In this document: in pieces, positions 1 through 34,554 of the stretch | Position numbering within the stretch: position 1 is the first letter of the stretch | How the letters are laid out: each line of letters begins with the position of its first letter | Source of the DNA: Candidatus Bathyarchaeia archaeon | Lineage (GTDB): Archaea; Thermoproteota; Bathyarchaeia; Bathyarchaeales; Bathycorpusculaceae | Reading direction: 5' to 3' | NCBI GenBank assembly: GCA_038883715.1 | Contig: JAVZLS010000014.1 | Coordinates: 1-34,554, forward strand | Length of the DNA: 34,554 nucleotides | Made by a program: the position numbers and the translations under genes | The notes under the pieces: generated by a model | What the model was told of the DNA's origin: nothing | Databases searched by the model: none | The model's input: the letters and a program-made list of their open reading frames with translations, nothing else

Positions 1-38
1 CCGTTTGGGCCGCGCGGGTTCAAATCCCGCACCCCGCG
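1..38 (+). tRNA. 3' part of a type II (long variable arm) tRNA, probably tRNA-Ser; truncated by the window edge
   Basis: T-arm GCGGG-TTCAAAT-CCCGC (14-30), acceptor 3' strand ACCCCGC (31-37) and discriminator G38, preceded by variable-arm-like sequence and followed by a T-rich tract. The anticodon lies outside the window; Ser is inferred from the G discriminator plus long variable arm. Confidence 0.8.
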
Positions 39-606
39 CTATTTTTACGCCTATACGTAAGTGGTATCTTTTTCGTATGCGCGGTGTGGTTGCTAGTCCA
101 TAGACTAGTATGGTTCCGCCCAATAGTATTGTTAGGGTTCCCAACCCTAGGTAGGGGTATTTTCTTTCGTGGATGTAGTCTATTTTCTTTATATGGGTGT
201 ACACTTCAACTGGATTAGAGCCTTCATTTTTGATTGCAAGATAATTTACGTCTTCTCCTTCGATTGGAATGTTCTCTTCGAATTTTGTTCCGGTGCTGTT
301 AAATATTGTTTTGGTTTTATCCCAAATAATTTGTCCAGTTCCTTCGTCGTATCCAACGTGTTTTCCTATTATAACTCTCACTTCAGCCTCGGCTGAAATG
401 TTTAACATCAGTCGTATTCCCTTTGGTCCTTCGAGGCCGAAGGCCCATCCGGTGACATTTCCTGGGTTCAATTTTTGTGGCGGTCTCGGCGTTATAAATT
501 TCTCTTGTATTACGCCTTCTCTAATGCTTGTTTCTTGTATGCCGAACGCGAGTGCAATTCCTATTACAAGAGGAAGCAAAGAGACAGCCACTAATGTTTT
601 GTTCAT
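1..606 (-). CDS. Hypothetical membrane protein with N-terminal signal/TM and C-terminal TM; 3' end runs off the window
   Basis: Translated by hand from ATG at 606: MNKTLVAVSLLPLVIGIALAFG...KYPYLGLGTLTILLGGTILVYGLATTPRIRKR.... No stop occurs in 202 codons to the window edge, which explains its absence from the ORF track. Confidence 0.75.
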   Translation of the reverse strand, partial: MNKTLVAVSLLPLVIGIALAFGIQETSIREGVIQEKFITPRPPQKLNPGNVTGWAFGLEGPKGIRLMLNISAEAEVRVIIGKHVGYDEGTGQIIWDKTKTIFNSTGTKFEENIPIEGEDVNYLAIKNEGSNPVEVYTHIKKIDYIHERKYPYLGLGTLTILLGGTILVYGLATTPRIRKRYHLRIGVKIARGAGFEPARPKR

Positions 607-628
607 AACTCTCAACTTTCAGAGATTA

Positions 629-799
629 CTAATAGTGTTTCAATTTACTTTGGCCCTTTGCCACTTCGTATAAAACTCCGTCCTCTGATAGTATTAAGAT
701 GCATCCGCATTTTAGGCATCTGTAGTAGCGGTTAACTCCTTTATCTCCTCTTTGCTCTCCTAGGAGTTCTACTTCTCCATGTTTACATTTTTCAGGCAT
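629..799 (-). CDS. Small putative zinc-ribbon protein (56 aa)
   Basis: Hand translation: MPEKCKHGEVELLGEQRGDKGVNRYYRCLKCGCILILSEDGVLYEVAKGQSKLKHY*. It has a CxH...CxxCG pair, an upstream GGAG and the same orientation as its neighbours; it is below the track's length cutoff. Confidence 0.65.
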   Translation of the reverse strand: MPEKCKHGEVELLGEQRGDKGVNRYYRCLKCGCILILSEDGVLYEVAKGQSKLKHY

Positions 800-845
800 T
801 ACACGCGCTCCTGCTTTTTTAGGAAATTTATGGTTTAAGCCTTAT

Positions 846-1115
846 TTAGCCTCCGCCTATGATGGGCATTATGAAAACTTTATCCAGGTCTTTAAGCTTG
901 GTTTTCAATCCCTTTAGGGTGTCTAGTGGTCTGCCATTCACGAGGATTGTAATGTTTTTCTCCTTGAAGTTTATTCTTAATCCCCTACTTTTCTCCAATT
1001 CTTGCAGGAGACTGGAGACGGTTGAGTCGGGTTTTAGGAGAACCCAAAAGTCTAAGGTGGACTCTTGCTGGGTTAGGCTTCTCATGCATGTCACACGGAC
1101 TTTTATAGGGTTCAT
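846..1115 (-). CDS. MoaD/ThiS/SAMP ubiquitin-like sulfur carrier protein
   Basis: 89 aa with beta-grasp hallmarks (ILVNGR, LKDLDKVFIMP) and a C-terminal GG; directly downstream of an AOR gene. Confidence 0.88.
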   Translation of the reverse strand: MNPIKVRVTCMRSLTQQESTLDFWVLLKPDSTVSSLLQELEKSRGLRINFKEKNITILVNGRPLDTLKGLKTKLKDLDKVFIMPIIGGG

Positions 1116-1141
1116 GAATTCTCTAGGTGGAAAATGAAGGA

Positions 1142-2995
1142 TTATTTTCTATAAAGCTTTTCAAGTTGCGCCGCAACGTCTTCGAGTCCAACTTCTTTTA
1201 ATTTCCTCTTTGTTGGGATACCCCTTTCATTCCAGCCTCTTGCCGCATAATAGTCCTTAAGTAGTATATCCAGCTCAAAAATTTGTCCTTCCGATGGTTT
1301 TCTTGGCACGGGTTCTTTCAATATTCTTTCCGGCAGGGTGTCGTAGCTTCCATCGATCCCTTCTCTAATGTTGAAGGCTCTTTCAATATTGAATATTCTT
1401 TCGCCGACAAGCCATAGATAATCTGGTGACTTAAATTCTTCAATGCCCGTTGCTGCATACAAAAGCTTGCTGTAGAGCTCCATAGTTATCATAAGATTGG
1501 TGAGTGGGAATTGGCAGAAAATGGCTGTTTCTGCAACTGCAAATTCGTCTTGAACCTTCTTTGTTAGTTGCGCCTTACCCTCAACACTAAATGGGTCAAC
1601 TCTTTCCGGAACCCCTATAATTTCATAGCTGTTCCATCCAATGGTGTGGCTTGCCCCTATAGGCGAAGTTGCCAGGCTTAAGCCGTGGGCTTTTGCCGAC
1701 CTGGGGTCGTAGGCTGGCGGCTCTAAACCTTTCACGTGCATGGCGTATTTCTCTGCTCCTCTGCCTATTATTTCGGCGGCTTTTCTAACACCCTCCGCTA
1801 AAATGTTTCCTATGCCTATTCGCAGGGCTATCCTTCTGACCATTTCAGGGAGGATTTCAGGGTCGCCCCAGCGGAGGCCCATTCCGTCGGTTTCGCTTTT
1901 GCCAATTATTCCTTTTTCATACAGTTCGATGGCGAATCCTATGGCTACTCCGGTTGATATGGTGTCCAAGCCATAAGAGTCCGCTAACATGTTGGCATAT
2001 TCAATAGACTCGATGTTTATGTTGCCTAGGTTTCCACCAAAAGCCCAGTGGGTTTCATATTCTGGCATCTCCCACGCCAGTCCTGCATAGGGGCCTTTGG
2101 TTAGTTTGAAGGTTTTCCAGCATCTCATCATGCAGCCAAAGCATCCTTTGTGCGCTATGACATAGCGTCCCAGCTCTTCCGGACGGAATCTTTCAACGCC
2201 TTCAAGCTCTTTTTGCTTTAAATTGTATGTTGGAAAATGACCTAAAGTATAGAAGAGGTAAACTATTCCGTCAGTCCCTAAGCTGCGGAACCCCTCCAAT
2301 GCTGGGTTACTTTTGTAAGTGTCTATCTGTTCCTTAACCGCTTCATCAAAGGCGTCTTGATCGTATATTTTTGGCCTTTTCGAGCCTTTGACAACTACGG
2401 CTTTCAAGTTTTTGCTTCCCATGACGGCCCCTCCACCGCCCCTAGAAGCCGTTCTAATGTCGTCTGTGACTATTGCGGCTAGTTTGACAAGTCTCTCTCC
2501 GGCGGGACCTATCATGGCTATTCTGGCATTTTTGTCAGTTTCTTCCAAAAGAAATTCCTTGGCGGCGTTTGTGGTCATGCCCCAAGCCTTTTCAGCGTCT
2601 CTAAATTCGATATTGCCACCGTTAATCCAGAGGTAAACTGGTTTTTGGGCTCTTCCTTCAATTATTATGGCGTCGTAGCCTGCAAATTTTAATTCAGCTC
2701 CGAAAAATCCCCCGCCGACGCTTCTAAAGTATGTTCCAGTTAGTGGAGATTTAAACTGTGCAATCCATCTGCTTGCAGACTGAACTTTAGTGCCAGCCAA
2801 TGGTCCCACGGTGAATACAAGTTTGTTTTCAGGTGATAGTGGATCTACTCCGACAGGTGTTTCGCTCCACAATATCCAAGCGCCGTAACCTCTTCCCCCT
2901 ATGAACCTTTTGATTACATTCATGTTCAGAGGTTCCATTGTCGCCTTTCTGTTTGTTAGGTTTATCCTTAAACTTTGGCCCATATAGCCATACAT
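1142..2995 (-). CDS. aor: Tungsten aldehyde:ferredoxin oxidoreductase family protein (copy 1)
   Basis: GYMGQSLRINLT, GGRG, KSPLTG, GAVMGSKNLKA, CFGCMMRC plus distal FCQF Fe-S ligands, PEYET, DSYGLDTIS; SD GGAGGG at 3003-3008. Confidence 0.95.
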   Translation of the reverse strand: MYGYMGQSLRINLTNRKATMEPLNMNVIKRFIGGRGYGAWILWSETPVGVDPLSPENKLVFTVGPLAGTKVQSASRWIAQFKSPLTGTYFRSVGGGFFGAELKFAGYDAIIIEGRAQKPVYLWINGGNIEFRDAEKAWGMTTNAAKEFLLEETDKNARIAMIGPAGERLVKLAAIVTDDIRTASRGGGGAVMGSKNLKAVVVKGSKRPKIYDQDAFDEAVKEQIDTYKSNPALEGFRSLGTDGIVYLFYTLGHFPTYNLKQKELEGVERFRPEELGRYVIAHKGCFGCMMRCWKTFKLTKGPYAGLAWEMPEYETHWAFGGNLGNINIESIEYANMLADSYGLDTISTGVAIGFAIELYEKGIIGKSETDGMGLRWGDPEILPEMVRRIALRIGIGNILAEGVRKAAEIIGRGAEKYAMHVKGLEPPAYDPRSAKAHGLSLATSPIGASHTIGWNSYEIIGVPERVDPFSVEGKAQLTKKVQDEFAVAETAIFCQFPLTNLMITMELYSKLLYAATGIEEFKSPDYLWLVGERIFNIERAFNIREGIDGSYDTLPERILKEPVPRKPSEGQIFELDILLKDYYAARGWNERGIPTKRKLKEVGLEDVAAQLEKLYRK

Positions 2996-3043
2996 GGAAG
3001 GACCCTCCTGAAGAAAGGTAGAAAGTGATTTCTAATTTGTAGT

Positions 3044-3060
3044 GTATTTAAATCTTTACG
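3044..3060 (-). promoter_or_regulatory. Putative BRE-TATA promoter of the aor-moaD unit
   Basis: Minus strand reads CGTAAAGA-TTTAAATA about 50 nt upstream of the ATG at 2995. Confidence 0.55.
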
Positions 3061-3129
3061 CGCCCTTCTGTTGCCTAAAAAGCGATTCAGCAGTGCTTCG
3101 CGGCAGATTTGTTTTCTCTTTGGCCAGAT

Positions 3130-3144
3130 GAAAAGATATAAAAA
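3130..3144 (+). promoter_or_regulatory. Putative BRE-TATA promoter of the dehydrogenase/hydratase and CoA-transferase unit
   Basis: GAAAAGA-TATAAAAA about 50 nt upstream of ATG 3193; SD GGTGA just before the start. Confidence 0.5.
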
Positions 3145-3192
3145 GTAGCTTGGATTAATGCAATTGAAATCTGTGCAACTTGGTGAGTTAGT

Positions 3193-5166
3193 ATGGAAAT
3201 AAAGAATGTTGCTATAATTGGTGCTGGCACAATGGGTTCTGCCATCGCCGAGGTGGTTGCATCTTATGGCTTTAATGTTAAACTTGAGGACGTGAGCGAG
3301 GAGATACTTAAGAAAGCTCTTGAAAGGATAAGGGATGGCCTAAAAAAGAGCTACGAGAGGGGATACCTCACCGAAGACATTGAAAACATCATAAACAGGA
3401 TCACCACTACCGTTAACATTGAAGAGGCTGTGAAAAATGCAGATTTAGTGATTGAAGCTGTGCCGGAAATACTTGATTTAAAAAGGAAGGTATTTGGTGA
3501 AGTCGATAGTTATGCTCCAAAGCATGCAATTTTAGCGTCCAACACCTCGTCCCTCAGCATCACCGAACTAGCCAAAGCAACAAGGAGGCCGGACAAATTT
3601 ATCGGAATGCACTTCTTCAATCCTCCTAAAATCCTTAAACTTCTTGAAATTGTGTGGGGGCAGGAAACCAGCGAAGAGACAGCAAGAGCAGTAGAAAATT
3701 TCGCTAGAAAAATAGAGAGGGTGATAGTCCACGTTAGAAAGGATGTTCCAGGCTTTGTTGTGAACAGAATATTCGTTACGATGTCCAATGAGGCGGCTTG
3801 GGCTGTGGAAATGGGCGAAGGAACAATCGAAGAGATAGACTCAGCAGTGAAGTACAGAATGGGTTTGCCAATGGGTTTGTTTGAGCTTCACGACGTTCTT
3901 GGAGGGGGCAGCATAGACATAAGCTATCATGTTCTAGAATATTTCAAAGAGAAACTTGGCGAAACCTATAGGCCAGCTCCACCATTTGAGAGGCTCTTCA
4001 AGGCAGGCCATTACGGAAAGAAGACTGGAAAGGGCTTCTACAACTGGGAAGGAGGAAAAATGAACGAAGTGCCTTTAAGAGCTGGGGCAAAATTTGATCT
4101 TCTTAGGCTTTTAGCCCCAGCGGTTAACGAGGCAGCTTGGCTCATCGAAAAGGGGGTTGCCACCCCAGAAGAGATAGACCTTGCAGTTTTAAATGGGCTT
4201 AACTATCCGCGGGGCTTGCTGAGGATGGCGGATGATGTTGGAATTGACAGAATAGTGGCTAAGCTCATCGAACTTTACGAGAAGTATAAGGAGGAAAGGT
4301 ATAGGGTTAATCCGGTGCTGCAAAAAATGGTTGAGGAGGGGCGACTCGGAAGAAAAACTGGAAAGGGCTTTTACAATTATGGAAGGGGTAACTACGAGTT
4401 TGTCTTGGTTGAGAAGGCTGACAAAATAGGAGTCATTAAGCTCAACAGACCCAGGAGAGCCAACGCTCTAAACATAACATTCCTAAAGGAAATTGAAGAT
4501 GCCCTTGAAATGTTAAGGGAAGATGAAGATGTACGAGTGGTTGTTATCACCGGTGTTGGGAGAAACTTCTGCGCAGGGGCGGACATATCAATGTTTGCAT
4601 CTGGAAACCCTGAGCAAGTAACAGAGTTCAGTCAAACGGGACACAAGGTTTTGAGAATGATAGAGCTTCACCCGAAACCGGTGGTTGCCGCAATTAATGG
4701 TCCAGCTGTGGGTGGAGGTTTTGAGCTTGCCATGGCATGTGATTTGAGAGTTATGAGCGAAAAGGCATTCCTTGCCCTTCCAGAGCTGGGTCTTGGAATA
4801 ACTCCGGGTTGGGGTGGAACCCAGAGGCTTGCCTACCTTGTCGGTGTTGGAAAGCTTAAAGAAATAATAATGCTTCGAAAGAATATTGACGCCTCCACAG
4901 CCCTTAATTTGGGAATAGTTTCAGAGATCTACAAAGCCGAAGAGTTTTGGGATAAAGCCCTAAAGTTTGCGGGCACCCTAGTTTCTCTACCACCTTTGGC
5001 TGTTAAATACCTCAAAAAGGTCATAGCCTATGGCGTAATGCCAACGCTGGAGGCTGGCTGCCTACTGGAATCAGAAGCTTCCGGAGATATATCCATCACG
5101 GAGGACGTTGCAGAGGGCCTCCAAGCCTTCATGTATGGGAGGCCACCAAACTTCAAAGGACGTTAA
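3193..5166 (+). CDS. Bifunctional 3-hydroxyacyl-CoA dehydrogenase / enoyl-CoA hydratase (archaeal order: dehydrogenase N-terminal, crotonase C-terminal)
   Basis: IIGAGTMG Rossmann motif, IEAVPE, ASNTSS, GMHFFNP, duplicated C-terminal 3HCDH domain, then crotonase motifs FCAGAD, GGGFELAMACD, PELGLG. Confidence 0.95.
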   Translation: MEIKNVAIIGAGTMGSAIAEVVASYGFNVKLEDVSEEILKKALERIRDGLKKSYERGYLTEDIENIINRITTTVNIEEAVKNADLVIEAVPEILDLKRKVFGEVDSYAPKHAILASNTSSLSITELAKATRRPDKFIGMHFFNPPKILKLLEIVWGQETSEETARAVENFARKIERVIVHVRKDVPGFVVNRIFVTMSNEAAWAVEMGEGTIEEIDSAVKYRMGLPMGLFELHDVLGGGSIDISYHVLEYFKEKLGETYRPAPPFERLFKAGHYGKKTGKGFYNWEGGKMNEVPLRAGAKFDLLRLLAPAVNEAAWLIEKGVATPEEIDLAVLNGLNYPRGLLRMADDVGIDRIVAKLIELYEKYKEERYRVNPVLQKMVEEGRLGRKTGKGFYNYGRGNYEFVLVEKADKIGVIKLNRPRRANALNITFLKEIEDALEMLREDEDVRVVVITGVGRNFCAGADISMFASGNPEQVTEFSQTGHKVLRMIELHPKPVVAAINGPAVGGGFELAMACDLRVMSEKAFLALPELGLGITPGWGGTQRLAYLVGVGKLKEIIMLRKNIDASTALNLGIVSEIYKAEEFWDKALKFAGTLVSLPPLAVKYLKKVIAYGVMPTLEAGCLLESEASGDISITEDVAEGLQAFMYGRPPNFKGR

Positions 5167-5221
5167 GACCTAAAAATAAAATGCCAAGAATGCGAACTGA
5201 TGTGAGGACGGTTTCGGAAGG

Positions 5222-6511
5222 ATGAAGCTGATTAAAAATCTCAGGAGGAAAAAAGCTCCCTTTTTCGCCCCTTCCTTTGGACCTTTAAGTGGTGTAAGGG
5301 TGTTAAGCGCCTCAAGTGTGGTTGCCGGGCCATTCATTGGCACATTGCTGGCCGATTACGGGGCAGAACTCATCCACATTGAAAATGTTGGCGGAGAAAC
5401 CCATAGAGAAGTAGGACCCTTTCTGGAAACTGATGAGAAAAGAGTGGGAGCAGAATATGCCGCCACCGTCAGAAATAGGCTCGATATCGCCCTCAATCTA
5501 AGGTCAGAGGAGGGGAAGGAAATCTTCTACGGCCTTATAAAACAATCTGACATTTTCGTTGAGAATCTGGTGTGGTTGGAGGAGAGATTTGGAATATCAG
5601 ATGAGCAGATGTTGAAGGTTAATCCAAGGATAGTTATTGTCCACGTTAGCGGGTATGGAAAATCGAGGTTTGGAGGAGACCCTGAAAAGTGCTCCCGGGC
5701 GTCTTACGACATTATTGCGCAAGCCTATTCTGGTTGGAGTAGAGCGTTTATGGCTCCTAAGGACGATGTGATTAGAATACCATTCTATACAGCGGACTAT
5801 ATTACAGCCCTTTTTGGGGCTGTTGGGGCTTTAGCCGCGTACATTCATGCGCAGAAAACTGGGGAGGGACAAGTAGTTGATGTCGCCCAATTTGAAACTG
5901 TGGCAAGAGTTCTGGAGTATTATTATTCGCTTTATTTTAACTTGAATGGTTATGCAGATTGGCGGGGCTATGAAAAGAAACACCCCAACACACAACCTTA
6001 TGGATTATATAAAGCGAAGGACGGGTGGATAGCACTAGGCGCTGTAGGTCCAAACGTTTACAGCAGATTTCTTGAGGCATTAGCCAAGCTTACTGAAATA
6101 AATCCGGAGGATTTTCCATACGAGGAATGTCAATCACGTGAATCGCCCAAAGGAAGCAAGTTGGACAAGATGGTGAGCGAATGTCTCATGAAGTATACTA
6201 GAGAGGAGCTTGAGAATCACTTCTCCAAGTGGCGGGTACCATGTTCCCGCGTTTCCACGCCAGAAGATGTGATTAAAGATAGCCACTGGCTTCAGCGGGG
6301 AAACATTGTAGAAGTTTTAGAAATGACAACTGGTAAAGTGATAAAGCAGATGGGGGTAGTCCCAAAATTCTCGAAGACGTCTGGTAGGGTGTGGAGAGGT
6401 GTTCCGCGGATAGGCGAGGATACGATAAGGATTCTGAAGGAACTGCTAGAGTTAAGTGACGAAGAAATTGCCAGTTTAAAAGAGAAGGGTGTAATAGACT
6501 TTCCAAAGTAA
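5222..6511 (+). CDS. CoA-transferase family III (CaiB/BaiF-like)
   Basis: FGPLSGVRV, AGPF, GAELIHIEN, SYDIIAQAYSG, catalytic Asp in FYTADY, GEGQVVDVA, PYGLYKAKDG. Confidence 0.93.
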   Translation: MKLIKNLRRKKAPFFAPSFGPLSGVRVLSASSVVAGPFIGTLLADYGAELIHIENVGGETHREVGPFLETDEKRVGAEYAATVRNRLDIALNLRSEEGKEIFYGLIKQSDIFVENLVWLEERFGISDEQMLKVNPRIVIVHVSGYGKSRFGGDPEKCSRASYDIIAQAYSGWSRAFMAPKDDVIRIPFYTADYITALFGAVGALAAYIHAQKTGEGQVVDVAQFETVARVLEYYYSLYFNLNGYADWRGYEKKHPNTQPYGLYKAKDGWIALGAVGPNVYSRFLEALAKLTEINPEDFPYEECQSRESPKGSKLDKMVSECLMKYTREELENHFSKWRVPCSRVSTPEDVIKDSHWLQRGNIVEVLEMTTGKVIKQMGVVPKFSKTSGRVWRGVPRIGEDTIRILKELLELSDEEIASLKEKGVIDFPK

Positions 6512-6532
6512 TACGGGTTAAAGGCGAAATCG

Positions 6533-7873
6533 CTATGCCTTCGTAAGGGTTATTGCTTTGGCTGGGCAGACCATAACGCATAGTCCACAGCCAATACATC
6601 TATCTGAAACTTTCACAGTTTCGTTTTCCATGTAAAGCGCAGTGCATATGTTGTCGATGCACGTCTTGCACAACGTGCACTTTGCCGGGTCCACTTGAGC
6701 TCTTGCCTTAATGTCAACGGCCGCGTCGGCGGTTCTAAGATGTTCAATTCCTTCTTTCCGCATTTCTTCTATGCTGCTGTAACCTTGTTCGTCCATGAAT
6801 TTTCTGATAAACTCTAACTCTGACTTTAGGAGGCGTATGCCCTTAAAGAATATAGCTGCGCACTGTCCGGTGGCTTTTGCACCCAACATTATCATTTGGA
6901 TGACATGTTCTGCGTTCATTATGCCTCCCATGGCGAGAACATCCAATTCTGGAACATACATGCTGAGGGCTGCCACATGCTTGCGTATTATAGGTCTTAG
7001 TGGTTCGCCACCATATCCAATGAATGGATTTCCATCGGTGAAGGGCAGCGTTGTTTTCCCTCCATTGTAGATGTCTGGCGGAGGAACTGTTACACCCATG
7101 TTTGCCGTCGTGATAAAGGAGGCGCCTGCCTGTTTCACACGCCTGCCAATCTCCACAACCCTTGGAAAGCCAGTTTCGGGAGTAAGCTTAACCCCCACTG
7201 GAATGCTTACTGCTCGAACAACCTCTTTAACCACTTTCTCTAAGAATTCTGGCGAATCACCCATGATTGCGCCCATGTTTGAGAATATGAATTTTCCCTC
7301 TAGGAAAGCGTCGATGTTCCCCTTTACAGTGGCGAAAAACGGACATGAAACATTCAGCTCAATCATGTCAAAGCCAACTTCTTCCGCCTTTTTGGATGCT
7401 ATGGCGAAGGCTTCAGGGTCAGCGGCAGCTTCAATGTTAGCGATTAGGGGGACGTCTGGAGGCTTTTTTTCTTGCAACATTTTAATTATTGGCAATTTAA
7501 GCTCCAGAGATTTTGCAAAACCTTCGATGGGGATGCCGTAAGGTCCCATTGCACCTAACCTGTGAAGGAAGGTTCCCTCCCCATCTTTCATCCATCGTCT
7601 TACAGGCTCTCCGCCAAAATACTTCCTTATGATTCGTCGCCACTCCTCCGCTTCAACTTCCTTCTTCTTCCTTTGAACGAATTCCTCCGGCATGTGGCCG
7701 AGGGCTCCCACTGAAATATATCCAGCTCCGGCATCGGTGGACTTAAGGAGTATTTTGGCAACCATCTCGTCTGGAATTGCTCTCCCCATAAAGGTTGCAA
7801 TGGCTCCAACCCCAATTGGTGATGGAAGCGTTACTCCCGCAAAATTAACACTTAATTTATCATCTCTCTTCAT
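6533..7873 (-). CDS. Divergent dihydropyrimidine/dihydroorotate dehydrogenase-family flavoprotein (PreA-like) with C-terminal 2x[4Fe-4S] domain
   Basis: LSVNFAGVTLPSP, IELNVSCP catalytic loop, VKLTP, GYGG, AMGGI; C-terminal CTLCKTCIDNIC and CIGCGLCVMVCP. Confidence 0.85.
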   Translation of the reverse strand: MKRDDKLSVNFAGVTLPSPIGVGAIATFMGRAIPDEMVAKILLKSTDAGAGYISVGALGHMPEEFVQRKKKEVEAEEWRRIIRKYFGGEPVRRWMKDGEGTFLHRLGAMGPYGIPIEGFAKSLELKLPIIKMLQEKKPPDVPLIANIEAAADPEAFAIASKKAEEVGFDMIELNVSCPFFATVKGNIDAFLEGKFIFSNMGAIMGDSPEFLEKVVKEVVRAVSIPVGVKLTPETGFPRVVEIGRRVKQAGASFITTANMGVTVPPPDIYNGGKTTLPFTDGNPFIGYGGEPLRPIIRKHVAALSMYVPELDVLAMGGIMNAEHVIQMIMLGAKATGQCAAIFFKGIRLLKSELEFIRKFMDEQGYSSIEEMRKEGIEHLRTADAAVDIKARAQVDPAKCTLCKTCIDNICTALYMENETVKVSDRCIGCGLCVMVCPAKAITLTKA

Positions 7874-7947
7874 TTTTCAACCACCTAGCAGGTTGAAGGA
7901 ATTAGGAAGTTATAAAGAATTATATAAAGATTCTTTAAAGCTGGTGG

Positions 7948-9771
7948 CTAGATGTCAAGATCTTTCAATTTCCGCTCTGATGGGACGCCTTCAGACGTCC
8001 ATCCTCTGAGCTCATAATATTCCCTCATCATTAAGTCCATATCTGGAACATGCCGAAGGGTGCCGCCGTCTTGAGGTTCCAAAAATCTTTTCGGAAGTAC
8101 ATCATCCTTCGAGGAGATTCCCCATCTGCAATTAAGAATTCTTTTAAGGTTGAATGATCTTTCCCCGGTTTTCATGAACTCGTCTATGCTCATCGCTCTG
8201 CCAGTAACCAACTCGTAGAACCTTAAGAGCTGTGTAAGTGTCAGACCAGCCGAGGATGCATATTTGCAGACCACTAGTAAGTCGTAAACCTCCATCATGT
8301 CCTGCATCTTCTTAACAAGGAAGGCTTTACTTCTCGACTCAAACCTGTCAGTTTGCACGGTTATGCCAATTTCTGGAACCAGTCTCCCCCTATCCGGGTT
8401 GTGGGGCCACGCAAGGTGACATGCACCCCTATTCATTGTGGCATAACTTAATGCTTGACCGAAAAAGGCTCTGGGATTGTGTGCCGGCGCCTCTAACCCT
8501 TTTACGTGCAGGGCGAAGGCTTCGCTCCCCTTACCTAACCTTTTAGACGCTTCCCGCACCCCTTCAGCCAGTAAGTCCCCCACGCCCTTTCTATTTGCTA
8601 TAAGCTCTATCAGTTTCAGTATGTTTTCAGACGGGCCCCATCTAAGTTCCAGTCCTCCAGTATCCTCTTTTGTTATAATTCCTTTCTCATATGCTTCTAT
8701 TGCAAATGCTATAACCCCGCCAGTTGATATTGTATCCATTCCTAGACGGTTACAGAGGTCATTTGCCTTCGCGATTAGCGAAAGGTCGTCATTAAGCAGG
8801 TTTGAGCCCAACATGCATAAGGTTTCAAACTCTGGGCCATCCGCCCTAAGATTTGTATATTTTCCTTCTTTTATGTGCACTGTTCTTTTGCACCCAATAA
8901 CACAGTTGCAGCAAGGAGTCACTTTATCCAAAATTGTTTCTGTTATCCTTTTACCACTAATTTTCTCTATTTTGTCCTCTTCCCAGACGCCCTCGCTGTG
9001 ATTTTTTATCGGAATGTTGCCCATGTAATAGTAGGCTTCCATTCCGCCTCCCGTGCCGAATTTGCGGAGGCCTTGAGCGGCAGGATTTTTTGACAGTTGA
9101 GTTTGAACCTCTGCTGCAAATTTTTTAAGTTCCGCTTCCTTTGCGACTGAAATTTTCCCTGTTCCTTTAACGGCGATTGCCTTCAAGTTTTTAGAGCCCA
9201 TAACTGCGCCTATTCCAGCTCTGCCAGCCTTTCCAACATCACAAATTATGGATGCATACTTCACTAAGTGTTCGCCAGCGGGCCCAATAGCAGCTATTTT
9301 AACCGCCTTGTCTCCAAGCTCGCCTTTAATAATCCAGTATGTTTCATAAACGTCCTTGCCCCACAGTTTTTCGGCGTTTCTAAATTCAACTTGGTCATCA
9401 TTTATCCATAGGTATTTGGGCTTTTCCGCCCTACCCATAATTATGACTGCATCGAACCCTGCCTTCTTTAAGTGTTGTCCAAACATTCCTCCGGCATGGG
9501 ACTCTCCCCAAATTCCCAGCGGGGACCTAGCGCATATAGAAAGCCGCCCGCTAGACGGTGTTGGGGTGCCCGTTAATGGCCCCGTGGCAAAGATAAGCAA
9601 AGATTCAGCATCTAATGGGCCTATTTCGCTGGGCATTTCGTCATAAATTATCTTTGCGGCTAGTCCTGAACCGCCAATGTATTTCTCTGCTATTTCGTTT
9701 GGGAGGTTTTCTATTGAGAAATTCTCATCCGTTAAGTTAACTCGCAAAATTTTCCCCATGTAACCGAACAT
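7948..9771 (-). CDS. aor: Tungsten aldehyde:ferredoxin oxidoreductase family protein (copy 2)
   Basis: GYMGKILRVNLT, GAVMGSKNLKA, CCNCVIGC, GPEFET, LGMDTIS, NRGACH, distal LVVCKY. Confidence 0.95.
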   Translation of the reverse strand: MFGYMGKILRVNLTDENFSIENLPNEIAEKYIGGSGLAAKIIYDEMPSEIGPLDAESLLIFATGPLTGTPTPSSGRLSICARSPLGIWGESHAGGMFGQHLKKAGFDAVIIMGRAEKPKYLWINDDQVEFRNAEKLWGKDVYETYWIIKGELGDKAVKIAAIGPAGEHLVKYASIICDVGKAGRAGIGAVMGSKNLKAIAVKGTGKISVAKEAELKKFAAEVQTQLSKNPAAQGLRKFGTGGGMEAYYYMGNIPIKNHSEGVWEEDKIEKISGKRITETILDKVTPCCNCVIGCKRTVHIKEGKYTNLRADGPEFETLCMLGSNLLNDDLSLIAKANDLCNRLGMDTISTGGVIAFAIEAYEKGIITKEDTGGLELRWGPSENILKLIELIANRKGVGDLLAEGVREASKRLGKGSEAFALHVKGLEAPAHNPRAFFGQALSYATMNRGACHLAWPHNPDRGRLVPEIGITVQTDRFESRSKAFLVKKMQDMMEVYDLLVVCKYASSAGLTLTQLLRFYELVTGRAMSIDEFMKTGERSFNLKRILNCRWGISSKDDVLPKRFLEPQDGGTLRHVPDMDLMMREYYELRGWTSEGVPSERKLKDLDI

Positions 9772-9839
9772 ACTCGCTCACTACGTTAGTTCAGTAACTT
9801 TGATAGGGCGAGTTTTGGACTTGTTTAACGTGCTTGTAT

Positions 9840-10208
9840 TCACTTTTTGGCTCTCTGTCTAATGGATTTCTCGTCTCCAGGCGGAGTATAAACCCATAGA
9901 AATTGGAGTTCCTCTTCGCCGGCATTTTCAAGAGTGTGAATCTCGTTGGGAGCTAAGTAGACAACGTCGCCGGGCTCCAATATTTGTTGATCATTTCCGC
10001 TTGAAACCTTAGCCTTCCCCTTAAGTATGAAGATTGTCTCCTCGCCTGTATGAGCATGAGAGGCACCTTTCTCTCCAGCAGGGTACATTGTAAAGCCCAT
10101 TGCTACATGTTTTGACCCAATAACAGGATCCATCATTATTTTAGTCACTTTCCTTGATGGTGGCGGCGCCGGGAAAACCGGAGCGCTTTCTTTTCTGACA
10201 ATTATCAT
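9840..10208 (-). CDS. Monocupin domain protein
   Basis: Cupin metal motifs HAHTGEETIFILKG and PGDVVYLAPNEIH; SD GGAGG. Confidence 0.9.
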   Translation of the reverse strand: MIIVRKESAPVFPAPPPSRKVTKIMMDPVIGSKHVAMGFTMYPAGEKGASHAHTGEETIFILKGKAKVSSGNDQQILEPGDVVYLAPNEIHTLENAGEEELQFLWVYTPPGDEKSIRQRAKK

Positions 10209-10221
10209 TTATCTTCCTCCA

Positions 10222-11037
10222 TTATTTTTCAAGCGGTGAGACTCCCGGGGGATATTTTGATTTAAGTTCTTCTATGAATTCGCAGAGTTTGTTAACAACG
10301 GCATCCACTATTTTCTTCCCTTTCTCCTTGGTTGCCTTTGTTGCGTCTCCTAAAATTCCCAGCTTGTAAACGTCAACTTGGAAATAGGAGTGGGTAATGT
10401 TGTGGCCTGGAAAACCCCCTTCTTCAGGTAAGCCGGTTGGGCCTCCATACCATTTCTTATCAATGATGCTGGGCGCTTTTTCTTTGCCAGCTTTGCCCAT
10501 ATCCACAAGCTCTGGGTAAAGTTCCAAGGCCACGGATGTTTCAGCCTCGTCAGCATGAACAAACGGGGTTTCACAAACCTCGCTTATTGTTTTCCTTATG
10601 AGCTCCCACCATGTGGCAACGGCTATAAACGCCTTTGTTTCCAACGCCAACTCGTGGAGAGCCCCGACATAAACCCACTGTTGACCGTGCGCATTAAGTA
10701 TTATTATCTTCTTGAAGCCGTTATTGACCAGCCCTGTTACAACATCCTTCACAAACTGTTTAAGCACATCAGACCTTATTGGAACGGTTCCCGGAAAACC
10801 ATATTGCATATACATGTGGGCGCCATACCATATCGGAGGAGCCACCAGCACTCCTGTTTTCTCTGCAACCCGCTCTGCAATTTTCTGGGCGTTTAATGAG
10901 TCCGAACCAACTGGGCAGTGGGGCCCATGCATTTCTATTGAGCCGACGGGCAGCAGAATTATGTCGCATTTTTTAGCTCTTTCAACTATTTCTGGCCAAC
11001 TCAGTTCATGGTACCAGACGCTTTTCTTTTTAGGCAT
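10222..11037 (-). CDS. Creatininase-family metallohydrolase resembling IolN (3-dehydro-scyllo-inosose hydrolase)
   Basis: PVGSIEMHGPH...D, PIWYG, FPGT, LNAHGQ (Q where creatininases typically have HGGN), TPFVHADEAETS, GILGDATKAT. Start moved to ATG 11037 (SD GGAG). The IolN likeness is from recollection of family motifs. Confidence 0.85.
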   Translation of the reverse strand: MPKKKSVWYHELSWPEIVERAKKCDIILLPVGSIEMHGPHCPVGSDSLNAQKIAERVAEKTGVLVAPPIWYGAHMYMQYGFPGTVPIRSDVLKQFVKDVVTGLVNNGFKKIIILNAHGQQWVYVGALHELALETKAFIAVATWWELIRKTISEVCETPFVHADEAETSVALELYPELVDMGKAGKEKAPSIIDKKWYGGPTGLPEEGGFPGHNITHSYFQVDVYKLGILGDATKATKEKGKKIVDAVVNKLCEFIEELKSKYPPGVSPLEK

Positions 11038-11051
11038 TTTCCGGTCTCCAA

Positions 11052-11975
11052 TCACTTTGGAATTGCCAAATCGCTTGCCCCTCTCCCGCTTTGAATAGCC
11101 TCTGGATAATACTTCTTAACTGTGCGAACAACCAGCACGGCTTGGAGGGCCATGTTCACTCCTTCCGCCTTGGTTGTGGGAACGCCGTGACTTACAAGCG
11201 CTGAATTGCCGGTCTTAAGGTTTATTGGTGCTCCTACTCTCACCATCTCTGGCGCCTCATAAGTTCTAAGCATTCCGCCCGTTGATTTGGGATTGTCTAC
11301 ATGTATGTCGATTGGTACTTTAACTGTCTGCCTTATAGCCGCAATCATTGGTAGCGTAAGGTCTCTGACGGGGTTTATGGAGTCTGCTCCTAGCATTTCC
11401 AAGACTTTAAATGAGACCGGGTTTCCATGGCCGCAGTGGGCTGAAAGCTTAAACTTTGTGTCTTTAGGGATTTCCTCATCCTTCCGCATCTGGTTAAGCA
11501 GCCACAATAAACCTTCATCATAAACCAGTATCCCCCTAACCCCCATTTCCGTAACCCTTTTCACATCTTCAACAGCCCTAACCACCTGCTCCATTCCTCG
11601 AAGCCTATAGCCAATCCTGCCAGCCTCAAAGGTGCCAGTCGCCCTCTGGGGGCTTAAATCATATGTAGCTCTTGGACCAACTGACAAGTTGAGTTCCACT
11701 TTGTACTCCTTTGCCAGTTCAATGTATTCTTCAAGTTCCTCGTCCGTGTGGCGCATAATCCCCAAAGTTTCGTCAATCCTATTCACCACAACTCCATACT
11801 GCTCAGCGGTCTCAAGAACAGCCCGCATAGTTTCCGCTGAATTAACCGTTGGAACCTCAATCCTAAACTGTGCGCCATCAGGAAATCTGAGCTTAGATTC
11901 CGGAAGTTCATAAAGGTCGTGATCTGGAAAACCCAATTTTCTCAAATATGCCCTCGTTTTTTCTCCAACTAGCAT
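11052..11975 (-). CDS. U32-peptidase-like TIM-barrel protein lacking the Fe-S cysteines; function unknown
   Basis: RFPDGAQFRIEVP, GILVYDEG and GADSINPVRDLTL..I..IR..V.VPIDIHV resemble the U32 core; only one Cys in 307 aa; SD GGAGG. Confidence 0.7.
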   Translation of the reverse strand: MLVGEKTRAYLRKLGFPDHDLYELPESKLRFPDGAQFRIEVPTVNSAETMRAVLETAEQYGVVVNRIDETLGIMRHTDEELEEYIELAKEYKVELNLSVGPRATYDLSPQRATGTFEAGRIGYRLRGMEQVVRAVEDVKRVTEMGVRGILVYDEGLLWLLNQMRKDEEIPKDTKFKLSAHCGHGNPVSFKVLEMLGADSINPVRDLTLPMIAAIRQTVKVPIDIHVDNPKSTGGMLRTYEAPEMVRVGAPINLKTGNSALVSHGVPTTKAEGVNMALQAVLVVRTVKKYYPEAIQSGRGASDLAIPK

Positions 11976-12079
11976 TTGGGCGATCCTCCATGTTAGTTTT
12001 GGATAGGTTATAAAAATGGGCCGTGTATTTATCCCTTATGGAGTAAATTTGAATTGATGAAGAATGCCTTTTACAATAT

Positions 12080-13132
12080 TCAAATCTTCGGTAAGAGGAA
12101 GGAAATCTGAAGCTCTTTAGCTATATTTTTCAACGCAATTAAAACTTCATCATCCAATGGTATCCCGAGCCTGTTTCTCTGCAAAGCTTCAATCATCTCT
12201 ATCTCACCAGGCAAGAATATCTCACTAATCCCCCTCTTCCTTGGACACGACTTTATCTCCTTCACATACTCTAAAATGGCATCCTTATACTCGTGATAAG
12301 GCCTGAAAAATTCGATATTTATTGCCTCTATAAATGCGCCTGTTCCAGACGGCCCGCTGAAGTCGTTGAGTTCCTTAATTTTCCATCCAAAATTTGAACC
12401 GATAAGTAACCCACATAATATATCAACTGAAAGGGCTAACCCGTATCCTTTTGGGCCTCCAATGGGAACGAGCGACCCTTTAAGTGCGGCTTTGGGATCC
12501 GTTGTTGGGTTTCCCTCTTCGTCAAGGGCCCATCCTTCAGGTATTCTTTCGCCTTTTAATGCGGCCAGTCTTATCTTTCCGCGTGCAACAACACTTACAG
12601 CCATATCTAAAATTATTGACTCTTCGTTGCCGCCCATTGGAAAGCCTATGCAGATGGGATTTGTTCCAAACATGGGGTTTATTCCTCCCCAAGGGGCGAT
12701 GGCTGGAGGCCCGTTCGACAAAACTATCCCTATCAGTTTTTGCTCTGTCAGTTTCATGACATAGTGGGCGGCCATACCGAAATGATTAGAGTTTTTAACA
12801 GCAACAACACCGACTCCAAGTTTCTTTGCTTTTTCGGCTGCGAGGAAAGCTGCCTTCATGGCTGCAACTTGACCAAAATTGTTGTGGGCATCTATCAATG
12901 CAACGCTTCCTTGATCCTTCACCACCTTAATTGGTGCTGATGGGTCGATGAGGCCCTCCTTCACCCTTCTTATGTATACGGGTAGTCTTGCAACGCCGTG
13001 GGAGTCTATTCCCCTGAGGTTTGCTAGAACAAGATTTTCAGCAACTATCGCTGCGTCTTTCTCCTTCACTCCCACGTGTTTTAAGGCTTCTAAACTAAAT
13101 TGGAATAAATCTTCAGCCTTAATCCTTATCAA
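12080..13132 (-). CDS. Ldh2-family (ComC/AllD/YiaK-type) 2-hydroxyacid dehydrogenase
   Basis: ANLRGIDSHG, NSNHFG, GTNPI, ILDMA, GGPKGYGL, LPGE. Confidence 0.93.
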   Translation of the reverse strand: MIRIKAEDLFQFSLEALKHVGVKEKDAAIVAENLVLANLRGIDSHGVARLPVYIRRVKEGLIDPSAPIKVVKDQGSVALIDAHNNFGQVAAMKAAFLAAEKAKKLGVGVVAVKNSNHFGMAAHYVMKLTEQKLIGIVLSNGPPAIAPWGGINPMFGTNPICIGFPMGGNEESIILDMAVSVVARGKIRLAALKGERIPEGWALDEEGNPTTDPKAALKGSLVPIGGPKGYGLALSVDILCGLLIGSNFGWKIKELNDFSGPSGTGAFIEAINIEFFRPYHEYKDAILEYVKEIKSCPRKRGISEIFLPGEIEMIEALQRNRLGIPLDDEVLIALKNIAKELQISFLLPKI

Positions 13133-13251
13133 AGAGTTGAAACCCCCATGAATTCTACGAGGTTCAAAATTTAAGATTATCCTAGAAGGGAAGCTGGGAA
13201 TACTTTTAAATTATTCATGCTCCACCTAGTTGCTGTTCTGGAGGAGTTAAG

Positions 13252-14445
13252 GTGCCGGGTGTAAGAGACAAAGTAGCAATAATTGGCATGGGATGCACAA
13301 AGTTCGGCGAGCACTGGGACAAGGGCGTTGGAGACTTAATTGTTGAGGCCTGTTATGAAGCTTTTGAGGATGCTGGGATAGAGCCTAAGGATGTTCAAGC
13401 TGCATGGCTTGCCACAGCATGGAGTGGAGAATTGGGTCGAACTTTGGCCTATCCTCTTAAAATAGGTTTCATTCCTATCACGAGGGTTGAAAATAGATGC
13501 GCCAGCGGACATGACGCTTTCATAAATGCGTGTTACGCAGTGGCATGCGGCGCATTTGACCTTGTGTTGGTTTGTGGAGCTGAAAAGATAAAGGATACCG
13601 GGCTTCCAATTCCAGGCGATTATAATCCAACAACCCTGTATACCAGCAGGGTGGATACAGGCTTTCTGCCCGTGACGGCGTGGGCTATGTTTGCCCTAAG
13701 ATACTTCTATCACTACGACATACCGGTTGAGGATGGCAGAAGAATCTTGGCTAGGATAGCCGTTAAAAACCACTTTAATGGTTCGCTGGCTCCTAAGGCT
13801 CAATTCCGCCGCAAAATAACCATTGAAGACGCCTTAAAGGCTCCAATCATTGCGTGGCCTCTTGGCCTTTACGATTGTTGCGGGATAGCAGATGGTGCAG
13901 CAGCCGCCATACTCACCAGAGCTGAGTTGGCCAAAAACTACAGGGACGATTATGTGATTGTTAAGGGGGTGGGCATGAGCGCGGGCATGTATCAGGGCCA
14001 AGTTATGGATGATTTCCCTCTTGTTCATGTGGAGGAGAACGTTCGGGCTTCAAGGATGGCCTACGCCGAGGCGGGAATAAAGAACCCGAGGAAGGAGTTG
14101 GACTTAGCAGAGGTTCACGACTGCTTCACGATTCATGAACTTGTCATTTATGAGGACTTGGGGTTTTCTCAAAGAGGTAAGGCAAAAGAAGATTTGGAAA
14201 ACGGCGTCTTCGATTTGAAAGGCGAACTTCCAGTCAATGCTGACGGTGGCCTTAAGTGCTTTGGTCATCCACTTGGAGCCAGCGGAATAAGGATGATATA
14301 TGAAGTTTACAAGCAACTTCAAGGAAAAGCTGACCAACGCCAAGTTGAAATAAGGAATCAAAGGGGGCTCACGCACTCATGCGGCGGCACTCCTGTGGAT
14401 TCGCATACCGCTGCTGTGGCAATACTTGGTTTGAGGGGAACATAA
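13252..14445 (+). CDS. Thiolase (SCP2/archaeal-type acetyl-CoA acyltransferase), catalytic subunit
   Basis: VAIIGMGCTKFG, VENRCASG (catalytic Cys), AEVHDCF, GGLKCFGHPLGASG; GTG start with SD GGAGG. Confidence 0.93.
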   Translation: MPGVRDKVAIIGMGCTKFGEHWDKGVGDLIVEACYEAFEDAGIEPKDVQAAWLATAWSGELGRTLAYPLKIGFIPITRVENRCASGHDAFINACYAVACGAFDLVLVCGAEKIKDTGLPIPGDYNPTTLYTSRVDTGFLPVTAWAMFALRYFYHYDIPVEDGRRILARIAVKNHFNGSLAPKAQFRRKITIEDALKAPIIAWPLGLYDCCGIADGAAAAILTRAELAKNYRDDYVIVKGVGMSAGMYQGQVMDDFPLVHVEENVRASRMAYAEAGIKNPRKELDLAEVHDCFTIHELVIYEDLGFSQRGKAKEDLENGVFDLKGELPVNADGGLKCFGHPLGASGIRMIYEVYKQLQGKADQRQVEIRNQRGLTHSCGGTPVDSHTAAVAILGLRGT

Positions 14446-15855
14446 ATGGTTGGAGTAGTCTCTTACGGTGCCTACATCCCCATATGGAGAATGAACCGTG
14501 AACTTTTAGGCAGAGGCCTTCCAGGCGAGAGATCTGTAGCTGGCAAGGATGAGGACAGCCTAACCATGGCTGTTGCAGCTTCGATCAACTGCCTAGAAAA
14601 CATTAATCGCGAGCATATTGACGGCGTCTTCTTCGCCTCAACAACATCGCCGTTTAAGGAAAAATGCGTGGCCAGCACTATCGCTGCTGTTTTAGATCTC
14701 CGCCGCGACATCTTCACAGTAGATTTTGCTAACTCAATTAGGGCTGGAACAAGCGCTTTAAAAACCGCGCTGGGCATGGTTAAGGCTGGAATGGCTCGGC
14801 AAATACTAATCGCAGCGGCTGACTGTCGCTTGGGCGCTCCGGGATCAACATTTGAACAAAGTTTCGGCGATGGCGCCGCCGCCCTCCTTGTTGGAAAGGA
14901 GAATTTGATCGCTGAATTCGAGGGGGACTACTCCATTTCAGACGAGATATACGACGTTTGGAGAAGGGATATAGACCTATACGTTAATTCTTGGGAAGAC
15001 CGCTTCATCTATTTGCATGGCTATCAAATGGTTGTTAGTGAGACTGTTGCTGGTTTTATGAGAAAGGCTGGAGTGGATCCAAAGGACATAACAAAGGCTG
15101 TTTTGCCAGCTCCAGACGCACAGAGGGCTGAAGCCTTGGCTAAAAGCCTAGGGTTTGACCCTAAAACACAACTTCAAGATTCCTTAATCGATAGGGTTGG
15201 TAACACGGGGGCAGCCCAACCATTAATGCTTTTTGCTGCCGCCTTAGAAGAGGCTAACCCATACGATAAGCTTCTTTTAGCCGGTTATGGTAATGGAAGC
15301 GACGTTTTCATGTTCAAGACAAGCGAGAACTTAAGGAAAATAGACGTTAAAAGGCGTGGAGTGAAGGCAAACATTCAAAGGAGAAAGATTGTGCCAAATT
15401 ACGCTACATACCTTATGTGGCGCAAACTTGTTCAAATGCCGGGTCCAAGAGCACCCATGTCTGTCTCTTATCCCGCTGCAACATCCATATGGAGAGAGCG
15501 CAAACGCATATACCCGCTCTATGGAGTTAAATGCAAGGTTTGCGGCACGGTTCAGTATCCACCACAGCGGGTTTGCATAAAATGCGGAACAAAAGACACT
15601 TTTGAAGATGTAAAGCTTAGCGGTGGAAAGGGGAAGCTTTTCTCCTACTCTTTTGATTTCATAAGGGGAAACGTGCCCATAGGTCTCGTTAACCTCGAAG
15701 GTGGAGGAAGAATATTCGTTGAATTAACAGACGTAGACCCTGAAGAGCTAAAAATAGATTTGCCAGTTGAGCTAACCTTTAGAAGACTTGATTTGTGGCG
15801 TGAAGACGGCATATACGGCTACTTCTGGAAAGCAACGCCGATAAGAATCCCATAG
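14446..15855 (+). CDS. HMG-CoA-synthase-like domain fused to Zn-ribbon/OB-fold (DUF35); probable thiolase accessory subunit
   Basis: GVVSYGAYIP, DEDSLTMA, GDGAAA, VGNTG; the catalytic Cys position reads NSIRAG. C-terminal CKVCG...CIKCG followed by an OB fold ending YFWKA. Abuts the thiolase stop (TAA-ATG). Confidence 0.88.
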   Translation: MVGVVSYGAYIPIWRMNRELLGRGLPGERSVAGKDEDSLTMAVAASINCLENINREHIDGVFFASTTSPFKEKCVASTIAAVLDLRRDIFTVDFANSIRAGTSALKTALGMVKAGMARQILIAAADCRLGAPGSTFEQSFGDGAAALLVGKENLIAEFEGDYSISDEIYDVWRRDIDLYVNSWEDRFIYLHGYQMVVSETVAGFMRKAGVDPKDITKAVLPAPDAQRAEALAKSLGFDPKTQLQDSLIDRVGNTGAAQPLMLFAAALEEANPYDKLLLAGYGNGSDVFMFKTSENLRKIDVKRRGVKANIQRRKIVPNYATYLMWRKLVQMPGPRAPMSVSYPAATSIWRERKRIYPLYGVKCKVCGTVQYPPQRVCIKCGTKDTFEDVKLSGGKGKLFSYSFDFIRGNVPIGLVNLEGGGRIFVELTDVDPEELKIDLPVELTFRRLDLWREDGIYGYFWKATPIRIP

Positions 15856-15941
15856 ACGTCCACTCCTTCTTTTAACGCCAACTCTCACTATTGCGACTTG
15901 TAGCTGTGAAATTTAAAAATTAATAGAGGCTTTGGATTCCG

Positions 15942-17105
15942 TTAGAAGTCAACACTTTTTCCTTTATACATGTAAGTGAAGAGTTTTTTGGCCTCCTCCA
16001 GACTTAAGGGTCTGGGGTTTCCGCGGAGAACCACAGATTTTGTGGCTTTATTGGCTAAGTCATCAAGCTTCTTCTCAAATTCCTCCTTTGATATTCCAGC
16101 TTCCTTAAATGAGGACGGCAGCTCAAGTTCGCGTCTAAGTTGTACTACCTTTCTAACAAGTTTCTTCACAGCTTCGTCGTCTGTTCTGGCTTTTATGCCC
16201 ACTGCTTTGGCAATTTCAACATATTTTTGCTTAGCCACTCCGGCGTTGTATTCAATGGAGTATGGCAGTATAATAGCCATAGCCCTCCCATGTGGCACAT
16301 GGAGTACGCCACCCGTCACATGTCCCAATGCATGGGCTATGCCCACCTCAGAATTAGTGAAAGCCATTCCAGCCATTGTTGCCGCAATGTGCATTTTCTC
16401 TCTGGCTTCCTTGTCTTGTGTGTCCATGTATGACCTTTTGAGGTAGTTGAAAATTGTTTTTATAGCCTTCATTGCCAAAGCGTCTGAAAAATCATTTCCT
16501 AACGGTGAAACGTAGGCTTCTATGGCATGGGTTAAGGCGTCAAAACCTGTCTCCGCCACAAGTTTTTGGGGCATTATCATTGGAAACTCTGGATCAATTA
16601 TTGCTATATCTGGCACAAGCTCTTTGTTGGCTAACTCCAGCTTCCTCTCATCAGCTGGACTTGTTATTACGGTGGCCCAGCTTGCCTCAGAGCCTGAACC
16701 ACTTGTTGTTGGTATGCATATCAATCTCGCTTTTCTTCTTAATCCAAGCTTTATAAAGGGATTTATTGATGCAACCTCAATGTCGGGACGCTCGTAAAGC
16801 ACCCATATGGCTTTGGCAGCGTCCATGTTGCTTCCCCCTCCAAGTCCTATAATCAGGTCTGGAGAGAAGCTCTTGGCAACATTCGCTCCTCTCACAACGG
16901 TCTCTACAGAGGGTTCAGGTTCGACTTCGAAAAATTCAACTTCTATCTCGGCTTTCTTCAAGTGTCTTGCTATCTTATCAGTAAAGCCTACCTTCCTAAC
17001 GGTTTTACCCGTGACAATTAAGGCTTTTCTGCCTTCGATACGCTCTAAGTATTCGGAGGCTCCCTCCCCAGCAACTATTATTTTTGGAAGAGTAATCTCC
17101 CACAT
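15942..17105 (-). CDS. Iron-containing alcohol dehydrogenase
   Basis: GLGGGSNMDAAK, IPTTSGSGSE, DALTHAIE, GIAHALGH, HG Fe ligands. Start set at ATG 17105 (SD GGGAG); the track's GTG 17117 is an alternative. Confidence 0.93.
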   Translation of the reverse strand: MWEITLPKIIVAGEGASEYLERIEGRKALIVTGKTVRKVGFTDKIARHLKKAEIEVEFFEVEPEPSVETVVRGANVAKSFSPDLIIGLGGGSNMDAAKAIWVLYERPDIEVASINPFIKLGLRRKARLICIPTTSGSGSEASWATVITSPADERKLELANKELVPDIAIIDPEFPMIMPQKLVAETGFDALTHAIEAYVSPLGNDFSDALAMKAIKTIFNYLKRSYMDTQDKEAREKMHIAATMAGMAFTNSEVGIAHALGHVTGGVLHVPHGRAMAIILPYSIEYNAGVAKQKYVEIAKAVGIKARTDDEAVKKLVRKVVQLRRELELPSSFKEAGISKEEFEKKLDDLANKATKSVVLRGNPRPLSLEEAKKLFTYMYKGKSVDF

Positions 17106-17173
17106 AAGTTCTCCCACAGACGGAGAGTAGTGGCAAATCCAACAAATATAAGACTTATGGAATGATTATAGGT

Positions 17174-18436
17174 CTACCATTCAAAGGCATAGAGACCTCT
17201 AGCCACATCCAAACGTCCCAGCTGCTGACCCCCTTCAACTAACTGCATAGTCTTTACATCCCGCAAATATTTCTCCACATTGTAATCGAAGGCAATTCCA
17301 TAAGACCCCATAAGCTCCACAGCCTTATTAATAACCCACAAAGCCATGTCACCTGCATATACCTTAGCTGCAGAACATCTTGCAAGCATCGTTGGTGACC
17401 CCCATCTTCCATATATCTCTGGGTGATTCACCATCCAAGCGACTTGCAAAGAATACGCCCTTGCTGTTTCAATGGCTATCATCATATCTGCTATAATACT
17501 AGCATGAAGAGAATGTTCCCTAACAGGTTTAACAATTCTCCTCTCCTTAGTATAATTCAAAGCGATTTCCAGAGCTGCTTGGGCGGCTCCTATCATTTGG
17601 CCGCTGGAGAAAAGTCTAGCTTGCCCTGATAAATCATGGAATATCTTTGCATCCTCTCTCGGCCCAGCCACACGATAATGCTTTGGAACCCTCACATCTT
17701 CGTAGAAAATTTCAGTATTCATGTCGGTCCAGCATAACCCCATCTTTTGTATGGGCTTACCTATTGACAAGCCTGGAGCATCTGGTGGAACATATATAAG
17801 GGCTATTCCCTCATCTCCTTTCGTCGGGTCTGTGGTGCATACTGTTAGATACACTATATCTGCGTCGCCTGAATTGCAAGGCCAAATTTTTTCACCATTA
17901 ATTACCCACTCATCTCCTTCAAGTTTAGCAGTTGTTCTAATGGTTCGGCCATGCATTGCTGGGTCTATTATGTTGCATGCTCCTGCTGGCTCGGTGATGG
18001 CTACACAAGCCTTATGAGGTTTATCGTCGAGAAGCTTGTCCCTAAAAAGTTCTTCTACAAGGTCCATTCGGTTGGCCACTAAAGCCGGGTATAGAGCCCA
18101 TGCTATTATGCCGGGGTGAATCATCCATAGGGCGACGTCTCCGCGTGATAATTCCTCGGAGAGAATGTAGCTGGTTACGGCAGAATTTATTCCTAAACCT
18201 CCCATTTCTTTTGGAAGGAAGGCCTTTTGAAGGCCTAAATTAACCATAACCTTTAGGATCTTCTCTAAGGTTTCATGGGCGAGTTTTTCGTCGCGGTGCC
18301 ATCCTCCTTCTAAGTCTTGGCGGCGGGGCATAACTTCTTTCTCAACGAATTCGCGTATAGAGGCGGCGAGTTCCAAGTCCTCTTCGGCTACGATGGCTCT
18401 TACAAATTTCTTCCGAACATCAAACATTTCATACAT
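17174..18436 (-). CDS. Acyl-CoA dehydrogenase
   Basis: AITEP, WVINGEKIW, KMG, AVELMGSYG, VEKYLRD..TMQLVEG (catalytic Glu). Start reassigned to ATG 18436 (SD GGAGG). Confidence 0.93.
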   Translation of the reverse strand: MYEMFDVRKKFVRAIVAEEDLELAASIREFVEKEVMPRRQDLEGGWHRDEKLAHETLEKILKVMVNLGLQKAFLPKEMGGLGINSAVTSYILSEELSRGDVALWMIHPGIIAWALYPALVANRMDLVEELFRDKLLDDKPHKACVAITEPAGACNIIDPAMHGRTIRTTAKLEGDEWVINGEKIWPCNSGDADIVYLTVCTTDPTKGDEGIALIYVPPDAPGLSIGKPIQKMGLCWTDMNTEIFYEDVRVPKHYRVAGPREDAKIFHDLSGQARLFSSGQMIGAAQAALEIALNYTKERRIVKPVREHSLHASIIADMMIAIETARAYSLQVAWMVNHPEIYGRWGSPTMLARCSAAKVYAGDMALWVINKAVELMGSYGIAFDYNVEKYLRDVKTMQLVEGGQQLGRLDVARGLYAFEW

Positions 18437-18595
18437 TATTTTTCCTCCATTATCGGCGGTGGCGTTATTTTGTTTAAAATCAAATTTTATAAAACTTTTC
18501 ATTGGCTGTTTTGTGATACTTTAACGTACGTTTGGGCTATTATCCAAAAATTTTATATGAATTCCGTTCAAAGTGCTACTAAAAGGTGATTAGTT

Positions 18596-19852
18596 ATGAA
18601 GAAGAATTTGGCGTTGACTTTAAATGTGATCCTAATCTTAACCATGGCTTCTCCTTTCCTACTTTCAGCTAAGGTTGCACGATGCTCTCCAGCAAGGGAG
18701 ATTCCTGCCATAGTCTCAACCGATTGGCTATATAACAACCTCAATACAGGCTTAGAAGGCCTTGTGGTGCTTGATGTTAGGAGCCCAGATTTATATAACG
18801 TGGGGCATATTCCTGGGGCAATTAACTTTCCCGACTATTTATGGTACGTTAATCCGCCCTTTGGAGACAATTTTCCATGGATGGAAATGCCTCCACAAGA
18901 CTACCTTTTCGAGTTGATAGGCAATGCCAGCATAACAAGCAATTCCAAAGTAGTTATTGTAGGGAGTACAAGTGGACCGCTTTCTCCGCTGCCCTTAGCC
19001 TTGTACAGTACAGGTGGCATAACAAGGGTTGCTATGACGCTGCTTTATGCTGGAATTGAAAATGTTGCTATCCTGGATGGTGGATACGAGAAATGGGTGG
19101 ATGATGGATATCCAACTGAAACTGCACCCCACGTCCCTACCCCCATAACATATAGCGGCACATTGAAGAGCGGCATGATTGTTTCCAAAGAATATGTTGC
19201 AAGCAAAATTGGAAGTGCCATAATCGTGGATAGCAGAGACCTCGAAGTTTATCTAGGCTTTATACAAGAGCCTTGGACCGCGAGAGTCGGCCACATTCCA
19301 ACAGCGAGGAGTTTTCCAACACCATGGGTTTGGAGTATAAACCTGAACGAAACAAGCGGCGAAGCAATTTACATAACATACAAAGACGCCGATTTTCTTG
19401 AAGCCCTAGCCGGGTACATAGTTGGAACCAACAAATCAGAAGAGGTAATTGTTTACTGCGGTGTCGGCGGGTACGCCAGTACTATGTACTTCGTGCTAAG
19501 CGAGGTGCTCAACTACACAAACGTGAAAGTTTATGATGGTTCAGCACAAGAATGGACAAGCGACATGAGTCTACCAGTGGTCCATGAGGGTTTAGGCTCC
19601 GAGTACATGGAGCTTTATGACAACTATACAGAACTTCAAGAGGACTACAACCGGCTTCGAAATGATTTTGATGCGCTTCAAGATGATTATGACCAGCTTC
19701 AAGACGATTACAACGAGCTTTTAAATAAATATGAAGAGTTAACCAAAACAACCACGCCAGCCTACTTAACATATACATTCATTGCGACCACCATAATATT
19801 CCTGCTGATATCCATATATCTCGGAATTAAAGTGAGAGGCAAAAAACCTTAA
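18596..19852 (+). CDS. Secreted, C-terminally membrane-anchored tandem-domain rhodanese/sulfurtransferase with coiled-coil stalk
   Basis: N-terminal signal peptide (MKK plus hydrophobic stretch), VSTDWL, GHIPGA, ILDGG, GHIPTA, active site VYCGVGGY, VYDGSAQEW, heptad repeats, C-terminal TM and basic tail. Confidence 0.88.
   Translation: MKKNLALTLNVILILTMASPFLLSAKVARCSPAREIPAIVSTDWLYNNLNTGLEGLVVLDVRSPDLYNVGHIPGAINFPDYLWYVNPPFGDNFPWMEMPPQDYLFELIGNASITSNSKVVIVGSTSGPLSPLPLALYSTGGITRVAMTLLYAGIENVAILDGGYEKWVDDGYPTETAPHVPTPITYSGTLKSGMIVSKEYVASKIGSAIIVDSRDLEVYLGFIQEPWTARVGHIPTARSFPTPWVWSINLNETSGEAIYITYKDADFLEALAGYIVGTNKSEEVIVYCGVGGYASTMYFVLSEVLNYTNVKVYDGSAQEWTSDMSLPVVHEGLGSEYMELYDNYTELQEDYNRLRNDFDALQDDYDQLQDDYNELLNKYEELTKTTTPAYLTYTFIATTIIFLLISIYLGIKVRGKKP
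19610..19735 (+). repeat. Six degenerate 21-bp tandem units encoding heptads of the xLQDDYN type
   Basis: gagctttatgacaactataca / gaacttcaagaggactacaac / cggcttcgaaatgattttgat / gcgcttcaagatgattatgac / cagcttcaagacgattacaac / gagcttttaaataaatatgaa. Confidence 0.8.
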
Positions 19853-19930
19853 CCTCTCATATAAGGCAACATCTCCTTCCCCCTTTATTCTACATTGAAG
19901 TAAGCTGGCAACTAATTTTCTCGTTCGCTG

Positions 19931-19950
19931 TCGCAAATTTTAAATAGCGA
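19931..19950 (+). promoter_or_regulatory. Putative BRE-TATA promoter of the SBP-permease unit, with short TCGC...GCGA flanking inverted repeat
   Basis: TCGCAAATTTTAAATAGCGA begins 54 nt upstream of ATG 19985; SD GGAGGT. Confidence 0.55.
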
Positions 19951-19984
19951 AAGATTAAAGGTAACTCCGTAATCGGAGGTAAAT

Positions 19985-21292
19985 ATGTTGAATAAGAACG
20001 CTATCACTAAGGTGCAAGCAGCAATAATCGCAGTCATAATCATTGTTGCAGCCATAGTGGGGGTAGTAGTATACTTTTACACTCTTCCGGGGGCTCCACC
20101 ACCGCCTAAGGACTACATACTCATCGGGTGTGTTCAATCTCTGAGCGGCCCTCTTTCCCCGCAAGTCACCATGTATCATTGCTATTATAGATGGATTATT
20201 GAAGATTACAATGCTACAGGCGGACTTTATGTCCCCGAGTATGGCAAGAAATTACCAATCAAATACAAAGAGTACGACGACGAGACCGACATCAATAAAA
20301 TGCTTACATATACTGAAAAACTCATAACGGAGGACAAAGTGGATCTCATCTTCGCACCGTGCAGTACGGGCTTTTGCTATGCGGCTTTTTCACTCTATGA
20401 GCAGTATCATTACCCAGTGGTTGCTTTGACGTACGGCTCAGACATAGGAGCAGAAAAAATGAGGAGTGGCCAGTGGAAATATAGTTTCCACACGCTTGCT
20501 ACCCCATCTGAAGTGGGTGAACAAGTCCGCGAATTGATAGAGTATGTAAATGCAACCAAATCGCGTATCACTAGCATTGGCATTCTCCATCATATGGATC
20601 AACATGGAGTAGAACACGGTGCAGCCATATACCGTGAGCTTACAATCAGAGGATTTCCCGTCCAGGTTTATCAAAGCTATCCCTTCATGGAAACAAATTT
20701 CAAACCGCTAATATCAACATTGAAAAATGCAGGCGTCTACGATGTTGTGATTGTGGCGGGCTACGAGGCAGCTGCCTTTGTAAGGGATTGCATGGCTGAA
20801 AACTACAACCCAAAGATGATAATAACCGGCCCGTCACTTGAAGCCCCAGGAATGACATTCGGCCCTCTTGGTTTCACACTAGAACAAGTTAAGGGAATAG
20901 TCTTCTACGACGGCTGGCCATCCTCAGCCTACAACACCCCCGAACTACAAGAGTGGGCAGAAAAACATAAAATACGATCATATTCAATCTATGGCAACTA
21001 TTATGGTTACCCCTTCCCAGCGTCAGGCGTATTCTACGCAGGTCTCCAATGTCTCTTCGAAGCAGTTCAAAAGGTTGGTCTCGATAGGGACAAGATAGCA
21101 GAAGCGCTTAGAACGCAGTACTTTGACACCATTTTAGGAAAGATGAAGCTCCGACCCGGCTACGCTCCGGATTGCGAATTGGCAGGAACCATAACCCAGT
21201 GGCAAAACAGACTCATGATGGAAGTTGTCTGGCCTCTAGAAGCCAAATCAGCAGATCTAATCTATCCGAAACCAGAATGGCCACCACCTTAG
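19985..21292 (+). CDS. ABC transporter substrate-binding protein, LivJ/K (HAAT) family
   Basis: N-terminal hydrophobic anchor, IG...SLSGPL, YDDET, EKLITEDKVDLIFAP, TQWQ...VVWP...YPKPEW; precedes the two permeases. Confidence 0.9.
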   Translation: MLNKNAITKVQAAIIAVIIIVAAIVGVVVYFYTLPGAPPPPKDYILIGCVQSLSGPLSPQVTMYHCYYRWIIEDYNATGGLYVPEYGKKLPIKYKEYDDETDINKMLTYTEKLITEDKVDLIFAPCSTGFCYAAFSLYEQYHYPVVALTYGSDIGAEKMRSGQWKYSFHTLATPSEVGEQVRELIEYVNATKSRITSIGILHHMDQHGVEHGAAIYRELTIRGFPVQVYQSYPFMETNFKPLISTLKNAGVYDVVIVAGYEAAAFVRDCMAENYNPKMIITGPSLEAPGMTFGPLGFTLEQVKGIVFYDGWPSSAYNTPELQEWAEKHKIRSYSIYGNYYGYPFPASGVFYAGLQCLFEAVQKVGLDRDKIAEALRTQYFDTILGKMKLRPGYAPDCELAGTITQWQNRLMMEVVWPLEAKSADLIYPKPEWPPP

Positions 21293-21333
21293 GAACCAAG
21301 CGGTTCATGGCAATGCTTGCGGGGGCGACGTAG

Positions 21334-22194
21334 CTGCTAGATATAATCGTTGGGGGCGCCCTCTTAGGGGCATTGTATTCATTGTTTGCCGTCGGCCTCA
21401 ACATTCAATACGGAGTCACTAGAATACTAAACTTGGCCTACGGAGAACTTCTAATGATCGGCGCCTATATATCCTACTTTTTTTTCGATTCTTATGGCAT
21501 TAACCCGCTAGTCACACTTGTAATGAGCGGACTTATCGCCTCTATTTTAGGCATAATAATTCAAATAGTTGTTTTTAGAAGGCTAATCTTTTTGTCCAAA
21601 TCTGGAGCAGAGCTTGAATTTAGATCACTCTTAGCCTGTTTCGGCCTCATATACATAATTCAGAACCTTCTTGCCCAGATTTTTGGCACAACCCCCATAG
21701 GTATGCCATATCTTATGGAGGGAGTAGACATACTTGGAGAGAGATTCAAACTAAACATGGTAGTGGCAGCAATTATGTCCATAATCATCAATGCAATAAT
21801 GTATGTTTTTATACGCTTTACAAGACTCGGTCTAGCCATGAGAGCCACAGCTGAAGAGCCAGCAGGAGCGCAGCTTGTAGGAGTAAACATTTTGAAAATT
21901 CATGCGGCATCATTCAGCCTAGGCTGTCTTGCGGCCGCCCTGGCTGGTTCAATGTTGTGCATGATTTACCAAAACCTAAATCCGTATTCAGGAGCACAAT
22001 ATACCTTAATTGCTTTAATAATACTTGTTCTGGGTGGCAGGGGAAGCTTTCTTGGAAGCGTGATTGGAGGGTTTATAGTAGGGTACACATATTACGCTTT
22101 TCTGAGAACGATACCATCGCTGGCTGTGCCAGCGGTTTACATTCTCCTCATTTTAATATTGGTTGTAAGGCCTAAGGGGATTCTTGGGAGGTAG
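21334..22194 (+). CDS. livH: ABC permease, LivH family
   Basis: GLNIQYGVTRILNLAYGE, TRLGLAMRA, A.LVGVN, VLGG.GS. LivH TM1 (LDIIVGGALLGALYSLFA) extends upstream of the track's TTG 21373 to a CTG at 21334, so the start is uncertain. Confidence 0.88.
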   Translation: MLDIIVGGALLGALYSLFAVGLNIQYGVTRILNLAYGELLMIGAYISYFFFDSYGINPLVTLVMSGLIASILGIIIQIVVFRRLIFLSKSGAELEFRSLLACFGLIYIIQNLLAQIFGTTPIGMPYLMEGVDILGERFKLNMVVAAIMSIIINAIMYVFIRFTRLGLAMRATAEEPAGAQLVGVNILKIHAASFSLGCLAAALAGSMLCMIYQNLNPYSGAQYTLIALIILVLGGRGSFLGSVIGGFIVGYTYYAFLRTIPSLAVPAVYILLILILVVRPKGILGR

Positions 22195-22198
22195 AGCC

Positions 22199-23221
22199 TT
22201 GCCGGAAAGCAGGAAATTAAACTTAAAATGGCACCATTTAGTTTTGGCGGCAATCACTTCAATAGTTATTGTTTTATTGGCTTTGGCGCCTCTCTCCTTA
22301 GGACACTACTACCTATCAGTTATAAGAACAACTCTCATGTGGGCAGCTCTAACAATGAGCTGGTATTTCTTTTCAGGTCTTACGGGATATATTTCGTTGG
22401 GATCTACCGCCTTTTTTGGTACAGGACTATATTTCACAGCTCTATATCTAAATTTTAGCGTCATAGAGGGACGCTGGCCAGAATTACCTTTTCCAGTTAT
22501 TGTACTTATGGCAGGACTACTAAATTTTGGATTCGCTTTCGTTCCAGGCCTAATATCATTGAGGCTTAGAGGCATTTATTTTGCAATCGCCACTTTTGCG
22601 TTAGGTATGGCGTGTCAAGGCATATTTGACTATCTTGTGACAAATGTTATGGGCACTTATTACACTCATATTCCTTCTTTTAACCCTCAAATGAAGTATT
22701 ATTCAATGCTAACAACAACGATTGCTGTTTTTCTAATAATCTTTCTCCTATGCAAATCCAAGCTTGGCCTCGCTTTAAAAATGATAGGTGAAAATGAAGA
22801 GGCTGCAGTGCACTTAGGCGTAAACGCTAACTTAGTTAAAACTTTGGGGTTTGCGATAAGCGCCATGTGCATGGGTTTTGTGGGAAGCAGTTACGCTATA
22901 ATATTTCCAGTTACAGGTCCAAAACTCGCCTTTGACCTAAAATACTCTTTTCTTCCCGCAATAATGGCGATGTTCGGCGGAATTGGAACAAGCTATGGTC
23001 CCTTAGTTGGGGCTGTTGCATTGTCTTTGCTTAATGAGTATCTCGGCGTTACTTTAGTTCATTACTTTTTAATAATCCTCGGAGTGATAGTGATAATTAT
23101 TGCTGAATTAATGCCTGAAGGAATCGTTGGATTTGCCAAAAAGATGGTTGTAAAATATTCTAGAGGAAAACAGCAAGGCTTGCCGGAAGAAAAGTCTAAA
23201 GGCCTAAAAACGCCTCTTTAA
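22199..23221 (+). CDS. livM: ABC permease, LivM family
   Basis: GYISLG..AFFG.G.Y, LRLRGIYFAIAT, IGENEEAA..LGVN, GGIGT.YGP. Start TTG 22199 after SD GGAGGT. Confidence 0.9.
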   Translation: MPESRKLNLKWHHLVLAAITSIVIVLLALAPLSLGHYYLSVIRTTLMWAALTMSWYFFSGLTGYISLGSTAFFGTGLYFTALYLNFSVIEGRWPELPFPVIVLMAGLLNFGFAFVPGLISLRLRGIYFAIATFALGMACQGIFDYLVTNVMGTYYTHIPSFNPQMKYYSMLTTTIAVFLIIFLLCKSKLGLALKMIGENEEAAVHLGVNANLVKTLGFAISAMCMGFVGSSYAIIFPVTGPKLAFDLKYSFLPAIMAMFGGIGTSYGPLVGAVALSLLNEYLGVTLVHYFLIILGVIVIIIAELMPEGIVGFAKKMVVKYSRGKQQGLPEEKSKGLKTPL

Positions 23222-23900
23222 CATACTTGTTTTTTAAGAGTTCTTCGCCCCTCCCCTGTAAAGTTACTTTTCCCATTTCCATCACATAAGCCTTCTCGGA
23301 AACTTTCAAAGCGTAGTAGACATTCTGCTCAGCCACAAGTATGCTGAGCCCGCGTTTCCTCAGCTCTTCCACAGCCTTAAATATCTCAATGGTCAGCTTT
23401 GGCGACAGACCCTGCGAAGGTTCATCCAATATAAGTAATTCTGGATTGGACATTAAGCCACGTGCGATGGCAAGCATTCTCTGCTCTCCACCGCTAAGTG
23501 TTACAGATAGCTGTTTTTCCCTTTCCTTTAAAACTGGAAAGAGTTGATACACCATATTTAATGTGTCCTTTTCCGAAGCTTTTCCCTTAGAGCCATAGGC
23601 TCCTAAGAGAAGGTTCTCCCGTACCGTCATGTAGGCAAAAAGTTTTCTGTCGTCGGGCACAAAGGATATTCCTAAATTCACAATTCGGTATGGCGGTAGT
23701 CCGTCAATTCTTTTACCATTAAATTTAATTGTACCGGATGATGGTTTAAGAAGCCCAGCCACTGTGCTAAGAAGTGTGGTTTTTCCAGCTCCATTTGCAC
23801 CTATTAGGGATACGGCTTCCCCTTTTCCAACGCTGATTGAAACATCCCATAGGATCTGCATGTTTCCACGTAGTACGTTTAGGTTGTTAACCTCTAACAT
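23196..23900 (-). CDS. livF: ABC ATPase, LivF family
   Basis: MLEVNNL, GANGAGKTT, LSGGEQRMLAIARGLM, LDEPSQGL. Start reassigned to ATG 23900 (SD GGAGG). Confidence 0.93.
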   Translation of the reverse strand: MLEVNNLNVLRGNMQILWDVSISVGKGEAVSLIGANGAGKTTLLSTVAGLLKPSSGTIKFNGKRIDGLPPYRIVNLGISFVPDDRKLFAYMTVRENLLLGAYGSKGKASEKDTLNMVYQLFPVLKEREKQLSVTLSGGEQRMLAIARGLMSNPELLILDEPSQGLSPKLTIEIFKAVEELRKRGLSILVAEQNVYYALKVSEKAYVMEMGKVTLQGRGEELLKNKYVKEAFLGL

Positions 23901-24633
23901 AAGCCTCCCCAAGATAGGCTTCAATAACTTTGGGATCTGCACCTATCTCTTCGGGTTCTCCCTCTGCTATTTTCGTTCCTTGATGGAGCACTATGATGCG
24001 TTCGGCTATTTCCATTATTGCACGCATGTTATGCTCAATCATGAATATTGTTGTTCCCTCTTCACGTAATCCTTTAATAACATTGAGCATCTGTAAGGTT
24101 TCTGTTGGATTTAAACCCGCCATTACCTCGTCAAGCATTAACAGCTTAGGCTTCGTGGAAAGTGCTCTTGCAATCTCAAGCATTCTCTGTTCAAATATGG
24201 TTAAGCTTGAGGCTGGCAGCATCCTCTTTTTGGCTAGTCCAAACTTTTCCAAAATTTGATTAAGCTCTCGCTCGATGTCTGAAAACCTTTTTTCTTTGGT
24301 ACATCCGAAGCAAGTCGCTGCCAAAACATTTTCGTATACGGTCATGTTGGGGAAAGGTTTTGGAATTTGAAATGTTCTGGCTATCCCTAACTTGCAAATT
24401 TTGTGGGGTTTTAGTCCTGTTATTTTCTTCCCACAAAACTGTATGGTTCCCTGCGTCGGCGGGAAAGTACCGGAAACCACATTAAAGAGCGTGGTTTTCC
24501 CCGCCCCGTTAGGGCCTATCAAACCAACTATCTCGCCTTCATCTACATAGAAATCTACACTATTTAGGGCTACAAGTCCCCCGAAACGTTTTACAACGCC
24601 TTGTCCTTCAAGTAGTTTCAACGTAAAGTCCAT
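23887..24633 (-). CDS. livG: ABC ATPase, LivG family
   Basis: KRFGGL.A, GPNGAGKTT, GIARTFQ, LDEVMAGL, IEHNM, VIEAYLG. Confidence 0.93.
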   Translation of the reverse strand: MDFTLKLLEGQGVVKRFGGLVALNSVDFYVDEGEIVGLIGPNGAGKTTLFNVVSGTFPPTQGTIQFCGKKITGLKPHKICKLGIARTFQIPKPFPNMTVYENVLAATCFGCTKEKRFSDIERELNQILEKFGLAKKRMLPASSLTIFEQRMLEIARALSTKPKLLMLDEVMAGLNPTETLQMLNVIKGLREEGTTIFMIEHNMRAIMEIAERIIVLHQGTKIAEGEPEEIGADPKVIEAYLGEAYVRG

Positions 24634-24671
24634 CCGTTCTCTATGAACTCACCAATAATAAGACAAGACCC

Positions 24672-24687
24672 GATATAAATTTAGCGA
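24672..24687 (-). promoter_or_regulatory. Putative BRE-TATA promoter of livG-livF
   Basis: Minus strand TCGCTAAATTTATATC begins 54 nt upstream of ATG 24633. Confidence 0.55.
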
Positions 24688-24793
24688 ATTTACCACAATC
24701 AACGTGAAGGAAAATCACTCATGTGTAAATAGTTAACCGCAAACGAGAATTTTATCATTCTTTAAGTTTGAGGCGCAAATAAAAGGGGGGATG

Positions 24794-26137
24794 TCATTTA
24801 TATACGCCGAACCTTTTTGTAGCGTCTATCATAGCCTTGAGGTTTTCTGGTTTCGCCTTGTCTACTACTGCACCGTTCATAACTATGAAGCCTCCGCCTT
24901 CACCACATGTTTCAATAAGCTTTTTGACGTATTTCTCCACTTCTTTGGGGGTTCCTACACTTAATAACGCGCTTGGGACGTTACCGGCTATGCAGGCGAC
25001 GTCGCCTATCATTTCTTTAGCCTTAGCCATGTCGGACTGGTCGAAGCCCCAAAGAGTTTTACCCTTTGGCAGATCATTTTTGATAAGTTCGAGGCGGGTG
25101 TTATAGCCGCCTTCAGCATAAAGGAATGGCACACAGCCTTCATCTATTAAGCCCATCATAACTTTCTTTAAAGTTGGCCAATAGAACTCCTCAAATTGTT
25201 TGTTAGAGATAAAGCCGTCTGCCCCCTTGTGCAATGGAATAAAAACTATTGGGTTTCCATTGGCTTTCGCTCCAGAGGCCCCCATTCTAATCATAAGCGG
25301 GGTGAAAACTTCCATGGCTTGCTTGAGCTTGTCAGGGCGTTTGTACATGTCCAACATTATGCCTTTAGTTCCCCTTAATGTATCGCCTAAAGTGTCGAAA
25401 GGTGCTTTGGTGCCGCCTCCGAAGAGGTTTGGAAAACCTGCGGCAGTTATCTCCCTATCCCAAGAAACAACATGTCCTATCCAGTTTAATGCCTCATTAC
25501 CCGCTTCCATCAGAGCTTTAAGGGCAGCTTGGACATCTGGCATGCCAAAAACAATGAAATTGACTGGCGTAAAACCTCCATACATTTCAAGCACGTTGGT
25601 GAAGGGTGGTAGTTTACTGAAAGGTTGCAGAGCCCCAAACACCCGTGGGAAATACTTAGTCAAGAAGAAGTATGTTGGATCTTGGATCAGATCGTCGTAT
25701 TCTTCAGATTTCATGTATTCTCCTTCAATGCACTGATAGGAGTATTCTGGGGCTACGCCGTGGCCGGGCCAAGCATACAATTTGTAGTCGAGGATTTCGA
25801 AGAATCTTCCTGGGCCCGGCCCTATAGCACCGGCGTGGGCGTCTGGTTCGAAGTCTAAAACGTATTTTCTGAACGCCATTTTGAGTTTCTCGTAGTCGTA
25901 CATCATGTCGTAGGGTGTCAGTCCCACGTAGTATGCAGGGAAAAAGCCTATTAGCGGGAAAACCGGAACTCTGTCTGGCAGCTTCCTAAGTTGGATGGCA
26001 TCTTTTATTCTAGTCACCCTCGCCTTGTAGGCTTCTTCAGCTTTTTCGTTGGCAAACTTTACCGGAGGGGAAAGCCAACGTTTAAACAACGTCTCTCGTC
26101 TTTCCTCTGGTGATAAGTTCTCCCATTTTACTTCCAT
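24794..26137 (-). CDS. UroD/MtaA-superfamily corrinoid methyltransferase, probably O-demethylase methyltransferase I (MtvB/MtoB/MtgB-like)
   Basis: AIQLRKLPDRVPV, EYMKSEEYDDL, APFD...DTLRG, FIPLH, FEEFYWP, AEG, CIAGNVP, GGGFI; directly downstream of a corrinoid protein. Confidence 0.82.
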   Translation of the reverse strand: MEVKWENLSPEERRETLFKRWLSPPVKFANEKAEEAYKARVTRIKDAIQLRKLPDRVPVFPLIGFFPAYYVGLTPYDMMYDYEKLKMAFRKYVLDFEPDAHAGAIGPGPGRFFEILDYKLYAWPGHGVAPEYSYQCIEGEYMKSEEYDDLIQDPTYFFLTKYFPRVFGALQPFSKLPPFTNVLEMYGGFTPVNFIVFGMPDVQAALKALMEAGNEALNWIGHVVSWDREITAAGFPNLFGGGTKAPFDTLGDTLRGTKGIMLDMYKRPDKLKQAMEVFTPLMIRMGASGAKANGNPIVFIPLHKGADGFISNKQFEEFYWPTLKKVMMGLIDEGCVPFLYAEGGYNTRLELIKNDLPKGKTLWGFDQSDMAKAKEMIGDVACIAGNVPSALLSVGTPKEVEKYVKKLIETCGEGGGFIVMNGAVVDKAKPENLKAMIDATKRFGVYK

Positions 26138-26164
26138 ATCATCTATCCTCCATAATTTCTTATT

Positions 26165-26803
26165 TTATGCGGCTCCAATCCATTTTTTGGCCAAGGCTAC
26201 AGCTTCGATTGCATCTTTGCCATAAGCGTCAGCGCCTGTGTATTTTCTCACCTCTTCGGTTATTTGTCCGCCTCCAATCATGATTTTTACTCTGTCTCTC
26301 AAGCCAGCCTTTTTTATGGCTTCCACTGTTTGTTTCATGACATCAAAAGCCAACGTTAGGAAACCGCTTAAGCCTACTATTGTGGCCTCTGTCTCTTTTA
26401 TTTTTTCGACAAATTTTTCTGGTGGGACATCTACTCCTAAGTCGTAGACTTCAAATCCGTTGGCTTCAAGCATGAAGACAACCATGTTTTTGCCTATGTC
26501 ATGTATATCTCCGGCAACGGTCCCAATAACAACTTTCCCTAAACGTTTAGCCTCGACTTTTCCGGCCAGTTTTGGTTTGATTTTTTCGGTTATCGCCTTC
26601 AGTAATTCACCGGCAAATAAAAGGTCTGAAATGAAGTATTCACTTTTGGCGAATCTGTCTCCCACAATCTCCATGGCGCGGCGGACATCATCTAAAATTT
26701 TAAGCGGGTCTTCGCCAGCATTAAGCCTTTTCTCAACCAGTCGAAGTGCTTCTTCCTCTTTTAAATCGGCTAGTGTATTGATAAAATCTTCAGAGTTCCC
26801 CAT
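26165..26803 (-). CDS. Corrinoid (B12-binding) methyl-carrier protein
   Basis: N-terminal cap domain, GTVAGDIHDIGKN (DxHxxG), DLGVDV, VGLSG, MIGG. Confidence 0.95.
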   Translation of the reverse strand: MGNSEDFINTLADLKEEEALRLVEKRLNAGEDPLKILDDVRRAMEIVGDRFAKSEYFISDLLFAGELLKAITEKIKPKLAGKVEAKRLGKVVIGTVAGDIHDIGKNMVVFMLEANGFEVYDLGVDVPPEKFVEKIKETEATIVGLSGFLTLAFDVMKQTVEAIKKAGLRDRVKIMIGGGQITEEVRKYTGADAYGKDAIEAVALAKKWIGAA

Positions 26804-26938
26804 AAGATTCCCTCGCCGCGTTCTCGCTAATATTTTAGAGCATCAAATAAAAAGCTTGCTCAATTCCTTAACCAATTAATATGACGCGCAAAAAATTAAT
26901 TTATTTAATTGGCAAAATTGAACCTTCAAGATGAAAGT

Positions 26939-28834
26939 ATGAAGAAAATTATCACAATTTTGTTTGAGCCGGAAGGCCGCAAGGCAGAGGTTCAGTTTGG
27001 AATTAGCATATTTGAAGTTGCGCGTATGGTGGGTGTTGGCCTTAGGTCTGAATGTGGAGGGAAGGGTGTCTGCGGAAAATGTAAGGTTATAGTTCCGGAT
27101 AAAAAATCTGTTTCAGAAGTAACAGAAGCTGAGAGAAGGCATTTAACCACGGAGGAGATAGAATCTGGCTATAGGCTTGCGTGCCAAGCACTCCTAAAGA
27201 AAAGCGCAACCATAATGATACCTGAAGAAAGTAGAATTTTGGCACGTAAAATCCAAGTTTTTGGCTTAGAGAGACCTGTACTGTTGAATGTTTTTGTTAA
27301 AAAGTTTCATGTAAAATTGGCTAAGCCTACGCTTATGGATGTTAGACCAGACTTTGAAAGGGTTTTGGATGTTTTGAAAGTTGAGGCTGATGTTGGTGAA
27401 TTAGAAGTTGATTATGATGTTTTGAAAGTTTTACCCGAAACTCTTCGACGTGCCAATTGGGATGTTACCGTAGCCCTATGGAACTGCCAAAAAATAATTG
27501 CGATAGAGGAAGGCGACACGTCTGATCGCGTTTTTGGAGTAGCCATTGACATTGGAACTTCAAAAATTGTTGGGTGTCTCGTGGACTTGAAATCGGGCAA
27601 AACCATAAGTACGGGGTTTATTGAGAACCCTCAAATTCTGTATGGTGAAGACATTATTTCGAGGATAGATTTTGCAGCGAATGAGGAGAAGGGATTGGAA
27701 AGGCTGCAGAAACTTGTTTTGGACGGCATAAACCATGTAATATCCTACATTTGTGCTCAAGCGAGTGTGAATGCAGATAACGTTTACGAGGCGACGGTTG
27801 TCGGTAACACAGCTATGCACCACTTTTTTCTGGGTATAAATCCAAAATATACGGCCTTTTCGCCTTTCACACCTGCCATTAAACGTCCAATAAATGTTAA
27901 GGCTGGGGAATTGGGCATAAAAATATGTAAAGGCGGCAATGTTCACGTTTTGCCAATTATAGCTGGATTTGTGGGTGCTGACGCGGTTGCGGATGTGCTG
28001 GCAAGCGGGATTCATACGCGAAAGGAAATATCTCTTCTCCTCGACATTGGCACGAACACTGAAATTTTTGTTGGAAATTCAGAGGACATTCTATCTTGCT
28101 CTTGTGCCTCTGGACCTGCCTTTGAAGGCGCCCATATAAGGCATGGAATGAAGGCGGTTACCGGGGCAATTGAAAAAATATCCATAGATCCAACTTCAGG
28201 CTACGAGGTGAAGTATAAAACCATAGGCGACGCGGCTCCTCTTGGGATATGTGGCTCCGCCATAATAGACGCCGTGGCGGAAATGTTGAAGTGTGGGATA
28301 ATAAACAGCAGAGGAAGATTTAACTTGAATGTAAAGACGCCAAGACTGAGAGTTGTTGATGGGACTCCTGAATTTGTGCTTGTATGGCGAAGCGAAAGCG
28401 GAACTGGTAAAGAAATAGTGATCACTCAGAAGGACGTGGGCGAGGTGCAGCTGGCGAAGGCAGCGATATTTGCAGGATGCTGGATCTTAATGAAGAGGAA
28501 AAACGTAAAAGTAAATGACATAGATCAGCTTCTGATCGCGGGCGCCTTTGGAAGCTACATAAATCCTGAAAATGCAAAGTTAATAGGATTGGTGCCCGAT
28601 GTCCCGGTTGAAAAAGTGAAGTTTGTAGGTAACACGGCACTGGCTGGTGCGAAAATGGCTTTAATCTCAGCAGAAGAAAGGGAAACAGCAGAAAAACTGT
28701 CAAAAAGTATCCGTTACCTTGAGCTTGCAAGTGATCCAGATTTTCAATTAGAGTTTGCAGAAGCTGCGTTTCTACCCCACAAAGATTTGGATAGATTCCC
28801 ATCACTAAAAAAATTCTTAAAAAAGTGTAAATAA
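26939..28834 (+). CDS. ATP-dependent reductive activator of corrinoid proteins (RACE/RACo type; [2Fe-2S] plus ASKHA)
   Basis: CGGKGVCGKC...RLACQ, GVAIDIGTS, GNTAMHH, DIGTNTE, GPAFEG, GICGS, QLAKAA, AGAFG. Start likely ATG 26939 (track: TTG 26909). Confidence 0.93.
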   Translation: MKKIITILFEPEGRKAEVQFGISIFEVARMVGVGLRSECGGKGVCGKCKVIVPDKKSVSEVTEAERRHLTTEEIESGYRLACQALLKKSATIMIPEESRILARKIQVFGLERPVLLNVFVKKFHVKLAKPTLMDVRPDFERVLDVLKVEADVGELEVDYDVLKVLPETLRRANWDVTVALWNCQKIIAIEEGDTSDRVFGVAIDIGTSKIVGCLVDLKSGKTISTGFIENPQILYGEDIISRIDFAANEEKGLERLQKLVLDGINHVISYICAQASVNADNVYEATVVGNTAMHHFFLGINPKYTAFSPFTPAIKRPINVKAGELGIKICKGGNVHVLPIIAGFVGADAVADVLASGIHTRKEISLLLDIGTNTEIFVGNSEDILSCSCASGPAFEGAHIRHGMKAVTGAIEKISIDPTSGYEVKYKTIGDAAPLGICGSAIIDAVAEMLKCGIINSRGRFNLNVKTPRLRVVDGTPEFVLVWRSESGTGKEIVITQKDVGEVQLAKAAIFAGCWILMKRKNVKVNDIDQLLIAGAFGSYINPENAKLIGLVPDVPVEKVKFVGNTALAGAKMALISAEERETAEKLSKSIRYLELASDPDFQLEFAEAAFLPHKDLDRFPSLKKFLKKCK

Positions 28835-28918
28835 TAAGGGAATATGCAAACTCCATTAAAACCGAAACCATTTAATTCCCCTTCTTCATCTCTTTCTAGC
28901 CAATGCTCGGAGGGTGAC

Positions 28919-29146
28919 ATGAAATTGAAAACCTATTTGACAATATGGTTCTACAGCGAAGGCTCAAGCCCCTTAGAAGTTGTTGAAAAGCTCCGCTCCA
29001 TGGGTTTTGAACCCCTAAAAGGCTATCACGACCACGTCTACGACTGGGGCAGAAAAGTTGAGCTTATGGAAGTGCTACAACTAGCAAATAAGGTTCACGA
29101 GACACTGAAGGGAATGAAAGTCTTATACAAGCTGGAAACAGAATAA
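28919..29146 (+). CDS. Small hypothetical protein (75 aa)
   Basis: ATG 28919 preceded by strong SD GGAGGGTGA; MKLKTYLTIWFYSEGSSPLEVVEKLRSMGF...YKLETE. Confidence 0.75.
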   Translation: MKLKTYLTIWFYSEGSSPLEVVEKLRSMGFEPLKGYHDHVYDWGRKVELMEVLQLANKVHETLKGMKVLYKLETE

Positions 29147-29216
29147 AGAAGCGCAGCTGCTCAAGCGAAACATTAAAGAGTCCCTAACATTATTTTTCAA
29201 AACTTGCTGAAGCTAT

Positions 29217-29290
29217 GCCGAGGTAGCTCAGCCTGGGAGAGCGCCCGGCTGAAGACCGGGTTGTCGCCGGTTCAAACCCGGCCCTCGGCA
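29217..29290 (+). tRNA. tRNA-Phe (GAA), intronless, CCA not encoded
   Basis: GCCGAGG/CCTCGGC acceptor stem, D-arm GCTC...GAGC, anticodon arm CCCGG-CT-GAA-GA-CCGGG, T-arm GCCGG-TTCAAAC-CCGGC, discriminator A. Confidence 0.97.
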
Positions 29291-29300
29291 CTCCAGAATG

Positions 29301-29957
29301 CTAATTTTCACTTGTTTTGCGGCTTTTTAGTGATATTCTTTTTGGGAAAAATTTTCCGGTTGCTTGTTGGTATCGTTGGTATTCGTTGCCGAATCTTTTT
29401 GTTAGAAGCTCTTCTTCTATATTTGCAATTCGAATATAACCTGGAACGGCAATTAATGGGATTATTGCTATTAGGTTTAGTAGTGTGAGGGGTAGACCAA
29501 TAAATAGGATAAAGTAGGCTAGATAGGCTGGGTGTCTAACGTAACTGTAAGGTCCCCATGTCACGAGTTTGTGGTTTTCGGGCATTTCCCATGATGTTGC
29601 GTATCTTCCCCTTGCCAGAATGCTCCAGATGAAGAGGAAGTAGCCAAAAGCAATTAAGAAAAGCCCGGCAGCTTGCACCAAAGAATCGAATGGAAAACGC
29701 AACTGCAGCCACGAATTAGTTAAAACCTTGTGAAAACCAGCGAATACGAGAATTATGTAGGAGGCAGATTCTATGAAAAGGGTGAAGGTTCCAAGTGCTG
29801 CGAGAACAAAGAGCGGTCCCCTTGGAAGCTTCACCTCGGCTTGATATTTAAGTCCTTTCTTCACTTTGCGAAATTTTTTAAGATTATACAAGTTTACGCC
29901 ATAAAAGATTGTTAGACATGCGGCTAGAAAGCCTGCCACCAAAGTTTCAGGAAGCAT
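29301..29957 (-). CDS. Isoprenylcysteine carboxyl methyltransferase/PEMT-family membrane protein
   Basis: Multiple TMs, HKLVTWGPYSYVRHPAY, EEELL..RFG.EY..Y. Confidence 0.88.
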   Translation of the reverse strand: MLPETLVAGFLAACLTIFYGVNLYNLKKFRKVKKGLKYQAEVKLPRGPLFVLAALGTFTLFIESASYIILVFAGFHKVLTNSWLQLRFPFDSLVQAAGLFLIAFGYFLFIWSILARGRYATSWEMPENHKLVTWGPYSYVRHPAYLAYFILFIGLPLTLLNLIAIIPLIAVPGYIRIANIEEELLTKRFGNEYQRYQQATGKFFPKRISLKSRKTSEN

Positions 29958-30008
29958 ACCTAAAATGGCAAGTCTTATTTTTAATAAATTTTTTCTGATG
30001 GCTGATGC

Positions 30009-30647
30009 TTATGCTTTTTTAGCTTTCCCTTTTTCAAGGTTTTTGGCTATTTTCTCCCAGTCTATTTTGAACATTATTGCTAGCACTATTATTAGAAGGA
30101 TTATTGCCAATATCATGCTTATTAGGGCGGTTATCCAGTCGCTTTCCACTCCAAATATTTGCTCGATTATTGTTATTGCGTAGCGGGCGCTGTAGGCGAT
30201 TATTAAGCTCATGCAAATTTTCCCAATTATTGCCGGGATAAAGGCCTTCAACAGGTTGTAGTGCATTATGCCTAGCGGTATGAAGAGCAAGTCGTCTGGC
30301 AACGGTGTTAAGGCGAAAAGAAATATTGCGATGGGGCCGTATTTTCCGAAGATTTTTACTAGGGCTTCCATTTGGCGTCTGCGTTTTTCGCTTATTATTT
30401 TTCTTCCGCCTAGCCCAAGCAAGTAGCCCGAAAACTCTCCTATAGCTGAGCCGGCCCCGGACGCCAATGCAATTAATATCGGGTCAAAGAATGGCGCTAT
30501 GGTGAATATGACTATGGTGTAGGGTATTGGAAAAAATATTGACATGGAGCCTATTAGGCTTATTAAAAAGATGCCAAGGTATCCGTATTGTACTGCGAAA
30601 CTTTTTAACCACTGTTCAAGCTGTTGGAGTACATCCGCCATCGACAA
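30009..30647 (-). CDS. DedA/VTT-domain membrane protein
   Basis: YGYLGIFL...PIPY, GSAIGE.SGYLLG.GG, FALTPLPDD..FIPLG, IIGK. Confidence 0.88.
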   Translation of the reverse strand: MSMADVLQQLEQWLKSFAVQYGYLGIFLISLIGSMSIFFPIPYTIVIFTIAPFFDPILIALASGAGSAIGEFSGYLLGLGGRKIISEKRRRQMEALVKIFGKYGPIAIFLFALTPLPDDLLFIPLGIMHYNLLKAFIPAIIGKICMSLIIAYSARYAITIIEQIFGVESDWITALISMILAIILLIIVLAIMFKIDWEKIAKNLEKGKAKKA

Positions 30648-30776
30648 GCTTTTGCCTCTCTTCTTTTAGAAGCTGTCTGGCTTTAAAGAACTTTTTATGG
30701 TTGGTAGCGGATACATCAAGTTTAAATTTGCCGAAAATTGTATAGGGATTTCAACTCGAAAAGAGGTTTGATAAGT

Positions 30777-31304
30777 TTGGCTGCTGAGAAGACGCTCATA
30801 TGGATCGCCCGAGACCTTTCAAAATGCAGCGGCTGCAGAAAATGCGAGGTAGCTTGTTCACTTTTCCATGAGAAACGCATATGGCCAGAGGCTTCCCGCA
30901 TTAGGGTTTTTATGCTTGCTCCGGGGATTGAATTTCCACATTTCTGTGTTCAGTGCGAGGATTATCCATGTGTTCAAGCTTGTCCGGTTAACGCCCTATC
31001 GGTGAGCAAAGAAACTGGCGCAGTTCTTGTTGATTCTAATGCTTGTATTGGCTGTGGAAAGTGTATTGAGGCTTGTCCTGGGAGGATTCCCCACATGCAT
31101 CCAATGGAAAACAAGATTTTAATCTGCGACTTGTGCGGCGGCGACCCGCAATGTGTCAAGGTTTGTCAAGAGGGGCTTTGGAATGTTCTGCGGATTGTGC
31201 CCAGGGGAAACTACTCCTACAAGCTTTATGCCAGAACCCCCGAAGAGATTGCTCAGGATTTGGCTGTTAAAATTTTTGGGGAGGAGGGGGAGCGGTACAT
31301 ATGA
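30777..31304 (+). CDS. 4x[4Fe-4S] electron-transfer subunit (WOR5 small-subunit type)
   Basis: CSGCRKCEVAC, CVQCEDYPCVQACP, CIGCGKCIEACP, CDLCGGDPQCVKVC; ATGA overlap with the next gene. Start likely TTG 30777. Confidence 0.9.
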   Translation: MAAEKTLIWIARDLSKCSGCRKCEVACSLFHEKRIWPEASRIRVFMLAPGIEFPHFCVQCEDYPCVQACPVNALSVSKETGAVLVDSNACIGCGKCIEACPGRIPHMHPMENKILICDLCGGDPQCVKVCQEGLWNVLRIVPRGNYSYKLYARTPEEIAQDLAVKIFGEEGERYI

Positions 31305-33169
31305 TTTGGGGTTATGCTGGAATGTTCCTTGAGGTTGACCTCTCCGCAAAAAGCGTTAAAGAAGTGAGATTCAGCGACGAAATTTTAAAGGAGTACGTTG
31401 GTGGTAGGGGTTTAGCAGCAAAAATCCTCTGGGACAAACTTGGTGACAGATGGGAAACTATTGACCCTCTTGGACCGGAAAACATGCTGCTGTTCCTTAC
31501 TGGACCGCTCACAGGCTTTTTCCCAGGCGGAAGGATTTGTGTTTCCGGTAAGTCTCCGCAGAGCAATGGTGTTGTTGGCTCCACTGTTGGCGGGGAGTTT
31601 GGCGTCGAACTAAAATGTGCTGGATACGATGGCGTTATAGTGACTGGTGAAGCCGAGAAACCAGTCTATTTATTCATTAAGGATTCCGATGTTGAAATTC
31701 GTGATGCCAGCTACGTCTGGGGTTTGGATGCGAAGCAGACGGTTGCTGTTTTAACTCGGGAATGTAGGGGACTTTTGAAGGCTCGTTATCCGCAGAAAGG
31801 TGAATGGCGGGAGCCCTCAATACTCTATATTGGTCCTGCCGGAGAAAACAAAGTGCGGACGGCCGTTGTTGCAGCCAAGTGGTCGCATGCTGCTGGTTAT
31901 GGCGGGTATGGCGCTGTTATGGGTGCTAAGAGGCTCAAGGCAATAGCTGTTAAGGGAACTGGTCCACTACCCGAGGTTGCCGATATGGAAGGCGTAAAGG
32001 CACTTATACAGGAGGTTTGCAACAACGCCTATGAGAGTGAGCTTTGGAGACGCTGGGGGACGGGTTCGGCTGGCTACGAGGTTGGAGCGAAAACAAGCTC
32101 TGAGCCTGTTCGAAACTGGCAGGAGGAGTGGCACGACGAGAAAAGCTTCGGTGTTAACGAGTTTGAAAACAGGGTTTGGATAAAACAGTATTGGGGAGAT
32201 TTTGGGTGTCCAACAACATGCCTAAAAGTGGCTGTTGTGAAATCTGGAAAGTTTAAGGGCGCAATAACCGATAACCCCGACTACGAGTTGCAAGCTTATG
32301 TTGGCACAAACCTAGGCATATTCACTCCAGAAGAGAATGTTTACATGGCTTCCGTCATAGACGATTTGGGGCTCTGCGGCATACAAACAGGCAACGTTTT
32401 GGGCTTTGCAGCCGAACTATTCCAAAGGGGAATATTAACAAAAAAGGACTTGGACGACATAGAACTAAAGTGGGGCGACGCTGAGGCTTTCGCCACCCTA
32501 GCCAAGAAAATCGCCTATAGAGAGGGTATAGGCAACATTCTAGCCGAAGGTACTTATCGGGCAGCCCTAAAAATTGGTGAAATGAAGGGCGTTGACATCC
32601 TGCCTTACGCCGTGCAAGTAAAGGGCATAGGTGTAGGCGCCCACGGAATCAGAAGCGAAAAGGATTACCCCGAAATATACTCTTATGCTTGTTCTGTCCA
32701 GTGTGGGGACCACACCTCCACGGCTTGCATGCCCCTAGACGATTTTAGAAGCGAGCTTATGATGGCTTTCCATGATTCAGGTGTTTACTGCTACTTCAAT
32801 GTTTTTGGTCTGCCTCGCAATCTGGTTTTCGACTTTTACAAGGCTGTGACTGGCATAGAATTGACAAAAGAAGATTGGGTTGCCACAAAAGCCATGAAAA
32901 TAATACAGCTGCAGAGGGCAATGCTCCTCTTGGGTGGACCAGACCTAAAGTGGAATCCAGAAATCCACGATGACAATCCACCCCGCTTCTATGAGCCACT
33001 GCCATCGGGACAATATAAGGGCAAAACAATTGACAAGACTCGTGTGGACGAGGAAAAGCGCAAGTACTATGAGCTTTTGGGCTGGGATGAGCGGGGCATA
33101 CCCAAATCTGAAACCCTTAGAAGGCTTGGATTAGATGATGTTGACAGCGCCTTGGGAAAGCTTCGTTGA
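31301..33169 (+). CDS. wor5: Tungsten oxidoreductase of the WOR5 type, large subunit (AOR family)
   Basis: KSPQSNGVVGS, HAAGYGGYGAVMG, SSEPVRNWQEE, DFGCPTTC (Asp in place of the first Cys), PDYELQAY, GAHGIRSE, DDNPPRFYEPLP match my recollection of Pyrococcus furiosus WOR5; paired with a polyferredoxin subunit. Confidence 0.85.
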   Translation: MIWGYAGMFLEVDLSAKSVKEVRFSDEILKEYVGGRGLAAKILWDKLGDRWETIDPLGPENMLLFLTGPLTGFFPGGRICVSGKSPQSNGVVGSTVGGEFGVELKCAGYDGVIVTGEAEKPVYLFIKDSDVEIRDASYVWGLDAKQTVAVLTRECRGLLKARYPQKGEWREPSILYIGPAGENKVRTAVVAAKWSHAAGYGGYGAVMGAKRLKAIAVKGTGPLPEVADMEGVKALIQEVCNNAYESELWRRWGTGSAGYEVGAKTSSEPVRNWQEEWHDEKSFGVNEFENRVWIKQYWGDFGCPTTCLKVAVVKSGKFKGAITDNPDYELQAYVGTNLGIFTPEENVYMASVIDDLGLCGIQTGNVLGFAAELFQRGILTKKDLDDIELKWGDAEAFATLAKKIAYREGIGNILAEGTYRAALKIGEMKGVDILPYAVQVKGIGVGAHGIRSEKDYPEIYSYACSVQCGDHTSTACMPLDDFRSELMMAFHDSGVYCYFNVFGLPRNLVFDFYKAVTGIELTKEDWVATKAMKIIQLQRAMLLLGGPDLKWNPEIHDDNPPRFYEPLPSGQYKGKTIDKTRVDEEKRKYYELLGWDERGIPKSETLRRLGLDDVDSALGKLR

Positions 33170-33232
33170 AAACCAACATTTTTTGGCCTTCGTAGAAAGC
33201 AAAATGGGCTAGACCCCTCTAGTTTTCTGCTA

Positions 33233-33844
33233 TTACGGCACTATACGAATAATTCGTGTTGGAGTGACTATTATGGAAACTTTCCTATCCCTTTCCTCGA
33301 AAGGCACATTTTCAACCACTTGCATGTCATGAACCGTTGTGGCTACCGGGATTTCCCCAAACTTTTTCTCTAGAAGTTCTATTTCCACGTCGCCATATCC
33401 GTGACCTTTTCCAAGCCTATGCCCCTTCACGTCAACAGCCACAGAACCCTCAACTATCAAGTCTGGTTTTGGAAAATCTTTGGCTTGAACTCCAAATTTG
33501 AAGGCACCCCTTATTGTTGAAGCAAGGTGCTCTTTGCCCTTTGTTTTTGCTGGGTCTATTAGTATGAAGCCCCGCGCTAGCCTAGGCGAAGCCATAATGA
33601 GAATTTTTCCATCCTTTAGGGCGTTTTCCCTAACCCCACGCTGAGGCGAGTCTGGATTGACGAAAACAACCTTCGCTCTTTTCCATTCCTCAAGCTGTCG
33701 AAGTTTATCGGCAGCAGTTTCAGCTCCAACAAAGTTTGGAATTCTACCCCAGCATGGAAGCGGGAAAGCCGCCACTCCAGACCTCTCCATTTCAAGCCAA
33801 ATTTTCTCACGTAACCGCTGCTTCTCTCCAGCAACCCTTGACAT
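33233..33844 (-). CDS. 5-formyltetrahydrofolate cyclo-ligase family protein (archaeal type)
   Basis: GRIPNFVGA, NPDSPQ, GSVAVD..G.RLGKG.GYGD.E, TTVH..Q, IVTP. Confidence 0.88.
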   Translation of the reverse strand: MSRVAGEKQRLREKIWLEMERSGVAAFPLPCWGRIPNFVGAETAADKLRQLEEWKRAKVVFVNPDSPQRGVRENALKDGKILIMASPRLARGFILIDPAKTKGKEHLASTIRGAFKFGVQAKDFPKPDLIVEGSVAVDVKGHRLGKGHGYGDVEIELLEKKFGEIPVATTVHDMQVVENVPFEERDRKVSIIVTPTRIIRIVP

Positions 33845-33979
33845 TTAAATGAAAATAAGGAAACATGAATTTAAATAAACAGTGCAATATTTTACATTTT
33901 ACAAAACAGAGCTGACTATTGATTGAAGTGTTAATCTCCTGCATAATCAGAGGCTTCAACGCAAGACCGTTGTTTATTG

Positions 33980-34456
33980 TTAGGCCCATGCCACGTCTTT
34001 TCTTTGAATTTTGATTTGTGCATATATGAAGCCTTTCTTAGCCCTTTCCTCCTGCTCTTCAATCCAAGCCTCTAGGCCTATCTCCCTCAGCCTTTTCCCA
34101 TCCTCAATTGTTGTTGGATAAACTTTGTTATAGTTTTCAATTAGAGCACACGGATATTGATCGCAGAGGGGACATGTGAATACTCCTTTCCTTTGGGCGC
34201 ATAGCCTCATCTTACATGTGGATGGGCCGCCGCCAGTTCTGCAAGAGCACTCATATCTTGTTAAATCTTCAAGAAACTTCCAGAAAACCGGAAAGGTTTC
34301 GCGCATGGAAGGCACATATTTATACCAATAATCCATGCCCTCTTGCTGAAGCGTGTCTCTAAGCTGCCTTGCATGCTTCGGGAAGCAAACTCTGACGCCG
34401 CATAACCCGCAATAACAGCCACAGTATCCAACAAGCCTTAACAAATCTTGAGCCAT
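33980..34456 (-). CDS. Cys-rich DUF3795-like protein
   Basis: YCGCYCGLC, CSCR, C.MR.CAQ.KG...CPLCDQYPC, LREIGLEAW. Start likely ATG 34456 (track: 34507). Confidence 0.75.
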   Translation of the reverse strand: MAQDLLRLVGYCGCYCGLCGVRVCFPKHARQLRDTLQQEGMDYWYKYVPSMRETFPVFWKFLEDLTRYECSCRTGGGPSTCKMRLCAQRKGVFTCPLCDQYPCALIENYNKVYPTTIEDGKRLREIGLEAWIEEQEERAKKGFIYAQIKIQRKDVAWA

Positions 34457-34554
34457 AACAATATCACTAAACTTAATGTTACACGATAGCAATTTAACAT
34501 TTCCCAATACGATGAAAAACGTTAGAGTGGTGTTCTTTAAAGAGAAAATGAGGA

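Follow-up and report, generated by a model that had tools for sequence, protein, structure and literature searches.

A 29-kb accessory island in the genome of a hot-spring archaeon (Bathyarchaeia) was found to carry a corrinoid methyl-transfer module and an importer together with aldehyde-oxidising and acyl-CoA enzymes. The co-inherited catabolic island is real. Our favoured reading, which we hold tentatively, is that it was horizontally acquired and serves import, demethylation and then side-chain oxidation of methoxylated lignin-derived aromatics. An earlier note had proposed such an integrated locus for phenylpropanoids; its modules are indeed co-inherited, more than by chance, but no sequence feature identifies an aryl-propanoid substrate.

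An accessory island between two tRNA genes

The window (the whole stretch of 34,554 nucleotides that was analysed) begins inside tRNA-Ser(GCT), its positions 1-45 being 98-100% identical to the 3' ends of this tRNA in three same-genus genomes. The tRNA-Ser/tRNA-Phe interval of a same-genus genome has no counterpart of positions ~42-28856, which are an accessory island. In G004 a gap of 13 bp separates the tRNA-Ser end (100% identical over window 1-39) from the counterpart of window 28857-29292, and at the same site of G013 a LivM-like gene and RACo are the sole island genes kept. The right junction is spanned by a contig from an independent hot-spring run. All components listed in the earlier note (HAAT importer, methyl-transfer module, Fe-ADH, AORs, CoA-transferase and beta-oxidation genes) were recovered at their positions by ORF, Pfam and NCBIfam analysis (Table 1), alongside genes absent from it: the PreA-like flavoprotein, cupin, creatininase-family protein, U32-like protein, Ldh_2, secreted rhodanese and MoaD-like protein. 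Its two tungsten AORs lie within the region it described (846-28,834) but the window holds three; the third is conserved in the genus and therefore not island DNA. The 205-aa protein at the left end gave no match in Pfam or NCBIfam profile searches.

Table 1. Features of the window, numbered from its first nucleotide.
Feature	Position	Strand	Remarks
tRNA-Ser(GCT) 3' end	1-45	+	contig begins inside tRNA; left island border
Protein of no known family, 205 aa	1-615	-	28-37% homologues in sister loci L014 and L018, next to SBP or rhodanese gene
MoaD/ThiS-like small protein	846-1115	-	PF02597, E 3.3e-9; downstream of AOR1
AOR1, tungsten-type aldehyde:ferredoxin oxidoreductase	1142-2995	-	AFOR_N, AFOR_C
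HCDH-ECH, bifunctional: 3-hydroxyacyl-CoA dehydrogenase (N-terminal)/enoyl-CoA hydratase (C-terminal)	3193-5166	+	3HCDH_N, 3HCDH, ECH_1 (Pfam)
Family III CoA-transferase	5222-6511	+	PF02515, E 1.9e-98
Putative PreA/DHODH-like flavoprotein, C-terminal 4Fe-4S domain	6533-7873	-	Pfam, NCBIfam
AOR2, second aldehyde:ferredoxin oxidoreductase	7948-9771	-	Pfam; 73% orthologue in G025 cluster
Cupin, creatininase-family (IolN-like) hydrolase, U32-like protein	9840-11975	-	optional sub-module
Ldh_2-family 2-hydroxyacid dehydrogenase	12080-13132	-	PF02615, E 1e-123
SCP-x/archaeal-type thiolase	13252-14445	+	NF004810, 501 bits (cut-off 403)
HMGS-like domain + DUF35 fusion	14446-15855	+	presumed thiolase scaffold
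Fe-ADH (iron-type alcohol dehydrogenase)	15942-17117	-	Pfam, NCBIfam
ACAD (acyl-CoA dehydrogenase)	17174-18502	-	four ACAD Pfam domains
Two-domain rhodanese, secreted, membrane-anchored	18596-19852	+	signal-peptide-like N-terminus, C-terminal TM helix, conserved active-site Cys
HAAT SBP	19985-21292	+	N-terminal membrane anchor; Pfam, NCBIfam
LivH permease	21373-22194	+	Pfam, NCBIfam
LivM permease	22184-23221	+	Pfam, NCBIfam
LivF ATPase	23196-23942	-	Pfam, NCBIfam
LivG ATPase	23887-24633	-	Pfam, NCBIfam
MT1, long UroD-superfamily corrinoid methyltransferase (MtvB/MtoB/CdmB kind)	24794-26137	-	PF01208
Corrinoid (B12-binding) protein	26165-26803	-	B12-binding, B12-binding_2
RACo-type reductive activase of corrinoid protein	26909-28834	+	RACo_C_ter, Raco_middle, RACo_linker, Fer2
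100-aa ORF + tRNA-Phe	28857-29291	+	right border; core DNA, directly after tRNA-Ser in G004
Third AOR + ferredoxin	30738-33169		just outside region

Methyl transfer and the likely substrate

The pathway that we infer, including every reaction, the direction of the AORs and ADH, the use of an MT2 in trans and the substrate itself, would centre on an import-and-demethylate unit with a membrane-anchored HAAT SBP and permeases opposite a secreted rhodanese. MT1 would transfer the methyl group of the substrate to Co(I) of the corrinoid protein, RACo would re-reduce the corrinoid following accidental oxidation, and an MtrH-type MT2 encoded in trans would pass the methyl group to H4MPT and on to the archaeal acetyl-CoA pathway. 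The two AORs and the ADH may interconvert alcohol, aldehyde and acid on the same substrate or product, and a Bathyarchaeia-specific extension would link the acid to CoA as an ester and then remove C2 units from it, using the family III CoA-transferase, ACAD, HCDH-ECH and a thiolase on an inactive HMGS-DUF35 scaffold. Methoxylated lignin-derived aromatic alcohols, aldehydes or acids would be the most likely substrate class, and an aromatic, phenylpropanoid one is plausible.

MT1 is the sole URO-D gene in the genome and its sequence places it in the long UroD-type MtvB/MtoB/CdmB group, which supports the UroD-family reading of the earlier note. Its motif KAPFDTLGDTLRG is identical in the printed MtvB sequence (compared by eye), and it matches the CdmB structure 9rui with an E value of 3.6e-37. 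The UroD-type group includes the O-demethylases MtvB, OdmB, VdmB and MtoB, and for many clades of the MT1 superfamily the substrates are unknown. The corrinoid protein adjoins MT1 in 13 of 13 Bathyarchaeia loci, and RACo scores 532 bits against the AcsV model (NCBIfam). Of the methyl-transfer module claimed earlier, MT1, corrinoid protein and RACo stand, but a search of the region found no MT2 (methyl-corrinoid:pterin methyltransferase). MT2 adjoins MT1 in sister islands; here the one MtrH gene in the genome sits on contig C1, with CdhC on C5 and EtfAB on C2. The single importer that had been described has all its HAAT genes, the only such set in the genome, but its ATPase genes lie on the opposite strand, behind and co-directional with the corrinoid protein and MT1 genes. 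Sister loci share this arrangement, the gap from MT1 to the ATPase gene being ~20 bp in L011 and L013.

Hints of aromatic substrates come from other loci with MT1 homologues, where CoA ligases adjoin MT2 and L027 encodes a 4-hydroxybenzoyl-CoA-reductase-like enzyme (725 bits, below the cut-off of 995 and 155 above the next model), with weaker matches in L014 and L041. The same island and methyl-transfer logic could instead serve an alkyl methyl ether, methylthio-alkanoate, methionine-derived aldehyde or alcohol, N-methyl amino acid or haloalkane, which we regard as unlikely although a serious contender. Demethylation of an alkyl methyl ether would yield an alcohol, the exact substrate for the ADH-AOR-CoA-beta-oxidation series, and would account for ADH and AOR in MT1 operons of several phyla. 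From an aryl methyl ether the product is a phenol, for which neither enzyme is required, a point against our scheme. The beta-oxidation enzymes look short-chain, aliphatic and generic; the best models for HCDH-ECH are 3-hydroxybutyryl-CoA dehydrogenase (374 bits, cut-off 408) and a short-chain crotonase. HAAT SBPs classically bind amino acids, and the best solved relatives of this one are urea and Leu/Ile/Val binders (E 3e-7 or weaker), with no likeness to any solved aromatic-acid binder. CdmB, the nearest solved relative of MT1, extends the family beyond aromatic ethers; its reported substrates are haloalkanes and not methoxy-aromatics. The rhodanese motif IVYCGVGGYAS is invariant across archaeal and bacterial operon members, and this conserved secreted, sulfurtransferase-type protein hints at sulfur chemistry and has no role in the methoxy-aromatic scheme.

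Set against a non-aromatic substrate are the closeness of MT1, by eye, to MtvB, a vanillate enzyme, the reductase-like genes in three loci, and the abundance of MT1 homologues in Syntrophorhabdus (an anaerobic degrader of aromatics), Dehalococcoidia and Desulfobacteraceae. In the literature consulted we came across no MT1-family corrinoid system for alkyl ethers or methylthio-acids, and a chloromethane-like gas requires no ABC importer. Counting against methoxylated aromatics, besides CdmB, the rhodanese, the relatives of the SBP and the short-chain HCDH-ECH, are the missing MT2, the acetoacetyl-CoA class of the thiolase, the lack of ring-reducing or decarboxylating enzymes and the dissimilarity of the AORs to BamB. 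[quoted passage not shown]

Co-inheritance and rearrangement of the gene set

Our comparison covered 60 relatives and G000 (61 genomes). Close orthologues of MT1 (79-82%), the island thiolase (80-84%), HCDH-ECH and the rhodanese occur in the same two relatives, G017 and G025, both of other genera, and this set was not found in the 58 others; the latter two genes are in 3 of 61 genomes including G000, and MT1 in none of 13 same-genus genomes. Both relatives have the genes clustered, though in a shuffled order: G025 holds 15 island orthologues within ~20 kb and G017 holds 14. Inherited jointly and clustered anew in two further genera, the gene set is co-located more than by chance. The earlier note had staked its scheme on sub-modules being conserved together, and the methyl-transfer module, importer, AOR1, HCDH-ECH and thiolase pair do co-travel in Bathyarchaeia. 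AOR1 orthologues (70-74%) adjoin MT1 in 5 of 13 Bathyarchaeia loci, with a MoaD-like gene beside them in L008, L011, L041 and L042, and Fe-ADH orthologues (74%) adjoin HMGS-DUF35 in L009 and L010.

A cross-phylum survey yielded 78 loci with MT1 homologues, counted over 77 (13 from Bathyarchaeia, 64 non-bathyarchaeal). Among the 25 non-bathyarchaeal loci with MT1 of at least 56% identity, 10 carry LivG/LivF, 7 an AOR and 5 a rhodanese; the 39 below 56% have no AOR, rhodanese or SBP. A co-directional operon, ADH-AOR-SBP-LivHMGF-rhodanese-corrinoid protein-MT1-RACo-pterin MT2, is present in L020, L027, L031 and L038. HAAT importer, secreted rhodanese, corrinoid protein, MT1, RACo, AOR and ADH form a core shared by the bacterial operons.

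Independent modules (an import-demethylate unit, generic short-chain acyl-CoA beta-oxidation, AORs acting on aldehydes of amino-acid fermentation and an unrelated hydrolase/cupin set) might also have been co-inherited by physical linkage on transferred DNA with no common pathway, which we think rather unlikely. The shuffled order, about seven strand switches and rarely conserved ACAD and CoA-transferase speak for it and against our scheme. These last two, earlier counted among the parts of the route, are not conserved in most sister loci: no ACAD orthologue was found in the 13, and the CoA-transferase has a single one (61%, seen only in G025). The PreA-like gene has an 80% orthologue beside AOR1 in L013 but is not conserved in most sister loci. 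Other sub-modules vary too: the cupin/creatininase/U32-like genes (IolN model 215 bits, below its cut-off of 245) have 80-87% orthologues in G025 but no copy of the U32-like one was found in G017, and Ldh_2 (sulfolactate-dehydrogenase model 328 bits, below its cut-off of 500) has a 66% orthologue in G025. Moreover, the genome holds 7 AORs and other beta-oxidation sets, and the beta-oxidation set is found in 0 of 64 non-bathyarchaeal loci. Nevertheless, linkage persists despite extensive rearrangement across three genera, and in some ten additional MAG loci, which is not expected without selection; the island-type thiolase, HCDH-ECH and rhodanese never occur without MT1 in the 60 relatives, and the association of AOR and ADH with MT1 extends to bacteria.

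Acyl-CoA enzymes and known systems

The CxS, HDxF and GHx motifs of the thiolase are intact in an alignment to 6esq, supporting the degradative, catalytically competent type proposed earlier; 52 of 61 genomes hold nothing closer than thiolase paralogues of 37-46%. Complexes of this class are described as catalysing thiolysis only, and the sole one tested cleaves acetoacetyl-CoA. What had been called the thiolase partner is an HMG-CoA-synthase/DUF35 fusion that has lost the catalytic HMGS Glu, Cys and His; all five island-type sequences examined have them replaced, but the C1 housekeeping copy retains them. The fusion is catalytically dead as an HMGS and presumably a scaffold for the thiolase. 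That the pair is instead a housekeeping mevalonate complex, leaving the locus no beta-oxidation thiolase, is very improbable: the archaeal HMG-CoA synthase model reaches 228 bits (cut-off 244) and the nearest solved structure is an archaeal thiolase/HMGS/DUF35 complex, but besides the residue loss a separate thiolase and DUF35-HMGS with intact Cys lie on C1, and the 58 of 60 relatives lacking the island pair retain housekeeping paralogues.

Among other known systems, HCDH-ECH shares the domain order of Saci_1109, and CaiB is the nearest solved structure to the CoA-transferase (3e-54). By structure comparison neither AOR1 nor AOR2 is BamB-like; the nearest to AOR1 are true AORs (9mqx, 1.3e-142; 1aor, 1.3e-133), BamB being far weaker (7e-59). 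The bathyarchaeal MtgB, suggested earlier as a comparator, is a different kind of protein from the long UroD-type MT1, at ~300 aa and with no homology to known MT1s. Taken together, the joining of a demethylase and importer to aldehyde-oxidising and fatty-acid-type enzymes suggests use beyond the methyl group of plant-derived methoxylated compounds, and the island appears as a variation on the known Mto/Mtv-type systems.

Gene content and setting of the island

The best-supported reading of the region is that of a mobile catabolic island in Bathyarchaeia, in which an import-and-demethylate core is extended by aldehyde:ferredoxin oxidoreductases (AORs), an alcohol dehydrogenase (ADH) and a beta-oxidation set. 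Components were identified by an ORF listing together with Pfam and NCBIfam scans of the window, and all those named in the earlier note were borne out. The genome, G000, comprises 1.33 Mb in 41 contigs and is estimated to be 90% complete; the window is its contig C14 in full length (34,554 bp). The ferredoxin/AOR3 pair beyond the region belongs to the core genome of the genus (91-98% amino acid identity in genomes G004, G008 and G013), and AOR3 is only 30-33% identical to AOR1 and AOR2.

Positions of features in the window and in other loci. MT1 is the URO-D-family methyltransferase of the island and SBP the binding protein of its importer; C1 is another contig of G000, with L086 and L087 lying on it; L001 and L002 are from the same-genus genomes G004 and G013; other L numbers are loci around MT1 homologues.
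Locus	Position	Strand	Feature
Window	846-2995	-	MoaD-like protein, AOR1
Window	3193-6511	+	HCDH(N)-ECH(C) fusion, family III CoA-transferase
Window	6533-13132	-	PreA-like flavoprotein, AOR2, cupin, creatininase-family protein, U32-like protein, Ldh_2
Window	9840-11975	-	Cupin/creatininase-like/U32-like trio
Window	13252-15855	+	Thiolase, HMGS-like/DUF35 fusion
Window	15942-18502	-	Fe-ADH, ACAD
Window	18596-23221	+	Rhodanese, SBP, two permeases
Window	18596-19852	+	Secreted two-domain rhodanese
Window	23196-26803	-	LivF, LivG, MT1, corrinoid protein
Window	26165-26803	-	Corrinoid protein
Window	26909-28834	+	RACo activase
Window	30738-33169		Ferredoxin, third AOR (AOR3); outside the region
L020	8313-9263		Secreted two-domain rhodanese
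L027	14564-15523		Secreted two-domain rhodanese
L031	7923-9044		Secreted two-domain rhodanese
L020	11372-12055		Protein of ~230 aa
L038	11409-12110		Protein of ~230 aa
L008	1149-4147		DMSO-reductase-family protein, 4Fe-4S partner
L014	4717-7086		Xanthine-dehydrogenase-family large and small subunits
L041	2164-4900		Xanthine-dehydrogenase-family large and small subunits
C1	95234-96064		MtrH
L086	5483-13502		MttB cluster (C1 91.5-99.5 kb)
L087	2497-5271		Mevalonate pair: thiolase, DUF35-HMGS fusion
L002	7028-9976		LivM-like gene and RACo beside tRNA-Ser
L001	7058-7132		tRNA-Phe
L001	12563-12601		Copy of tRNA-Phe 3' end

Five same-genus genomes were searched at the DNA level and compared by local BLAST; window positions 1-39 match the 3' terminus of a tRNA-Ser(GCT) gene with 100% identity. 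In G004 only 13 bp separate this tRNA-Ser end from the homologue of window 28857-29292 (a 100-aa ORF and tRNA-Phe), so that window ~42-28856 is an insertion relative to G004, in near-exact agreement with the interval 846-28834 which the earlier note had singled out as a candidate integrated catabolic locus. From 30022 onwards the window is 84-92% identical to all five congeners. The right junction is spanned by a contig of an independent hot-spring run (X3 record 21, 28326-29244); run X1, possibly the source sample itself, was not counted towards this support. Among the sequencing runs listed there was no RNA holder; two carry a metatranscriptomic label, but they probably represent DNA, are kept as contigs and so do not bear on expression.

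At the island site of G013 a LivM-like gene (69% amino acid identity) and RACo (95%) stand beside tRNA-Ser, with MT1 and the rest absent; this is apparently what remains of a decayed island within the same genus. A self-mobile integrative element was ruled out, there being no integrase domain among the window ORFs (Pfam scan) and no att repeat, the tRNA end (window 1-45) having no direct repeat elsewhere in the window. The base composition of the window carries no island signal. In G004, tRNA-Phe is followed by ~5.4 kb of unrelated DNA up to a 90% copy of the tRNA-Phe 3' end, corresponding to window 29263-29303; this stretch looks like a separate element integrated at the same tRNA-Ser/tRNA-Phe hot spot.

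Co-inheritance was searched in G000 and 60 relatives. MT1 was found in 7 of the 61 genomes (E ≤ 1e-20), with close orthologues only in G017 (82%) and G025 (79%), which belong to other genera, and in none of 13 same-genus genomes. The island thiolase is present at ≥ 80% identity in G017 and G025 only; at E ≤ 1e-60 it has matches in 52/61 genomes, those beyond these two being 37-46% paralogues. The HCDH-ECH fusion (E ≤ 1e-150) and the rhodanese (E ≤ 1e-30) occur in the same three genomes of the 61, AOR1-type genes (E ≤ 1e-180) in six (G000, G002, G017, G018, G025 and G054) and the U32-like gene (E ≤ 1e-20) in four (83% in G025, 47% in G038 and G057, not found in G017). About 20 kb of one G025 contig carries island orthologues in changed order beside other housekeeping genes: MoaD, AOR1, corrinoid protein, MT1, rhodanese, RACo, AOR2 and Ldh_2, together with HMGS-DUF35, thiolase, HCDH-ECH, CoA-transferase and the U32-like, creatininase-like and cupin genes. 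One contig of G017 holds HCDH-ECH, rhodanese, MoaD, AOR1, RACo, corrinoid protein, MT1, all five transporter genes and the start of HMGS-DUF35, the thiolase being on a separate contig. The sub-modules, on whose co-conservation the proposal had been made to depend, are thus co-conserved in G017 and G025 for MT1, thiolase, HCDH-ECH, rhodanese and their clustered partners.

The methyltransferase core and its relatives

MT1 is the sole URO-D-family gene of the genome (PF01208, 79 bits against a cut-off of 23.9). Its database matches exceed 6,000 proteins, those named including Bathyarchaeia (~82%), Dehalococcoidia (73%), Actinomycetota (66%) and Asgard archaea (65%), and the ESM Atlas returned only 'URO-D family' clusters. 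Among solved structures MT1 is closest to CdmB (9rui; E 3.6e-37 over residues 203-446, plus weaker alignments of N-terminal stretches) and then to MtaA (8.5e-4). By fold and kinship MT1 falls among UroD-superfamily corrinoid methyltransferases I of the MtvB/MtoB/CdmB kind, and it has cognate partners in the neighbouring corrinoid protein and RACo. The available text of the CdmB paper places CdmB in this superfamily beside the O-demethylases MtvB, OdmB, VdmB and MtoB, gives its substrates as haloalkanes and not methoxy-aromatics, and has several clades without an assigned substrate. Compared by eye with the accessible part of its Supplementary Data 3, the 13-residue motif KAPFDTLGDTLRG of window MT1 is unchanged in MtvB, and MtoB and CdmB differ from it at this motif.

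In a quick maximum-likelihood tree of 76 rows (75 loci and the window, with L018 and L058 excluded because of stops and L048 because of its short coverage) 11 bathyarchaeal MT1 sequences and the window formed one clade (SH-aLRT 100). This clade is nested in a 37-row clade (99) of bacterial sequences, next to Dehalococcoidales (85); the larger clade ranges over Chloroflexota, Thermodesulfobacteriota, Spirochaetota and Bathyarchaeia. Such nesting suggests that the bathyarchaeal MT1 is likely of bacterial origin, which a tree with an arbitrary root (one distant row) does not prove. None of the rows in the accessible supplements of PMC13222342 mentions Bathyarchae, Dehalococcoid or Chloroflexota, so that the published tree does not place the MT1 clade. 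MtoABC-like clusters have been reported, in the available literature excerpts, from Bathyarchaeum tardum and lagoon MAGs, and an Mto-type system in Bathyarchaeia is hence not new in itself.

Window genes found beside MT1 homologues. Window proteins were scored by tblastn on 78 loci with at most +/-10 kb of flank each, many ended by contig ends; L048, a partial unclassified archaeal locus, is excluded from the counts.
Gene	Bathyarchaeia	Other loci, MT1 ≥ 56%	Loci with MT1 < 56%
Corrinoid protein	13/13	19/25	21/39
LivG/LivF	9/13	10/25	5-6/39
SBP	7/13	8/25	0/39
AOR	5/13 (AOR1-type)	7/25	0/39
Rhodanese	4/13	5/25	0/39
RACo	6/13	9/25	4/39
HMGS-DUF35	6/13	0/25	0/39
Thiolase	4/13	0/25	0/39
HCDH-ECH	2/13	0/25	0/39

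Pfam scans showed single-strand operons in bacterial loci. In L020 (Thermodesulfobacteriota) the order is Fe-ADH, AOR, a small ORF, SBP, LivH, LivM, LivG, LivF, rhodanese, corrinoid protein, MT1, a ~230-aa protein, RACo and a pterin-binding methyl-corrinoid:pterin methyltransferase (MT2), and L027, L031 and L038 are variants of this operon. The ~230-aa protein between MT1 and RACo in L020 and L038 has no Pfam or NCBIfam match and is absent from the window. L027 additionally encodes an IclR regulator and a three-subunit enzyme of the xanthine-dehydrogenase family, which scores highest against the 4-hydroxybenzoyl-CoA reductase alpha model (725 bits, cut-off 995; next model 569). Large and small subunits of that family are also present in L014 and L041, and L008, from G017, has an extra DMSO-reductase-family protein with a 4Fe-4S partner. 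LivG starts ~20 bp after MT1 in L011 and L013, and in these two loci the genes for the transporter ATPases and the methyltransferase probably share a transcript. The corresponding gap in the window is 160 bp.

The island itself has no MT2. An MT2 of the MtrH type directly follows MT1 in the Bathyarchaeia loci L008, L009 and L014 (Pfam scan), and in L010 and L018 a gene of ~307 aa at this place was read as MtrH by size and position; an AMP-forming CoA ligase adjoins MT2 in L008 and L014, and in L018 by the same reasoning. G000 has one MtrH gene, on C1, and a pterin-binding MT2 was not found in its genome. We propose that the C1 MtrH could serve in trans as methyl acceptor enzyme. It is surrounded by three MttB-family genes, two corrinoid proteins and an aminotransferase, with a BKACE gene and an amino-acid permease upstream. 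CdhC, the gene for an acetyl-CoA synthase subunit, lies on contig C5.

The importer is of the HAAT (LIV) type, with a Peripla_BP_6 SBP carrying an N-terminal membrane anchor, two BPD_transp_2 permeases and two ATPases, one of which has the BCA C-terminal motif. Among solved binding proteins the SBP matched only urea and Leu/Ile/Val binders (E 3e-7 or weaker), and no kinship to aromatic-acid binders was seen. The rhodanese has a signal-peptide-like N-terminus, and archaeal members also have a coiled-coil stretch and a C-terminal membrane helix; the motif IVYCGVGGYAS does not vary across archaeal and bacterial operon members, which are 43-67% identical to one another. None of the known O-demethylase systems in the literature consulted has a secreted rhodanese.

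Oxidation genes and the thiolase complex

AOR1 and AOR2 align over their full length with solved AORs (1e-121 to 1e-142) and with BamB over the N-terminal ~420 residues only (7e-59 and 2e-62). On this stronger, full-length kinship both are classed as true AORs, and their reading as BamB-type ring reductases was ruled out.

In alignments the island HMGS-like domain matches archaeal HMGS (6esq, 7.6e-37), with PhlA at about the same level. The available part of PMC12960953 gives the HMGS catalytic tetrad as Glu-Cys-His-Asn; in 5/5 island-type sequences Glu is replaced by Thr and Cys by Ile or Leu, His is lost and Asn is kept, so the domain lacks the tetrad of an HMG-CoA synthase. The alignment shows the island thiolase to be intact in all three motifs (CxS as CAS, HDxF as HDCF, GHx as GHP), and its closest kin are archaeal acetoacetyl-CoA thiolase (2.2e-53) and BbsB (1.2e-41), with PhlC far behind (1.5e-21). 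A precedent is PfACAT/HMGS-DUF35 of Pseudomonas fluorescens, which, in the same portion of PMC12960953 (2026), combines a fused inactive HMGS with an intact thiolase and cleaves acetoacetyl-CoA without making HMG-CoA. The island pair shares with it the fused HMGS-DUF35 without the catalytic tetrad and the adjacent thiolase keeping Cys, HDxF and GHx; the Pseudomonas complex is bacterial and of no established physiological role, whereas the island copy is archaeal, lies in a catabolic island and retains the Asn. The lost HMGS residues, the intact thiolase and this precedent argue for a putative degradative thiolase complex. A mevalonate role was ruled out by the lost residues and by the housekeeping copy on C1, which retains Cys. 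In that C1 pair DUF35 is N-terminal to HMGS, the reverse of the island order. A PhlACB-type Friedel-Crafts acylase is unlikely, such acylases being without HDxF (PMC12960953, available part), which the island thiolase has along with its far closer kinship to archaeal ACAT and BbsB than to PhlC.

The nearest models of the HCDH-ECH fusion are a 3-hydroxybutyryl-CoA dehydrogenase (374 bits, cut-off 408) and a short-chain crotonase. The enzyme set for the beta-oxidation of an aryl side chain proposed in the earlier note is present; these model scores do not indicate aryl substrates. EtfAB is encoded on contig C2 beside a second beta-oxidation set. A Zn-ADH adjoins HMGS-DUF35 and thiolase in six Bathyarchaeia loci.

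The cupin/creatininase-like/U32-like trio is the best-conserved part between G000 and G025 (80-87%) and was not found in G017; we treat it as an optional sub-module and assign it no role. The creatininase-like protein is nearest to the model of the ring-opening hydrolase IolN (215 bits against a cut-off of 245), and Zn-ADHs of sister loci have weak IolM matches, which may hint at a cyclitol-type side route. A phloroglucinol/ring-hydrolysis (DPGC) reading was dropped because the island hydrolase is of the creatininase family and DPGC of the 'cyclase' family; in addition, the Pfam scan of the window ORFs brought up no gene of the phloroglucinol reductase type. UbiU/V-type anaerobic hydroxylases require four cysteines for Fe-S binding, and this reading of the U32-like protein, which has one cysteine and a marginal Pfam match, was dropped as well.

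Substrate and comparison with known systems

A methoxy-aromatic substrate is favoured, as suggested by the family of MT1, by the 4-hydroxybenzoyl-CoA-reductase-like and CoA-ligase neighbours in sister loci and by the taxa holding MT1 homologues. Demethylation of an aryl ether, however, yields a phenol, for which ADH and AOR are superfluous; the conserved ADH-AOR link would be better matched by an alkyl methyl ether, or by an aromatic aldehyde or alcohol that is methoxylated. In Archaeoglobus fulgidus on 2-methoxyphenol, genes for beta-oxidation, a branched-chain-type ABC transporter and a formyl-CoA-transferase-like protein rise; the same rise occurs on H2/CO2 and is read by the authors as mixotrophy (PMC8359953, available text), and we take it only as a lead. 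We found no description in the literature of a linkage of corrinoid methyltransferase, importer, AOR/ADH and beta-oxidation.

These observations lead us to a wider and rather doubtful speculation, namely that the 37-row MT1 clade, an uncharacterised group of long UroD-type enzymes, defines a widespread anaerobic 'import, demethylate, oxidise' regulon (HAAT importer, secreted rhodanese, AOR and ADH), that Bathyarchaeia obtained it once from bacteria and coupled it to beta-oxidation genes whose thiolase complex is of a repurposed mevalonate type, and that the rhodanese, extracellular and strictly conserved, would contribute to substrate capture a new step that depends on sulfur. If this were true, the archaeon would gain the carbon skeleton (side chain) of methoxylated plant-derived compounds beyond their methyl groups. 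Bathyarchaeia are among the most abundant anaerobes. Their role in lignin use, in the available parts of the published proposals, is methyl-group harvesting alone; an island with an Mto/Mtv-type demethylase, an importer, aldehyde oxidoreductases and beta-oxidation makes use beyond the methyl group testable with named genes. The same core forms operons in peat, soil and hot-spring MAGs of Dehalococcoidia, Desulfobacterota-like and Spirochaetota affiliation, a distribution indicative of an unstudied and possibly widespread pathway. The conserved rhodanese, which is secreted, and the thiolase complex with its dead HMGS deserve attention as separate leads.

Among known systems, the Bbs benzylsuccinate operon (BbsA-H) has the same parts as the island beta-oxidation set: a family III CoA-transferase, an ACAD, a hydratase, a dehydrogenase and a thiolase with a DUF35 partner. 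DUF35 is indeed associated with the BbsAB thiolase (PMC12960953, available part), but the island proteins score far under the family cut-offs (BbsB 165 bits against 750, BbsA 30 against 250) and the island dehydrogenase is of the HCDH type. In Sulfolobus acidocaldarius (Saci_1109 HCDH/ECH, Saci_1114 thiolase, Saci_1123 ACAD) the order of N-terminal HCDH and C-terminal ECH, an archaeal beta-oxidation architecture according to the accessible description of Saci_1109, is the same, and ACAD, Etf and ketothiolase complete the cycle there as in G000; the Sulfolobus set serves fatty acids, whereas that of the island is tied to the methyltransferase.

MtoABCD of Methermicoccus shengliensis and A. fulgidus and MtvABC of Moorella thermoacetica share with the island a long UroD-type MT1, a B12-binding corrinoid protein and RACo, and sister islands resemble them further in the MtrH-type MT2 directly after MT1. 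The island differs in its HAAT ABC importer with ATPase genes behind MT1 instead of an MFS transporter, in the added secreted rhodanese, AORs, ADH and beta-oxidation set, and in the lack of MT2 from the window copy. The three-part logic is also that of the chloromethane system CdmBCA of Acetobacterium dehalogenans (PDB 9rui), but there, in the available account, CdmB acts on small haloalkanes, an importer is lacking and MT2 is the pterin-binding CdmA. MtgB/MtgC/MtgA of Ca. Baizosediminiarchaeum ligniniphilus is another corrinoid system from Bathyarchaeia; methoxy-aromatics are its proposed substrates and its MT2 is MtrH-like. MtgB, which comes from cultivated Bathyarchaeia, is described in the accessible part of that report as a protein of ~300 aa without homology to known MT1s and with no activase found, whereas the window MT1, a 447-aa UroD-type methyltransferase with a RACo activase, is a different protein.

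Follow-up and report, generated by a model that had tools for sequence, protein, structure and literature searches.

A recurrent gene cluster of Bathyarchaeia with an IolN-like hydrolase: a candidate module for hydrolytic ring opening

A 34,554-nucleotide contig of a Candidatus Bathyarchaeia archaeon (JAVZLS010000014.1; the whole stretch is referred to here as the window) contains a core of four genes encoding a U32-like TIM-barrel protein, an IolN-like creatininase-family hydrolase, a cupin and an aldehyde:ferredoxin oxidoreductase (AOR), with an Ldh_2-family dehydrogenase gene almost always found beside it. The hydrolase, cupin and AOR genes lie within 10 kb of a U32-like gene in 23 distinct loci, and the grouping of these families is therefore not a matter of chance, although the cluster is not one fixed operon. 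We tentatively read it, from the predicted proteins, as a catabolic module in which alternative redox entry enzymes would make a cyclic 1,3-dione, the IolN-like enzyme would hydrolyse it, and the open chain would be processed to small acids. If correct, this would constitute a previously undescribed route for oxygen-independent, hydrolytic ring opening and breakdown to small acids.

Organization of the gene cluster

Six open reading frames, all on the minus strand, occupy positions 6533–13132, as the first-pass annotation had reported. The Ldh_2 gene (12080–13132; 350 aa) is separated by 104 nt from the U32-like gene (11052–11975; 307 aa, with a partial Pfam U32 match), with which the core unit begins. 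The metal-dependent IolN-like hydrolase gene (10222–11055) and a gene for a small metal-type cupin (9840–10208; 122 aa) follow, and then, after 68 nt, the gene for a tungsten-type AOR (7948–9771; 607 aa). The last gene (6533–7873; 446 aa), 74 nt beyond AOR, encodes a PreA/DHOD-like flavoenzyme with a C-terminal 2x[4Fe-4S] domain.

The hydrolase reading frame begins at a GTG and overlaps the U32-like stop codon by 4 nt, but the ATG at 11037, which leaves a 14-nt spacer, is the likely start as judged from the related genes. In five of ten other loci checked, the first hydrolase start lies 15–16 nt after the U32-like stop (19 nt in L009), with ATG used in L004, L007 and L054 (giving MPKSVWY) and TTG in L021 and L009. 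With this start, and with 13 nt between hydrolase and cupin, the spacing of about 14 bp noticed earlier is confirmed.

The core unit has a candidate archaeal promoter, TTTTATAA, on the minus strand at 12015–12008, 33–40 nt upstream of the U32-like ATG, and GGAGG is present at 11989–11985. The ATG of the PreA-like gene at 7873 is preceded by TTTATATA (7928–7921) and TTTATAA (7916–7910), which form a candidate separate promoter on the same strand (7910–7928). Direct reading of the sequence places both sets of motifs where TATA-like elements had been proposed (near 12008–12016 and 7915–7930). An AT-rich region lies upstream of Ldh_2 in the 119-bp divergent spacer common to this gene and a thiolase gene. 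In sequencing runs labelled metatranscriptomic, the depth over the contig is flat and DNA-like. The host is a hot-spring archaeon.

The conserved flanks, both in the window and in most Bathyarchaeia loci, are CoA-transferase and beta-oxidation-type genes, which have no role in the scheme proposed below. Parts of a corrinoid O-demethylase are located 12.8 kb from the cluster in the window and adjoin it in 5 of 14 archaeal-type loci.

Recurrence and variation of the gene set

The 23 loci come from a tblastn screen with a query set of our own choosing, which detects only the families in that set, and six of them (L084, L086–L089 and L091) represent two related samples with one common architecture. 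Of the 23 loci, 22 have Ldh_2 no more than 10 kb from the core, often on the opposite strand, and in 21 AOR adjoins the cupin gene irrespective of gene order; the PreA-like gene is within 10 kb in only six. The six genes first described as a block are thus all real, but they do not form a six-gene unit: the recurring set is the core plus Ldh_2, with the PreA-like gene optional. The genes do co-occur in other genomes, as the original proposal would require.

The set is found in Bathyarchaeia, in other Thermoproteota and on bacterial-type contigs, with differing gene orders (e.g. the window compared with L010, L023, L057, L061, L072, L090 and L095). Its occurrence is patchy, in 5 of 401 genomes of the phylum and 14 of the 399 Clostridia genomes scored; the window U32-like protein is 86% identical to that of another genome of the same phylum. 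In five loci (L095, L090, L084, L087 and L089) the core continues co-directionally into genes for fumarate hydratase and malic enzyme. Fumarate hydratase was scored in two loci, L095 and L045, and reached 419–429 bits (cut-off 276). A Fumerase gene is located within 10 kb in 9/23 loci and malic enzyme in 5/23; in the window and most Bathyarchaeia loci both are absent from the cluster. Tricarboxylate transporters and a PrpR_N-type regulator are present in sister loci.

This variability raises the question of whether there is a single pathway at all. The cluster might be a mobile or accessory island that gathers redox and hydrolase genes, with only the U32-like and Ldh_2 genes functionally linked: these two occur as a bare pair on gut-type contigs (L102–L115), the U32-like gene also has very dissimilar surroundings elsewhere (polysaccharide clusters that include PrpD, a CitE-like lyase and ATP-grasp enzymes or, in L096, a neighbouring glycyl-radical enzyme), the TATA-like elements between the window genes point to three transcripts, and L009 contains a transposase fragment. 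Nevertheless, five families have been kept together through many rearrangements and across domains in the 23 loci, and single co-directional arrays with short gaps occur in L072, L090, L095 and L084–L091. We consider the island reading improbable; recurrence across Bathyarchaeia, other Thermoproteota and bacterial-type contigs despite shuffling argues for one pathway. Literature searches returned no published description of this gene set, and the original suggestion, of a ring-opening pathway that has no assignment and may be new, stands.

Predicted functions of the core proteins and Ldh_2

The hydrolase matches Pfam Creatininase (212 bits), and its best NCBIfam model is IolN (215.4 bits, below the cut-off of 245), ahead of the creatininase model (136 bits). 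The two other creatininase paralogues of the genome, used as controls, reach 97–106 bits on the IolN model, and by these scores the window protein is specifically IolN-like among the creatininase-family proteins of its genome. Hydrolases of the bacterial-type operons score 485–541 bits on this model, above the cut-off, and are ~31% identical to the window protein. Alignment to creatininase (1j2t) reveals that the E/H/D/H and His positions are kept, with Gln at the Glu122 position. We propose that the enzyme opens the ring of a cyclic 1,3-dione by C-C hydrolysis, although a C-N ring is also a possible substrate, since creatininase-family enzymes are mostly amidohydrolases.

The U32-like protein matches Pfam U32 at only 24.7 bits over profile positions 5–90 of 233, and an NCBIfam profile search gave no match. 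Its AF2 model (pLDDT 93.5) is a TIM barrel. Among solved folds it comes closest to CutC (Z 16.5) and the U32 protein Mk0906 (Z 15.1), and then to class II aldolases; these are generic TIM-barrel matches with TM of about 0.5, and none is informative. The family is large (5784 matches among 8000 scored candidates; 840 representatives of 50% clusters). We propose that the protein acts on a 2-oxo or 2-hydroxy polycarboxylate as a lyase, hydratase or isomerase. It may not be the lyase itself, since several loci encode other C-C lyases close to the U32-like gene: 13 of 71 loci have a CitE-like or PF15617 lyase no more than 10 kb away (CCLYASE 11, CITE 2), and in L070 the U32-like gene adjoins one for an RraA-like aldolase and is also flanked by a PrpD-family gene.

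The cupin (Pfam Cupin_2, 66 bits) is proposed to act as a ketol isomerase supplying AOR. AOR itself, one of seven AOR paralogues in the genome, matches AFOR_N (263 bits) and AFOR_C (445 bits) over its full length, and its best solved relatives are the AOR chains 9g7j and 1aor (421–422 bits). An identity as the benzoyl-CoA reductase BamB was considered and rejected in favour of the AOR type, as 4z3w scores only 215 bits over residues 5–421. Ldh_2 is a full-length match to its Pfam family (413 bits) and reaches the cut-off of no NCBIfam equivalog (sulfolactate dehydrogenase 328 against 500, AllD 227 against 496); its predicted function is accordingly given at family level, as a 2-hydroxyacid/2-oxoacid dehydrogenase.

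Alternative entry enzymes

The PreA-like protein contains DHO_dh (56.8 bits) and Fer4 domains, and scores 140.5 bits on the PreA equivalog model against a cut-off of 335. Aligned to dihydropyrimidine dehydrogenase (DPD), it retains both the catalytic Cys motif and the substrate-binding Asn motif of DPD/DHOD (ELNVSCP and TTAN; ELNLSCPH and TATN in DPD). The module is optional, and we propose that its protein serves as a ferredoxin-linked ene-reductase acting on the ring. Loci without it contain either a nitroreductase with a small protein or two Zn-alcohol dehydrogenases (Zn-ADHs) with type I dehydroquinase, the latter present in 5/23 loci. Over the 23 loci, PreA-like is found in six, the nitroreductase pair in four, Zn-ADH in nine (counting only genes that abut the hydrolase or an AP_endonuc_2 gene, and with matches at 24–34% identity that may be unrelated) and none of these in four. 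The nitroreductases of the archaeal L010 and the bacterial L011 are 47% identical, and an OYE/BaiCD-like ene-reductase gene directly precedes AOR in L087, the sole locus of that type checked. We infer that several interchangeable enzymes can serve the entry step, the PreA-like protein among them.

The retained DPD motifs are also what would be expected from N-heterocycle catabolism, in which the PreA-like protein would reduce a pyrimidine-, orotate- or hydantoin-like ring, the creatininase-family enzyme would open a cyclic amide, and Ldh_2 and the cupin would act like AllD and ureidoglycine aminohydrolase. Models for the latter two are among the matches for Ldh_2 and the cupin, a CN_hydrolase is encoded in one bacterial operon (L043/L076) and an Amidohydro_3 gene follows Ldh_2 in L023; a route from orotate via aspartate and fumarate to malate would also employ fumarase and malic enzyme. 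However, the PreA-like gene is missing from most loci and its replacements (Zn-ADHs, dehydroquinase and AP_endonuc_2) do not act on N-heterocycles, the AllD score above and that of the cupin (36 against 200) are family-level only, and the archaeal loci scanned contain no aspartase, carbamoyltransferase, carbamate kinase or ureidopropionase. The scheme also leaves AOR without a role. Of the three hypotheses in the first-pass annotation this is the weakest, and we regard it as quite doubtful.

The Zn-ADHs bear on another of these hypotheses, the catabolism of a cyclitol. In L021, L023 and L057, Zn-ADH and an AP_endonuc_2 TIM-barrel gene are situated beside the hydrolase gene. For the two loci scored (L021 and L023), IolM is among the top three models for the Zn-ADH (199–205 bits, cut-off 450) and IolO is first or second for the TIM barrel (68–82 bits, cut-off 300). 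A Thermotoga-type pathway for inositol or methyl-inositol would have Zn-ADHs form a diketo-inositol and a true IolN convert it to 5-keto-L-gluconate, with cupin and AOR, Ldh_2 and the TIM barrel standing in for the IolO/UxaB/UxaA/Kdg steps. Such a pathway is favoured by these neighbours and by the hydrolase scores, since no model fits the hydrolase better than IolN and the bacterial members exceed its cut-off. Yet the IolM and IolO scores are far below their cut-offs, threonine dehydrogenase models outscore IolM, and the loci scanned with Pfam contain no Gfo/Idh/MocA dehydrogenase, sugar kinase or KDG aldolase. The window has neither Zn-ADH nor AP_endonuc_2 genes, relatives elsewhere in the genome being only 24–33% identical, and the dehydroquinase together with bona fide fumarase and malic enzyme downstream is easier to reconcile with a C7 carboxylated ring than with a C6 cyclitol. 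A cyclitol pathway is the less doubtful of these two alternatives, though still unlikely.

A putative pathway

In the dione-hydrolysis pathway that we prefer, the entry enzyme would reduce an enone or phenol tautomer to a cyclic 1,3-dione (PreA-like in the window; nitroreductase with its small protein, or an OYE-type enzyme, elsewhere), or, in other loci, two Zn-ADHs would reach the dione by oxidising ring hydroxyls. The IolN-like hydrolase would cut a ring C-C bond to give an open-chain acid ending in -CO-CH2OH, the cupin would convert this end to a hydroxy-aldehyde, and AOR would oxidise the aldehyde to a carboxylate with reduction of ferredoxin, which could supply the PreA-like reductase. 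Ldh_2 would then oxidise a 2-hydroxy acid to the 2-oxo-polycarboxylate for processing by the TIM barrel; our preferred guess is C-C cleavage that frees pyruvate. In the bacterial versions the other product would be a C4 dicarboxylate that passes to fumarase and malic enzyme.

The ring is probably a six-membered carbon ring opened hydrolytically, and the substrate could be of the gallate or dehydroshikimate type, or a cyclitol. Because the bacterial versions extend to fumarase and malic enzyme, a ring bearing a carboxylate, or a polycarboxylate product, is indicated in preference to resorcinol or phloroglucinol. Reductive dearomatisation of an O-demethylated polyhydroxy ring followed by hydrolysis of the cyclic diketone, the remaining earlier hypothesis, fits the comparative data best in outline, given the specifically IolN-like hydrolase, the nearby O-demethylase parts and the other reductases or dehydrogenases that take the PreA-like slot. 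It needs correcting in two particulars: the flavo-Fe-S protein is not a constant component, and a resorcinol- or phloroglucinol-like substrate is disfavoured, the known phloroglucinol hydrolase also being of a different family.

Comparison with known systems

RlhA, TrhP and UbiU/UbiV are Fe-S hydroxylation factors of the U32 family. The window protein resembles this family in its TIM-barrel fold and weak Pfam match (18% identity to Mk0906, PDB 5d88), but its 307 residues include a single Cys and a conserved Cys set is lacking, which makes a UbiU/V-type Fe-S cluster unlikely, and its genomic partners are organic-acid enzymes rather than RNA or quinone modification genes.

The inositol pathway of Thermotoga maritima reportedly proceeds through IolG, IolM, IolN and IolO, in that order (attributed to Rodionova et al. 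2013, Environ Microbiol 15:2254). There, as proposed here, a member of the creatininase family opens a dehydrogenase-made cyclic 1,3-dione by hydrolysis of a ring C-C bond; the window hydrolase is nearest the IolN model, and some sister loci add an IolM-like Zn-ADH and an IolO-like TIM barrel. However, the window enzyme is under the IolN cut-off, IolG, IolM and IolO are absent from the window, a flavo-Fe-S reductase is attached to the cluster, and the hexuronate steps have no relation to the downstream enzymes here (cupin, AOR, Ldh_2 and the U32-like protein, joined in some loci by fumarase and malic enzyme). A published account gives IolO the role of 5-keto-L-gluconate 4-epimerase in T. maritima (PMC12632266).

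The anaerobic phloroglucinol pathway of Clostridium scatologenes comprises PGR (an SDR), DPGC (of the 'cyclase' family), TfD and TAL (a beta-keto-acid cleavage enzyme) (PMC10470551). The logic is the same, with a polyphenol reduced to a cyclic dione, a metal-dependent retro-Claisen hydrolase and oxidation and cleavage of the chain, but the DPGC, PGR and TAL families are all absent from the window cluster.

There are also parallels with the lower gallate pathway, in the RraA-like aldolase and PrpD-family genes that flank the U32-like gene in L070 and in the transporters and regulator of the sister loci. In the lower protocatechuate 4,5-cleavage/gallate pathway, 4-oxalomesaconate hydratase and the RraA-like 4-carboxy-4-hydroxy-2-oxoadipate aldolase convert a tricarboxylic 2-oxo acid to pyruvate and a C4 dicarboxylate. 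That pathway starts with an oxygenase, whereas the cluster is oxygen-independent and its ring opening would be hydrolytic.

Organization and predicted transcription of the six genes

The source genome (1.33 Mb in 41 contigs, ~90% complete) includes the window as one contig, whose nearest public-genome relatives carry the label Bathyarchaeia and which is found again at ~99% identity in runs labelled hot-springs metagenome. The six co-directional genes described in the first-pass annotation are present as six minus-strand ORFs, assigned with Pfam and NCBIfam: an Ldh_2-family dehydrogenase (12080–13132; full-length Pfam match), a U32-like protein (11052–11975), a creatininase-family hydrolase (10222–11055), a 122-residue Cupin_2 protein (9840–10208), an aldehyde:ferredoxin oxidoreductase (AOR; 7948–9771), and a DHOD/PreA-like flavoprotein that ends in a two-cluster ferredoxin domain (6533–7873).

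The most probable start codon of the hydrolase is the ATG at 11037, 14 nt past the U32-like stop codon, and with this start the ~14 bp gap reported earlier between the two genes is reproduced; in five of ten other loci checked, the first hydrolase start lies 15–19 nt beyond the U32-like stop. TATA-like elements can likewise be read ahead of the U32-like and PreA-like genes, as first proposed, and together with an AT-rich stretch upstream of Ldh_2 they suggest three transcription units: Ldh_2; the U32-like, hydrolase, cupin, and perhaps AOR genes; and the PreA-like gene. One extra C follows position 7877 in all four hot-spring runs aligned, within the non-coding leader just upstream of the PreA-like ATG. 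Two runs labelled metatranscriptomic were flagged as probably DNA, with flat depth along the contig.

A conserved gene set with variable order

Loci were drawn from three sources: 12 from species-representative genomes; the regions around matches in four more genomes of the phylum and 12 of the 14 Clostridia genomes that matched; and 80 from metagenome contigs, scanned with a profile built from a 12-sequence alignment of the U32-like protein. All were screened by tblastn (E ≤1e-8, at least half of the query covered) with the window proteins and with proteins identified by Pfam in sister loci, the census being blind to families outside this query set. A U32-like gene is present in 109 loci, of which 102 have distinct U32-like DNA (seven were dropped as duplicates of six others), and counts rest on the 71 of these 102 with at least 5 kb of total flank, the other 31 being excluded.

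In 23 of the 71 loci the U32-like gene has hydrolase, cupin, and AOR genes no more than 10 kb away (tblastn); six of the 23 (L084, L086–L089, and L091) come from two related samples and have a single architecture. Ldh_2 is also present in 22 of these core loci, the exception (L021) having one flank of just 1.8 kb. The genes do therefore recur together in other genomes, and the six-gene block as first drawn holds for the U32-like, hydrolase, cupin, AOR, and Ldh_2 genes but not for the PreA-like gene, which is within 10 kb in just six core loci (the window, L006, L008, L009, L055, and L061). AOR and cupin are adjacent in 21 of the 23, hydrolase and cupin in 15, and U32-like and hydrolase in 12, although order and strand vary widely (compare the window with L010, L023, L057, L061, L072, L090, and L095). 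That the gene set is kept while its order is not fits the prediction of a shared pathway.

The U32-like gene occurs in five of 401 genomes sampled from the phylum, the source genome included, and in 14 of 399 Clostridia genomes scored; one match, in a genome listed merely as of the same phylum, is 86% identical. With this patchy occurrence and close match, the module looks like an accessory one that moves horizontally.

The hydrolase is IolN-like

Pfam places the hydrolase in the creatininase family (PF02633; 212 bits over profile positions 1–238), and its best model is IolN (NCBIfam NF041098, 3-dehydro-scyllo-inosose hydrolase) at 215.4 bits, with 136 bits for creatininase and 101 for MftE. 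In an alignment with 1j2t it keeps the E and H of 'EQHG', the D of 'NVD', the H of 'NGH', and the H of 'IEHGG', positions that we take to be the metal ligands and catalytic His of creatininase; the Glu following 'NGHY' is changed to Gln. IolN is to our knowledge the sole creatininase-family member that cleaves a C–C bond, its substrate being a cyclic 1,3-diketone, and the pathway containing it is reportedly that of Rodionova et al. in 2013.

The window hydrolase falls below the curated IolN cut-off of 245 bits, which is passed by the hydrolases of the bacterial-type operons L011, L072, L087, L095, and L096 (485–541 bits), and its substrate may instead be an amide. The likeness to IolN, the reading followed here, is nonetheless specific as judged by model scores, because the two other creatininase-family paralogues of the genome (contigs C4 and C2) score 106 and 97 bits with the IolN model and have MftE as their best model (138–141 bits). 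A second pair of nitroreductase and creatininase-family genes, overlapping by 14 nt, is present in the genome at C2:93858–95145 (L002 876–2238).

AOR, PreA-like, and Ldh_2 enzymes

The AOR has full-length AFOR_N and AFOR_C domains. Searched against solved chains, it matches 9g7j and 1aor at 421–422 bits over the full length and the BamB chain 4z3w at 215 bits over part of it; the GAPOR model gives 44 bits. A BamB-type dearomatizing role was rejected, the nearest relative being AOR proper. Three AOR paralogues are located in the window (1142–2995, 7948–9771, and 31301–33169) and seven in the 1.33-Mb genome (others on C3, C6, C12, and C23), with mutual identities of 32–40%; that at 31301–33169 overlaps the end of a gene for a 188-aa multi-[4Fe-4S] protein (30738–31304) and resembles a two-subunit AOR.

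The PreA-like protein belongs to the DHOD/DPD superfamily, its 'ELNVSCP' and 'TTAN' aligning with 'ELNLSCPH' and 'TATN' of DPD, where the Cys and Asn are presumably catalytic and substrate-binding residues, and the Cys motifs near its C terminus match those of the ferredoxin domain of DPD (2x[4Fe-4S]). It scores 140.5 bits with the model for PreA, the NAD-dependent dihydropyrimidine dehydrogenase subunit (NF006183; cut-off 335). The Ldh_2 protein is under every equivalog cut-off (sulfolactate dehydrogenase, 328 vs 500; AllD, 227 vs 496; 3-dehydro-L-gulonate 2-dehydrogenase, 161 vs 316), and none of the named members AllD, ComC, and YiaK can be assigned to it.

Proposed alternative entry enzymes and bacterial arrays

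Other redox enzymes are found at the core loci. A nitroreductase-family gene followed by one for a ~150-aa protein without a family match is present in L010, L072, L090, and L095, and the nitroreductases of archaeal L010 and bacterial L011 are 47% identical (small proteins 25%, E 6e-11). Zn-dependent alcohol dehydrogenase (Zn-ADH) genes abut the hydrolase gene or an AP_endonuc_2 TIM-barrel gene in nine core loci, and five core loci encode a type I dehydroquinase; that of L023 passes the aroD cut-off (180 bits vs 139), while that of L087 is below it (122 bits; Pfam DHquinase_I, 139 bits). L087, the sole locus of its type checked, has an OYE/BaiCD-like Fe-S flavoenzyme gene directly before AOR. 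Within the DNA covered, four of the 23 core loci have none of the PreA-like, nitroreductase plus small protein, and abutting Zn-ADH genes. With the PreA-like gene in six core loci and alternatives elsewhere, we infer one pathway position filled by different redox enzymes, either ring or enone reductases or hydroxyl dehydrogenases.

The window itself contains no Zn-ADH, AP_endonuc_2, or dehydroquinase gene, and searches of the whole genome with these queries return no dehydroquinase and, for the other two, distant relatives alone. A trio of nitroreductase and CoA-transferase A and B genes (C15:6080–8376) resembles part of L010. Together with the second nitroreductase and creatininase-family pair, it may be a dispersed piece of the alternative entry module.

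Co-directional arrays in L072, L074, L090, L095, and the L084–L091 group contain AOR, cupin, U32-like, and Ldh_2 genes, to which either a nitroreductase and the small protein or Zn-ADHs are added; all except L074 have an IolN-type hydrolase. Fumarate hydratase and malic enzyme genes are also present in L074, L084, L087, L089, L090, and L095 (L095 fumarate hydratase, 419 bits vs cut-off 276). Because these arrays join the core genes with fumarase and malic enzyme, the archaeal core and the bacterial U32-like/fumarase/malic enzyme operon are parts of one larger scheme.

A family of U32-like TIM barrels

The U32-like protein matches PF01136 at 24.7 bits (cut-off 22.4) over a partial stretch alone (profile positions 5–90 of 233), has no NCBIfam match, and most of its homologues have no precomputed Pfam match. 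In UbiU/UbiV, RlhA, and TrhP, conserved cysteines serve a 4Fe-4S cluster; the window protein has one Cys (C181) in 307 residues, and a 40-sequence alignment of the family contains no invariant or nearly invariant Cys. Arg, Lys, Asp, and Glu are frequent among its conserved residues (R140, R147, K176, R215, R237, K254, D33, E40, D153, and D223), a composition that would suit a polycarboxylate substrate. The family includes 5784 proteins at E ≤1e-3 among 8000 candidates scored, with 840 50%-cluster representatives, 93 of them at E ≤1e-30. Proteins 63–88% identical are found in Bathyarchaeia and on contigs labelled Verstraetearchaeota, Thorarchaeota, Theionarchaea, Firmicutes, and Synergistetes.

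The AF2 model is a TIM barrel (pLDDT 93.5) whose nearest solved folds are CutC (Z 16.5) and the U32 protein Mk0906 (Z 15.1), followed by class II aldolases and other pyruvate- or oxo-acid-binding barrels (Z 13–14.6), none set clearly apart; as these are generic TIM-barrel matches, no function was drawn from them. Sequence searches of solved structures gave no match with the single sequence and only noise with a profile (E ≥0.035), and the ESM Atlas gave 'peptidase U32' cluster names and no structure. A 585-aa protein on a single contig, in which the N-terminal two-thirds (~334 residues) of an acetolactate-synthase large subunit are joined to U32-like residues 53–299, was set aside as a probable truncation or assembly chimera.

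Ldh_2 is within 10 kb of the U32-like gene in 39 of the 71 loci, a class I fumarase-type alpha subunit in 31, a PrpD-family gene in 19, a PF15617-type C–C lyase in 11, and a CitE-like lyase in two. Fumerase and Fumerase_C genes directly follow the U32-like gene in seven of nine Clostridia loci scanned (L042–L046, L049, and L050), malic enzyme is next in six of the seven, and PrpD, Ldh_2, and tricarboxylate or TRAP transporter genes are often further along; L011 starts in the same way. In L047 and L048 (Pfam) the U32-like gene is accompanied by PrpD, a PF15617 lyase, a diverged fumarase pair, and ATP-grasp ligases amid polysaccharide biosynthesis genes, and the same partners are seen, by tblastn only, in L117, L118, L120, L122, L124, L126, and L130–L132. 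These loci also have Ldh_2 or a D-2-hydroxyacid dehydrogenase, and their clusters look as if they make an organic-acid substituent that is attached to an amino sugar. In L070 the U32-like gene is between a PrpD-family gene and an RraA-like aldolase gene. Several loci have other lyases next to the U32-like gene, so that the TIM barrel may not be a lyase itself but a hydratase, isomerase, or decarboxylase.

The pair of U32-like and IolN-type hydrolase (485 bits) genes has a very different partner in L096 (6900–12949), where a PFL-like glycyl-radical enzyme gene (878 aa) precedes it and an IclR regulator follows. Contigs labelled human gut or similar (L102–L115) have a recurring bare pair of U32-like and Ldh_2 genes, 55% and 40% identical to those of the window; L103, of this type, gave no useful Pfam neighbours, greedy ORF picking being unreliable at high G+C.

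Whatever the substrate, U32-like TIM barrels that lack Fe-S cysteines are delimited as a large family, and its steady partners (Ldh_2, PrpD-family proteins, class I fumarase-type hydro-lyases, and C–C lyases) point to unknown hydroxy or oxo polycarboxylic acid chemistry in anaerobes of gut, digester, and sediment.

Genomic context and the O-demethylase genes

Downstream in the window are a five-gene LIV-type ABC transporter (19985–24633) and a bacterial-type corrinoid O-demethylase set (24794–28834) of URO-D-family methyltransferase, B12-binding corrinoid protein, and RACo activator. The methyltransferase has a 240-aa N-terminal part without a family match, and an MtrH/MtgA-like partner is encoded elsewhere in the genome (C1:95216–96121; 80% identical to that of L006). 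RACo and an MtrH/MtgA-like methyltransferase directly follow Ldh_2 in L004–L007 and L054, and URO-D or corrinoid genes are close by in L074 and L090 too.

In the window and most Bathyarchaeia loci the cluster is flanked by genes for a CoA-transferase III, a hydroxyacyl-CoA dehydrogenase/enoyl-CoA hydratase fusion, a thiolase, and an HMGCS-DUF35 fusion. The last two are at 13252–15855, where the thiolase gene is followed without a gap by one for a 469-aa protein that fuses an HMG-CoA-synthase/KAS-III-like domain to a DUF35-type zinc ribbon/OB fold. This fusion is kept in sister loci at 64–78% identity, whereas other archaea have separate proteins.

Anoxic sediments and hot springs harbour abundant Bathyarchaeia. 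Bacterial-type O-demethylase clusters are reported in 31 of 297 bathyarchaeial MAGs, and according to the same paper Bathyarchaeia take methyl groups from lignin-derived aromatics (PMC10989822). As it is conserved, apparently spreads horizontally, and lies beside an O-demethylase set, a LIV-type ABC transporter, and CoA/beta-oxidation genes, the cluster is a concrete candidate for the missing ring-degrading step.

A proposed pathway

The simplest general scheme that uses every recurrent enzyme is inferred throughout, and we give it somewhat less than an even chance. An entry enzyme would produce a cyclic 1,3-dione, which the IolN-like enzyme would hydrolyse, in the fashion of IolN, to an open-chain acid with a terminal -CO-CH2OH. 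The cupin would isomerise this terminus to a hydroxy-aldehyde and AOR would oxidise that to a carboxylate, which would explain the near-invariant pairing of cupin and AOR. Ldh_2 would then oxidise a 2-hydroxy acid, the TIM barrel would work on the resulting 2-oxo acid, and a C4 product would be converted to pyruvate via fumarase and malic enzyme. Ferredoxin reduced by AOR could feed the ferredoxin-like domain of the PreA-like reductase. The CoA-transferase and beta-oxidation-type flanking genes have no role in the scheme, which is a weakness.

A specific version, which we consider unlikely as it stands, has substrates of the 3-dehydroshikimate/gallate/quinate group and would allow carboxylated hydroaromatic and polyphenolic rings to be broken down independently of oxygen. 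Gallate would come from O-demethylated syringate-type lignin units, with quinate or shikimate as other sources, and the ring intermediate would be 4-hydroxy-3,5-dioxocyclohexanecarboxylate. This dione could arise when a DHOD-like enzyme, nitroreductase, or OYE reduces the enone present in 3-dehydroshikimate or in the keto tautomer of gallate, the enone being a carbocyclic analogue of orotate with the carboxylate on the beta carbon, as in orotate; alternatively, Zn-ADHs and dehydroquinase could deliver it from quinate or shikimate. After ring opening by the IolN-like hydrolase, cupin and AOR would form a third carboxylate, Ldh_2 would yield 4-carboxy-2-oxoadipate or its 4-hydroxy form, and the U32-like TIM barrel would release pyruvate together with fumarate or oxaloacetate. 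Such a substrate would explain the dehydroquinase, the two ring dehydrogenases, the ene-reductases, the C4 and C3 outcome, and the nearby O-demethylase. If this version is true, Bathyarchaeia use the ring carbon of lignin-derived aromatics beyond their methyl groups, and a protein family of thousands of members gains its first function.

Comparison with known systems

The cluster does not correspond to the anaerobic phloroglucinol pathway (PGR/DPGC/TfD/TAL). Neither a 'cyclase'-family DPGC nor an SDR-type PGR is among the six genes or 24 other window ORFs scanned. The dihydrophloroglucinol hydrolase DPGC is assigned to the 'cyclase' family where PMC10470551 treats it, and that pathway was rejected because the hydrolase here is of a different family. 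The literature covered, mostly non-subscription and with older work on anaerobic quinate and shikimate fermentation outside its scope, contains no description of this enzyme combination, the AOR–cupin pair and the U32-like TIM barrel included, and none of a gallate reductase or of IolN relatives in anaerobes. Hydrolytic opening of cyclic diones is itself already known, from IolN and from the 'cyclase'-family dihydrophloroglucinol hydrolase, and cyclohexanedione hydrolases also open cyclic diones by hydrolysis.
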